From an uncultured virus (IMG/VR IMGVR_UViG_3300021961_000029) (taxonomy: Duplodnaviria; Heunggongvirae; Uroviricota; Caudoviricetes): a stretch of DNA of 58,740 bases. The notes under the pieces were generated by a model. It was not told the DNA's origin. It saw only the letters and a program-made list of their open reading frames with translations, and searched no databases. The DNA is taken from the IMG/VR virus record IMGVR_UViG_3300021961_000029; one strand, given 5' to 3'. The translations under genes and the position numbers were made by a program. Shown piece by piece: positions 1 through 58,740 of this stretch. The first letter of the stretch is position 1; the number at the start of each line of letters is the position of its first letter.

Positions 1-1
1 A

Positions 2-151
2 GTTGCTGGAAATTACTATCCAATAAGAATACAATTTGGTGAAATTGGTGGTGGTGATGTTATGACATTTAGTTACTCATCGCCGACCATAACAAAAACA
101 ACAAATGTGACAGGTTTAGTTTTTTATAATCCTTCAACAAATGGATTTTAA
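2..151 (+). CDS. 3' end of a PA14/GLEYA-like carbohydrate-binding domain protein (partial, starts before the window)
   Basis: Frame from nt 2 reads VAGNYYPIRIQFGEIGGGDVMTFSYSSP...NGF*, TAA at 149-151. GxYYPIRI..GE.GG is typical of the C-terminal part of PA14/GLEYA domains. Not in the ORF track. Confidence 0.65.
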   Translation, partial: VAGNYYPIRIQFGEIGGGDVMTFSYSSPTITKTTNVTGLVFYNPSTNGF

Positions 152-184
152 TTAAAATAAAAAGAATAATATTTATTAATCAAT

Positions 185-553
185 ATGGAATTTTTTATAC
201 GACAAGGAGCATCTGACCCAATACTTAAAATGAGGTTAATTGATGATGGTAAAAATGACAAATCCGGATTTAATGATTTGTTAGAAAGTTGTGACATCAC
301 ATTTGATATGTACGATGCAAAAACGGGTGAACCTGAAATATTAAATTCAGATTGTTTAATAACAACTAGAGATAAAAAATACAATCAAACCACTGACGAG
401 TATTATATAACTCACAGATTTACAGAATCTCAAACATCAAAAATTGGTAAATACGAGGGTAAGATTACCGTACAATTTTTAGATACCAATTTAAATCCAA
501 CAACAAAACTGATACTTCCGATAAAGGAAAAATTATTTATTACCATATTTTGA
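185..553 (+). CDS. Putative virion protein, BppU N-terminal-like beta-sandwich
   Basis: 122-aa ORF; FFIRQGASDPILKMRL...GKYEGKITVQF pattern resembles BppU-like domains; preceded by TATTTAT (170-176). Confidence 0.45.
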   Translation: MEFFIRQGASDPILKMRLIDDGKNDKSGFNDLLESCDITFDMYDAKTGEPEILNSDCLITTRDKKYNQTTDEYYITHRFTESQTSKIGKYEGKITVQFLDTNLNPTTKLILPIKEKLFITIF

Positions 554-579
554 TATTTGGTAGTAATTTCGTATACTTG
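549..579 (+). promoter_or_regulatory. Putative host-RNAP promoter for DNA polymerase (TTTG-N19-TATACTTG)
   Basis: Matches the Bacteroidota -33/-7 consensus TTTG...TAnnTTTG with one mismatch; identical 19-nt spacing recurs at 4656 and 28682. Confidence 0.55.
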
Positions 580-639
580 TTATAAGGCAAACTACAACAC
601 GGTGTTGTAAGCAAATATGTCAAAACAAAAATATACGAT

Positions 640-3537
640 ATGTCAGAAGTAATTTCTCAAGAGGTAATCGAGAACTTTTTAAATGGTTGGGACCCCGAAG
701 AATTCATTGTTGGGGTGGAATACGATTATCAACACAACAAAATCTACAAAATTATTCAAGACCCTGTAAGGGGTAAGGTTGTTAAACCTGATTCATTAAC
801 TCCATTTCTTTGGGTGGGTGACTTAAGTTCTTGCAATTTTTATCAAGGAAGTAAGTCCTTACAAAAGAAAAAAATGGGGGAGTATGGTATCATAATCGAT
901 AAACTTGAAACCCATGGTAACGAAAGACTTGAAAATGGTCAGTGTTATTTGGTTAAAAGTCTAAAGGGTTATCGAGAATTGATTAACTTTTTTAAACAAG
1001 GTGGAATAGACCCTTGGGGTGAAAAATTTAGACATTTGTTTACGATACTGTCACCTGTTGAACAATATCTGATTCAAAAGAAAAAAAGATTATTCAAGGG
1101 TATTGACGATTATTCGGGTGTTCATCGTTTTGTATTCGATATTGAGACCACGGGTCTTGAACCCGAAACCAATGAGATAATTCTTATTGGAGTAAAAGAC
1201 AATCGTGGTTTACAAAAAACAATTCCAGCTTTTGGTCCTGATGGTGAAAAAAAATGTATTGAACAATTTTTTGAAATCATAAAGGATTTAAAACCAACAA
1301 TTATTGGTGGTTATAATTCAGCGTCATTTGACTTTCCTTTTATTCTTAAAAGAGCAGAAATTCTTGGTGTTGATATTGAAGAGTGTACCGCGATTCTAAC
1401 CTCTGATGGTATTAAACAAAAAGAAGGGGTTCTTAAATTAGCAAATGAGGTCGAACCTTATACCCAACATATAATATGGGGACACAATATTGTTGATATT
1501 GCACACGCTGTAAGAAGAGCCCAAGCAATTAACTCTGAAATTAAATCGTGGGGTTTGAAGTATATTACACAGTATTTGGAAAAAGAAAAACCAAATCGTG
1601 TATATGTTGATGGTGCATTCATTTCTAAAATTTATTTGGAAAATGATAGTTACTACATCAACCCTAAAACAGGTAAATATAAAAAGATAGGTGAGCCGGG
1701 AACGGAAAATCTTTTAGACAAGTATCCCGGTAAGTATGAAATTTGGCCAGGTGAAAGAATTGTAGAACAATATCTTGACGATGACTTGTACGAAACAATG
1801 ATTGTGGATGATTCCTTCTCTCAATCAACTTTTTTACTTTCTAAATTGGTACCAACAACCTATGAAAGGATTGCAACTATGGGTACTGCGACTCTTTGGA
1901 AAATTATCATGTTGGCTTGGTCCTATGAAAATGGATTGGCGATACCAACAAAAGATGAGAAGAGAGCAATTACTGGTGGTTTATCAAGATTGTTAAACGT
2001 TGGTTATTCAAAAAACATTGTAAAATTTGACTACGCGTCTCTTTATCCATCAATTCAATTGGTGTACGATGTTTTCCCTGAATGTGATGTTATGGGTGTT
2101 CAGAAATCGATGTTAAAGTATTTCCGAAACATTCGTATCAAATATAAAAGACTTGCGGGTGAATTGTCTAAAACAAATCCTATTGAAGCGGAGATGTATG
2201 ATAGAAAACAATTACCAATTAAGATTTTTATCAACGCGTATTTTGGTTCACTTTCCGCCCCTCAAGTATTTCCGTGGGGAGATATGAATATGGGTGAGAC
2301 AATCACTTGTACCGGAAGACAATGTCTTCGTATGATGATTATGTTCTTTGAGAAAAAGGGGTATGTACCTTTGGTTATGGATACTGACGGTGTGAACTTT
2401 TCAACCCCCGATGATATTGATACTCATGTTTACATCGGTAAAGGTTTAAACGAATTGGTTGAAGAAGGTAAAGAGTACATTGGAATCGAAGCGGACACTG
2501 CAGAATTCAATGATACCTTTATGAGAAATGAAATGGGTCTTGATATTGACTATACCGCACCCGCGTGTATTAACGTATCAAGAAAGAACTACATCATTAA
2601 ACTTCTGAAGAAGGGAAAAGAAAAGATTAAACTAACCGGTAATACTATCAAATCTAAAAAACTACAACAATATGTTGTTGAATTTTTGGATGAGGGTTTG
2701 AAACATTTATTAAATGGTGATGGTTTATCTTTCGTTGAACTTTATTATAGATACGTCCAACAAATTTATAATAAACAAATACCATTGTCTAAGATGGCGA
2801 ATAAGTCTCGTGTAAAACAATCTGTAGAAGACTATAAAAAACACATCAAAAAGACCACAAAAGCAGGTTCTTTAATGTCTCGACAAGCTCACATGGAGCT
2901 GGTTATACAAAATAACTATCCCGCAACTTTAGGTGAGACAATTTATTACATCAATAATGGTACAAAAAAATCAGATGGTGATGTTCAAAAGATAAGTAAA
3001 CCGACTAAAAAATACCAAGAAGAATTTTTATTAAAATACAATAAACCAGTACCGCCTGATTATATTGAAATTAATTGTTACATGATATCCGAAAAAGAAT
3101 TGAGTAATAATCCTGATATGACGGGTGACTATAATGTTGCGAGATATCTAACAAATTTCAATAAAAGAATTGAACCTCTTTTGGTGGTGTTTAGTCCTGA
3201 AATACGTCACGATATTTTGGTTGAAAAACCTGAAGACAGACAATACTTTACAAGGACTCAATGTGAGTTAGTAAGTGGGTTTCCACTCAAAGAAGATGGT
3301 CAAGACAAATACGATGAGGTTATGACCTTATCAGATAGTGAGGTCTTGTTTTGGAATAGAGTGAACAGAGACCCGTTCTATATGTACGTTGAAGACAGTT
3401 TAAAATTAGCAGACCCTTATTGGGTTGATTTAAATAGAAAAGTTGTCGCTCTTCAAGCCGAAAGTATTAAAAGTAATGAGGATGAAATAATTCAAACAAA
3501 TGGAAATGATTTTGCGTACCACGCAACAAACATTTAA
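640..3537 (+). CDS. Family B DNA polymerase with 3'-5' exonuclease
   Basis: ExoI FDIETTG, ExoII GYNSASFDFPFI, motif A FDYASLYPSI, motif B KIFINAYFG, motif C MDTDG, SRKNY. Confidence 0.95.
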   Translation: MSEVISQEVIENFLNGWDPEEFIVGVEYDYQHNKIYKIIQDPVRGKVVKPDSLTPFLWVGDLSSCNFYQGSKSLQKKKMGEYGIIIDKLETHGNERLENGQCYLVKSLKGYRELINFFKQGGIDPWGEKFRHLFTILSPVEQYLIQKKKRLFKGIDDYSGVHRFVFDIETTGLEPETNEIILIGVKDNRGLQKTIPAFGPDGEKKCIEQFFEIIKDLKPTIIGGYNSASFDFPFILKRAEILGVDIEECTAILTSDGIKQKEGVLKLANEVEPYTQHIIWGHNIVDIAHAVRRAQAINSEIKSWGLKYITQYLEKEKPNRVYVDGAFISKIYLENDSYYINPKTGKYKKIGEPGTENLLDKYPGKYEIWPGERIVEQYLDDDLYETMIVDDSFSQSTFLLSKLVPTTYERIATMGTATLWKIIMLAWSYENGLAIPTKDEKRAITGGLSRLLNVGYSKNIVKFDYASLYPSIQLVYDVFPECDVMGVQKSMLKYFRNIRIKYKRLAGELSKTNPIEAEMYDRKQLPIKIFINAYFGSLSAPQVFPWGDMNMGETITCTGRQCLRMMIMFFEKKGYVPLVMDTDGVNFSTPDDIDTHVYIGKGLNELVEEGKEYIGIEADTAEFNDTFMRNEMGLDIDYTAPACINVSRKNYIIKLLKKGKEKIKLTGNTIKSKKLQQYVVEFLDEGLKHLLNGDGLSFVELYYRYVQQIYNKQIPLSKMANKSRVKQSVEDYKKHIKKTTKAGSLMSRQAHMELVIQNNYPATLGETIYYINNGTKKSDGDVQKISKPTKKYQEEFLLKYNKPVPPDYIEINCYMISEKELSNNPDMTGDYNVARYLTNFNKRIEPLLVVFSPEIRHDILVEKPEDRQYFTRTQCELVSGFPLKEDGQDKYDEVMTLSDSEVLFWNRVNRDPFYMYVEDSLKLADPYWVDLNRKVVALQAESIKSNEDEIIQTNGNDFAYHATNI

Positions 3538-4652
3538 ATTACGTTGAATGGGGATTGGAATGGTCTGTACTTTAAAGCCTTATTTAGGTTTTCAGCTTCC
3601 ATTCCTTTTCTTTCCAATAATTTGTCAGGTCTTAATCTTTCTAATCTATTCATTAACTCCTCAACAAGTTTTAATTTCTCATCTTTTCCTTCTTGTAGTA
3701 AAGATGAATAATCAAGTTTTATTGGACTATCAGGTACTTGTAAGTCTCCTGAGAACTTACCCCATATTCTACCTAAACCTTCTTTTGAATACGCGATAAG
3801 ATATTTTCTAACCCAGTTTTGTGCGGGTTTATTTAACATATCCCATGTTAACTCTTCAGTTTCAACATCTGATGGTAGTTTAACAATACCACTATTCTTA
3901 TCTAAACAAGTGTCAAGAGATGTGGTATCATAGTACCAATACCAAACTTTTTGTCTGTTATTCTGTATTGAACCAAAATCAAATCGACCGCCAGGTACGT
4001 TATATAGGTGAACTATTTTAGTTCCATTTGGTCCTGCGGTAATTCTGTATGTTAAATCTCCACCTATTAATCGGTTTTTGATATTTCTATCACCCATTCT
4101 TAACAATAAGTCATAGGCGGGTAACATAAAGTATGAACCCGAAGAACCTTGTTGTGCAAAACCACCGACACCACCGAACGCAACACCACCAAGACCACCA
4201 AATCCACCTAAAAATGGGTCAACGATAGAATCGGTTAATTCCGCTCTTGAGAACCATAATAATTCGTTTATTTCTCTACCAGCAGGAATTGTATATGTTT
4301 GAGTGTTAGCGGTTAACGAGAAATAATCTTTTTTTAATTCACTATCACCACCTGTTTGAAGACCAACGATTTTAGAATAAGAGTGAGTATATTGTGTTTC
4401 GTAATCTAAACTTCTTGTTGTAAAAGCTCTGGTTAAAGATTGAGTATCAACATTTAATCCAGCGAGTGCTGACCACTGTGATTCAATTAACCAATCACTC
4501 ACATATTGTTCATACTCCGATACCGCTAATTCTAAAAAGGTATCCATTTGTTCCTCCGTAAGTTCAACACCTCTCACCGGTAAACCTAATAAGTGAAAAA
4601 CTTGAGTGTAAAGTTTTTGTTTTTCAGCATTTGAAATTACAGTTGTTGCCAT
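3534..4652 (-). CDS. Neck / head-completion protein (T4 gp13-like)
   Basis: N-terminal LGLPVRGVELTEEQMD and C-terminal WVRKYLIAYSKEGLGRIWGKF resemble gp13-type neck proteins; TATTTAT upstream on the minus strand (4668-4674). Confidence 0.75.
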   Translation of the reverse strand: MATTVISNAEKQKLYTQVFHLLGLPVRGVELTEEQMDTFLELAVSEYEQYVSDWLIESQWSALAGLNVDTQSLTRAFTTRSLDYETQYTHSYSKIVGLQTGGDSELKKDYFSLTANTQTYTIPAGREINELLWFSRAELTDSIVDPFLGGFGGLGGVAFGGVGGFAQQGSSGSYFMLPAYDLLLRMGDRNIKNRLIGGDLTYRITAGPNGTKIVHLYNVPGGRFDFGSIQNNRQKVWYWYYDTTSLDTCLDKNSGIVKLPSDVETEELTWDMLNKPAQNWVRKYLIAYSKEGLGRIWGKFSGDLQVPDSPIKLDYSSLLQEGKDEKLKLVEELMNRLERLRPDKLLERKGMEAENLNKALKYRPFQSPFNVI

Positions 4653-4655
4653 TAT

Positions 4656-4686
4656 TTTGATTTACCAATAAATATCTGTATATTTG
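4656..4686 (+). promoter_or_regulatory. Putative host-RNAP promoter (TTTG-N19-TATATTTG)
   Basis: Exact match to TTTG / TAnnTTTG, 20 nt upstream of the 4707 ATG. Confidence 0.6.
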
Positions 4687-4706
4687 TTTTAATATTCTAA
4701 ATACTG

Positions 4707-5861
4707 ATGTATTCTACCGGGAATCTAAGAAACATTGAAAACCATATAAAAAGAATTTGTACAATAAAAGGTCCAATAAAAGACCTTTTTATGGATGAAT
4801 GGCGGGAGGTTTTTCGGGAGTGTTATAGAAATATAAATCAGTATGGATTCTGCGAAAAGAATAGAACTTATGGTGTGCTAACTTCAAAGGGTTCTTGGTC
4901 ACCAGTAAATCAATTTAATACAAATTACTTTGTTAATATAAAAATTGTTGAAAAATTAAATGAATGGATTTTTCAAGATTATTTTTTAAAAGGGATTAAT
5001 GAATTTAATGGTGAACCATTAACTGAAATTGTTTTTGAAAATAATTCACCTGATTATATTGAAAAGGAAATAAAGAATTACTTTAAATGGTTGAGACATT
5101 ACAAAGACAGAGTGTTTGTTGACCATAGGTTACTTGGCCCAAGTGATTTTCTTTATGAACTTTTTCATGTTGCATCCAAGACAATTGGTTCAGGAACTTA
5201 TGGTGAACTTTGTATTGAATATCATTTCAAAAAAAATATAAAGACCGCTAAAATATATAGAACCTCTTTAGTTAGAGGTTCGTCAATTGATATGGTTAAT
5301 GGATGTGATTTGTTTACTGTTAATATTGAAGACGAAACAAAAGTAAAAAAAATACAAAGTAAAGTTGTAAAGTTTCAAGGGAACAGTTTTAAAAACATTA
5401 TAGATGTAAAAGATTATATAGGTAAAGGTATTGACTTTTTGGTGTTAGTATCATTGAATTACAATTTCAAATTCAATACAGTTAGTCCTGATAAAATGAT
5501 TTTTCTATATCTAAAGGAAGATACCATAATAAATCAATCGGACGGTTGGTATACATATAATAAAAACAACATATTGATGCAAGAAAAAATTGATGACATG
5601 TTTAACTCAAAAATTTTCTTTGAGTTTTTTATGTATTGTTCTAAAAATGAGGTTGAGTTTGTACTTGAAGTTTCTGAGGAAACGAATCTGAATTTTATTA
5701 AAGATGAAAATAAAGTTATTGTTAATCTACCTTCAAACAGTGAAGATTTTGATATTCAAAAAATTTACAATGTTTGGGTGGAGATAATTCAAAACATCTC
5801 AAAAAAACAAGAAGACATTGACTTTATGATGAATACATTAAAGAATCTCTTTGAGAAGTGA
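4707..5861 (+). CDS. Hypothetical protein with putative PD-(D/E)xK nuclease domain
   Basis: 384 aa; GTYGELCIE ... GCDLF ... KIQSK in the order and spacing of restriction-endonuclease-fold catalytic motifs. Confidence 0.5.
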   Translation: MYSTGNLRNIENHIKRICTIKGPIKDLFMDEWREVFRECYRNINQYGFCEKNRTYGVLTSKGSWSPVNQFNTNYFVNIKIVEKLNEWIFQDYFLKGINEFNGEPLTEIVFENNSPDYIEKEIKNYFKWLRHYKDRVFVDHRLLGPSDFLYELFHVASKTIGSGTYGELCIEYHFKKNIKTAKIYRTSLVRGSSIDMVNGCDLFTVNIEDETKVKKIQSKVVKFQGNSFKNIIDVKDYIGKGIDFLVLVSLNYNFKFNTVSPDKMIFLYLKEDTIINQSDGWYTYNKNNILMQEKIDDMFNSKIFFEFFMYCSKNEVEFVLEVSEETNLNFIKDENKVIVNLPSNSEDFDIQKIYNVWVEIIQNISKKQEDIDFMMNTLKNLFEK

Positions 5862-7592
5862 TTGAGCAAAACTCTCTGAGAAATCCCCGTCGCCCATAAC
5901 TTGGTCAATAATATTCTTTTTCTTCTGTAACATATTGTACACTATTTTCTCAATAGTGTTTTCAAATATTGGGTAGTAAACCAATACATTTTTCTTTTGT
6001 CCATATCTGAAAGCCCTGTCCTCAGCTTGACTGTGATGAGCGGGTACAAACGATAAGTCATTCATAATTACAACCTCAGCTGCGGTTAAGGTGATACCAA
6101 CACCACCGGCTACGATATTTGAGATGAATATCTTTACCTTGTCTTCATTTTGAAAACGGTCCACAGATTGTTGTCTTTTTTCTTTAGACATTCTACCATC
6201 CAATACTACAGAGTTTTTCTTATACTTCTCATGTAACGTGTCTAAAGACATGGTAAAGTTTGTGAATACGATTACTTTTTTTCCTTGTTCTAAACATCTA
6301 TCAATTAGTTCACAGGTATAATTAATTTTTTCCTGTGAAACAATTTGTCTTACTTTCATCAAACGATTTATAGTAATACTCAAAGATTCTTTATTTTTCG
6401 CTTCACTTGTAATCCTTAAAAAATCTTCTAATTCTTCATCGTAATATGTACTTTTTAAATCTAAGAAAATTGGGGTGATAATTTTATCTGGTAAATCCAA
6501 TATATCGGTTTTCATTCTTCTTAAAACAAGATTTTTAGTTCTCATTCTAAGTTCGTCTAAATTAGTTGCACCGCCTGTGTTCCAAATTTTCTTTTTGTTT
6601 ACAGTAAATTGATATCCACCACAGTACCTTCTAACATAACCCTGCCAATTTAATGTGACGTTTGAATTAACTATTCTTAAAAGATTATAATAATTAATTG
6701 GTTTTGATGTCATTGGTGTACCTGTAAGTAACCAAACTTTCGGTATGTTTTTTAAAATATCGTTAATTAATTTAGTTCGTTGTGCCGTGGTATTTGAAAT
6801 GTAATGAGCTTCGTCAACAATCGCTAAATCAAATTTTTCATTAATAATTGAATTGTTATTTTCCTGACCAATTTCGGGTGTTTCTGTTGAATGATAATTT
6901 TTTACAATATCATAGTTGATAATGTAATAATCAAAAGTTGACCCCCATTTACGTCCCTCAACAATTAATGTTTTTCTATTTGAGTAGTTCTCAATTTCTC
7001 TCTGCCAATTTATTTTTAACGATGCGGGACATATTATCAAAATCTTTTTTGCACCACTTTCTAAAGATGCAATAATTGCGGATGTGGTTTTTCCTAATCC
7101 CATATCATCAGCCAAAATGAATTTATCATTGGCTAATAATTTTTCAATTGCAACTTTTTGATGGGGTAACGGTGGTCTTTTATCATATGGAGAATAATCA
7201 ACCTCCCTATTTAATTTTTTTTCCTCTTGAATGATTGCGGATTTTGGTAACCACATAGAGTAATTTTTTTCAGTTTCAAAAACTTTACCCCATATATGGT
7301 ATGCCATTTCACTTTCACATAACAATTTTTCACACCAAATTTTTTCAGGTGGTTTTGTTAGGTGTTTAGATTCCATAAGTTTTTCACCAAACCCCTCAAC
7401 AATATTAATATATTTTTTAGCAACACGGGGAACAACCTCGTGGTACTTTAAAACATACTCGGCTTGGGGTCTTGTTAATTGAAAACCTTTTAATTCAATT
7501 AATTTTCTTTTCCACTCGATTAATTGGTTGTTAAAACCTTCGTAAGTAGATAAAATTTCCCTCGCCTCTATTTCAGGAACCTTATTATGCAT
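5838..7592 (-). CDS. SNF2/SWI2-family (HARP-like) helicase/translocase
   Basis: ILADDMGLGKT, IICPASL, DEAH, LLTGTP, GGVGITLTAA, QAEDRAFRYGQ. Start moved to the ATG at 7592 (MHNKVPEIE) from the track's TTG at 7613. Confidence 0.93.
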   Translation of the reverse strand: MHNKVPEIEAREILSTYEGFNNQLIEWKRKLIELKGFQLTRPQAEYVLKYHEVVPRVAKKYINIVEGFGEKLMESKHLTKPPEKIWCEKLLCESEMAYHIWGKVFETEKNYSMWLPKSAIIQEEKKLNREVDYSPYDKRPPLPHQKVAIEKLLANDKFILADDMGLGKTTSAIIASLESGAKKILIICPASLKINWQREIENYSNRKTLIVEGRKWGSTFDYYIINYDIVKNYHSTETPEIGQENNNSIINEKFDLAIVDEAHYISNTTAQRTKLINDILKNIPKVWLLTGTPMTSKPINYYNLLRIVNSNVTLNWQGYVRRYCGGYQFTVNKKKIWNTGGATNLDELRMRTKNLVLRRMKTDILDLPDKIITPIFLDLKSTYYDEELEDFLRITSEAKNKESLSITINRLMKVRQIVSQEKINYTCELIDRCLEQGKKVIVFTNFTMSLDTLHEKYKKNSVVLDGRMSKEKRQQSVDRFQNEDKVKIFISNIVAGGVGITLTAAEVVIMNDLSFVPAHHSQAEDRAFRYGQKKNVLVYYPIFENTIEKIVYNMLQKKKNIIDQVMGDGDFSESFAQSLLKEIL

Positions 7593-7645
7593 ACAATAAC
7601 TTAAATATACCAAAATAGAATCAATAAATGAACTATTTATAATAA

Positions 7646-8158
7646 ATGAGTAATAAACTACCTATAACAAGATTAAGTAAATTTTTCTCTCAAACTGATT
7701 TTGATTTCAATGTTCAGTTAGGGGAGGAATACTTGCATGGTGATTTGGGTATGAAATTAGTTCTATTTAGGGTTGATAGACAGAAGACCGACACGGACGA
7801 TGTTTACGGAGAGGTTGGTAAGGACCAAATCAAATTCTTACCTCCGACTGAATTTTTTGGTTTAGTTAAAATTGAAGAACCGAAAAACGCTTCATATACA
7901 AAAGGTGTAAATAGGTATTTGGAACCTGGTAATATGACTGTTTCTGTCTACATCAAACATTTGGAAGAAATGGATATTGACATCAGATATGGTGATTTTA
8001 TCGGTTATCATGAATCTGAAGATAAAATTAGATACTACACCGTTGTTAATGATGGTAAAGTAACTTCAGATAATAAACACAATATGTTTGGATTTAGACC
8101 TCATTACAGAACAATTACTTGTGCTATTGCTCAAGAATCCGAATTTAGAGGAATTTAA
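7646..8158 (+). CDS. Putative neck / head-closure protein (T4 gp14-like)
   Basis: 170 aa; DDVYGE and GDFI motifs; lies before the tail terminator and sheath; TATTTAT at 7634-7640. Confidence 0.55.
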   Translation: MSNKLPITRLSKFFSQTDFDFNVQLGEEYLHGDLGMKLVLFRVDRQKTDTDDVYGEVGKDQIKFLPPTEFFGLVKIEEPKNASYTKGVNRYLEPGNMTVSVYIKHLEEMDIDIRYGDFIGYHESEDKIRYYTVVNDGKVTSDNKHNMFGFRPHYRTITCAIAQESEFRGI

Positions 8159-8160
8159 TT

Positions 8161-9267
8161 ATGGGATTACCTAAAAGAAAAAATGATATCAAAGTATACG
8201 GTGTTAACCAAAACACTGATGGTCCTGCAATAACAGGAAGACGAAAAGAGTTATTAGAAGAAATTATTAAATCTGATACCTTTCTTCCTGATTCAATATT
8301 GCACGATGACCTTGACTTGGGTATGTTAGAATTTGTTAAAGAAAATTTTAAAGTAATTTCTGATGGTGAACAAATCCCAATGATTCCTAAAATTTTAACA
8401 ATTCAAAGATGGTCTGAATATACTAATAATTGGTCTTTTAGTGATGAAGATGGTAATCTAAAATTACCTTTTATTGCCGTTGTTAGAAAACCCGATGTAC
8501 AATTGGGTACTAATCCATCCATACAAAGAACCATACCAGATAGAAGAGATTTTTTCTATGCGTCAGTACCTACTTGGGATGGGAATCAAATGGGTGCGGA
8601 CATTTATAAAATACCACAACCTATAGCGGTAGACATAAGTTTTGACGTAACAATTGTATGTACAAAATTTAGGGACATAAATAAATTCAATCAAAGAGTT
8701 TTACAAAAATTCTCATCAAGACAAGCGTATACACGAGTTAAAGGTCATTACATTCCAATTGTAATGGATAGAATTGAGGATAACACACCAATGGATACAC
8801 TCGATGGTAGAAGATTCTATATTCAAAATTATGGGTTTACCATGTTAGGGTTTTTAATTGATGATGAAGAATTTGAAGTTTCACCAGCAATCAATAGAAG
8901 TATCACAATGGTTGAACCTGATTTAAGAACAATATATCCTGTTAAGAGAAAAACCAATAATATCACAATACAAAGTGAATACACTAATGGGTCAATTATT
9001 GCAAACTACACCGCAACATCACAATATAAAGTTGATAAGACTGTAGAAATTACTTTTACCGATTCTTTAGTTACAACAGGGACCCCAATTACGCAATCTG
9101 TAAGATTATTCATTGAGAGAAATCAATTATCGGGAACGACCGAATATACTATTACAGAAAATTACAATCAGTTATCGGGTACAACATCATTTAAAAATGT
9201 TAATATCGATACGATAGGGAGGTCAAAATACGAATACACTTTTACAACGGGTTCGACTTTTAACTAA
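8161..9267 (+). CDS. Tail terminator / sheath stabiliser (T4 gp15-like) with C-terminal beta-rich extension
   Basis: LKLPFIAV, PQPIAVDISFDVTI and FTMLGFL motifs; upstream of sheath; last ~100 aa Thr-rich and beta-like. Confidence 0.65.
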   Translation: MGLPKRKNDIKVYGVNQNTDGPAITGRRKELLEEIIKSDTFLPDSILHDDLDLGMLEFVKENFKVISDGEQIPMIPKILTIQRWSEYTNNWSFSDEDGNLKLPFIAVVRKPDVQLGTNPSIQRTIPDRRDFFYASVPTWDGNQMGADIYKIPQPIAVDISFDVTIVCTKFRDINKFNQRVLQKFSSRQAYTRVKGHYIPIVMDRIEDNTPMDTLDGRRFYIQNYGFTMLGFLIDDEEFEVSPAINRSITMVEPDLRTIYPVKRKTNNITIQSEYTNGSIIANYTATSQYKVDKTVEITFTDSLVTTGTPITQSVRLFIERNQLSGTTEYTITENYNQLSGTTSFKNVNIDTIGRSKYEYTFTTGSTFN

Positions 9268-9440
9268 TCCCCGTAGATATCCTTTTTTTTAGGACCATCA
9301 TTTTGTTTTGAAGATTTACAATTTTCATCAATCCATTTATGAATTAGTTTATAAATTTTCAATCCGTTTTTATCACAATACTCTTTTAAAATTTCGTGAT
9401 GTTTTTCACCTACCTTAATGTTTTTAAAGGGTTTTTCCAT
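9264..9440 (-). CDS. Small ribbon-helix-helix-like DNA-binding protein (58 aa)
   Basis: Own translation: MEKPFKNIKVGEKHHEILKEYCDKNGLKIYKLIHKWIDENCKSSKQNDGPKKKDIYGD*. Alternating strand KNIKV, helix, NG turn, helix. Fills the gap and has TATTTAT upstream (9448-9454, minus). Shorter than anything in the ORF track. Confidence 0.7.
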   Translation of the reverse strand: MEKPFKNIKVGEKHHEILKEYCDKNGLKIYKLIHKWIDENCKSSKQNDGPKKKDIYGD

Positions 9441-9577
9441 AATAAAGATAAATATCGATACTAAAAGATAAATTAGTATCTATAAGTATCATTTTTAAAA
9501 AAATCAAGGAAATCTTTCCCAAAAACAAAGATATTTATTGATAAAGAAATAAAATTAATTAACCAAACAAATTAAAA

Positions 9578-12433
9578 ATGGCAAATTCAAATAGAGTATT
9601 TGTATCTCCGGGTGTATATACATCTGAAAAAGACTTAACATTCGTAGCACAAAGTGTTGGGGTAAGCACGTTAGGTTTGGTGGGTGAAACCTTAAAAGGT
9701 CCCGCTTTTGAACCTGTATTAATAACAAATTTTGACGAATTCAAGTCATATTTTGGGGGAACAAGTCCACTAAAGGACAACAATAACAACCCAAGATATG
9801 AATTACCGTACTTCGCAAAATCTTATTTAGAAGAATCTAATCAATTATTTGTTACAAGAATTTTAGGTTTAACAGGTTACAAACCAGTTAAAACATTCGG
9901 TATACAAACAATAGGTGGTGTGACTTTAGGTACATTCAGTGGAACAACCACCGGATTAACAATGTCAGCAACAACCACTACGATTACTGCAAGTACAATT
10001 TATAGTGAATTATCTAATAAGATATCAGTTGATGGTAACTACATCACCGACTACATTGTTGCGAATTTTAGTGGTAACACTTCTGCAAACCATGGTCAAT
10101 GGTTTGTTATGGGTGAAGTACCAACATCAGGAACAAGTGGTCAAACGGCATCAATTGAAGAAATTTCACCTTTGACAGGTTTAGATAATGCAAGTAACAA
10201 CAATAACAAAGAATGGTACAACGTACTTTGTAACACAAGTGGTTCAGAAGTTTATTCTTACTTATTTGTTTACAATAGTGGTACAAGTAGATTCAATGTA
10301 ACCAAATACACATATAACGGTACATTGAATACTGCATACGATGGACAAATAGTTTTAGCGTTTAGACCAAGAGGTTCTTATAATGGTCAAACATTAAATT
10401 TAGAAACAACCACAGACGTTAATTTCCAAATTACAGGAACAGGTATCACCACAAACCCATTAGCTGAGTTTACCGTAGGTGTTACAGGTTCAACAAGTGG
10501 TGCTAAGTCATTCACTTGTAGTATGGATACCACATCTTCAAAATATGTAACTAAAGTATTTGGGGTTGATGTTTATGACAAACTAAAAAGTGAAGTTCCA
10601 ATTTATGTTTATGAATCATATCCAAATTATCTCGTAAGAGCATATGAACAAGGATACATTAGAGGTTTAAGTTTAACTGAAGTATATGAAACAGAAGGTA
10701 ACAACTTCTTAACCTCATGGGATACACCAATGACACCAACTGTTGTTTCTGAAGTTAGAGGTGGTGAGGTTGATGATTTATTTGATGTTATCACCGTATC
10801 TGATGGTGAAAGTGCAAACTTTGAAGTAAAAGTTTCAATCATCAATATAGATGTAAACACTGGTGACTTCGACTTAATTGTTCGTGACTTCAATGATACT
10901 GACGACAATATTGTGGTTCTTGAAAAATATTCAAGATGTAATATGAATCCTGACCTACCTGGTTATGTGGCTAAAAAAGTTGGTACATCTGATGGTGAAT
11001 ACGAATTACGTTCAAGATACATTATGTTATCGATGGCCAATGACCACCCGATTGATGCATACCCTGGCGGTTTCAAAGGATTTGTGAACAACACATCATT
11101 TGGAACTAAAACTTTAGGTTCAGTAATGTATAAAACAGAATTCTATGACGCGGGTGATACAACAGGATACGAAGCGGACGGAACACCTATTTTATCTTCA
11201 GGAGATAAAGTGAGAAAGGTTTACTTTGGTTTATCAAGTCCAGTTAATAAATCAACATACGATAGGGATTTATTTAAATTCAAAGGAACGGGAGCTGCGG
11301 GAACAACTAAAGGTTTCCACTTATCAACAAACGCATCTACTATCACAGGTACTACCTTCTTAACTACATCATATGATTTAGAAGGTCAAACAGGTGGAGC
11401 AAACAACGTTTTAACAAACATCAACTACCGTAAATTCACATTCGCCGCAGGTGGTGGATTTGATGGATGGGATATCTACAGAAACGTAAGAACTTACGGT
11501 GATGGTTATATCTTTGGTAAAACTACCTACACAAGTGGTAATACCACAAACGGAGGGGTGTTTAGTACGGTATCAGGAAACTCTGACTACTACGCATATA
11601 CTCAAGGTATTGACACTTTTGCAAACCCTGAGGCGGTTGACATCAATATATTCTCAACACCGGGTATTAACTTCTACGACCATAGTTCTTTAACATCATA
11701 CGCAATTGATATGATTGAAGAAGACAGAGCGGATTCACTTTATGTGATATCACCACCAAACTATGGTACTTCTGACGAAATTATAGACGCATTGGACGGA
11801 GTTGCAATTGATAGTAACTATTCAGCAACATATTGGCCTTGGATTCAAGTTAGAGACGTGGATAACGCGGTACAACTATATCTTCCACCAACAGGTGAAG
11901 TATTAAGAAATATCGCATTAACAGATAACGTATCCTTCCCTTGGTTCGCAGTAGCGGGTTACTCAAGAGGTTTGGTTAACTCTATCAAAGCTTTCAAGAA
12001 ATTAACTTTGGATGAAAGAGATGACCTATACAAAGCTCGAATTAACCCTATCGCAACATTCGCAGATACAGGAACGATAATTTGGGGTAATAAAACTCTT
12101 CAAGTTCGTGAATCAGCATTGGATAGAATTAACGTAAGAAGATTGTTGTTGAGAGCAAGAAAATTGATTTCAGCGGTGGCAGTTAGATTACTATTTGAAC
12201 AAAACGATGAACAAGTTCGTAACGAGTTCTTGAGATTGGTAAACCCAATATTAGACGCAATCAAGAGAGAAAGAGGTTTATATGAATTCCGTGTAACGGT
12301 TTCAAACGACCCTGAGGACATTGACGCTAATACTTTGAGAGGTAAAATTTATATTAAACCAACAAGAGCTCTTGAATTCATCGATGTTGAGTTCATAATC
12401 ACACCAACAGGAGCATCATTTGACAATATCTAA
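9578..12433 (+). CDS. Contractile tail sheath protein
   Basis: FVSPGVYTSEKD, GETLKGPAFEP, TYWPW, PWFAVAGYSRG, INPI, WGNKT, RINVRRLL, LFEQND, IKPTRALEFI. Confidence 0.97.
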   Translation: MANSNRVFVSPGVYTSEKDLTFVAQSVGVSTLGLVGETLKGPAFEPVLITNFDEFKSYFGGTSPLKDNNNNPRYELPYFAKSYLEESNQLFVTRILGLTGYKPVKTFGIQTIGGVTLGTFSGTTTGLTMSATTTTITASTIYSELSNKISVDGNYITDYIVANFSGNTSANHGQWFVMGEVPTSGTSGQTASIEEISPLTGLDNASNNNNKEWYNVLCNTSGSEVYSYLFVYNSGTSRFNVTKYTYNGTLNTAYDGQIVLAFRPRGSYNGQTLNLETTTDVNFQITGTGITTNPLAEFTVGVTGSTSGAKSFTCSMDTTSSKYVTKVFGVDVYDKLKSEVPIYVYESYPNYLVRAYEQGYIRGLSLTEVYETEGNNFLTSWDTPMTPTVVSEVRGGEVDDLFDVITVSDGESANFEVKVSIINIDVNTGDFDLIVRDFNDTDDNIVVLEKYSRCNMNPDLPGYVAKKVGTSDGEYELRSRYIMLSMANDHPIDAYPGGFKGFVNNTSFGTKTLGSVMYKTEFYDAGDTTGYEADGTPILSSGDKVRKVYFGLSSPVNKSTYDRDLFKFKGTGAAGTTKGFHLSTNASTITGTTFLTTSYDLEGQTGGANNVLTNINYRKFTFAAGGGFDGWDIYRNVRTYGDGYIFGKTTYTSGNTTNGGVFSTVSGNSDYYAYTQGIDTFANPEAVDINIFSTPGINFYDHSSLTSYAIDMIEEDRADSLYVISPPNYGTSDEIIDALDGVAIDSNYSATYWPWIQVRDVDNAVQLYLPPTGEVLRNIALTDNVSFPWFAVAGYSRGLVNSIKAFKKLTLDERDDLYKARINPIATFADTGTIIWGNKTLQVRESALDRINVRRLLLRARKLISAVAVRLLFEQNDEQVRNEFLRLVNPILDAIKRERGLYEFRVTVSNDPEDIDANTLRGKIYIKPTRALEFIDVEFIITPTGASFDNI

Positions 12434-12434
12434 T

Positions 12435-12465
12435 AAAAAGGGGAGGGGAAACCCTCCCTATTTTA
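12435..12465 (+). terminator. Intrinsic terminator after sheath
   Basis: GGGAGGG-GAAA-CCCTCCC followed by TATTTT. Confidence 0.85.
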
Positions 12466-12481
12466 TGTTCCACGTGAAACG
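12466..12481. other. parS-like palindrome (TGTTCCACGTGAAACG)
   Basis: 15/16 match to the bacterial chromosomal parS consensus TGTTNCACGTGAAACA; intergenic; degenerate second copy TGTTCCACAGAAAAAT at 12493-12508. Confidence 0.7.
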
Positions 12482-12542
12482 TTGATATTATTTGTTCCAC
12501 AGAAAAATATTAAAATATAAAAAAAATAAAATTATAAATTAC

Positions 12543-12640
12543 CCAGTATATGCACCAGTATTCTAGTTCTAGTTTATTTGATTCTAGTTATTCTAGTTTA
12601 TTTAATCTAGTTCTATATTTACTAGCATCTAGTACTAGTA
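12543..12640. repeat. Cluster of CTAG(T)/CCAGTA short repeats, possibly iterons
   Basis: CTAG at 12563, 12569, 12584, 12593, 12607, 12622, 12629, 12635; CCAGTA at 12543 and 12555; preceded by an A/T-only tract of about 39 nt. Confidence 0.75.
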
Positions 12641-12761
12641 TGGAAAAAATACGAAATTATTTTGACATAATCAAGGGATGAACAAGATTTTTTTGTTTTT
12701 TCAGATACAGGATATTTATAAGAAAGATTAACAATAAAAAAAATAAAAAACAAATATTGAC

Positions 12762-13250
12762 ATGGCAGATTTATTAATGAAAATGCCGGTTCCTTACGAA
12801 CCGAAGAGAGTTAACCGATTCATATTAAGATTTCCCTCATCATTGGGTATCAACGAATGGTATGTAACCTCAAGTGCTAGACCAAGTGCAAAAATTAATT
12901 CAGTTGCGATTCCGTTTATCAACACATCAACATATGTTGCTGGTAGATTTGAATGGAACGAAATAAGAGTAACCTTCAAAGACCCAATTGGACCTTCAGC
13001 CGCTCAGGCATTAATGGAGTGGTTCCGTTTACACGCAGAATCAGTTACAGGTCGTATGGGTTATGCTGCTGGTTATAAAAAAGACATTGAATTAGAAATG
13101 TTAGACCCAACGGGGGTTGTGGTTGAAAAATGGATACTTCAAGGTACTTTTATCACCGACTTAAACTTTAATGAACTAGACTATTCAAGAGATGATATTG
13201 CATCTATCACTTGTTCATTGAGAATGGATAGATGTATATTAGTTTACTAA
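12762..13250 (+). CDS. Tail tube protein (T4 gp19-like)
   Basis: 162 aa after sheath; EPKRVNRF, YVAGRFEWNEIRVTF, YKKDIELEMLDPTGVVVEKW. Confidence 0.92.
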   Translation: MADLLMKMPVPYEPKRVNRFILRFPSSLGINEWYVTSSARPSAKINSVAIPFINTSTYVAGRFEWNEIRVTFKDPIGPSAAQALMEWFRLHAESVTGRMGYAAGYKKDIELEMLDPTGVVVEKWILQGTFITDLNFNELDYSRDDIASITCSLRMDRCILVY

Positions 13251-13275
13251 TCAAATAATAAAAAATCTGTCAATA

Positions 13276-13309
13276 AAAGGTCTCTCAAAAGGAGACCTTT
13301 ACTTTTTTT
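13276..13309 (+). terminator. Intrinsic terminator after tail tube
   Basis: AAAGGTCTC...GAGACCTTT hairpin followed by a T-run. Confidence 0.75.
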
Positions 13310-13350
13310 ATAAGTTTTTGTAAATTATAATAGTTATAAAATAAAAAAAT

Positions 13351-14100
13351 ATGGATGAATTTAGAGTAGACCCAACAATTGCGTATGATGTTGTTGAATT
13401 ACCTTCAAGAGGTATACACTATCAAAATAAAAAGAAATCATTAAAGGTTGCATATCTAACAGCAGCGGATGAGAATATTTTATCAGCTCAGAATTTAATT
13501 GCCACCAATGGAGTGATTGAGGAACTATTAAAAAGAAAAGTTTTAGATAGGGACATTCAAGTTGAAGATATTGTAGAGGAAGATAGACAAGCGATATTAA
13601 TTTTCCTAAGAAATACCGCTTTTGGTCCTGAATATAAATTATATCTACAAGACCCAAAAACAGAAAAGGAATACACGGCAAGTGTTGATATGAGTGAATT
13701 AAAATTTAAAGATTTTAATTTAGAATCGGATACAAATGGTGAATACCCATATTTTATGGAAAAATCTAAAGTTCATATTACTTTCAAGTTTTTAACACCA
13801 AAACAAGAAAAAGATTTAGAGGATTTAAAACGAAGTTGGAATGGACAAGGTGTTGCACCTATTGTCACTAAACAATTAGAAATTATGATTAAATCTGTTG
13901 AGGGTAATAGAGATATGATGAACATTCACAACTTTGTAGAAAGACTCCCAATCAAAGATTCACAAGATTTCAAAAAATTTGTTAAAGAAAATAAACCAGG
14001 ATTAGATTTAGTAAAAAAAGTAAAAACCCCGTCAGGAGAAGATGTCGATGTTGAAATCGGCTTCGGGGTGGAGTTTTTTCGTCCTTTCTATGGATTATAA
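13351..14100 (+). CDS. Baseplate-hub / tail assembly chaperone (T4 gp26-like)
   Basis: VELPSRG, YLTAADENIL, DRQAILIFLR and C-terminal FGVEFF; lies between tube and tape measure. Confidence 0.7.
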   Translation: MDEFRVDPTIAYDVVELPSRGIHYQNKKKSLKVAYLTAADENILSAQNLIATNGVIEELLKRKVLDRDIQVEDIVEEDRQAILIFLRNTAFGPEYKLYLQDPKTEKEYTASVDMSELKFKDFNLESDTNGEYPYFMEKSKVHITFKFLTPKQEKDLEDLKRSWNGQGVAPIVTKQLEIMIKSVEGNRDMMNIHNFVERLPIKDSQDFKKFVKENKPGLDLVKKVKTPSGEDVDVEIGFGVEFFRPFYGL

Positions 14101-14233
14101 GAAAGGTCAATTAGATGAAATTTTATTTTTAATCAAAAAAGGTTTTAGTTATGGTGATATTTTGACGATGCCAATTTTTATACGTAGATATTATGTGGAA
14201 TATATTCTTGAATTAGAAAATAGTCCTAAATAG
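14090..14233 (+). CDS. Small hub-assembly protein (T4-like gp51 type); possibly expressed as a frameshift extension of the upstream chaperone
   Basis: GFSYGDILTMPIFIRRYYVEYI resembles the gp51-type pattern; overlaps the upstream gene end in the +1 frame. Confidence 0.6.
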   Translation: MDYKKGQLDEILFLIKKGFSYGDILTMPIFIRRYYVEYILELENSPK

Positions 14234-14244
14234 TATTTATAGGT

Positions 14245-16191
14245 ATGGCAGCACCAAGAATTAGTGATATTAAACAAGGACTTTCTTACAGTAATTTTAA
14301 GAAAGAGTTTATGGATTGTGATGAGGTAAAGAATAATCCCAGTCTATTAGGTCAAATCGATAACTATTGGACCGCCTATAGTTCAACCGCTACAACTACA
14401 ACTTCAAATACCGGAAGTACTAATAAACTTACATCCACCACACAATCAACAGTTACAGGGTTACTTGGCACTCAAGACATTAGTAGGTTAGGTGCTGGAT
14501 ATCAGTATTCATCATTGGAAAGTACTCAAGATACCATATTTCAATTAAGTGATGTTTCTAAAGGTTTATTTGATGTAATGAACCAATCAAAAAATGTTGG
14601 CGATGTGGTTATGAATTTAGCTGGTGCGGGTATCGGAAAATTGATGGAGGGTGTACAACAAGTTTTAAAACAAGAGGTTGAATTACGAAATAAAATAAAT
14701 TCTCAACTTGGTTTAACAGGTGAGCTATCAAGAGAAGCTCGAAACAATATATTAGAAACCTTACCAGCGGCAACCGCAATGGCATTTGGTTTTGAGGACG
14801 TTAGTGATTACGCCGTTTCATTAGTACAAAATACAGGTAAAATGACCACATTTGGTGCCGATGTTTTACAGGAATCCCAAAAAACAGCGAGAGCTTTTTA
14901 TGGTGATTTGGATAAATTGGCGGGTGCTATCGATGGATTTGAAAAAGTCGGTATTGGAGCTAAGGATGCAATTAAAGAAATTGATAAAGCGGGTAAAAGT
15001 TCATTGGCTTTAGGTTTAAATGCAAGAAAAGTCGTATCTGAGTTAGACCAAAATATGTCTAAATTAAATTCATATGGATTTAAAAATGGTGTGGAAGGTT
15101 TAACAAGAATGGTTCAAAAATCCATTGAATTTAACTTGAATATGTCTACAGTATTAAAACTTGCAGATGACGCCATGGACCCTGATAAAGCGATTGCGTT
15201 GTCCGCCGAATTACAAGCAATAGGTGGTGCAATTGGAGATTTTAATGACCCACTCAAATTGATGTATATGGCAACAAATGATGCCGGCGGATTACAAGAC
15301 GCGTTAATTGGTGTTGCGGGTTCATTAACAACATATAATAGTGAGTTAGGGAAATTTGAAATATCGGGTGCTAATTTAAGAAAAGCCAAAGCGTTGGCCA
15401 GTGAACTTGGTATGAACTATGATGAATTGGCCAATACCGCAATAAAGGCATCAGAAAGGTCTTCAGCGGCTACCGCTCTTCTATCATCAGGTTTACAAAT
15501 CGACGAAAAAGAAAAAGAGTTCCTTACCAACATTTCTAAAATGGAAGGTGGACAAATGGTAATTGACGTACCAAAATCTTTGGCAAAAGAGTTAGGTTTA
15601 GAGGATACAAAAGTTGCACTTGATGAATTGAGTCCCGCTATAGCTAAAGGATTAATAGAAAATCAACAGGCGTTTGAAAAAATGAGTGTTGAGGATATTG
15701 CAAGAGACCAGTATACAACCACACAAAATATACAAAAAGATGTTAGTGCATTATTGACTTTAGCAAAGGTTAGAGTTGCTGGTGGACTAAGAGAACCCTT
15801 ATCTCAAGTTGATAAATACTTAGAAGAAAAACTTGGAAAAGATTTAAAAAAGACAACAACAGCCGAACTACAAGGAAATGAAGAACTTGGCGCATTTTGG
15901 AAAGAGGTTGGTCTAAACACGAAGACACCCATGTTAAAATCTTTTGAAGAATTACAGAAAAGTGGTATAATTAGTGAAGAGGCATTAAAGGGTGTAAAAA
16001 GTATTGGGTCAGGTGAACAACAAGTTACCACAAAAAACATTAACCTAAATATTAAATCAAACGATGCGGTCGTTGACGCGACAACACGTGCAATAGTTAA
16101 TAACCCATCAATTGCTAATGATATTGCAAATACTGTTTTACCGAGTGAACTTGATTACACCTCAACTACATTACCAACAAAATTCTATTAA
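14245..16191 (+). CDS. Tape measure protein
   Basis: 648 aa, Ala/Leu/Gly-rich helical composition; canonical position after tube and chaperones. Confidence 0.75.
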   Translation: MAAPRISDIKQGLSYSNFKKEFMDCDEVKNNPSLLGQIDNYWTAYSSTATTTTSNTGSTNKLTSTTQSTVTGLLGTQDISRLGAGYQYSSLESTQDTIFQLSDVSKGLFDVMNQSKNVGDVVMNLAGAGIGKLMEGVQQVLKQEVELRNKINSQLGLTGELSREARNNILETLPAATAMAFGFEDVSDYAVSLVQNTGKMTTFGADVLQESQKTARAFYGDLDKLAGAIDGFEKVGIGAKDAIKEIDKAGKSSLALGLNARKVVSELDQNMSKLNSYGFKNGVEGLTRMVQKSIEFNLNMSTVLKLADDAMDPDKAIALSAELQAIGGAIGDFNDPLKLMYMATNDAGGLQDALIGVAGSLTTYNSELGKFEISGANLRKAKALASELGMNYDELANTAIKASERSSAATALLSSGLQIDEKEKEFLTNISKMEGGQMVIDVPKSLAKELGLEDTKVALDELSPAIAKGLIENQQAFEKMSVEDIARDQYTTTQNIQKDVSALLTLAKVRVAGGLREPLSQVDKYLEEKLGKDLKKTTTAELQGNEELGAFWKEVGLNTKTPMLKSFEELQKSGIISEEALKGVKSIGSGEQQVTTKNINLNIKSNDAVVDATTRAIVNNPSIANDIANTVLPSELDYTSTTLPTKFY

Positions 16192-16219
16192 AAATAAAAA
16201 GTTTCTATTTATAATATAA

Positions 16220-19200
16220 ATGCCAACATATTTAGATTTTAACAGTACGAAAACTTTTAGAGATTTTTTAATATCAAAAACTCTAAATAGACCCAATGGA
16301 CCACAGACGTTCACTGATGCAAATTATGCTGTTCAAAACCTAAATAATTTTGCAAACGTTGACCCGGGTGATGTTAAAACAAACTGGGCGGTTTACTTTG
16401 GTCAAAATTTTATCAATTTATATTTACCACCAAACAGTACGATTGAAGAATACACTGATACGTCACTACCAAATTTAGCGTTGTTAAATGGTGGTATTTT
16501 ATATGACGGATATTTTAATTCATTTGAACCACAGACAACTAATTTAGTTAGTATTATGGGAGGCCAAAACTTCGATAATGATTCGAGGTTAATGAAATTC
16601 GCAACAACTAATATTAGAGAGAATAAACAAGGACCGGTATTTGCTAGATTACAACAAAATCTTGAATCCGCTACATTAGGTAGAGTTAGAGCTCTTGATG
16701 CTTTAGGTGGTAATCTTGCCACCGCAATCAATATTGTAACAGGTAGAGAACCTTTAGTTGAAAAAAATTACAAAATTACCGTCGCTAAAAGTTTATTAGG
16801 AAAGGGTGTTGATTTTATTCAAACAGTTGCGGGTATTGAATCACCTTTTAGTGAGATACCGGGTGATTATTTAAGTGACCCTAAAAACCCAATTATTAAT
16901 AGACCATCACCTAAAACTGAAGCCGGTGCAATATTACAAGATGTTACAGGTGTTTTAGGTAGTTTAGTCGGAATACAAAGAAGACCAAAATTAGGAAGAA
17001 AACCTTCTGATTTAATGATTGAATATATGGGTGAAGGTCAAAAACAAATTTTATTTGACCAATTAACCTATTCAACATATGCACCAAACTATACAACAGT
17101 TGCAAGGTCTCAACAGTCATCCAAAATCTTCAACTTTGTAAATAGTGTTGCGGGTGGAATCAAAAACGTTTTAGGTTTAGAAGCACCAAAAGGTGTTGCA
17201 TATATTGGAGACGATAGAAGTGAAGACGTAAAATATACCATGTCTGACTTTAACGACAACATGGTTAAGAGTAGTTATTTCTTGAGTCTAATGTTTGACC
17301 CCGCACAAGCCACTTTATTTGAAAGACAAAGAAATATATCTCAAGGTGGACCAATAAGTGGAAAGTTAACTTGGATTAGTAAAAATTCACAAAACAAAAT
17401 TGGATTATGGAACCAAGAGTTTCAATCAAGAGAAAGTGATGCGTATAATAGTTCAATTTCAACAAAATATGGATTTAGAGAAGATTCAATTTTAGGTAAG
17501 ACCCAAGAAATATTGGATTCAATGCCTAAGGATGGTCAAGCAACCAGAACTCACGTGGGTAACGTTATTGACCAAACAAGTAGAATTTTCAAAGAGGGTG
17601 AATCAATGTTATCAAGAGGTTCAGCGATTAAATTTGTCGATAAATACAAACAAGAAACGGGTGCTGAATATTGTCGTGTTTGGACAAAAGATAGGTCATA
17701 TATGAATTATTCTGACACCATGAAAAGAACTGCTAACATCAGAAAATTTGATGATAGTATATTAGGTGGTGACAGTAGACCTTGGAACATCAATATTGCT
17801 CCGATGTCAAGTGGAAACTATGATGCAAAAAATAGTTTCAAAAATTCATTCGGTGCTAAAAACTCAACAAACATATTTGAATCACCAACGGGTGACGGAT
17901 TTTACGCTAAAAAATATATGTTCTCAATTGAAAACTTAGCTTGGAGAACATCAAACACACCTGGTTTTACATACAATGATTTACCATTCTGTGAAAGAGG
18001 CCCTAATGGTGGTAGAGTTATGTGGTTCCCACCATATGATTTAAAAGTTAGTGAAAACAACCAAGCCAGATGGCAAGACAATACTTTCTTAGGTAGACCC
18101 GAACCGATATACACATATCAGGATACATCAAGAAGTGGACAACTTTCATTTAAAGTGGTTGTCGACCACCCAAGTATTTTAAACCTATTAGTTAGAGAAT
18201 ACTTCAAAGGAATGTCAGATGAAGAATCTGAAAACTACATTAATGCATTTTTTGCGGGATGTGAAGAATTAGATTTCTATTCATTAATTAGAAGATATGC
18301 ACAATTAGATACAAACGACATTAAGTTGATTCAATCGTTTTTAAATAAAGGACAAAATCCTGAGATTATAAAACAATATAAAGTTACCACAGAGTATCCT
18401 GTAGAATCAACACCAACAAATACAACACCTCAAGGTAATGACGCCGATTCAAAACCTGTTGATGAGGTTGTAATTAAATTAAAATACGAAAACAATAGAC
18501 CGGGGCCAAGTTTAGACCTTGATACGACCAAAAACTACACAGAACTTTACAACACATATAAAGTTAGAAAACAAGATTATATTACAAAATTGGGTTCTGC
18601 TTTAAATACTTTAACAGGTTTAACACAAACGGACCCACAAGTAAAGAAAGAAAAATCATTTATTTTTGGTGATGAAAACAAAGCCGTAACTCAAGATGAT
18701 ATTAACTTCCAAGTTACGAAAATTGGTCAATATTTTGACGACGCTCAGACTTCATTCAACACATATGAAACTACACTAAATAATTTAATTACAGATATTT
18801 CGGGTAAAACCGCTGACACTATTAAATTTCAGATTCTATCTTCTTGTTCCTCAGTTGCCACAACTGATTACAATGAAAGATTGGCGTTAAGAAGAAGTCA
18901 CTCAGTTATCCAAGATATTTTTGATAGATTGACCGCTAGTGGTGGAAAAAAAGAATGGCAAATTAAATGGCCAACTAGTTTAAATTTAGTAAATAAAAAT
19001 AATTCCGAAAATGATAAGGAAGTTATACAAAGGGGACAACCTATCGTAGTTGTTAAAGAATATAGTACCAAAGATTTTGGTTTTGAACATGACACTAAAA
19101 TAGTAATTGAATCAGTAAACTATGGTGAATCATTAACAGGAACAAATCCTGATGTTGATTGTTTAAATAAAGATTTTGTTAAAATACCTGATTTAAAAGT

Positions 19201-21061
19201 GTACTCACCAATTGCTTTTTATTGTAGACAAACCGCGTTTTCTTTGAAGTACAATAAAAAATCGGAAAAACCAAAACCAACTACACCACCACCTCCTCAA
19301 CCTGTTACAAAAATTGAAGAAAACGGTGAAGTTGTTGTTAACCCACCAACACGTAGACCGGCTATTGACCCTTTAAAAAGAATTATTGCAAAAACATTAT
19401 CAGAATGTTTTTACTTTAAAAAGTTGGAAGAAACCGACCCAATAGTTTTCTCGTCTTTAAAAGAAAAATTAAAATATTTTCACCCTGGTTTCCACTCGAC
19501 AACACCTGAAGGATTGAATGCTCGATTAACTTTCTTACAACAATGTATTAGACCGGGTGACACTATTCCAATAAAAGGAATATCTGAAGATTCAGACGTT
19601 AGAGCTCGAAACACATCATTTGGACCACCTCCTGTTTGTGTATTGAGAGTTGGGGACTTTTATCACTCAAAAATTGTCATAAGAGATGTTAACATTTCTT
19701 TCGATGATGGTGGTCAAATATTATGGGATTTAAATCCTGAAGGAATTGGTGTACAACCTATGATTGCATCTGTATCGTTATCAATAAACTTTATTGGTGG
19801 TCAAGGTTTGTCAAAACCAGTAGAAAGACTGCAAAATGCACTTTCATCTAATTTCTTTGCTAACACTGAAATGTACGATGAAAGGTCTATTGCAACAAAC
19901 GAAACTATTGGTGGTAAAAAGGCCGAAGAATTTACGAGAGAATTTTTAGAAGACTTGAATAAAACCTACAATAATTCGATAAATAAAAATTCACAAACTC
20001 AGAATACCAATAATGTTAAGAATGGGGTTTACATGGGTGAGTTAGAAAACGGAAACACAATGAATTATACAAAATTAATTGATTCTGTTTTTAAATCAAC
20101 CGAGGATTATTTTACCAAATTTACAACCACATACAATAAAGTTTACACCAAATATGGTAAAGACATAACCACCATGTTATTAAAAGGTGATTACAGACCT
20201 ATAAACAAGTACGATGTGTATACATCGACATCACCCACACCAGGTAAAACATTGACACTGTTTGGACTACACAAAAAGACACAAGAATTAAACGTCTATA
20301 CTGCCGGTCTAAAAACAGCTTTAGCGACATTCGTAAATAACTCTTCTTCAACGTACTTAGTAGATATGTTGTCATTTAATAAAGAAATGACAGGTTCACT
20401 TCTTACGGACACAAATGAAAAAATATTAAAAAAATTCATTACTGAAAAAATTATAGAAAACAAAATAAATGAATTAACAGATTCTACCGCTCTTTTATCA
20501 GATTTAGAAAAGTCAAGAAATCAATTAATTACATCTTTAGATAAAGTAAACTTCGTAATTAAAAATGGTAAGGACTCAACAGTTTCAGATGGTGTTGTTA
20601 AATCCGTAACTATGAGTGGTTTTACGTCTGATTTATTATATAATGAGTATGAGACATGTATTAGTTATATTGATACAAACACATCAAAATTATTTGAGGG
20701 TTTATCAACAAACATTACCTTCTTAAATCCAACTATACAATCTGCAGATTTTGACTTTTTAATGAAAGAATTATTATCAGATAGTGTAGATAGTTTAATG
20801 TCTGAATTTAAAGATACTACGTTATATTCAAACGGATTAAAGAACCAATTAAAAAAGAGATTAGAAAAATTTGTTGAAAAACCAAAAGAAAAGAATTTTA
20901 AATTATCAAAATTCAAAAGTAGAAAAAGTGGTAAAGACATAAAATTTGGTATTGCATCCACAGTGGATGAAACAAACTCAACCATAATTAGTGAAGCAAA
21001 TCAAACATTTTCAACATCAAATAGTGTTGATGATAAATTAAATTTTTATAGAGCAGAATAA
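16220..21061 (+). CDS. Large baseplate / tube-initiator-like protein with OmpA-like insertion
   Basis: WQDNTFLGRPEPIYTYQDTSRSGQLSF and PPVCVLRVGDF...PMIASVSLSINFIG resemble tube-initiator domains; internal YNERLALRRSHSV resembles the OmpA_C motif. Confidence 0.55.
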   Translation: MPTYLDFNSTKTFRDFLISKTLNRPNGPQTFTDANYAVQNLNNFANVDPGDVKTNWAVYFGQNFINLYLPPNSTIEEYTDTSLPNLALLNGGILYDGYFNSFEPQTTNLVSIMGGQNFDNDSRLMKFATTNIRENKQGPVFARLQQNLESATLGRVRALDALGGNLATAINIVTGREPLVEKNYKITVAKSLLGKGVDFIQTVAGIESPFSEIPGDYLSDPKNPIINRPSPKTEAGAILQDVTGVLGSLVGIQRRPKLGRKPSDLMIEYMGEGQKQILFDQLTYSTYAPNYTTVARSQQSSKIFNFVNSVAGGIKNVLGLEAPKGVAYIGDDRSEDVKYTMSDFNDNMVKSSYFLSLMFDPAQATLFERQRNISQGGPISGKLTWISKNSQNKIGLWNQEFQSRESDAYNSSISTKYGFREDSILGKTQEILDSMPKDGQATRTHVGNVIDQTSRIFKEGESMLSRGSAIKFVDKYKQETGAEYCRVWTKDRSYMNYSDTMKRTANIRKFDDSILGGDSRPWNINIAPMSSGNYDAKNSFKNSFGAKNSTNIFESPTGDGFYAKKYMFSIENLAWRTSNTPGFTYNDLPFCERGPNGGRVMWFPPYDLKVSENNQARWQDNTFLGRPEPIYTYQDTSRSGQLSFKVVVDHPSILNLLVREYFKGMSDEESENYINAFFAGCEELDFYSLIRRYAQLDTNDIKLIQSFLNKGQNPEIIKQYKVTTEYPVESTPTNTTPQGNDADSKPVDEVVIKLKYENNRPGPSLDLDTTKNYTELYNTYKVRKQDYITKLGSALNTLTGLTQTDPQVKKEKSFIFGDENKAVTQDDINFQVTKIGQYFDDAQTSFNTYETTLNNLITDISGKTADTIKFQILSSCSSVATTDYNERLALRRSHSVIQDIFDRLTASGGKKEWQIKWPTSLNLVNKNNSENDKEVIQRGQPIVVVKEYSTKDFGFEHDTKIVIESVNYGESLTGTNPDVDCLNKDFVKIPDLKVYSPIAFYCRQTAFSLKYNKKSEKPKPTTPPPPQPVTKIEENGEVVVNPPTRRPAIDPLKRIIAKTLSECFYFKKLEETDPIVFSSLKEKLKYFHPGFHSTTPEGLNARLTFLQQCIRPGDTIPIKGISEDSDVRARNTSFGPPPVCVLRVGDFYHSKIVIRDVNISFDDGGQILWDLNPEGIGVQPMIASVSLSINFIGGQGLSKPVERLQNALSSNFFANTEMYDERSIATNETIGGKKAEEFTREFLEDLNKTYNNSINKNSQTQNTNNVKNGVYMGELENGNTMNYTKLIDSVFKSTEDYFTKFTTTYNKVYTKYGKDITTMLLKGDYRPINKYDVYTSTSPTPGKTLTLFGLHKKTQELNVYTAGLKTALATFVNNSSSTYLVDMLSFNKEMTGSLLTDTNEKILKKFITEKIIENKINELTDSTALLSDLEKSRNQLITSLDKVNFVIKNGKDSTVSDGVVKSVTMSGFTSDLLYNEYETCISYIDTNTSKLFEGLSTNITFLNPTIQSADFDFLMKELLSDSVDSLMSEFKDTTLYSNGLKNQLKKRLEKFVEKPKEKNFKLSKFKSRKSGKDIKFGIASTVDETNSTIISEANQTFSTSNSVDDKLNFYRAE

Positions 21062-21064
21062 CAA

Positions 21065-21391
21065 ATGAGTAGACAATATTTTGATAGATATCAGTTTTTT
21101 GTGGAAGATGGTAAATTTAGAATTGTACCCGGAATTGAGATACCAATAAAACCATCTGATAGATATATGTTCTATAAAAGAGGTAAAGATAGATTAGATA
21201 AACTATCTCAAGATTATTATGGTTCACCAGTTTTTGGTTGGTTAATATTACAAGCCAACCCAACAGCGGGAAGTGTTGAATTTGAAATACCCGATAATTT
21301 TGTTATTAGGATTCCATTTCCATTAGTAACGTCTTTACAAGATTATAAAAGAAGTGTAGAATTGTATAACCTATATTATGGCGAGCAATAA
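21065..21391 (+). CDS. LysM-like baseplate protein (T4 gp53 / tail X-like)
   Basis: DRLDKLSQDYYGSPVFGWLILQANP...IRIP. Confidence 0.8.
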   Translation: MSRQYFDRYQFFVEDGKFRIVPGIEIPIKPSDRYMFYKRGKDRLDKLSQDYYGSPVFGWLILQANPTAGSVEFEIPDNFVIRIPFPLVTSLQDYKRSVELYNLYYGEQ

Positions 21392-24300
21392 TGATTACCC
21401 AAATAATGAGAACATACTTGTAAAAGTTGACCAAAACAATTTAATTTATGTTGACCCAAATAGTGTTGTTGATTCAAATGGAGAAGTACAACCAAGAGGA
21501 CATAAACAGGAAAACTTAGTAATGTATGTTAACTTGGAAGCAGATTTGATTCCGAGGACAACTCTTATTGCCGATGATAACGTTGGAAACACATTAACAC
21601 AAATTGCAAAAGGAAATTTAAATTTCTTAAGAAACGCCAGTGGCGATGGAAACTTTGACGCTACTTGGACCGATGCGTTTGTACCCAAACCAATACAGGG
21701 TCAAGAATCAACCTACAAAGATGGTTATGACGTAACGTTTGGTGAAGACCAATTTAAAGACCCAACAGGTCAATCATTCGGTATTGATTCAATAACAATT
21801 GACGTTAAAGGTGCGAACTTTGTTCCCCAAGTTTCAATCAATTTTGTTGATGTTAGGGGAAAGACACTTTTTGAATCTTCAGAAAATTCACCATACCGAG
21901 CGTTTTTTCATTTACCGTGGCCCATTTTTTATCTAACAGTAAAAGGTTATTACGGTAAAGCAATCAGATACAGATTGCACATGACTGATTTTAAATCAAG
22001 ATTTAATGATTCTAATGGTAATTTTGAAATAACAACAAAATTTGTTGGTTCCACATTTGCTTGGTTAAATGACATTCCATTATCGGCAATTATAAATTGT
22101 CCTTACATGTTTTTAGTTGAAGAATCTAAAAATTCCAAGTTTAATGAAAAAACAGGTTTATACGAAAAGACACTCAAACAGTCTTCAAGAGGATACACAA
22201 TCTTAAAATCAATATATAGACAATATGAACAAAAGGGTTTAATACCGAAAGGTTTCCCTGTTCGTACACTAAAAGAAGTTGGTTATATAGCCGAAAGTCT
22301 TGATAAAATACTTGAACAACAAGTATTCAGTAAAGTGAGCATGGATGTTTTTTCAGGTATAAAAGAAATTGATAGTATAATAAATGATTTTGAAAATTCA
22401 ATAAAAGCTTGGGGAAAACAATATCTATCACAAGAATACACATCTTTTAATCGAACCGCAACAACCGACGAAACTGTTAGTGATTTATGGTTTTATTTGA
22501 GCGCAAAAGATAAGACCGAAACAAAACATATTCTTGGTAACGGACCGGGGGCTCTTGAACTTTTATTAAAAGGATTTAACGGTGCGATGAATAAATCCAA
22601 ACTATTGACTCAAAATTTATTAAACGAGACTGGCGGCGACTTTAAGAGAATTTCAATTAGGAATGTTAAAGATGTCCAATCATATTATAAAATACTGAAT
22701 GATAAAAAGGTTGCGGTATACATTGATGGATTATTTGAAGACATATTCCAAATAAGAAAATCTTTTGAAGAACAAAGAAAAAAAGTTGAGGATGACGTTG
22801 AGACAAAAATGAATGAGGTCATCAAAAGTAAAGAATATGGTTTTGGTTTTGAACCGACAATCAGAAACATGTTTGCGGTATTATTGGCCAATGCTGAGGT
22901 TTACATCAGATTAATGAAAGATGTTCACAACAAGGCGTTCGATGCTGCTAATAACAGAAAAAAAGTTTTAACTAATTTATCAAAAGAGTCAAAAGGTGAA
23001 AACATATATCCATGGCCTGAAGTAAAAAAACCACAAACAGGTGGTAAACAAAATGTTGTTTCATATCCCGGTGATGAAGAATTGGTACATAAATTAAAAT
23101 CATATGATAAGACCTTATGGCCTGAAGTTGATTTTGTTGAAGAGTATATTAAAATTGCAACAAACAGGGTTGAGACAAATGTTAATAATGAACCAACAAG
23201 GAATGACGTTAATTACGTTTTTGATTCAAACACAGAAAATCAAAAAATCGAAGATATTTCAGGTATTGATGTTATAAACGAATCAATACCATTTGTTGAT
23301 AAAAGTTATGCTGGCTTTGTTTATGAACTTTATGAGAGAGCTCTTTATATGACATTGTTTGATTCATTTAATGACAAAATGATTATACAATTGGCTAATG
23401 AAGAATTTAAAAACATACAAGAATCAATAAAAGAAGATACTGACATAATTGAATTAGCCAAAAAAATTACAAATAAAAACGCATTGATTGCACCTGTGTC
23501 AACCACAGAATTAAAAGAGAATGGTGTTATTCAGAAAAACACTGATGGTACCCCAAAAATTGCAACAACATACGGTGGTTATTTACCCGGATTATCACCA
23601 TATGAAAGGTTTAACTATTACAAAGACCATTTACCAACAACTAATTATATAAGTGATGTAATTGATGAACCATTCAAATTTGACAAATATGATGAAGCGT
23701 CAACAAACCCAACAGGTGATTTAGAAGAAGATAATCTTAATAAGATTCTAATTGATTACGAACCTGAAACATATAGAACAGATATCTACCCCTTCAATTC
23801 TACCACGTATTTAAATTATTTAGGTAAAACATCATTTAGTCGAGATAACTTTAAATTCAACGGAATCTTAAAAGTTAATAGCTCACAAGGTTTTATTTGT
23901 TCACCAATCAATTCAAAATCTTGGGTAAAACCATCATCAAGTACTACTGATTTTTTTACAAATACTGTTAAAGTATCAGGGAACACCACATCAATACTTA
24001 ACACCCCATATTTCCACAATCAATTATTTTCAGATTTTAATAAATCAACATTAAAAGGTAAGTATGTTGGTTCTTCTTACTTGTTATTAAATTCTTTACC
24101 ATTTATTGATTTAGACGACCAAATCACTTTCGACGGGAAATCAATTCTAACATCATCATTATTTAGAGAAGTATCTGCAACTCACTTTATACCATATCAT
24201 TTATTATTAAAATGGGGGTCAATCTATCATAGATATAAAACACATTTAATTGATGGTTATGATATATTAGATGGTTGTATAAACCCAAGTTATATAACCA

Positions 24301-27300
24301 GACCTTTAACAGGAAAAACATTGTTTGACAACAATGGTGCTTTAATTACTTATACCGCAACCAACGCGTCAAGTAGTGGAACAACCATCAATGTACCAAG
24401 TACAGTTGGATTACAATCGGGAATGACAGTTACCGTTATTGCGGGAACAGGACAAACCGCACCAAATACTTTTATAACAAACGTTACAAGTACTACAGGA
24501 TTCACGATTTCTCAATCACCATTAACAGGATTAACGGGGGCGACCATTTTTGCGGTTTATGATGAATACGTGACTTTTGATGTTATTCCAAGAATATCCA
24601 CAACATCTGGTACAACTACGGGAGTTACTTATACAGGATATACACATGCTGGTATTAAACCATTCTATCAGGCGGTTTACAGTCAAATAGTTAATGATTA
24701 CTCCACTTATGACATAAGTTTGGGTAACACATCATATTCATCAACAAGTCAATCAGGTAAAATCCTTCATAGAGTTAGAACTAAAAGTGGAATGAATTAT
24801 TGGGATGTTGTTATGGATAATTCCAAATACATAAGTTCTGATAAAAACTATACATTATTACCATCAGTAGGTGGACACCAAACCAATTCTATCTCAGATG
24901 GTAATTCATTTAATTTGGCTGAAGAATTAAGTTTTAAATCAATTTGGTATTTGGATGATACCCTGTCAACAAGTTTTAGTGGACAAACATTCCCAAGTTC
25001 ATATGATTATTTTAGAACAACAGGAAACACATATTCAGTATCTTCAAACTACAAAAAGGCGTTAGACCTTATTGGTACTTTTAGTCCTCAAATACTTGAA
25101 TACATGGAAAGTTTCTTCCTTGATTTTGCCAGTGAAAAAATAAACGAAGAAATACCATATAGAATCTTTAGAAACGTTAGTTACCCTAAATTCCAAGATT
25201 TATTAAAGAAATTGTCCGTTGTTGAAAAGAAAGACGACGATAGTAATGATATTGATTTGTTAATTCAGACAACATTAAAAGAGAGACAAAAAAAGAACGC
25301 TGAAACAATTACCAATGATATCTTAAGTTCAAGTAATTTAATAAAATTCACATTAGCTAACCCAAAAGAAATTGATGCGTATTCACTATATGGACTTACA
25401 AAAATAGAGCCATATGGAAGTTTCACAACATATGGTCCACAACCATTTAGTGCTGTTGATTTAACATCAACAAATTTAAATTTAATAAAACTATATATAG
25501 GTGAAGATATAGATAGTTACTATGTTAATTTCTTTAGTTTAATGGATATTAAATTGACAGAAGACAACATAAAAAGACATAGACCTTTAGCACACATATA
25601 TGGTGGTTATAGAAAAGCGGGTGGAACAAACACCAAGTCCGCGTTTATAACCTATTTACAAAATTCTATTTTAATAAAAAATAACGATGGTAAGATTGTT
25701 GGAAATGGTGCAGAGGCAAGACTTGCATTATTTTTAAATACATTATTACCACAATTTTCAAAACTAAGTAGTAATACCAACGCAAATCCTGCGGCAAGTA
25801 TTGATATGTTCAGGGGTTATAACTCAACACAAACTAAATTAGAACTTTACAACACATTCAAATCATTTAATGATAAATGGACTGCCGGTAACTCAATTGG
25901 TCAAAGATTATTACTTGAAGAATTTTTATTCTTGGATAAAGCAAACAGAGACATTGGTGATAAATTTTATCTTAACATAGATAAATTTACTCCACTACTC
26001 GATAGTAGAAATTCCAAACTTTCTTTGTATAGTGCAATATCTATGATAATTCAAGGTACTGGATTAGACATGAGGGCTCTTCCAGCTTATATTAATTTTT
26101 ATGGAAACAATTTAACAAATAGAAATAAGATTACACCATCTAAAAAAGTGGCATCTACTTTATTCGGAACCTTTTTAGAAGTTGATTATCAAGAAGCAAC
26201 ACCAAAAGTTATTATTCAATTAGTTGGTCAAACATCAAAGAGGGTTGACATGTCAAACAGTAAAGCATATAAATTTAACGATGACAGTTTCTATATTGGA
26301 GGTCAAACACCTAATCCCCTACTGATTACTTCTTTAGATAGTTTTTCACAAAACGATTTGTCAAAGTCCAATAGGGTTGTTGCTTTTGAGGTTAGCTTTG
26401 GTGACCAAAACCAAGGAATATTCAAAGGTGTAACACTTGACCAAACCTCACTTAAAAATACTTCTGAATCTTTCCAAGTATTGGAAGACCTATCAAGGTC
26501 AGCTTCAGGTGCTGGTGTTCATAATGTTGACGTTAGTTTGTTTGATTACTATAAACAAGCTTCATATAAATGTGGAGTTAGTGCTATGGGTAATGTAATG
26601 ATTCAACCTACAATGTTTTTCTATTTAAAAAACATACCGATGTTCAGAGGTTCTTATTGGATTACAGAGGTTTCCCATCAAATTAGAGGTAACGTTATTT
26701 CAACAAATTTCTCAGGAACAAGGATACCATATACATCATTACCTGACCCAAAAGATTCGTTTGTTGCTAGTTACAGAATCTTATTTGATAAGATTCAATC
26801 GAAAGCGATTGCTAAAATCAAACAAAGAGAATCTAATCGTACCGATACTCAAGACACGGTTATTTATCAAAAAATACCTTACATAACAGATAGACAAGGT
26901 AAGAACGTACAAGGTGAAACTATAGTTCAAGACGTTGGTATAAATAGATTCGGCGTTCCATACAATGGATACAACGAGACTCGATTAATACAAAAGGTAA
27001 AGAATGGTAACGAGGAATGGTTACGAACAGTTGTATACAAAATGGGTGGTGAAAAATATGCAATAGACGATGACCAAGGATTTAACATTGCTAACGGTAT
27101 AAAATGGTCAGATATTAAATCGACAGACTATAAGTTTTACAATGTTTATTTTCAGTTATCAAAAAGTATCACCGTTGATGTGATTAAAACTGCTAAAACA
27201 ACTTTTAAGAATCCTAAAAACAGTAAAACTCTTACATTGAACCCGAGTTATCAATTAGATAAGAACGTTGGACAGATTGTAGTTGAGGGACCTATTAGTG

Positions 27301-27401
27301 TTGGGCCTTCGTCTACAACTATAGGTATGGGTATGTCACCAAAGTTAATGTCCGAATTAGGATTATACGATGGGGATGTGGTTTATTTTAAAATGGATTA
27401 A
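21378..27401 (+). CDS. Very large baseplate hub / central virion protein
   Basis: 2007 aa after the LysM-like gene; MGNVMIQPTMFFYL...GSYWITEVSHQI...TNFSGTR resembles the C-terminal part of gp27/VgrG-type hub folds. Confidence 0.55.
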   Translation: MASNNDYPNNENILVKVDQNNLIYVDPNSVVDSNGEVQPRGHKQENLVMYVNLEADLIPRTTLIADDNVGNTLTQIAKGNLNFLRNASGDGNFDATWTDAFVPKPIQGQESTYKDGYDVTFGEDQFKDPTGQSFGIDSITIDVKGANFVPQVSINFVDVRGKTLFESSENSPYRAFFHLPWPIFYLTVKGYYGKAIRYRLHMTDFKSRFNDSNGNFEITTKFVGSTFAWLNDIPLSAIINCPYMFLVEESKNSKFNEKTGLYEKTLKQSSRGYTILKSIYRQYEQKGLIPKGFPVRTLKEVGYIAESLDKILEQQVFSKVSMDVFSGIKEIDSIINDFENSIKAWGKQYLSQEYTSFNRTATTDETVSDLWFYLSAKDKTETKHILGNGPGALELLLKGFNGAMNKSKLLTQNLLNETGGDFKRISIRNVKDVQSYYKILNDKKVAVYIDGLFEDIFQIRKSFEEQRKKVEDDVETKMNEVIKSKEYGFGFEPTIRNMFAVLLANAEVYIRLMKDVHNKAFDAANNRKKVLTNLSKESKGENIYPWPEVKKPQTGGKQNVVSYPGDEELVHKLKSYDKTLWPEVDFVEEYIKIATNRVETNVNNEPTRNDVNYVFDSNTENQKIEDISGIDVINESIPFVDKSYAGFVYELYERALYMTLFDSFNDKMIIQLANEEFKNIQESIKEDTDIIELAKKITNKNALIAPVSTTELKENGVIQKNTDGTPKIATTYGGYLPGLSPYERFNYYKDHLPTTNYISDVIDEPFKFDKYDEASTNPTGDLEEDNLNKILIDYEPETYRTDIYPFNSTTYLNYLGKTSFSRDNFKFNGILKVNSSQGFICSPINSKSWVKPSSSTTDFFTNTVKVSGNTTSILNTPYFHNQLFSDFNKSTLKGKYVGSSYLLLNSLPFIDLDDQITFDGKSILTSSLFREVSATHFIPYHLLLKWGSIYHRYKTHLIDGYDILDGCINPSYITRPLTGKTLFDNNGALITYTATNASSSGTTINVPSTVGLQSGMTVTVIAGTGQTAPNTFITNVTSTTGFTISQSPLTGLTGATIFAVYDEYVTFDVIPRISTTSGTTTGVTYTGYTHAGIKPFYQAVYSQIVNDYSTYDISLGNTSYSSTSQSGKILHRVRTKSGMNYWDVVMDNSKYISSDKNYTLLPSVGGHQTNSISDGNSFNLAEELSFKSIWYLDDTLSTSFSGQTFPSSYDYFRTTGNTYSVSSNYKKALDLIGTFSPQILEYMESFFLDFASEKINEEIPYRIFRNVSYPKFQDLLKKLSVVEKKDDDSNDIDLLIQTTLKERQKKNAETITNDILSSSNLIKFTLANPKEIDAYSLYGLTKIEPYGSFTTYGPQPFSAVDLTSTNLNLIKLYIGEDIDSYYVNFFSLMDIKLTEDNIKRHRPLAHIYGGYRKAGGTNTKSAFITYLQNSILIKNNDGKIVGNGAEARLALFLNTLLPQFSKLSSNTNANPAASIDMFRGYNSTQTKLELYNTFKSFNDKWTAGNSIGQRLLLEEFLFLDKANRDIGDKFYLNIDKFTPLLDSRNSKLSLYSAISMIIQGTGLDMRALPAYINFYGNNLTNRNKITPSKKVASTLFGTFLEVDYQEATPKVIIQLVGQTSKRVDMSNSKAYKFNDDSFYIGGQTPNPLLITSLDSFSQNDLSKSNRVVAFEVSFGDQNQGIFKGVTLDQTSLKNTSESFQVLEDLSRSASGAGVHNVDVSLFDYYKQASYKCGVSAMGNVMIQPTMFFYLKNIPMFRGSYWITEVSHQIRGNVISTNFSGTRIPYTSLPDPKDSFVASYRILFDKIQSKAIAKIKQRESNRTDTQDTVIYQKIPYITDRQGKNVQGETIVQDVGINRFGVPYNGYNETRLIQKVKNGNEEWLRTVVYKMGGEKYAIDDDQGFNIANGIKWSDIKSTDYKFYNVYFQLSKSITVDVIKTAKTTFKNPKNSKTLTLNPSYQLDKNVGQIVVEGPISVGPSSTTIGMGMSPKLMSELGLYDGDVVYFKMD

Positions 27402-27446
27402 AATATAAGTTTTTAAGTTTTTTAGATATTTATTAAAGAAAGTACC

Positions 27447-27653
27447 ATGAACAACGAAAAATTAAATAAAACATTGGATAACTATATGGAAAATCCAAAA
27501 CACGTTAAGTCCGTTTCAAATGATGGGATGGAAAGAGAAGAATGTGACCTTCAAACTGGTGAATGTTATGTAATCAGGTCTAAAGATGGTATAGTTGAAA
27601 GAATAAACAAAAAATTTATAACCGAAGACGGTAGACAACTTTTACAAGACTAA
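27447..27653 (+). CDS. Hypothetical protein (68 aa)
   Basis: ORF with TATTTAT upstream (27427-27433); ECDLQTGEC motif. Confidence 0.7.
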   Translation: MNNEKLNKTLDNYMENPKHVKSVSNDGMEREECDLQTGECYVIRSKDGIVERINKKFITEDGRQLLQD

Positions 27654-27655
27654 CT

Positions 27656-28285
27656 ATGAAAAAACTAGAAAAATCATTAATGGAAGAACTCGCAAGATAC
27701 AATGCGATTAATAAATATGCAAAAACTTTGATGGAACAAGGTGAGGTTCCACCTCCACCACCTATGGATGCACCGCCAATTGAACCTGCTGTACCACCAA
27801 CAGATGTTCCACCACCTGCGGATGTTCCACCACCAACGGGTGATGTACCCGCAGCAACAGATACTGAAGAAATTGACATCACTGATTTAGTTAACATGAC
27901 CAAATCAATTAAAAAAGATTTGGATGATAATAAATCTGACAACACCGCTGTTGTTGATAAGATGGAGACAGTCTTTAGTAAACTGAACGATTTGGAACAA
28001 AAGTTATCACAGATGGACTCAGTCATGAATAAAATTGACGAACTTGGAAACAAAGTTGAGTCAATGAAAGAAAAAACCCCACAAGAGAAATTGGAGTTAC
28101 GTTCTTTAGACTCATATCCATTTAATATGAACCCACAACAGTTCTTTGCACAAAAACAAGGTGAAATGCAACAAAGTGGTAAAAACGAGTACGTTTTAAC
28201 TAAACAAGATATTGAAGATTACTCAAGAGATACAATAAGAGACACATTTAATCCAGAAACAGAAGAAGATGAATTTAAGTTCTAA
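27656..28285 (+). CDS. Hypothetical Pro-rich / coiled-coil protein, possibly an internal head protein
   Basis: 209 aa; LMEE/LMEQ near the N-terminus, PP(T/A)DVPPP repeats, heptad region. Confidence 0.6.
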   Translation: MKKLEKSLMEELARYNAINKYAKTLMEQGEVPPPPPMDAPPIEPAVPPTDVPPPADVPPPTGDVPAATDTEEIDITDLVNMTKSIKKDLDDNKSDNTAVVDKMETVFSKLNDLEQKLSQMDSVMNKIDELGNKVESMKEKTPQEKLELRSLDSYPFNMNPQQFFAQKQGEMQQSGKNEYVLTKQDIEDYSRDTIRDTFNPETEEDEFKF

Positions 28286-28643
28286 GGTAAACTTTTTATT
28301 GGGTTTACAAATACAAATGAAAATAAACCATTGGCAAACAAAAGGTATTGCTAGACACGAAGCTTTTGGTAAAACCTATGATGATTTAACAGGTCTTATT
28401 GATGAGTTTGTTGAAATATCAATGGGTAAATATGGTAGATTCGTATTAGACGAGGAAACCAAAAAAATTGAAATGGTTAATCTTTCGGATGTAAATCCTT
28501 CCGATATGATTAAAGTTTGTACTGAAGCCTTAATAGAGTTTTCTGAAGACTTGGACGACAGGGTTGATACCGACTTATTAAATTTAAGAGACGAGATACT
28601 TGGTTTATTGAATAAATTATTGTATCTTCTAACTTTAGAGTAA
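28269..28643 (+). CDS. Ferritin/Dps-like four-helix bundle protein
   Basis: HWQTKG...HEAFG..YD.L..LIDEFVE and LLNLRDEI..LLNKLLYLLTL. Confidence 0.7.
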   Translation: MNLSSKVNFLLGLQIQMKINHWQTKGIARHEAFGKTYDDLTGLIDEFVEISMGKYGRFVLDEETKKIEMVNLSDVNPSDMIKVCTEALIEFSEDLDDRVDTDLLNLRDEILGLLNKLLYLLTLE

Positions 28644-28673
28644 CCCCCTAAAAACATTTTTTAAAAAAAAGAG

Positions 28674-28701
28674 AGTCAGATTTTGTAATCTGACTTTTTT
28701 T
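28674..28701 (+). terminator. Intrinsic terminator overlapping the ssb promoter
   Basis: AGTCAGATT-TTGT-AATCTGACT followed by a T-run, with an A-run upstream. Confidence 0.7.
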
Positions 28702-28712
28702 GTCTATACTTT
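28682..28712 (+). promoter_or_regulatory. Putative host-RNAP promoter of the replication block (TTTG-N19-TATACTTT)
   Basis: Same geometry as the sites at 549 and 4656; upstream of ssb. Confidence 0.5.
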
Positions 28713-28750
28713 ACATAGAAATACATTTCTAACATTTAAAAACAAATAAT

Positions 28751-29608
28751 ATGTCAACAGTAGAATCAGTACTGGCACAGTACGAAAAGAACAAACAAGC
28801 CGCAGGCGGCAGTGCAAACAAGGTATCCCAAGAGGATAGAATGAAAAAGTATTTTACCACCGTTTTACCTAAGGGTGAGAGAAGTGGTGAAAGAAGAATT
28901 AGAATCCTTCCATCTGACGATGGTGGTTCACCATTTAAAGAAGCTTACTTCCATGAAGTACAAATAGATGGTAATTGGGTAAAACTTTACGACCCGAGCA
29001 AAGACGGAAAACGTTCACCTTTAAATGAGGTTTATGAAGGTTTGATTATGACGGGTGATGAACAAGACAAGGTTTTGGCTCGTCAGTATCGTTCACGTAA
29101 ATTTTACATTGTTAAAGTAATCGACCGAGAAAGAGAACAAGATGGAGTTAAATTTTGGAGATTTAAACACAACACCAAAAATGAAGGTGTGTTGGATAAA
29201 ATCTACCCTCTTTTCAAAAACAAAGGTGATATCACCGACCCACAAAAAGGTAGAGATTTAATCATCAACCTTAACCTTACCAAAGCTGGTAATGGTAGAG
29301 AATATACTACAATCACATCTATCATCCCTGAAGACCAATCTCCATTACACACAGATTCAGATGTTGCGTCAACTTGGTTAAAAGATGAATTGACTTGGTC
29401 TGATGTATATTCTAAAAAACCTGAAGAATATTTGGAAATGGTTGCAAGAGGTGAAGTTCCAAGATGGGATACTACAACTGGTAAATACGTATCAAATTCT
29501 ACAGAAGAGTTTGAGATTGCGAAACCATCAACACCCGTTAAGAAATCACCAGCTCCTGAGTTTGACCCACAAGAAGACGCTGAAGGAGACGACGATTTAC
29601 CATTTTAA
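28751..29608 (+). CDS. Single-stranded DNA-binding protein (T4 gp32-like)
   Basis: RIRILP, YFH, YIVKVIDR, DITDPQKGRDL, acidic tail ending DDDLPF. Confidence 0.85.
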   Translation: MSTVESVLAQYEKNKQAAGGSANKVSQEDRMKKYFTTVLPKGERSGERRIRILPSDDGGSPFKEAYFHEVQIDGNWVKLYDPSKDGKRSPLNEVYEGLIMTGDEQDKVLARQYRSRKFYIVKVIDREREQDGVKFWRFKHNTKNEGVLDKIYPLFKNKGDITDPQKGRDLIINLNLTKAGNGREYTTITSIIPEDQSPLHTDSDVASTWLKDELTWSDVYSKKPEEYLEMVARGEVPRWDTTTGKYVSNSTEEFEIAKPSTPVKKSPAPEFDPQEDAEGDDDLPF

Positions 29609-29615
29609 TCAATAC

Positions 29616-29659
29616 GAGCATGGACACGTGAATTAACATGATGTCCATGCTCTTTTTTT
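29616..29659 (+). terminator. Long hairpin terminator after ssb
   Basis: GAGCATGGACA...TGTCCATGCTC 11-bp stem followed by T7. Confidence 0.8.
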
Positions 29660-29681
29660 CAAAAAAATTATAAAATATACA

Positions 29682-30680
29682 ATGGCAATCAAGAAAAAAG
29701 AATTTGATTATATATCCAAATTCTCATCTAAAACAAAATACAAGGACGAAAACTTCTATTATTGTGGTGAGGCATTTAACAATGCGTGTGGATTACCCGG
29801 ACCTGTAATGGGTGGGATTAATATGTTTTTAGGACATACTAACTCTTCAAAAACTACCGCAATGATTTTAGCGGCGGTTGATGCACAAAAGAAAGGGCAT
29901 CTACCTGTACTACTTATTACGGAGAGAAAATGGAAATGGGAACACGCAATTGAATTAGGATTTCAAGCTGAAAAAGATTCAAATGGTGAATGGACGGGAG
30001 ATTTTATCTTCAATGATTCCTTTGACTATATTGAACAAGCAACCGATTTCATAAACGATATTATCAACGCACATGAGAAAGGTGAAATCCCAAGACACAT
30101 TTTGTTCTGTTGGGACTCTATCGGTTCAATACCATGTAAGATGACCTTTGATGGTAAAGGTGGTAAACAACACAACGCAAGTGTTTTATCTGACAAAATT
30201 GGTATGGGTATTCACTCAAGAATTACCAAATCCAAAAAAGAAGACTACCCATCTAAAGATTCATCATATTACCTAACAATGGTTGTTGTAAACCAACCAT
30301 GGGTAGAATTACCCGATAATCCTATGGGTCAACCTGAAATCAAACCAAAAGGTGGTGAAGCGTTAAAATTGGCGTCGTCATTAATCTTTTTGTTCGGTAA
30401 CCAAAAGAAATCAGGTATCAACCACATTGATGCAACTAAAGATGGTAGAAAAGTTGTTTACGCTGTAAGAACTAAAATCTCTATCCTCAAGAATCACGTC
30501 AATGGTTTAGGATACAAAGACGGTAAAGTTATCGTTGTTCACAATGGATATATCGCTGACACCAAAGAGGCGTTGGAAGGATACAAAAAAGAATACTCAA
30601 GTTTTTGGAGAGATAAATTAGGGTCTACGGATTTTGATTTAGCCGAATCAACAACTTTTGATTACGAAGAAGAAGATTAA
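29682..30680 (+). CDS. RecA/UvsX-like recombinase
   Basis: Walker A-like GHTNSSKTT, Walker B FCWDSIG, VNQ, GGEALKLASS, KNHV. Confidence 0.85.
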   Translation: MAIKKKEFDYISKFSSKTKYKDENFYYCGEAFNNACGLPGPVMGGINMFLGHTNSSKTTAMILAAVDAQKKGHLPVLLITERKWKWEHAIELGFQAEKDSNGEWTGDFIFNDSFDYIEQATDFINDIINAHEKGEIPRHILFCWDSIGSIPCKMTFDGKGGKQHNASVLSDKIGMGIHSRITKSKKEDYPSKDSSYYLTMVVVNQPWVELPDNPMGQPEIKPKGGEALKLASSLIFLFGNQKKSGINHIDATKDGRKVVYAVRTKISILKNHVNGLGYKDGKVIVVHNGYIADTKEALEGYKKEYSSFWRDKLGSTDFDLAESTTFDYEEED

Positions 30681-30711
30681 TATTTGTTTAACCCTATAAG
30701 AGTGATGATTA

Positions 30712-31734
30712 ATGCCTAATGTATTATTAGTAGATGGAGACAATTTACTTACTATTGGTTTTTTTGGATTAAAAAATCACTTTTATAAGGGAGAACATAT
30801 TGGTGGAATTTACCATTTTATCAATACTTTAAGAAGGACAATTGAGATACATCGTTTAGATAAAATTGTCGTTTTTTGGGACGGTCAAGATGGTTCTTTA
30901 ACAAGAAAAAGATTCTATCATCAATACAAAGAGAATCGTAAATCTAGAATACGCAGTGAAGAAGAGATTCATTCGTATGGAAAACAGAGAAACAGAGTCA
31001 AACAATATCTCGAAGAACTTTTTGTTAGACAAGGAGAATACGAATTTTGTGAGACTGACGACGCAATTGCATACTACAGTCAAAATTCACCAAAAGAAGA
31101 TAAAATTATCTTTTCTTCGGATGGTGATTTAACACAATTAGTATCAGAAAACACTCGATTATACAATCCCTCACACAGTAAAATATATCAACCTAATGAT
31201 ATGTTCGTATATGACCATGAACAGATTTTAATACAAAACATTAAAATTGTCAAAATGATTTGTGGTGACCCGTCTGATAATATTGCGGGTATTAAAAACT
31301 TAGGTGTTAGACGATTAGTCTCAATGGTACCTGAAGTTAAAACCGAGGAAATTTCTATAGAATTTGTATTGGAAAGATTCAACAATCTTTTTGAACAAGA
31401 CAATGACAATAACATTGTTAAAAATTTATTGACAGGTGTAACAAAATATGGAATACTTGGTGAAGAATTCTTTGATGTGAATAGTCGAATAGTAAGTCTT
31501 GAAAATCCCTTTTTAACAGATGATGCAAAAGAATCTATTAATTCACTTATAAACGATTTGATTGACCCTGAGGGTCGTTCATATAAAAACACGATGAAGA
31601 TGATGATGGAAGATGGTATATTCTTACTTCTACCAAAATCAGATGACGCGTGGATAAACTTCCTAAATCCTTTTTTAAGATTAACAAGAAAAGAAAAAAA
31701 TAAAAAATTAATTAAAATTAGAGACAATGAGTAA
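30712..31734 (+). CDS. 5'-3' exonuclease / flap endonuclease (T4 RNase H-like)
   Basis: LLVDG, FWDG, YKENR, ETDDAIA, SSDGDLTQL, GDPSDNIAGIKNLG. Confidence 0.92.
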   Translation: MPNVLLVDGDNLLTIGFFGLKNHFYKGEHIGGIYHFINTLRRTIEIHRLDKIVVFWDGQDGSLTRKRFYHQYKENRKSRIRSEEEIHSYGKQRNRVKQYLEELFVRQGEYEFCETDDAIAYYSQNSPKEDKIIFSSDGDLTQLVSENTRLYNPSHSKIYQPNDMFVYDHEQILIQNIKIVKMICGDPSDNIAGIKNLGVRRLVSMVPEVKTEEISIEFVLERFNNLFEQDNDNNIVKNLLTGVTKYGILGEEFFDVNSRIVSLENPFLTDDAKESINSLINDLIDPEGRSYKNTMKMMMEDGIFLLLPKSDDAWINFLNPFLRLTRKEKNKKLIKIRDNE

Positions 31735-32170
31735 TCAAGATGTAACAAAGTTCGAGTTCCTTTTGACCTTAGAAGGAAACATTATCTGCCAACGATTCTT
31801 TAACGTTAGAGAGCATAACTCCAAATCTAGACGTTCAATGGATTTACACTACTACGTTAAAAATATTTGTAGCGATATTAGTGATGATTTAAAAACAAAA
31901 ACATTGGATTATCTACACGAAAATCGTGATTATTTTTACGGTTTAGAGGTTGCAGAAACTGATGAACAAAATGAAAAAGAGTATTTCTTACTCGAGATTA
32001 AGATGGGTGACGATGTATTTATTCAAAGGATGTTTTCCGCTAATGTCTACCACCCTAAGGTAAGATATACGGTAGATATTCGCCCATATTTGAAGAGGTA
32101 TTTGTCAGACTTAACTGACATCTTATCATCTAAAGATTTGGAAACAACGTATTTAAATTACAAATTATAA
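31727..32170 (+). CDS. Hypothetical protein
   Basis: 147-aa ORF overlapping the exonuclease stop, within the replication block. Confidence 0.75.
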   Translation: MSNQDVTKFEFLLTLEGNIICQRFFNVREHNSKSRRSMDLHYYVKNICSDISDDLKTKTLDYLHENRDYFYGLEVAETDEQNEKEYFLLEIKMGDDVFIQRMFSANVYHPKVRYTVDIRPYLKRYLSDLTDILSSKDLETTYLNYKL

Positions 32171-32184
32171 AAACTAAAAAAACT

Positions 32185-33561
32185 ATGTCAGAAAAAAATT
32201 TTGGATTTCTCGGAGCATCATTCCAACAAACATTAATTAAATCAATAGTAGAGGATAAAAAGTACGGTGAACAGATTATTGATGTAATCGAGAGCAAATA
32301 TTTTGATAATAGTTCTTTTAGATTCATTACTGCTCACATTAAAGAATACTATCAGAAATATGGTAAGATACCTGATTATCAAAGTCTATGTCAAACCATA
32401 ATTCTTGAATTAGGTTCTCAAGAGACCGCAAGAATACACTTGGACACTATCCACGATATTAAAGAAAATACCGTGGATGACCCAATGGTTAGAGAAGAAG
32501 CTTTAAATTTTTGTAAACAACAAAATTTGAAGAAGGAACTCAAAATGGTTACTACCATTATTGAAAATGGTAAATTCCAAGAGTACCATAAAATTGAGGG
32601 TATTATACAAAAGGCCCTACAGGTTGGGTTACCACCTGAAGAGTGTATGGATGTTTTCCACAATATCGATGAGGCTTTAGAGAAGGATAATAGACAACCG
32701 ATTCCAACGGGAATTGAAGGTCTTGATTCAGCTTTGAAGGGTGGTTTAGGGACTGGAGAACTTGGTGTTGTTTTGGCTCCAACAGGAACGGGTAAAACTA
32801 CAATATTATCTTTATTTGCGAATACCGCTTACTTACACGATTACAACGTCCTTCAAATATTCTTTGAGGACAATCCGGATAACATTAAAAAGAAACACTA
32901 TACAATTTGGTCAGGAATTGCCCCCGATGAACAACCTGAAAATAAAGATTTCGTAAAAGAAAAAATCAACGAAGTTCAAACACAAAGTAAAGGAACTTTG
33001 GACATTTTGAAATTACCAAGTGATTCTGTTACAATCTCTGAAATCAAATCGAGATTAAGAAAAAGAAATTCAGAGGGTAAAAAAATTGACCTACTTGTTA
33101 TCGACTACGTTGACTGTATCAGTCCTGACAAATCACAATTCGGTGAAGAATGGAAAGGTGAAGGTTCAGTAATGAGAAGTTTAGAAGCGATGACAAGTGA
33201 ATTTGGAATCGTTATTTGGACGGCAACACAAGGTAACAGAGAATCAATTTCATCCGAAGTTGTTAATAGCGACCAAATGGGTGGTTCAATTAAGAAAGCT
33301 CAAATTGCACACGTTATTCTATCAATAGGTAAAACTATTGAACAAAAAGAACACAATTTAGCAACCATGACATTACTTAAATCAAGAATTGGTAGAGATG
33401 GTATCATATGGCAAAATTGTAAATTTGACAACCGACTTTTGGTTATTGATACCGAGTCACAAACTACACTACTTGGTCACAAGGAAGAAAAACAAAAAAA
33501 CAATTCCGAAAGAATTAAGGATGCGTTTATGAAAAGACAAGAAACATTAAATAGAAATTAA
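32185..33561 (+). CDS. DnaB-like replicative helicase (T4 gp41-like)
   Basis: [35 protein letters not shown]. Confidence 0.93.
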
Positions 33562-33572
33562 TAATAAACACC

Positions 33573-34550
33573 ATGACAGAAAAGATTTTAAAAGAAAATC
33601 CCGGACGATTTGTCCTTTTTCCAATCGAACACCACGACATTTGGAGACTTTACAAACAACAAGAGGCGTGTTTTTGGACCGCCGAAGAAATTGATTTGGC
33701 ACAAGACATCTATGATTGGGAAAACAAATTGAACGAGGATGAACAACATTTCGTTAAACACGTTTTAGCGTTTTTCGCAGCTTCAGACGGTATTGTGAAT
33801 GAAAACTTGGCAATGAACTTTGTCAATGAAGTTCAGTACACTGAGGTGAAAATGTTTTACGGTTTTCAAATCATGATGGAAAATATTCATAGTGAAACCT
33901 ATTCACTTTTGATTGATACCTACATCAAAGACAAACAAGAACAAAACAAATTGTTTAATGCAATTGAAACCGTACCTGCAATTAAGAAAAAAGCGGAATG
34001 GGCAATCAAATGGATTAATTCAAAATCTTTTGTGGAAAGGTTGTTGGCGTTTGCTGCTGTTGAGGGTATTTTCTTTTCTGGCTCATTCTGTTCCATTTTC
34101 TGGCTCAAAAAACGTGGTTTAATGCCAGGATTAACCTTCTCAAATGAGCTCATTTCAAGAGACGAAGGAATGCACTGTGACTTTGCTTGTCACTTATTCA
34201 ATAATCACATTGAAAATAAAATAAGTGAGAAAAAGATTAAAGAGATAATCTGTGGGGCTTTAGAGATTGAAAAGGAATTTATTTTAGAGGCCCTACCTGT
34301 AAAATTAATTGGTATGAATTCTGATTTGATGTCACAATATTTGGAATTCGTAACAGATAGATTGTTAGTGTCTTTAAATTGTTCTAAGGTCTATAATTCA
34401 GAAAATCCGTTTGACTTTATGCAAAACATTGCATTACAGGGTAAAACCAATTTCTTTGAAAAAAGAGTGGCAGAATACCAAAAAGCGGGTGTTAATAATA
34501 ACGTATCCATCGAAGATATGGATACATCATTTGACGATATAGATTTTTAA
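33573..34550 (+). CDS. nrdB: Class Ia ribonucleotide reductase beta subunit
   Basis: [56 protein letters not shown]. Confidence 0.97.
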
Positions 34551-34556
34551 AATATT

Positions 34557-36989
34557 ATGAAAGTAAAAAAGAGAGACGGCTCATTGGAAGAAATGAGATA
34601 TGACAAAATTACACGAAGAATACAATTTTTTTGTGATGATTTAAATTTAGAATACGTTGACCCTACATTGGTTACCCTTAAAGTTACGCAGGGAATCTAT
34701 GATGGTATATCAACAACAGAATTAGACACATTAGCGGCGGAGACCGCGGCTTCAATGGTTACAACACATTCTGATTATGCTAAATTGGCGGGTAGACTAG
34801 CGGTTTCTAACCTACATAAAACAACACCAAAAAAGTTTTCACAGTGTATTAAAGAATTATATTCTTTTAATGAACCTAAAACAGGTAAAGAATCTTCATT
34901 GATATCTGACGAGGTTTATCAATTCGTAATTCAAAATAGAGAATCATTGGATGGTGCTGTTGCACAAGAAAGAGATTTTGATTTTGATTACTTTGGTTTT
35001 AAAACACTTGAACGTTCTTACTTATTAAGAATCGGTAAACGAATTGTTGAGAGACCCCAATACATGTACATGAGAGTTGCGGTTGGTATTTGTAATGGTG
35101 ATTTAGAGACTGCTTTAAGAATCTACGACGACCTATCACAACATTTTTACACTCATGCCACACCAACATTATTTAATGCGGGAACTCGTCGTCCACAAAT
35201 GTCATCTTGTTTCTTAATTGGTAACAAGGGAGATGATATTGATGGTCTATTTGACACCATTAAAGACGTTGCAAAGATTTCTAAATGGGCTGGTGGTATT
35301 GGACTACATGTTCACGACGTTAGAGGTAAAGGGTCGTACATTAAAGGGACAGGCGGTGAATCGGATGGATTACTACCAATGATGAAAACATACAACGAAG
35401 TTGCTCGTTGGATTAATCAAGGTGGTAAAAGAAAAGGTTCTTTTGCTATCTATCTTGAACCATGGCATTCAGATGTGTTTGAGTTTATTGATTTAAGAAA
35501 AAACCACGGTAAAGAAGAAATGAGAGCTCGTGATTTATTCTTGGCAATGTGGACCCCAAATCTTTTCATGAAGAGAGTTGAGGAAGATGGTGATTGGTCA
35601 TTATTTTCACCTGATGAAGCACCGGGTTTATCTGATGCATATGATGACCCATTTTCATTTACGCAAGAATTCACCGAACTTTATGAAAGATATGAAAAAG
35701 AAGGTAGAGCCAGAAAAGTTGTGAAGGCGAGAAAATTGATGGATGCAATTTTGACCGCACAAATCGAGACCGGCACACCTTACATGTTATATAAAGACGC
35801 TGCAAATTATAAATCAAATCAAAAAAACTTGGGCACGATTAAATCCTCAAATTTGTGTACTGAGATTATCGAGTATTCAAGTCCTGAAGAACAGGCGGTT
35901 TGTAATTTAGCATCAATTGCATTACCAAAATACATTATTAATAAAGAATTCAACCACGAATTACTTTATGAATATGTGTACCAAGTGGTAAAAAACCTAA
36001 ACAACGTTATTGATTTGAATTTTTATCCTACAGAGGAAACAAAACTTTCAAATATGAAACACAGACCAGTTGGTTTAGGTGTACAAGGATTGGCAGATGT
36101 TTTTTGTGTGTTAAGATTACCTTTTGAAAGTGAAAATGCCGACAAACTACAAGTTGAAATTTTTGAAACAATTTATTTTGCGGCATTAACATCGTCTAAA
36201 GATTTGGCAATTGAACACGGTCATTATTCAACATTTGAAGGTTCTCCATTATCTAAAGGTATACTTCAATATGAATTGTGGGGTAAAACCGATAAAGACA
36301 CAAGCGGAAGATGGGATTGGAAGACTTTAAGAAAAGAAATCGTAAAACACGGTGTAAGAAATTCTTTGTTAGTTGCTCCGATGCCAACAGCGTCTACTGC
36401 ACAAATCCTTGGTAATAACGAAGCGTTTGAACCGTTTACATCTAATTTATATTCAAGAAGAACTTTAGGTGGTGAATTTATTGTTATCAATAAACACCTC
36501 GTAAATGAATTACTTGAAAGAGGTTTATGGTCAGATGATTTGAAGAAAAAACTAATCATGGAAAATGGTTCCGTACAGAACATTCCCGAAATACCTGTTG
36601 AAGTAAAAGAGGTATACAAGACAGTTTGGGAAATGTCTCAAAAAAGAATTTTGACCATGGCTGCGAATAGGTCGATTTATATTGACCAATCACAATCATT
36701 AAATTTATTTATTGACAACGCGAACAAAACCAAAGTTTTAGCAGCACATCTTTATGGATGGAAACTTGGTTTGAAAACTGGGATGTACTATCTCAGAACT
36801 AGAGCGGCTGTTGACCCAATCAAGGGTTTAGGTATTGATACCTCAACAGCGAAACCTACAGTTGAAGCCAACGAAGTACAAAACACTTCATACAACCAAA
36901 ATAAACAACAAGAAGAGGAAGTTGTTGAGATGGCGTTACCATCAAGACCAACAGATTCTCCTTTTGAATGTGAAGGTTGTGGCTCGTAA
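34557..36989 (+). CDS. nrdA: Class Ia ribonucleotide reductase alpha subunit with ATP cone
   Basis: VKKRDG ATP cone, ATPTLFNAG, SSCFL, SNLCTEI, VCNLAS, APMPTAST, KTGMYYLR, C-terminal CEGCGS. Confidence 0.98.
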   Translation: MKVKKRDGSLEEMRYDKITRRIQFFCDDLNLEYVDPTLVTLKVTQGIYDGISTTELDTLAAETAASMVTTHSDYAKLAGRLAVSNLHKTTPKKFSQCIKELYSFNEPKTGKESSLISDEVYQFVIQNRESLDGAVAQERDFDFDYFGFKTLERSYLLRIGKRIVERPQYMYMRVAVGICNGDLETALRIYDDLSQHFYTHATPTLFNAGTRRPQMSSCFLIGNKGDDIDGLFDTIKDVAKISKWAGGIGLHVHDVRGKGSYIKGTGGESDGLLPMMKTYNEVARWINQGGKRKGSFAIYLEPWHSDVFEFIDLRKNHGKEEMRARDLFLAMWTPNLFMKRVEEDGDWSLFSPDEAPGLSDAYDDPFSFTQEFTELYERYEKEGRARKVVKARKLMDAILTAQIETGTPYMLYKDAANYKSNQKNLGTIKSSNLCTEIIEYSSPEEQAVCNLASIALPKYIINKEFNHELLYEYVYQVVKNLNNVIDLNFYPTEETKLSNMKHRPVGLGVQGLADVFCVLRLPFESENADKLQVEIFETIYFAALTSSKDLAIEHGHYSTFEGSPLSKGILQYELWGKTDKDTSGRWDWKTLRKEIVKHGVRNSLLVAPMPTASTAQILGNNEAFEPFTSNLYSRRTLGGEFIVINKHLVNELLERGLWSDDLKKKLIMENGSVQNIPEIPVEVKEVYKTVWEMSQKRILTMAANRSIYIDQSQSLNLFIDNANKTKVLAAHLYGWKLGLKTGMYYLRTRAAVDPIKGLGIDTSTAKPTVEANEVQNTSYNQNKQQEEEVVEMALPSRPTDSPFECEGCGS

Positions 36990-36991
36990 CT

Positions 36992-37073
36992 GTAGATGGC
37001 TCCAATAATAGTTCGCGACCTACCGCAAACATCTACTTTGTTTGATTATAAAAGGAGCAAAAAAATCAAACAA
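36992..37073. ncRNA. Candidate structured RNA (nested hairpins plus pseudoknot), unclassified
   Basis: GTAGAT(G)/(C)ATCTAC, GTTCGCG/CGCAAAC and TTGTTTGATT/AATCAAACAA stems; cross-pair GCTCC (36999-37003) with GGAGC (37054-37058). Confidence 0.45.
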
Positions 37074-37080
37074 TATACAC

Positions 37081-37106
37081 AATCCCAACTTCGGTTGGGA
37101 TTTTTT
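37081..37106 (+). terminator. Intrinsic terminator of the replication/RNR block
   Basis: AATCCCAAC-TTCG-GTTGGGATT-TTTT with a C(UUCG)G tetraloop. Confidence 0.9.
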
Positions 37107-37143
37107 ATTTATAAGTATTTCTTCTTTAGTTATATTTATTAGT

Positions 37144-37596
37144 ATGGCGATAACGTATGGTATAGATTTTCCATTTAGAATTAGTCCCAAAGGTGATTTT
37201 TTGGTGATGACCGAAACACCTGAAAGAGAGATTCGTGCGAACCTAATTCATTTATTATTAACAAGAAAAGGTTCAAGATATTATTTGCCTGATTTTGGTA
37301 CTAGATTATATGAATTTATTTTTGAACCAAACGACGCGGTTACGTGGGGACAGATTGAAGATGAGATTAGAACTTCAGTAAAAACTTACATACCCAATTT
37401 GGAAATTAAATCAATTAGAGTAACTGCGGCAGACCAAGACCCTGAGGAACCAACAAGTCCTCAAGAAGATGAAGATTCAAGATTATTTAGAGTTTCGGAT
37501 TATTCTACAAAACCATATACCGCTAAAGTTAGGATTGACTATGACATAAATAACGAACCTTTTGTTTCGTCTGATTTTATAATTATTAACATATAA
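37144..37596 (+). CDS. Baseplate wedge / sheath initiator (gp25-like)
   Basis: GIDFPF, NLIHLLLTRKGSRYYLPDFGTRLYEFIFEP. Start moved to ATG 37144, after the terminator and TATTTAT. Confidence 0.9.
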   Translation: MAITYGIDFPFRISPKGDFLVMTETPEREIRANLIHLLLTRKGSRYYLPDFGTRLYEFIFEPNDAVTWGQIEDEIRTSVKTYIPNLEIKSIRVTAADQDPEEPTSPQEDEDSRLFRVSDYSTKPYTAKVRIDYDINNEPFVSSDFIIINI

Positions 37597-37597
37597 C

Positions 37598-39430
37598 ATG
37601 GCTAAAAAAATATCATATGCCGTAAGAGACTTTGCTAGTTTAAGACAGGAATTAGTCAATCTTACAAGGGAATATTATCCTGATTTAATTAAAAACACAA
37701 ATGACGCGTCAATATATTCTGTATTATTGGATTTAAACGCCGCTGTAACAGATAACTTACACTTTCATATTGATAGGGTTTGGCAAGAAACCATGTTGGA
37801 TTTTGCACAACAAAGACAATCCTTATATCATATTGCTAAGACATACGGTATGAGAATACCAGGAAACCGACCATCAGTTGCTTTGTGTGATTTTACAATA
37901 CAAGTACCTGTTAGAGGTGATAAGGAAGATGAACGTTATTTAGGTACAATTAAATCGGGGGCACAAGTTTCTGGTGGAGGACAAGTTTTTGAAACCATAG
38001 AGGACATTGACTTCTCAAACCCATTCAACAAAAGAGGGGAACCTAACAGATTAAAAATTCCTAATTTTGATGGTAATAATAGATTAATTTCATATTCGAT
38101 TGTAAAGAGAGAAGCGGTTGTTAATGGGGTTACGAGAATCTTTAGAAAAGTTATTACAGAAGTAGACCAAAAACCCTTTTTAAAAATTTATTTACCCGAA
38201 CAAAATATTTTAGGTGTTAGTGGTGTCATCCATAAAGAAGGTACAAACTTCGTAAATAACCCTACTAATTCTGAATTTTTAAGTTCAGAAAACAAATGGT
38301 ATGAAGTAAAAACTTTAATACAAGATAAAGTTTTTATCCCTGACCCAACATCGGCTTCAGATAGTGATAATTTTATATCAGGAACTTATGTACCTGTAAC
38401 AAATAAATTTATCACAGAATACACACCTGAAAATTATTTTTCGGTAACATTCGGTTCTGGCAATGTGAATCCTTTGGATAATTTAGATAACTACAATCAA
38501 GGTAGTTTAAGAGTAAGTCTTGGTACTTACCTTAACAACCTATCACTTGGGGCATTACCAAAATCAAACACCACTTTATTCGTAAAATATAGAATAGGTG
38601 GTGGAAAAGATAGTAACATTGGTATTGATGTTATTACGAGTGTTGATAACGTAGAATTTGTTGTAGGTGGACCAAATTCAAATACAAATACACAAGTACA
38701 GAATTCTTTAACCGTTACCAACGTAACTCCCGCAGTGGGTGGAGCTGACCAACCAAGTATTGAAGAAGTTAGAAACATGATTGCATATAACTTCTCAGCA
38801 CAAAACAGAGCGGTTACACTTAATGACTATAAGTCTTTAATTGAAACAATGCCATCTACTTATGGTGCACCAGCTAAAGTTAATGTGATGGAAGAAGACA
38901 ATAAGATTAAAATTAAATTACTGTCTTATGATGAAAATGGTAATTTAATTGATACTGTTTCCAACACACTAAAAAATAATATACTTACATATTTGGCTGA
39001 ATATAGAATGGTCAATGACTTCTTAGACGTTGAGAGTGGTGAAGTTGTTGATTTCACATTAGAAATTGATGTTGTAATCGATAAAAACGGAAACCAAACA
39101 GAAATTGTTAAAACAATTATCGAGGATACAGTGAGTTATTTTTCAATAGAAAAAAGAAAAATGGGAGACCCATTATTCGTTGGTGATTTATACAAAACAA
39201 TAGGTGAAGTAAATGGTGTTGTAAACGCTGTTGATATTAGGGTTTTCAATAATATCGGTGGTGAATATTCATCTTCTGAAGTTGCCCAAGCTTATGTTGA
39301 TGCTAACACAAAAGAAATTTCACAATCAGATATGACCATATACATGAAATCTAACCAAATATATCAAATAAGATTTCCACAGAAAGATATAAAAGTTAGA
39401 GTAAAAACCTTAGGAACGACTACATTCTAA
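37598..39430 (+). CDS. Baseplate wedge protein (T4 gp6 / baseplate J-like)
   Basis: RDFASLRQEL, YRIGGG, AVGGAD, AQNRAVTLNDY; follows the gp25-like gene. Confidence 0.9.
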   Translation: MAKKISYAVRDFASLRQELVNLTREYYPDLIKNTNDASIYSVLLDLNAAVTDNLHFHIDRVWQETMLDFAQQRQSLYHIAKTYGMRIPGNRPSVALCDFTIQVPVRGDKEDERYLGTIKSGAQVSGGGQVFETIEDIDFSNPFNKRGEPNRLKIPNFDGNNRLISYSIVKREAVVNGVTRIFRKVITEVDQKPFLKIYLPEQNILGVSGVIHKEGTNFVNNPTNSEFLSSENKWYEVKTLIQDKVFIPDPTSASDSDNFISGTYVPVTNKFITEYTPENYFSVTFGSGNVNPLDNLDNYNQGSLRVSLGTYLNNLSLGALPKSNTTLFVKYRIGGGKDSNIGIDVITSVDNVEFVVGGPNSNTNTQVQNSLTVTNVTPAVGGADQPSIEEVRNMIAYNFSAQNRAVTLNDYKSLIETMPSTYGAPAKVNVMEEDNKIKIKLLSYDENGNLIDTVSNTLKNNILTYLAEYRMVNDFLDVESGEVVDFTLEIDVVIDKNGNQTEIVKTIIEDTVSYFSIEKRKMGDPLFVGDLYKTIGEVNGVVNAVDIRVFNNIGGEYSSSEVAQAYVDANTKEISQSDMTIYMKSNQIYQIRFPQKDIKVRVKTLGTTTF

Positions 39431-39484
39431 TTTAATTTTTATTTATTTTTCTGGAAATCCATAATTTTCTATTTATATAGAAGA

Positions 39485-42400
39485 ATGCAGAAACATAGAA
39501 TTTCCACAAATATAGGTAAAGACCAAAAAGTCGTAGTCGAACTTAAAAACGACTTCGATTTATTGGAGATTTTATCTCTTAAGTTTACACAAACCGAAGC
39601 GTATTCGTCAATGTGTGCGGATTACGGTGTTGTCTGCGGTCGAATTTTTGTAAATAACGGTTTTGGTGTACCAAACGCCAGAGTCTCGATTTTTATTCCA
39701 ATATCCGAAGAGGACTCTAACGACCCTGTAATATCGGCTCTTTATCCGTTTACAACAGTTGACGATAGGAATGAGAATGGTTATCGTTATAATTTATTAC
39801 CGAGTAGAAAACAACACGGAGGACATGAACCAACCGGTACGTTTCCTGACCAAAAAGATATTTTAACAAGAGAAGAAGTACTTGAAGTGTATGAAAAATA
39901 TTACAAGTACACCGTTAAAACAAACGATGCTGGTGACTTCATGATTTGGGGTGTACCTGTTGGTATACAAACAATACATGTTGATGTTGATTTATCAGAT
40001 ATTGGTTGTTTTTCATTAAGACCTGATGATTTTATTAGACAAGGACTTGGGGTTGACAAATTCAAAAATACATATTCTTACAAATCATCAAACGATTTAG
40101 ATACTTTACCTCAAATTGTTTCATTCAATCAAACAGTAGAGGTTTATCCTTTTTGGGGTAACGAAGATTTATGTGAGATTGGATTAACCAGAACCGACTT
40201 TGATTTATCAAGTAAGGGTGTTAAGGTTGAACCTAAAGCATATCTATTAGGTTCGATTTATTCAGACAAAGGTAAAAATACACTCAATAAAAATTGTAGA
40301 CCTCGGGGTGAAATGGGTCGAAAATGTGATTTAACAACATTTGATGCAACAATTGAAATAATAAGATTCACACCAAATAAAGATACAAAGGGTAGACCTA
40401 TATTAGAAAGATATGAAATTCAAGAAGACATAGAGGAAGATGGTTCATTCGTGGTTCCATTACCTATGAATATGGATTTTATATTCACAAACGAATTTGG
40501 TGAAAACGAAATCACAAACGACCCAAACAAAGGAATCCCAACTTCCGCGTGTTATCGATTTAGAATATCAGGTAAAAACCAAACTTTAGGTAGAGTTAGA
40601 TATGTTGCTAGTTATTTACTCCCAAATATACGAGAATACAATTCTGATGTTGATGGTTCATACGCCTTCTCATTAGATTGGGATGACTATCCAACTTCGG
40701 CAACAAGTTCTTCGGTTATTTTTAACCAAACTTATGGAAGTTATTTCCCTGAAGATTATTTCTATAGATTCTCATACAATAAGGTATATTCGGTGACTTC
40801 TTATAGAAGTGGTCACTTTTTTATAGGTGAAAAAGATAATTTCTTAGGTATTAAAGATATTGCACCAAAAGCCGAAGAGGATTGTGAATCAAGTGTAGTT
40901 ACACCACCAATTAATTACGCGTGGAGAAAGTTTAGTTTTGCTATTTTATTGGCAATTATAATTAATGTATTTGAAAGGGTAATATACACCGCTTTTGTTG
41001 GTGCAATACAAATCATAATTATACCATTTCAATTCCTGTATGATTTTCGTATTTACATACGAGCATTAGGTGCTACAATTATAAATTGGAGACCATTTAA
41101 TTTTTTCGATAGTGTGGTCATTGAACCTTTACAAGCTTTGGGTACCGTTCATCTTAGTACTGTAGTTTATCCCGAGTGTGAATCGTGTGATGAAATACAA
41201 GTTTTTAATGAAAACCCACCAACCGAAAGTGACCCGTCTTTAATTTATCAAAAAGTTGGTTCGGGTAGAGCGGTTAGGGATAAATTAAGATTTTTAGTAA
41301 ACTGTACAACATATAATTTAAATGTACCAACAACAGGTACAACAACATATAATTGGATTGATTGTACAACAAACACACCACAAAGTGTTTCAATACCATT
41401 TAGTGGTTCCCCAACAAGTGGAATCTGTGCTAGAGATGGTTCAATGGCTTATTCGGGTGGTGATGCTGTTCCGTCAGTAGTTGGAACTTGCGATAGTACG
41501 GTTACTGATGTTTACATTGCAGACCCAATTAGTAATATTGATGAATATATATTAAGTGAATTACCATCTTCAGGTTTGACCCAATACAATTACACGGGAT
41601 ACACCTATGGTCAGTCATTAACAACTATATACAACAATTACCTCTCAGGTAGTGCCACAGGTAGAACTTATTATGTTAAGTTATTGTACTATATCGCCAA
41701 CCCTTACGCACAAAGTTCAGACATAACAACATTGGGGACATTAACCACCGGTACAACCTTTGAGTTAAATCTATCAACATATGTATCTGGTTCAACCACG
41801 GGTTATGTTGCTCAAGATACTGGTTCGTATTTAAGTTGGAGAAACCAATCGATACCAAAAGATTATGTTTGGACAGGTTTTACATATGAAATATACGATA
41901 ACTACTATCCTTTCACGGGCTCATCAATCAGTTCATTTGATAGTAGTGCATTACCAGAAGGGTGTTTATCTCAAAATACAATCTATGATGATAGTGGTAT
42001 AGTACCATTAACCTATTGTGCGTCAGGAGTGACCGCGGATTATAATAATACTTCCCAAGTTATCGCAAATCCCGGAACTAATTGTAACAGTTTAAATTTA
42101 ATGATTGTTGGTCAAGTTGCAGCAAATAACCTATCTAAAAATCCTTGTAAAAATCCACCATGTGATACTAGAAGTGGATTTTCCGAATTTAGATTTGGTG
42201 TTTATACAGTAATACCCGCTGCACATGGTGACAATAGACCCGTGCAATTCAAATTAATTAGAGAATATGCTAGAAGAAAATTAGTCAATAAAGTATTCTG
42301 TGAGGGTATTGCAAATTATTCATTTTTTGATAATTGGTTAGCGGGTTCGTTGTATATGTTCCCATTTAAAGCGAGAGTGAGATGGGATGATGAAGAAAAT

Positions 42401-43618
42401 TTAGATTTGAATGTAAGAGGAACAAATTATTGTGAAAACTTAGTTTACTATAAAGTAAAAGAAAAAACATCCAATGAACCGGTAAAAAGATTTTACTACA
42501 GGTCCACAAAATGGAATGGTTCGATTTTTCAAAAAACATCATCAGGTTCGCAGTTTAGTACTTTAAGACACCCAACAACAATTATGGATTTAGGTCCGAG
42601 AGATGAGTTTATAAAAGAAATATGTGTTGACCCAACTCTAGACCCTAATTGTTCTGTTGTAAGAAATATAGGACCAACTTCATATCAAAACTTTAAAGAA
42701 ATGTTGGGATTGTATATCAATTATAGACTCGACACAAATGCGGAGTTTGGGTATAAAGATTTCTTTTCAAATACGGGGTATACGTCTACATATCCGTTTA
42801 ACACATACAAACAGATTTTAAACGGTGATGTGACACAACTTATTTCAATTAATAACGAAGTTGGTATTGAAGAATTTGATTTACAAAATAGATATTACGG
42901 TCAATACAGTCCAACAATATTAGACCCCGATGATTATCAACAACTATTCAAATCACAATCAGGTTCTGCAAATGGACCGATGCCGATAAATTTTGTTTTT
43001 GATGATGAAGGTTATAGAGTAAGAGTTTGTTTAAATGAACCAGGTAGATTAACAGAATCTTCTCAAATAGTTCCATTCTTTTATTGGGACAAAAAAGGTC
43101 AAGGATTTGGTGAAGGATATGGTCAATCATGGGATTACTCAACAGTGGTTTCTCAAAGATTACAAGGGATGACATATAACTATGCATTCACTGGTGATAC
43201 CACTTATAATTACTTGTTGTTCCCAATGACTAAAGATTATTCGGGTAACACATTTACAATTGCAGGTGCGGATGTTAATGATGGTTCATTTGATGTAGAA
43301 GATACCACGGACGTTCACTTGAACTATAATAATCAAGAAGAAGGTTTTACCGTTTTACATATTACATCAGGAACCACCGCGACTCCATTAGGTGGTACTT
43401 TATGGATTAGAGTAGGTGAATTAGGTGGTTGGGAATCAAAACCTTGGAATTTCGATGTTGATTTTATATTAAAACCAACAGACGTAAACTATACAGGTAC
43501 TAAACAAATTCTTTCCACACCATTCTTATTCTATTTTGGATTAAGACCGGGAGCAACTGCTATTGATAAATTCATAAAATTATTTGGACCGAAAGGTGCA
43601 TTCCCGACTCAAGAATAA
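39485..43618 (+). CDS. Large putative virion protein (N-terminal carboxypeptidase-regulatory-like fold, hydrophobic segment, Cys-rich)
   Basis: 1377 aa; VVCGRIF..NGFGVPNARVSIF...TNDAGDFMIWGVPVG; lies in the baseplate cluster with TATTTAT upstream. Confidence 0.55.
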   Translation: MQKHRISTNIGKDQKVVVELKNDFDLLEILSLKFTQTEAYSSMCADYGVVCGRIFVNNGFGVPNARVSIFIPISEEDSNDPVISALYPFTTVDDRNENGYRYNLLPSRKQHGGHEPTGTFPDQKDILTREEVLEVYEKYYKYTVKTNDAGDFMIWGVPVGIQTIHVDVDLSDIGCFSLRPDDFIRQGLGVDKFKNTYSYKSSNDLDTLPQIVSFNQTVEVYPFWGNEDLCEIGLTRTDFDLSSKGVKVEPKAYLLGSIYSDKGKNTLNKNCRPRGEMGRKCDLTTFDATIEIIRFTPNKDTKGRPILERYEIQEDIEEDGSFVVPLPMNMDFIFTNEFGENEITNDPNKGIPTSACYRFRISGKNQTLGRVRYVASYLLPNIREYNSDVDGSYAFSLDWDDYPTSATSSSVIFNQTYGSYFPEDYFYRFSYNKVYSVTSYRSGHFFIGEKDNFLGIKDIAPKAEEDCESSVVTPPINYAWRKFSFAILLAIIINVFERVIYTAFVGAIQIIIIPFQFLYDFRIYIRALGATIINWRPFNFFDSVVIEPLQALGTVHLSTVVYPECESCDEIQVFNENPPTESDPSLIYQKVGSGRAVRDKLRFLVNCTTYNLNVPTTGTTTYNWIDCTTNTPQSVSIPFSGSPTSGICARDGSMAYSGGDAVPSVVGTCDSTVTDVYIADPISNIDEYILSELPSSGLTQYNYTGYTYGQSLTTIYNNYLSGSATGRTYYVKLLYYIANPYAQSSDITTLGTLTTGTTFELNLSTYVSGSTTGYVAQDTGSYLSWRNQSIPKDYVWTGFTYEIYDNYYPFTGSSISSFDSSALPEGCLSQNTIYDDSGIVPLTYCASGVTADYNNTSQVIANPGTNCNSLNLMIVGQVAANNLSKNPCKNPPCDTRSGFSEFRFGVYTVIPAAHGDNRPVQFKLIREYARRKLVNKVFCEGIANYSFFDNWLAGSLYMFPFKARVRWDDEENLDLNVRGTNYCENLVYYKVKEKTSNEPVKRFYYRSTKWNGSIFQKTSSGSQFSTLRHPTTIMDLGPRDEFIKEICVDPTLDPNCSVVRNIGPTSYQNFKEMLGLYINYRLDTNAEFGYKDFFSNTGYTSTYPFNTYKQILNGDVTQLISINNEVGIEEFDLQNRYYGQYSPTILDPDDYQQLFKSQSGSANGPMPINFVFDDEGYRVRVCLNEPGRLTESSQIVPFFYWDKKGQGFGEGYGQSWDYSTVVSQRLQGMTYNYAFTGDTTYNYLLFPMTKDYSGNTFTIAGADVNDGSFDVEDTTDVHLNYNNQEEGFTVLHITSGTTATPLGGTLWIRVGELGGWESKPWNFDVDFILKPTDVNYTGTKQILSTPFLFYFGLRPGATAIDKFIKLFGPKGAFPTQE

Positions 43619-45378
43619 TGGATAAAAAAAGAATCATATTACCATCTAAAAAGTTTTTTGGCTCAATTAATGAAGACCAAACGATTCGAGTTGGATTAGA
43701 GGAAACCGAAAATCTTTTAAGAGAAGGTGATAGAACGATAATCTTAAATAATGCCGAATTATTCAATAAAGAAAGGAACGAGAGCACCAATTATAAGATA
43801 CATGGTAAATTAAAAATGGTCTTTAGGAATCTTTATAGTGGGTCATCTGAATATAACCCACTTTTAAAGAGACTTTATTTAGTTGGAGATGGTAGTAATA
43901 ATAATTTTGATGGGTTTTTACCTTATCAAGAATTTGCGTTCCTAAGAAAAGATGTATTCAGACAAGTGAACACCATACAAACGGTATCATCTTTAACAAC
44001 ATACACACCCGTTATAACTTATTCTGGTGAAACTGAACATGTCACGATAACAAGTATAGATGCTCCTTACCACAATTGGAATGTTTATTTATCCTATGTG
44101 TATGGTCAGGACAGTACCTATCCAATGAAATATACTTTAAGTGGTGGGACTTCATTTAGTTTTACTGCTGGTGACGGTATACCATTTAGAGTCGAAAGTT
44201 TACCTAATTCTTATAAATTTACTAGTCCCGTTGAACATGGAATGTCATCAGGTGAATTCATTACACTTAGTGGTGGAAGTTTCAACAATACCGTAAATGT
44301 TACAGGTAGAACATTTAGTATTATAAGTGTTGGGGATTCAATATATGATTCTGAAAAATATGTTTTAGAAATATCAAAATCCGAATTACCATCGGGAACA
44401 ACACTATCGACTGTTGTTTTTGGTAAAAGATGTCTTGATAGGAATAACATCACAGGTTCAACATCGAGTTACTACGTTCATAAACATAAAACACTTACAG
44501 AAAGAGAAGATTATATCTTAGATAAGATTGGATTTGAATCATCAATTTGGGAAAACGAAAGAAAATTATTGTTAGAAAATAGTGCCGGAGTTTCAGACGT
44601 TTTAGTTGAGAGGAACATGATGGAATCTTTAATTTATGATTTTAAAGAACCATTTATTTTAACAGGATTAACAAACAATTTAGGTTACCTACCAACAGAT
44701 TTGTATGTAACAGTCATATTAGCTAACAGAAATGGATATTTTCAATACCCACCAAAAGTTGGGTGGAAATTTAATTTTCACAATACTTGGGTTGATAAAC
44801 ATTTTAATGGAACGGGTTCAACTGAAACATCCATAACAACTAGTGGATTTAGTAGAACAATTAGTGCCACAACATACAATTTTGTATCAGGAACAGACTT
44901 ACCATTGAACACTGTTTTACACGGGGCGTTTGTTGAGTATAATCGTACAGAATTACAAGAGAGAATAATAAGTGAGGCATATCATAGATTTTCAAACCCA
45001 CTTTTTGTTTTTGATTATGGACAAACAGGTACAACAAGTACTTTTTCGGGTGGTTCAATTACAAACATGTATGGGTTGTTTTATCAACCACACCACAGAG
45101 TAAAATTAAGACAACTTTCCCCTTATATAGAAACATCCAAAACAAACCAAGTTTATGGATTACCACAGAATGCGAAATATATGGAAGACGAAGCTCTTTG
45201 GAAATGGAGAGATTTATATGACCATGGATTTATAGACCCAGAGGGTTTTGGGACAAACTATCCATTCATAAACAATATTCATTATGTAAAAAGTGACATC
45301 AATTTCTATTTACGAAATGAAAACATTTACACAAATAAACAAGACGCGGTTAAAAATGTAAATAAGTTTAAATGTTAA
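43618..45378 (+). CDS. Putative virion structural protein
   Basis: 586 aa, stop/start-coupled (TAATG) to the upstream gene; aromatic and Thr-rich. Confidence 0.6.
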   Translation: MDKKRIILPSKKFFGSINEDQTIRVGLEETENLLREGDRTIILNNAELFNKERNESTNYKIHGKLKMVFRNLYSGSSEYNPLLKRLYLVGDGSNNNFDGFLPYQEFAFLRKDVFRQVNTIQTVSSLTTYTPVITYSGETEHVTITSIDAPYHNWNVYLSYVYGQDSTYPMKYTLSGGTSFSFTAGDGIPFRVESLPNSYKFTSPVEHGMSSGEFITLSGGSFNNTVNVTGRTFSIISVGDSIYDSEKYVLEISKSELPSGTTLSTVVFGKRCLDRNNITGSTSSYYVHKHKTLTEREDYILDKIGFESSIWENERKLLLENSAGVSDVLVERNMMESLIYDFKEPFILTGLTNNLGYLPTDLYVTVILANRNGYFQYPPKVGWKFNFHNTWVDKHFNGTGSTETSITTSGFSRTISATTYNFVSGTDLPLNTVLHGAFVEYNRTELQERIISEAYHRFSNPLFVFDYGQTGTTSTFSGGSITNMYGLFYQPHHRVKLRQLSPYIETSKTNQVYGLPQNAKYMEDEALWKWRDLYDHGFIDPEGFGTNYPFINNIHYVKSDINFYLRNENIYTNKQDAVKNVNKFKC

Positions 45379-45379
45379 T

Positions 45380-46210
45380 ATGAAAATTCTTGCTAAAAAT
45401 AACGACCAATCCATTTTAATTTCTTCAAATCAGATGTTTAAAACTGATTTAGGATGGACAGATAATGCCCAAGAAATGGAGCAAGAAATTCTTTATGAAA
45501 TAATCAACCCAACAGAAAATTACGAGACCGTAAGATATATACATTCCTCGTATGAACAAATGCCACCCTATGGTACTCCATATCAACAAACTGATATATG
45601 GTATAACTTTTATTTTTTAAACAGTCTTGGTAACTACTCTCAAAATTATGAAGATGTATCAATTACCATGGAAGAAAATTCAAAAATGTTAAAACAATCA
45701 ACAGAAAGTTTTTTCAGATTAGAATTTTATAAAACAAACAATGACCAATCACCAAACCAAACAAACAGAAGGTTAGTTTTTGCGAAAAATTTATCACTAC
45801 CCTTAGGTGAAAGAATATATTATACAGGTACTCCATCAGGTGCAACACTACCATTAAATGATTTTATCTACGTACCAGTTTTTACTGGTTCAAATTATAG
45901 AAATACAGAAAATATGTACTTTTTTTGGTTTGCTGATGATTCACCATTTAGTGAAACCAATATCACAGGTAACACATTCTATATGACCGCCAAATATTAC
46001 AATGCGAAAGACGGTAGTGTTATAGATTTTGTTAATAAATCAAAAACGGTAAACGCGACGACACCTTACGTTGAAGAAGAAGATGTTTATTATAAAGTAA
46101 TTATAGATAGGACGGATTATTCTTATATCGTTTACGCATATAATGGTTCATTAGGTACGAGAAAAGGAACCACATCCGCACCAATAAATTTTTATGAGAG
46201 AAAACAATAA
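45380..46210 (+). CDS. Putative virion structural protein
   Basis: 276 aa, tightly packed in the same operon. Confidence 0.6.
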   Translation: MKILAKNNDQSILISSNQMFKTDLGWTDNAQEMEQEILYEIINPTENYETVRYIHSSYEQMPPYGTPYQQTDIWYNFYFLNSLGNYSQNYEDVSITMEENSKMLKQSTESFFRLEFYKTNNDQSPNQTNRRLVFAKNLSLPLGERIYYTGTPSGATLPLNDFIYVPVFTGSNYRNTENMYFFWFADDSPFSETNITGNTFYMTAKYYNAKDGSVIDFVNKSKTVNATTPYVEEEDVYYKVIIDRTDYSYIVYAYNGSLGTRKGTTSAPINFYERKQ

Positions 46211-47376
46211 TGGATATTAAATCACCCACAAAATACGAGATACTTAGGAAGAATATTCCTAATGTTAAATTGTATTCAAACGATGGACCGTATTGGTACA
46301 ATAGTTTGGGTAGTTTAATATCATGGTCAGAATCACAGTATTTAGACCCATTAGATGGATTTGTTGTTTATAACGTAACCGGCGGAACAGTCTCTTCGGG
46401 GTACTATGTTTGGACAGGTAATAGTATTGCAACAACTTCTTACGGTGATGAGGGATGTGATTTAAGCCTTGAATTGTACGCTTGGGAAAACATCACCAAA
46501 GGTGAGGCATATGGTGAACATATGTTACCAATATTCTTGGAAACTCACATTGATGAAATGGGTGTTATGGTTGGATTTGACGGTAACTTAGAACAAGTTG
46601 AACAGATATGTAATTTTTCTTATACACAAACAGGTAACACAGTTCAAGTTTACAATACCGTGGACACAACTAAAGTTTCCGAAATACACTTTATTGACTT
46701 TACTGTGGATTGGGGTGATGGCACAACAAGTATTTTATCAACAACAGGTATCACCGCGTCAAAAACTTACTCATCAACAGGTGAGACGACGATATCAATA
46801 TCAATCAACACTCCTTGGAGTCAGTTTGAAACAAAGAAAAAGGTACAAGTACCATCCAACACCACTGTAAGTAATCCACTTGGAACTTTCTCAGGATTCA
46901 CAATACCTTATACAAATATTACAGGTCAAACACAAAATTATCTAAATGATTTGGATTACTCAGGTTTGAATACAGGTTACACCACATTTACATATGCTGC
47001 TATAGGTAAGAGTAAAATCAGTGAATTAAAATTATATGGTACAAACACCTACTCAGGTGTCACCACTGGTGTCACAAACGGTGTTTCGTACAGTGCCTAC
47101 ACCATTGACAATTTATATTATCAAGATTTTGCGGATGGAATTACAACAATTACAGGTACAACTTCAGGTTTCACTAAAGAAGAGGTGATAAATAAAGTTA
47201 TTACAAGGAACGAACATTTCTTAGGATTCATTGACGAACCGGTAATTTATTCGGATATTTTCGTAGAGAGAGGTAAACAAGGAGTTATGGAAAAAACATT
47301 ACGATTATCCGAAATTGATAACACAGGAGAATTATCAATTTACGGAAATGGATATTTTAATATTAGAAAACAATAA
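46210..47376 (+). CDS. Putative virion protein with PKD-like domain
   Basis: FTVDWGDGT...KTYSSTG PKD-like motif. Confidence 0.6.
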   Translation: MDIKSPTKYEILRKNIPNVKLYSNDGPYWYNSLGSLISWSESQYLDPLDGFVVYNVTGGTVSSGYYVWTGNSIATTSYGDEGCDLSLELYAWENITKGEAYGEHMLPIFLETHIDEMGVMVGFDGNLEQVEQICNFSYTQTGNTVQVYNTVDTTKVSEIHFIDFTVDWGDGTTSILSTTGITASKTYSSTGETTISISINTPWSQFETKKKVQVPSNTTVSNPLGTFSGFTIPYTNITGQTQNYLNDLDYSGLNTGYTTFTYAAIGKSKISELKLYGTNTYSGVTTGVTNGVSYSAYTIDNLYYQDFADGITTITGTTSGFTKEEVINKVITRNEHFLGFIDEPVIYSDIFVERGKQGVMEKTLRLSEIDNTGELSIYGNGYFNIRKQ

Positions 47377-47400
47377 ATTTTATATTTATTATTAAAAAAC

Positions 47401-48318
47401 ATGGCAGTAGGTAGTTACGGTATAATTAGACCATCAGATGTATCGCCGGAAGATGTTGAAATTTATTTTCACTATGTTTCGGATAGAAATAGCACGTCAA
47501 CTGTTACACTTAAAAAATTAAGTTCAGTTGAGGTATTAACACCCGTGTATCATAATTCAGATACTACGGAAGACACCTCAGCACCAAATGTCGAAATTTT
47601 AGGTGGGTTGTATAATTTAAAACTAACCGCAGATGATTTTGCTGATTTAGGTGTTTATACTTTACACATTCGACCAAAACAGATAAGAACAAGTATTACT
47701 GATTGTGGAATTTTAGCATCATTACCCTCAGTTAGAGGTTTGGTTATCGATTTATCAAACGTCCCTGCTGACGATAGAAACAAATTTACACCACAAGGAT
47801 TAGTCGGATATAGAATAGAATACATCAATTCTTCTGACAATAAAAAAATACCAAATTTTTATAGAATTGTTACATCATCTTTCTACTGTACACCAATCGT
47901 TTCAAATTTAACAAGTACGTCACAAAAAGCGATTAGATATCAATATAGTGAACAAGCAACGAATTTAATGTTCCTAACGGTAACACCATCTTCAGCCCCC
48001 ACTAACAAGCCAAATACAGTACCATTTATTGGTGTACCATCACAAAAAATCATTTTAACAAACACATATTTAAATCCAACCACGATAGAGATTGAAATGG
48101 TTGAACACGACGCTTCAACACTGGCACACGCTCTGTATGGTAATCAAAGTAAGGCGGTTTCACAAGGTATCTATACCATTTATGACAACAACAATAATAT
48201 CTATAGACAATACAATCTTTACGAAGTTAAAGACGAATTTAATGAGACATTATATGAGATTCGTGAAGAAAGAAATGATGTAGATGAAACCTTAAACTTT
48301 GATACTATAACAGAATAA
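47401..48318 (+). CDS. Putative virion structural protein
   Basis: 305 aa with TATTTAT at 47383-47389. Confidence 0.6.
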   Translation: MAVGSYGIIRPSDVSPEDVEIYFHYVSDRNSTSTVTLKKLSSVEVLTPVYHNSDTTEDTSAPNVEILGGLYNLKLTADDFADLGVYTLHIRPKQIRTSITDCGILASLPSVRGLVIDLSNVPADDRNKFTPQGLVGYRIEYINSSDNKKIPNFYRIVTSSFYCTPIVSNLTSTSQKAIRYQYSEQATNLMFLTVTPSSAPTNKPNTVPFIGVPSQKIILTNTYLNPTTIEIEMVEHDASTLAHALYGNQSKAVSQGIYTIYDNNNNIYRQYNLYEVKDEFNETLYEIREERNDVDETLNFDTITE

Positions 48319-51300
48319 TGGCAAAAAGGAAAGTACCAAGTCAAGCGTCAAGCGGGGCGGAAACATTTAGTGATTTCTTAGTTGGTAGACAGATAACCGA
48401 TGGGTCGTCCGCTCTAACCAACACCGTATTTGCGCTCGACAAGTCTATTCCTGACAAAGATTCTAAGAATTTTACATCTAATCCATTTTCTCAATTTTTA
48501 ACTTTAGATACTTTAAAAGAGGTTGAGGGCATACAAACAACATCCCCAACTCCAAGAAAAAAAAGAACGGATGAGGTAAGATTTAAGGGAAATAAAAAAT
48601 ATGCTGATAAATCATTATTTGGTTCTTTAAGAAGTAGAATCTTAGTTTCATTAACTAAAATTATTAATAAATTCCCCGGTGCTATTTCCATATTGGCAGA
48701 TAGTCCAATAGGTGTATCGAATTTTAGTGCGAGTGGAATTACATATAACGATAGTACCAATACCACAACTTTTTATATTGAGAGAAGTAAAATCTTTAAT
48801 CCATTTGAATTAGTTTTTGTTGAACCGAATTCGGTAATTAAACCAGAGACCGAAAATGAATTAAGAAATTTTTACTCTTCTTACACAAAATATGTTGTTG
48901 TTACAGACAACACACCATACCCTATTTTAGAATACACCGAACCAAACACGGATAATAAAATTTTATTAAGGGTATATGGTAAACCGTTCACGGGTTCAAC
49001 TTATTCAAGTAATCTTTTAATAAGACCCAATGACGGTTTAGTGGAAGAATTCTTCCAAGGTTTAGATGATTTAGAGGAATCTCTTTTAAATAGAGATACA
49101 AATCCAATTTACACCTCAACATTTAAAGTTCCAAGAGACACCCAAGACAATACAAAAACGTCCTTGGTTGATGTTGTTTTAACTTGGCCGATTTCAAGTG
49201 ATGGTTATAATATACAAATCACAGGATTTGATTATGACATCTATGTGAACCACTTAAAAGATATTGCGGATGAAATAGATGGTTATAAATCTAATTTAAT
49301 GGTTAGATTTTTGGCAGCACCTCAGTTATTTGAATTTGACACCGAGGACAAAAGAGCCGAAAGTGTTTTCCAATTATATGGACAAAGTTTTGATAGTGTA
49401 AAAAAATATATTGACAACATAGCTTACATGAGAAATGTTAGTTATGACGGCATCAATAATTTACCAGATGTACTTTTAAAGAATTTAGCAGAGAATTTAG
49501 GATTATCAACACTAAATTTATTTGACGAAAATAGTTTGAATGATGTTCTATATTCAAGATTAGATTCAAATTACAACGGAGTATCTACAGGTACAAATTT
49601 AGTTGAAGCCGAATATGAATTTTATAGAAGATTATTAATAAACTTAGCTCACATTTATAAATCAAAAGGTACTAGGTCTTCTATTGATTTCTTTTTAAAA
49701 TTCTTAGGAGCGCCCGAACCTTTAATTAGAATTGATGAATACGTTTATAAAGTAACATCAATCCCTGCTAGTTTTGATTTACAACAAGACATATATGACG
49801 CGATTCAAGGTAACAAAACGTATTCATACGCAACTTTTGATACAACAGGTTACACATATACCAATGTTACATACTCCGCGTCAACAACTTTTGATAGAGA
49901 TGGTTACCCTGTTGATGAATTAACAGGTTTACCAAGAAGAGCGTTTAATGCAACCGAAGGAATATTTTTTGAAAAAGGTTCTGGTTGGTACGATATCACT
50001 TTATCACATCGTTCTCCCCTTGTTTTGGATTCTGAAAATTCAACATTAACGGGAACAACAAAATCAATTAAAACAAAAAACAAGGGTTACACATATGGTG
50101 AAGATTATTTTAATCTGTACCGAACACTACCTGGATTAGATACAGGATATGAGTTAGTTCCCGATATTGATAATGGTAACGGTAAACCGATTGAGGATGA
50201 TTATCTATTAATCTTAAATAGAAAAAATATTGGTATATACATATCACCAGCAAGAGGTATTGACTACGATATCTATAGACAAAGTAGGGAATTATTAATA
50301 AGTTTCGGTTCAAATACTTTATTACCACAAACAGGTAAAACATTTGCGGAATTTTTAGACACATTTATCCATGGTCTTGTAACAAATTCAAATAAAATTC
50401 GATACAAAAAGAATTACATACAATTAGAAGATGTTTTTCAAGATTATATCTCACAAACCACAGGTTTTACCCCTTATAATCAAATAAATGTTATTGAATT
50501 TGTAAACAAATTATCACCTTATTGGCCACAATTAGTTGAACAATTAGTACCATCAACGACTTTATGGACAGGTGGTAATTTAATTGAAAATAATATATTC
50601 GGTAGACCAAAATATCAATATAGATACGATTGTCAACCATTAGAATTTATTGAAGAACTTTATCCTGACTTTGAAACTATTATTGAAGAGGATTTAGAAA
50701 ATATTTTAGGTGAAGAAAATAATTTTAGAGGGCTAATAAACTTAACTGGAGTAACCTACTACCCTATTATTGAAATAGATGGGACAATTTACGGCGGTGC
50801 AGACTACACTGGATTAACATCTTCAATGTATGTAATCTTAAGTGGAACAAGTAACACCTCTAACAGTGCTAAATTATTCGACCCACAACCATTTACAGGT
50901 TGTACAAGTGGTGTAACAAGTGGAGACACAGTTAATTTATCTCTAATTTGTGATTACAAAACCTATCTTGAACCTAATGTTACTCAAATCAAAAGTTTAT
51001 GGTTAAACGCATTATCTGAATTAATATCAGACATCACTATAACAAGAAATAGTGCTGGTTATGTACCATATTCTGCGTTTACGGGAACCACAGGACAAAC
51101 TTATTTTTCTGAGACAATACCTTTAATAAAATACCAAACATTTATTGACGAAAATGACGTTGAAAAGGTTAAATTTTCATCTGTAAAATTAGGTCCAAAT
51201 GAATGTTCCGTTACTGATTATTTTGATTATCGATTTGAAGCCGATTATAACGTAACTAAAAACACAAACGGTATCAGTGTTAAAGTTTACACCGATAATG

Positions 51301-52559
51301 AAGCTTTTTGTGACACACCTAGTGGATGTACATTAGTAAGTGACGTATTTTTCGAGGTTATTGGATATAAAACAGGTGTACAACAAGGTTCTACATGGCC
51401 ATTCCACATTTACGCTAACTGTGTAAGTGGAACAAATGAGAATGCGGACGTACACATTGAAAAAGTTAGTGATTGTGTGTACAAACTAACAGGTGTATCT
51501 GAAAATGACGTAATTAATTTTAATATTGTTGACGCAGCAAATAAGGAAGTTAACTTTAAAATTGATGGACTACAAGGAAAGATAGAACACGACCCATGTC
51601 CAACACCTAATGGTAAAAGTCACGTAGAATTATTCAATATTGTTGGTTACCAAGGGTCAATATCGAACCCAATTTCTGTTATTTCAGGTGCAACATATTG
51701 TGATAACTACACGGGTTACACAATACAACCTAAAGTTGAATATAAATCAATTTTCAATTACGGTTTAAAATGTGATTCCATAGTTTTAGCGGTTAATAGT
51801 GGATTAACCATTAATAATCAAACCACAGAAGCGAATGTTCAAACATACATAGGTAATGGTTCTATTGTAGAGAAAAATGTGTGTGATTTAAATGTTGGTG
51901 AATTCGTTTTATCTGCATCATATAAACCATGTTCAGGATACACAAACCAACAGATTGTAAACGGACCTGTTTCGGGTTACTCTTTCACATTTAATTACCA
52001 AAAACTTGAAATTACCGATATCGAATGTTTGGCTTCAGTTAAAAAAAGTATTATTACCGGATTGACTTTAAATAACACTTATGAAGTTTTTGAAGTTTTA
52101 CCGACAACACAATTAAGAGTCTATACAAACAGAATAGTTGAAGATTTTGGTACACCAACAAATAGTACCTATTTCTTTGATGACCGTTTCCCTGAAGAAT
52201 TACAAAAGAAACCAACGGATTTTATAGAACCTTGTTGTGACCACCCTAAAGAATTATATAATCATGGAGATTATTTAATAAACCAATATGGTGACATAAT
52301 AGAAGTTATTGATGTAGATTTAAATTACTGTGAATCAGGATTGTACTTTAATTTAAATTTCGAATTAAACAACACACCACTAACAGATGAATTTGTTGTC
52401 GTTTTCAACGGAAATACGGACGAACAAATCCTAATGAAACACAAATACAATAAACATCCAAACATCGGATTTAATCTCGGTCAATATTATATCGACGCCA
52501 ATTATTGTTCTACAGAACCAACCAATGTAGAATTAAGTAGTTCCATTTTTGATTGCTAA
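48318..52559 (+). CDS. Baseplate wedge-like protein (gp7 / P2 gpI-like motif) with Cys-rich C-terminal region
   Basis: LPDVLLKNLAENLG and IYKSKGTRSSIDFFLKFLG resemble wedge proteins. Confidence 0.6.
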   Translation: MAKRKVPSQASSGAETFSDFLVGRQITDGSSALTNTVFALDKSIPDKDSKNFTSNPFSQFLTLDTLKEVEGIQTTSPTPRKKRTDEVRFKGNKKYADKSLFGSLRSRILVSLTKIINKFPGAISILADSPIGVSNFSASGITYNDSTNTTTFYIERSKIFNPFELVFVEPNSVIKPETENELRNFYSSYTKYVVVTDNTPYPILEYTEPNTDNKILLRVYGKPFTGSTYSSNLLIRPNDGLVEEFFQGLDDLEESLLNRDTNPIYTSTFKVPRDTQDNTKTSLVDVVLTWPISSDGYNIQITGFDYDIYVNHLKDIADEIDGYKSNLMVRFLAAPQLFEFDTEDKRAESVFQLYGQSFDSVKKYIDNIAYMRNVSYDGINNLPDVLLKNLAENLGLSTLNLFDENSLNDVLYSRLDSNYNGVSTGTNLVEAEYEFYRRLLINLAHIYKSKGTRSSIDFFLKFLGAPEPLIRIDEYVYKVTSIPASFDLQQDIYDAIQGNKTYSYATFDTTGYTYTNVTYSASTTFDRDGYPVDELTGLPRRAFNATEGIFFEKGSGWYDITLSHRSPLVLDSENSTLTGTTKSIKTKNKGYTYGEDYFNLYRTLPGLDTGYELVPDIDNGNGKPIEDDYLLILNRKNIGIYISPARGIDYDIYRQSRELLISFGSNTLLPQTGKTFAEFLDTFIHGLVTNSNKIRYKKNYIQLEDVFQDYISQTTGFTPYNQINVIEFVNKLSPYWPQLVEQLVPSTTLWTGGNLIENNIFGRPKYQYRYDCQPLEFIEELYPDFETIIEEDLENILGEENNFRGLINLTGVTYYPIIEIDGTIYGGADYTGLTSSMYVILSGTSNTSNSAKLFDPQPFTGCTSGVTSGDTVNLSLICDYKTYLEPNVTQIKSLWLNALSELISDITITRNSAGYVPYSAFTGTTGQTYFSETIPLIKYQTFIDENDVEKVKFSSVKLGPNECSVTDYFDYRFEADYNVTKNTNGISVKVYTDNEAFCDTPSGCTLVSDVFFEVIGYKTGVQQGSTWPFHIYANCVSGTNENADVHIEKVSDCVYKLTGVSENDVINFNIVDAANKEVNFKIDGLQGKIEHDPCPTPNGKSHVELFNIVGYQGSISNPISVISGATYCDNYTGYTIQPKVEYKSIFNYGLKCDSIVLAVNSGLTINNQTTEANVQTYIGNGSIVEKNVCDLNVGEFVLSASYKPCSGYTNQQIVNGPVSGYSFTFNYQKLEITDIECLASVKKSIITGLTLNNTYEVFEVLPTTQLRVYTNRIVEDFGTPTNSTYFFDDRFPEELQKKPTDFIEPCCDHPKELYNHGDYLINQYGDIIEVIDVDLNYCESGLYFNLNFELNNTPLTDEFVVVFNGNTDEQILMKHKYNKHPNIGFNLGQYYIDANYCSTEPTNVELSSSIFDC

Positions 52560-52583
52560 TGATAAAAACAATAAAAATAGACG

Positions 52584-52614
52584 TTGACAAACCCCTAAAA
52601 ATTGAGTATATTTT
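52584..52614 (+). promoter_or_regulatory. Putative promoter for the mucin-like gene
   Basis: TTGACA-N17-TATATT about 40 nt upstream of ATG 52653. Confidence 0.45.
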
Positions 52615-52652
52615 TATAATAAAAATAGATATAGATAAGACTGTAGATTTAA

Positions 52653-55600
52653 ATGGCATTAATAAAGATAAACACAGGTAATTTTGATGGTGAAATTGGT
52701 GTTATCACATTTTATCCCTGTACTGGCGGTACCATTAATTTAGGTACTGTTGTGATGCCGTATTATTACGACACAACTTATTACTTAGGAACCTATTCAG
52801 TTTATTTTCCATCGCATGACAAAACATGTTACGCGGCAATTAATTGTCCATCCCCAACACCTTCAATTACACCTTCTGTTACACCAAGTTTAACGCCAAC
52901 ACCACAAAGTACACCTCCTGTTACACCAACTGTCACAACCACACCTTCAGTAACACCAACTGTCACAACAACCCCATCAGTAACTTCAACTCCATCAGTG
53001 ACTCCATCAGTTACTCCAACGAGTTCAATTACCCCAACCCCATCGGTTACACCAACAAGAACACCAGATGTTACACCATCAGTTACACCTTCTGTAACTC
53101 CAACTAGCTCGATTACACCATCAATCACACCCACTAGCTCTGTAACTCCATCTATTACACCTTCAGAGACTCCAAGTGTAACACCAACAAGTTCAGTTAC
53201 TCCAAGTGTTACACCATCAGTTACTCCTTCTATCACACCATCGGTTACCACATCTGTTACACCAACTTCTTCAGTAACACCAAGTTTAACACCGTCGTTA
53301 ACTCCAAGTGAGACTCCGTCTGTAACACCAACTTCGTCGGTTACACCTTCAGTAACACCATCGGTTACCACATCTGTTACACCAACTTCTTCAGTAACAC
53401 CATCTGTTACTAGTTCTGTTACACCAACAAGTTCAGTAACTCCATCAGTTACACCATCGGTTACTCCGTCTTTAACACCATCTATAACCCCAACAAGTTC
53501 CGTTACACCATCTGTTACGAGTTCAGTGACTCCATCTATAACCGCTTCAGTAACTCCATCAGTTACACCTACTAGTTCGGTTACACCATCTATCACACCA
53601 TCAGTCACACCATCTGTAACTCCAACAAGTTCCGTAACTCCGAGTGTTACACCATCAATTACTTCAAGTGTTACACCGTCAGTTACAAGCTCTGTAACAC
53701 CAACAAGTTCAGTAACCCCATCATTAACACCATCGATAACAAGTTCAGTAACCCCTTCAGTAACACCAACATCATCTGTAACTCCATCGGTAACACCATC
53801 TGTTACCAGTTCCGTAACTCCAAGTGTTACTAGTTCTGTAACCCCTTCGGTTACCCCGTCAATCACACCAAGTGTAACCCCAACTTCGTCTGTAACTCCA
53901 TCGGTTACACCTTCGGTCACTAGTTCAGTTACACCATCGGTAACACCTTCTGTTACAAGTTCAGTTACACCATCACTAACACCATCAGTAACACCATCAG
54001 TTACTAGTTCTGTTACACCCTCTGTTACTCCATCAGTAACTCCGACATCATCTGTAACACCATCAGTTACAAGTTCATTGACTCCAAGTGTAACACCATC
54101 CGTTACACCGTCAGTTACTTCAAGTGTCACTCCATCGGTAACACCTTCAGTAACACCTACATCATCGGTAACCCCATCAATTACACCAAGTATAACACCG
54201 TCAGTCACCCCAACATCATCTGTTACCCCATCGATTACACCAAGTGTCACTCCATCAGTTACACCATCGGTTACACCTTCGGTCACTAGTTCCGTTACAC
54301 CATCATTGACACCGTCAGTAACCCCAACCTCGAGTATAACACCTTCCGTAACTCCTTCTGTAACTTCAAGTGTTACTCCATCAGTAACGAGCTCGGTAAC
54401 CCCTTCAGTTACTAGTTCGGTTACACCATCGGTTACCTCATCGGTTACACCAACCTCATCCGTAACTCCTTCTGTTACACCATCAAGAACACCATCATTA
54501 ACACCTTCAGTTACTAGTTCAGTTACACCATCTGTTACTTCAAGTGTAACCCCATCGATTACTAGTTCCGTAACACCAACGTCATCAGTTACACCTTCTG
54601 TAACACCTTCGGTAACCCCTTCTGTAACATCATCTGTAACACCATCATTAACACCTTCCGTAACTCCTTCAATAACACCATCTGTTACTAGTTCCGTAAC
54701 ACCAACTAGTTCCGTAACCCCTTCGGTTACAAGTTCGGTTACTCCATCTGTAAGTTCATCTGTAACACCAAGTTTAACACCCTCAAGAACACCTTCAGTT
54801 ACACCATCAATCACACCTTCCGTAACTCCAACAAGTTCTGTTACCCCATCACTTACACCAAGTGTGACAAGTTCAGTAACTCCATCAGTCACTAGTTCTG
54901 TAACTCCTTCAATAACACCATCTGTTACTAGTTCCGTTACACCAAGTGAAACACCAAGTGTTACACCTACTAGTTCAGTAACACCATCTGCTACACCAAG
55001 TATAACACCAAGTGAAACACCATCGGTAACACCATCTGTTACTAGTTCAGTTACACCAAGTATAACACCTAGTGTTACTAGTTCCGTTACACCAAGTATA
55101 ACACCATCAATCACTCCAAGTGAAACACCAAGTGTTACACCAACATCAAGTGTTACTCCGTCAGTTACTAGTTCTGTAACTCCATCAGTCACACCAACAT
55201 CATCAGTTACACCAAGTATAACACCAAGTGCAACACCTTCGGTTACACCCTCTAGTTCAGTTACTCCAAGTGTCACTAGTTCAGTAACACCATCAGTAAC
55301 CCCATCTGTTACTTCATCAGTTACACCAAGTATAACACCGTCAATCACTCCTAGTGAAACTCCGTCTATAACCCCAACAAGTTCTGTAACTCCATCAGTT
55401 ACTAGTTCAGTTACACCATCTATCACACCAACATCATCAGTTACTCCAAGTATAACTCCAAGTATCACACCAAGTGAAACTCCATCTGTTACACCAACTA
55501 GTTCAGTTACACCGTCGGTTACTCCAAGTATAACTCCAAGTGAAACTCCATCTGTAACCCCAACATCATCCGTTACACCAAGTATAACACCATCAATCAC

Positions 55601-58600
55601 ACCAAGTGAAACACCAAGTGTTACACCTACTAGTTCAGTAACACCATCTGTTACCGCATCGGTTACACCTAGTGAAACACCAAGTGTTACACCGACTAGT
55701 TCAGTTACACCTTCGGTTACTTCATCCGTAACACCAAGCGTTACACCAAGTGTTACACCTACTAGTTCAGTTACACCAAGTATAACACCTAGTGTTACTA
55801 GTTCAGTTACACCAACCAGTTCCGTAACACCGTCGATAACACCAAGTGAAACTCCATCTGTAACCCCAACTAGTTCAGTAACACCGTCGGTTACTGCATC
55901 GGTAACTCCAAGTATAACCCCATCTGTTACTAGTTCCGTTACACCAAGTATCACACCAAGTGAAACTCCATCTGTTACACCAACTAGTTCGGTTACACCG
56001 TCGGTTACTGCATCGGTAACTCCAAGTATAACCCCATCTGTAACTCCAACATCAAGTGTTACTCCGTCAGTTACACCAAGTATAACTCCAAGTGAAACAC
56101 CAAGTGTTACACCGACATCATCAGTTACACCAAGTATAACTCCAAGTGAAACACCAAGTGTTACACCGACATCATCTGTTACACCTTCGGTGACACCATC
56201 TGTTACTAGTTCCGTTACACCAAGTATAACACCATCAGTTACCGCATCGGTTACACCATCAGTGACACCTTCCGTTACCGCAAGTGTTACACCATCAGTC
56301 ACTAGTTCTGTTACACCAAGTATAACTCCAAGTGAAACACCTTCGGTTACACCCACTAGTTCGGTAACACCATCTGTTACTGCGTCTGTTACACCAAGTA
56401 TAACTCCATCAGTTACTGCGTCTGTTACACCAAGTATAACACCGTCGATAACACCAAGTGAAACTCCATCTGTAACCCCAACTAGTTCTGTTACACCAAG
56501 TATAACACCTTCAGTTACAGCATCCGTTACTCCAAGTGTTACTAGTTCAGTTACACCATCTGTCACCGCATCGGTAACTCCATCAGTTACACCCACGAGT
56601 TCAGTTACACCATCTGTCACCGCATCGGTTACACCGAGTATAACCCCATCTATAACTCCCTCAGTAACATCATCGGTAACCCCAAGTATAACACCTTCCA
56701 TTACTCTAACTAGTTCTGTAACACCGTCAATCACTCCAAGTGAAACACCTTCGGTTACACCTACTAGTTCGGTTACACCGTCGATAACACCAAGTGAAAC
56801 ACCTTCGGTTACTCCAAGTGAAACCCCAAGTGTTACTCCGTCAGTTACTAGTTCAGTAACGCCGTCGGTTACACCATCTGTTACTAGTTCCGTAACACCA
56901 ACTAGTTCCGTAACCCCTTCCGTTACGACATCTAGAACACCATCAGTAACCCCTACAAGTTCAGTAACACCAAGTGTAACACCATCTGTTACCCCATCAG
57001 TAACACCCTCTGTCACAAGTTCAGTAACACCTTCTGTTACATCATCTGTAACCCCGAGTGTTACTCCAACAAGTTCAGTTACTCCAAGTGTAACTCCTTC
57101 TATTACACCATCACTAACACCAAGTAGAACTCCGTCAGTCACCCCAACTAGTTCCGTTACACCATCGGTTACACCTTCGGTCACTAGTTCCGTTACACCA
57201 TCAATTACACCTACAAGTTCAGTAACACCAAGTGTAACCTCATCGGTAACACCTTCTATTACTAGTTCTGTCACCCCATCAGTAACTCCATCTGTCACAC
57301 CAAGCGTTACACCAACTAGTTCTGTAACTCCATCGGTTACTCCGTCTTTAACACCATCAGTAACCCCTACACCAGCACCTTCATGTGACATTGATTATAC
57401 GATGTTACCATCACCAACGCCAACAAGTACACCAACACCTTCAGTAACACCAAGTTTAACACCGTCCGTAACCGCGTCATTAACACCTTCAGTTACACCA
57501 TCATTAACACCTTCAGTTTCGAGTTCCGTAACACCATCCGTTACACCATCAGTCACTAATTCGGTTACACCATCTATCACACCATCTGTCACACCATCAC
57601 TTACACCATCAGTAACACCAACTAGTTCCGTAACACCATCATTAACACCTTCGGTAACAAGTTCTGTAACTCCATCTGTAACAAGTTCAATAACTCCATC
57701 TGTAACAAGTTCGATTACTCCGTCAGTTACACCAACTTCATCTGTTACACCATCAATTACCCCATCGAGGACACCAAGCGTTACACCAAGTAGTTCAGTT
57801 ACCCCATCTGTTACCTCATCGGTTACACCAAGTGTTACACCATCTGTCACTAGTTCTGTAACACCATCTATTACCGCATCCGTAACTCCGAGCGTAACCC
57901 CAACATCGTCAGTAACACCTTCCGTTACATCATCTGTAACCCCAAGTATAACACCATCAGTAACTCCTTCAGTAACATCATCAGTCACACCATCCTTAAC
58001 ACCAAGTGTAACATCTTCAGTAACACCAACATCGAGCGTTACTCCATCAGTAACTTCATCAGTGACCCCATCTGTTACCTCATCGGTTACTCCTACAAGT
58101 TCTGTCACACCTTCGGTAACACCTTCAGTTACTCCTTCGGTTACTGCAACTAGTTCGGTAACACCATCTGTAACCCCAAGTGTAACACCATCCGTAACAC
58201 CAACATCATCTGTTACACCGTCAGTAACACCGAGTAGAACACCATCAGTTACCCCATCCGTAACCTCATCGGTGACACCAAGTGTTACTCCATCTATCAC
58301 ACCTTCCGTTACCGCATCGGTAACACCAACAAGTTCAGTTACCCCATCGGTAACCGCTTCACTAACACCTTCAGTAACCCCTACAAGTTCAGTAACACCA
58401 TCTGTTACATCATCTGTAACTCCGAGTGTTACTCCTTCTGTTACACCATCAGTAACTCCGTCAGTAACAAGTTCTGTTACTCCATCAGTAACTCCGACAT
58501 CGAGTGTTACACCATCGGTAACTTCATCAGTAACCCCAAGTGTTACCCCAAGTAGTTCAGTTACACCGTCAGTTACTTCAAGTGTCACTCCATCGGTAAC

Positions 58601-58740
58601 ACCTTCTGTCACTAGTTCGGTCACCCCATCCGTAACACCAACTTCTTCGGTTACTCCTTCAGTAACAAGTTCTGTTACCCCATCGGTAACTTCATCAGTA
58701 ACCCCAACATCATCAGTTACTCCATCAGTAACACCATCTG
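52653..58740 (+). CDS. Giant mucin-like Ser/Thr/Pro/Val repeat protein (at least 2029 aa, 3' truncated)
   Basis: ATG 52653: [31 protein letters not shown]...TCYAAINC, then ([22 protein letters not shown])n. Frame open to the window end. Missing from the track because it has no stop. Confidence 0.9.
52848..58740 (+). repeat. Degenerate 12-/18-nt coding tandem repeat
   Basis: Units such as GTTACACCATCA/GTAACTCCAAGT varying mainly at third codon positions; interrupted once at 57384-57407. Confidence 0.95.

Follow-up and report, generated by a model that had tools for sequence, protein, structure and literature searches.

A Ser/Thr-Gly-x-Thr motif as a probable O-glycosylation site on particle proteins of an uncultured jumbo myophage

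Introduction

Few cases of virion glycosylation have been described in tailed phages, and no recognition motif for it was found in the literature, subscription papers being outside the scope of the search. In mycobacteriophages, phage glycosyltransferases (GTs) have been proposed to coat particle proteins (Freeman et al. 2023, cited in PMC12619734), with glycans described at the capsid and tail tube C-termini. The Actinobacillus NGT/Agt system and AmGGT (PMC12159676; PDB 8XSG, 8XSH) offer a soluble, sequon-initiated pathway with a GT4 extender, AmGGT, which does not take glycopeptides as acceptors, being a homolog of the glycopeptide-extending Agt. In Clostridioides difficile, the cytoplasmic GT-A enzyme SgtA, described together with BclA3, modifies Thr, or Ser, with O-GlcNAc in T-G-A-T-containing peptides (PMC7157674), and virus-encoded enzymes of chlorovirus PBCV-1 glycosylate the outer capsid at non-canonical sequons (PMC7019647). 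A chlorovirus consensus (A/G)NTXT is absent from the chlorovirus review text and was set aside.

We analysed a window of 58,740 nucleotides (IMG/VR record IMGVR_UViG_3300021961_000029), the whole stretch of DNA under study, in which a sequence-only reading had proposed [ST]GxT as the candidate sequon of a virion-modification system. Unlike in mycobacteriophages, the tube here carries no motif, and one short motif is common to dozens of internal sites in many proteins. A predicted phage GT-B enzyme of 357 aa has AmGGT as its closest solved relative, but at 16-17% identity, and the NGT sequon Asn-x-Ser/Thr is not in excess in the window proteins (155 vs 148.8 expected, 1.04x). As in BclA3, collagen-like runs occur in the related phage G012; the window proteins, in contrast, lack a collagen-like character, and their motifs show no enrichment of Gly at +4 (0.74x). 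The proposed system resembles that of PBCV-1 in its virus-encoded enzymes and non-canonical sequon, whereas glycosylation in the latter is Asn-linked and PBCV-1 is a eukaryotic virus whose capsid fold differs.

The window belongs to the bS21-type jumbo myophages. Indeed, bS21 was identified in relative G004 (TIGR00030, 32.9 bits, above the cut-off), with an ortholog in G001; the gene is encoded on the reverse strand and has TerL, portal, protease and major capsid protein genes as neighbours, which is the setting seen in bS21-encoding freshwater jumbo myophages of about 300 kb (PMC9723584; neither 'glycosyl' nor 'motif' occurs in its main text). Overlap with the moraphages is possible: these have four core glycosyltransferase groups (PMC12619734, a paper in which 'sequon' does not occur), and several of their listed core functions (gp13, gp25, gp6, PhoH and dUTPase), matched by function name, are present here.

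Motif excess in probable particle proteins

The features of the window that bear on the motif are the following.

3534..4652, minus strand: gp13-like neck adaptor, motif-free
8161..9267, plus strand: 368-aa protein before the sheath, 3 motifs in its C-terminal extension (nt 9130, 9175, 9247)
9578..12433, plus strand: tail sheath (phrog_23, PF04984, PF17482), 951 aa, 8 motifs, C-terminal core free
12762..13250, plus strand: tail tube, motif-free (internal control)
16220..21061, plus strand: 1613-aa tail-region protein, 3 motifs vs 1.5 expected, not significant
21378..27401, plus strand: 2007-aa protein whose gene follows a baseplate wedge-like one, 13 motifs, all in residues 867-1218
37144..39430, plus strand: gp25 and gp6 wedge, motif-free
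39485..43618, plus strand: 1377-aa protein, encoded immediately behind gp25 and gp6, 12 motifs
43618..45378, plus strand: 586-aa baseplate-operon protein, 8 motifs
45380..46210, plus strand: 276-aa baseplate-operon protein, 2 motifs (family range 0-5, n=21 sequences)
46210..47376, plus strand: 388-aa baseplate-operon protein, 11 motifs (family range 5-12, n=23 sequences)
48318..52559, plus strand: 1413-aa baseplate-operon protein, 19 motifs, several tandem
52653..58740, plus strand: open-ended ORF (over 2000 aa) with mucin-like Thr/Ser/Pro/Val repeats, 1 motif

The per-protein counts of the sequence-only reading were reproduced exactly for the sheath and the 368-, 1413-, 2007-, 1377-, 586- and 388-aa proteins (in the last, 11 of 15 [ST]G dipeptides have the Thr), and its confinement of the 2007-aa motifs to one stretch also held (nt 23976-25031). 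The sheath motifs lie at residues 121, 125, 165, 187, 288, 303, 590 and 653, the Pfam sheath domains (667-941) containing no motif, and the three motifs of the 368-aa protein fall in residues 324-363 as claimed; this protein has no family hit, its gp15-like label being that of the earlier reading alone. The tube, neck and gp6 wedge proved motif-free as described, and so did the hub and gp25; the tube is motif-free in 10/10 orthologs too, and none of the six [ST]G of gp6 has Thr at +3. About two motifs had been counted in the polymerase, helicases, SSB, RecA and RNR, and two were found, of which one is the Walker A of DnaB; with a third in the 5'-3' exonuclease, the set has 3 motifs in 4099 aa vs 1.9 expected. 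Beyond the proteins counted earlier, motifs also occur in the 276-aa and 1613-aa proteins, a 648-aa protein (1 motif) and the ORF at 52653, which is probably a separate O-glycosylation substrate. The 1377-aa protein would lie at the baseplate periphery, judging from its neighbours.

The predicted enrichment over shuffles was borne out by both whole-protein and local shuffling. In 18 morphogenesis-block proteins, picked by gene position, [ST]GxT occurs 80 times vs 15.7 expected (5.1x); the virion proteins of four control phages reach only 0.72-1.52x with equal or higher Ser/Thr/Gly content, and Thr follows [ST]G at +3 in 44% of cases in the window vs 6-18% in these controls. Among three-residue patterns at 6 spacings, TGxT and SGxT rank as the top two, and in the window morphogenesis proteins neither Ser, Val or Ile at +3 nor N/D-G turns are enriched. 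Each of the 7 main motif proteins is significant (p 0.002-0.01, 500 whole-protein shuffles), and over 31 proteins 83 motifs stand against 13.6-19.5 after local shuffling (maximum 32 in 300 shuffles), so that whole-protein and 10/20/50-residue shuffles rule out composition as the cause of the excess. A DNA-level motif was likewise rejected, since 76 sites lie in the coding frame of 8 genes vs 0-2 per other frame; the sites are written with synonymous codons, and the excess is therefore one of protein. It should be noted that proteins without a family hit, assigned to the virion by gene position, carry 72 of the 83 sites, and that the 7 family-annotated structural proteins by themselves (8 motifs vs 2.7-4.1 expected) are not significant as a set, shuffle maxima of 9-11 exceeding the observed 8.

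Site turnover and the capsid protein

Among orthologs, sites shift position while motif counts stay similar. As an example, across 29 relatives the sites of the 1377-aa protein occupy 63 different columns, and no column is kept in 80% of these relatives. The three residues are nevertheless retained or lost jointly: over 110 disjoint ortholog pairs, retention of Thr+3 is 0.93 where S/T and G are both retained and 0.49 otherwise, as compared with 0.79-0.85 and 0.60-0.67 for four control patterns. Its replacement is most often Ser (52/83), the [ST]GxS control is likewise coupled (0.69 vs 0.40), and Gly is retained within the motif (0.89) at essentially the rate seen outside it (0.86-0.88). Pro at x stands at 0.04x, and Asp, Glu and Lys are also rare there; in some sublineages, the motif has widened to [S/T]-[G/A]-x-T.

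The motif is present in 76/77 family capsid proteins; the capsid proteins of the genomes G007, G012 and G014 have no [ST]GxT. Within the 77 proteins, 179 of 191 sites fall in residues 114-314, the E-loop insertion between the stretches aligned to T4 gp23. This insertion also varies more than any other part of the protein. The E-loop insertion domain of T4 faces outward, and we infer that the motif sites do so on this particle.

Glycosyltransferases accompanying the motif

As the sequence-only reading had noted, the window holds no glycosyltransferase, a family search of it giving no such match; in the matching record, three core glycosyltransferases lie 6-12 kb upstream. In G001, the 406-aa GT-B is encoded at 61578-62798, the 357-aa GT-B at 65829-66902 and the 259-aa GT2 at 66899-67678. 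The core pair, GT-B (357 aa) and GT2 (259 aa), lies within the particle genes in all motif-rich genomes analysed, and it occurs in 8/8 motif-rich (1.8-3.5x) and 0/3 motif-poor genomes (1.0-1.4x). The core trio shows the same distribution, with 8/8 enriched genomes (G001 and 7 relatives, 3 of the 8 chosen by GT homology alone) and 0/3 unenriched ones. The expected co-variation of motif and enzyme was thereby observed, as a single contrast, because all 8 GT-positive genomes belong to one lineage; their low end (G012 and G005, 1.8-1.9x) comes near the 1.44x (z 3.5) of Flavobacterium phage immuto, a phage without the trio. Across the lineage, 4706 enzyme homologs were found, and GT-B and GT2 co-occur in 239/240 loci. 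A search of cultured phages gave no match for the 388-aa protein, the 357-aa GT-B, GT2 or a distant GT-B, and the 25 kb surrounding the LR756501 homolog contained no proteins that were informative.

The GT-B is predicted to be an Agt-like GT4 enzyme: its profile finds AmGGT at E 9.4e-28 (next match 1.4e-5). The structural relatives of GT2 are weak (best E 0.0007), GT2 shows no similarity to the accessory GT60 discussed below, and the 406-aa GT-B family has no structure match below E 0.3. This 406-aa GT-B was rejected as the motif's sole enzyme, since the motif stands at only 1.25x in a Phapecoctavirus that carries two of its homologs (E 1.6e-37 and 2.6e-25).

Outside the morphogenesis block, the motif stands at 1.05x in G004 and 1.24x in G005; the values of 2.7x in G007 and 3.1x in G008 are high because the block coordinates missed several motif-rich proteins. 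G007, with its motif-free capsid protein, was discarded as a case of natural loss, its genome-wide excess being 3.0x and its trio intact. In G008, a GT match was flagged with a TAA; an ORF of 352 aa is present nonetheless.

Discussion

The roughly fivefold excess on probable outer proteins, together with a GT pair kept among particle genes, suggests that the motif is probably a sugar-coating address. We consider it likely that [ST]GxT is the recognition site of a phage-encoded cytoplasmic O-glycosylation system coating outward-facing particle parts, which would be the capsid insertion domain, the sheath outer domains, the baseplate periphery and the fibres. The sequon proposed at the outset gains from the motif's specificity, the control phages, site turnover, coupled retention, the exclusion of Pro and charge at x and the location in the capsid insertion; attachment, sugar identity, acceptor hydroxyl and exposure are what we infer. 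Late in infection, a core enzyme (GT2, as a guess) would add the first sugar to the motif hydroxyl, the acceptor being most simply the interchangeable Ser/Thr before Gly and Thr+3 the residue that is read. The Agt-like GT-B would then extend this sugar, and variable sugar clusters elsewhere could decorate the extended glycan. Such a coat would probably benefit the phage as a hydrated shield, be it from proteases, grazers or host surface defences, or as an aid to adsorption.

Enrichment, coupling and turnover would suit any recognition site, and the motif could be read by a non-sugar modifier (e.g., phospho- or acyl-transfer), a small decoration protein or an ion, with the GTs serving DNA or host-surface modification. 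Phage GTs have indeed been interpreted as DNA modifiers (PMC12619734), and sugar clusters of jumbo phages, in the part of PMC7824862 consulted, as host polysaccharide modifiers. However, the GT pair that tracks the motif is situated among particle genes, and the nearest solved relative of its GT-B is of the Agt glycopeptide/oligosaccharide family (Z 26.9 over 309 residues with AmGGT), well above T4 DNA alpha-glucosyltransferase (18.2). Moreover, a C5-methyltransferase (PF00145) was found in only 1/5 genomes. We hold this alternative to be rather unlikely. A search for a TET-like dioxygenase (PF12851) gave 0/5 genomes, its positive controls likewise giving no signal.

Quite unlikely, in our estimation, is a structural habit of the lineage's beta-rich proteins, in which the motif would cap the passage from turn to strand or form a fibre module that is repeated, and no enzyme would be involved. 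The four sites of a capsid model (pTM 0.37, poor overall) do lie in coil or at coil-to-strand junctions, fibre-like proteins show tandem and repeated contexts, and collagen-like G-x-T runs in G012 yield hundreds of sites mechanically, its raw 3.3x falling to 1.8x after masking. Against this, sites occur in unrelated folds at shifting positions, and the excess survives both collagen-run masking and unique-context counting, with no collagen run (at least 4 G-x-x triplets) in the window proteins. In addition, [ST]Gx[VI] and [ND]GxT, taken as generic turns, are depleted in the window (0.64-0.66x) vs 1.2-1.85x in the control phages.

Glycosylation of the sites by a host enzyme or an accessory GT60 in place of the core pair is very unlikely. 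GT60 (PF11397), a polypeptide alpha-GlcNAc transferase family (PMC8724618), was found in 4/4 larger relatives searched and is absent only from the 38%-complete G001, but Xanthomonas phage Xoo-sp13 carries it without excess (0.99x, its top patterns being Pro/Thr patterns). As to a host enzyme, D-[ST]-[AILVMT], the Bacteroidota general O-glycosylation motif, stands at 1.01x in the window proteins (48 vs 47.7 expected).

Returning to phage-encoded O-glycosylation, a wider reading, which we put forward tentatively, is that a very large jumbo-phage lineage may have its own soluble, sequon-reading system, in which the GT2 and Agt-like pair of the morphogenesis block would read Ser/Thr-Gly-x-Thr and place thousands of glycans per particle, variable sugar islands would switch the outer coat, and a GT60 route would serve the mucin-like fibre. 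A defined motif with named soluble enzymes turns a guess about an uncultured phage into a peptide assay in E. coli. If true, coated particles would be predictable from sequence alone across the lineage, and cytoplasmic O-glycosylation would gain a genetically portable tag of four residues, possibly a short-tag tool. The proposed rule, with Thr+3 read and Pro excluded, resembles Asn-x-Thr.

Motif excess in probable virion proteins

The motif [ST]GxT (Ser/Thr at position 0, Gly at +1, a free residue x and Thr at +3) is real and sequon-like, and probably a glycosylation tag. The per-protein counts of the sequence-only reading were all recovered from the window sequence, and the enrichment it proposed held against composition-preserving shuffles. 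In the blocks that encode neck, tail and baseplate, 18 ORFs, picked by position and not by motif, with motif-free ORFs kept, contained 80 sites against 15.7 expected (5.1x, z 18.8, 20-residue local shuffling), compared with 3 against 1.9 in eight replication/nucleotide genes. The signal is confined to the coding frame, and among three-residue patterns at six spacings, TGxT (51 against 9.7) and SGxT (32 against 7.1) ranked first and second, the third pattern reaching a log p of -6. Neighbouring patterns ([ST]GxS 1.18, [ST]AxT 1.76, NGxT 0.77, DGxT 0.43) and other sequon patterns (N-x-[ST] 1.04, D-[ST]-[AILVMT] 1.01) remained near chance. Note that 72 of 83 sites belong to proteins that matched no family; taken by themselves, the seven structural proteins with an annotation hold 8 sites, all in the sheath, which is not above the shuffle maxima.

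Control virion proteins, annotated or position-picked and with Ser/Thr/Gly content as high as the window's, gave 0.72x in Synechococcus phage ACG-2014f, 1.25x in a Phapecoctavirus, 1.27x in HTVC008M and 1.52x in Flavobacterium phage immuto, while tail regions gave 0.97x in Mel-JY01 and 1.3x in LR756508. Thr follows [ST]Gx in 44% of cases in the window versus 6-18% in four control phages, in which [ST]Gx[VI] and [ND]GxT, low in the window, are raised.

Glycosyltransferases tracking the motif

The window comes from a T4-like myophage, and its sheath gene is 100% identical in G001, a 116-kb record reaching 60 kb further upstream. In G001 and its relative G004, bS21 lies on the strand opposite to the head genes, described as the hallmark of the bS21 jumbo phages, whose hosts are predicted to be Bacteroidetes (PMC9723584). 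Judged by the published descriptions, the moraphages, which have four core groups of glycosyltransferases (PMC12619734), resemble or overlap them. Class Ia ribonucleotide reductase genes lie between DnaB and gp25 (window 33573-36989), with no ortholog found in G007 or G008, both incomplete genomes, and a DUF5856, Dps-like protein (28269-28643) lies between the tail and replication genes.

The search for glycosyltransferases beyond the window, suggested by the sequence-only reading, found three:

G001, 6-12 kb upstream of window position 1: 406-aa GT-B, 357-aa GT-B and 259-aa GT2

This trio occurs in 8/8 family genomes. With collagen runs masked and unique contexts only, these genomes show [ST]GxT at 1.8-3.5x, compared with 1.23x, 1.44x and 1.03x in the trio-free Mel-JY01, immuto and Xoo-sp13. 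Motif and enzymes co-vary (8/8 enriched, 0/3 unenriched), but the eight form one lineage and the co-variation is a single contrast. Since the relatives G012-G014 were picked through distant GT-B homologs, blind to the motif, their motif excess was a real prediction. Among 240 partly redundant loci with the 357-aa gene, 239 also have the GT2. Homologs of the 406-aa GT-B occur in the Phapecoctavirus, which has no motif excess, and this gene was rejected as the motif's sole enzyme. The 357-aa GT-B, well modelled (pLDDT 83.4, pTM 0.85), best matches AmGGT by both sequence profile and fold; AmGGT is described as homologous to Agt, an enzyme that lengthens glucose chains on proteins glycosylated in the cytoplasm, although AmGGT itself acts on free oligosaccharides (PMC12159676). 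A 226-aa gene adjoining the pair (G001 64980-65660), conserved in 5/5 genomes compared, gave no family hit and by our own reading has a HAD-like start.

[ST]GxT would be a recognition site read by a modifying enzyme. The enzymes tracking it are glycosyltransferases, and one belongs to an extending type familiar from protein glycosylation in the cytoplasm. We consider phage-encoded O-glycosylation at [ST]GxT the likely, though far from certain, explanation. That something else reads the motif is unlikely. Virion glycosylation is already known in mycobacteriophages, according to citing passages (PMC12619734), and in chloroviruses (PMC7019647); our literature searches found no paper giving a phage virion sequon. 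The window adds composition-matched controls, the coupling test below, a shorter list of candidate enzymes (the GT-B/GT2 pair) and the connection to Agt.

Site turnover and location in the particle

Eight ortholog families were reduced to 90% identity, leaving 248 sequences that share ancestry and so are not independent; in these, [ST]GxT stands at 5.9x. Per-protein counts are similar among orthologs and site positions shift: none of 63 site columns in the 1377-aa family is kept in 80% of its 29 sequences, a column count that alignment jitter may inflate. In 110 disjoint ortholog pairs, each read in both directions, Thr at +3 was retained in 0.93 of 1121 cases with positions 0 and +1 kept and in 0.49 of 233 otherwise, versus 0.79-0.85 and 0.60-0.67 for four control patterns and 0.69 and 0.40 for a fifth, [ST]GxS. 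Changes at +3 most commonly gave Ser (52/83). At position x, Pro is nearly absent (0.04x) and Asp, Glu and Lys are underrepresented (0.4-0.6x); hydrophobic residues are preferred at -1. The motif is widened to [ST]AxT in G008 and G012 (2.6x and 1.8x with masking), a form depleted in G005 (0.7x).

The capsid carries the motif in 76/77 family proteins, and residues 114-314 hold 179 of 191 sites (Mel-JY01 row excluded). This stretch is flanked by T4 gp23-aligning residues 69-105 and 337-558; the corresponding gp23 insertion probably faces outward. Sheaths hold 2-11 sites each in the eight family genomes (51 versus 17.5 expected) and 0-2 in the three outside phages (3 versus 3.8), and tube, portal, neck and gp6 hold 0-2 in each ortholog found in ten other genomes.

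The sequon-like behaviour proposed earlier is supported: a motif that bears hydroxyls, has a free, Pro-excluding x, occurs on unrelated outer proteins and is renewed at new places looks like an enzyme recognition site. A mere structural habit is quite improbable, even though the capsid model, weak overall (pLDDT 54.8, pTM 0.37), has a beta-rich insertion whose sites fall in coils or where a coil meets a strand. Under O-glycosylation, the Ser/Thr exchange at position 0 (111/157 changes) points to this residue as candidate acceptor; by the precedent of SgtA, which modifies Thr in T-G-A-T-containing peptides (PMC7157674), the acceptor may be +3, or both hydroxyls.

Sugar islands and fibres

Glycosylation of the motif by a host enzyme or GT60 is very unlikely; GT60 is present in 4/4 larger relatives and also in Xoo-sp13, a phage without motif excess, and would not suffice as the motif's enzyme. 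Larger sugar islands differ in content between G004 and G005:

G004 265375-281748 (L093-L094): accessory island, mostly absent from G005; two GT60, HAD/nucleotidyltransferase, TylF, cupin, RuBisCO-like protein (PF00016, E 1e-31)
G004 153713-165822 (L087-L088): second island; epimerase, two FkbM methyltransferases, several GT2, UDP-GlcNAc 2-epimerase

A second glycosylation route, combining GT60 with a mucin-like ORF, is possible:

Window 52653-58740, + strand: mucin-like ORF with Thr/Ser/Pro/Val repeats, almost Gly-free, continuing past the window end

Its G004 ortholog (107949-124367, 5472 aa) has a different repeat, and Pro/Thr patterns are enriched in Xoo-sp13. In addition, collagen-like fibres of G012 (at 1182, 329122 and 358138) carry Thr in 63% of third positions and resemble BclA3 peptides.
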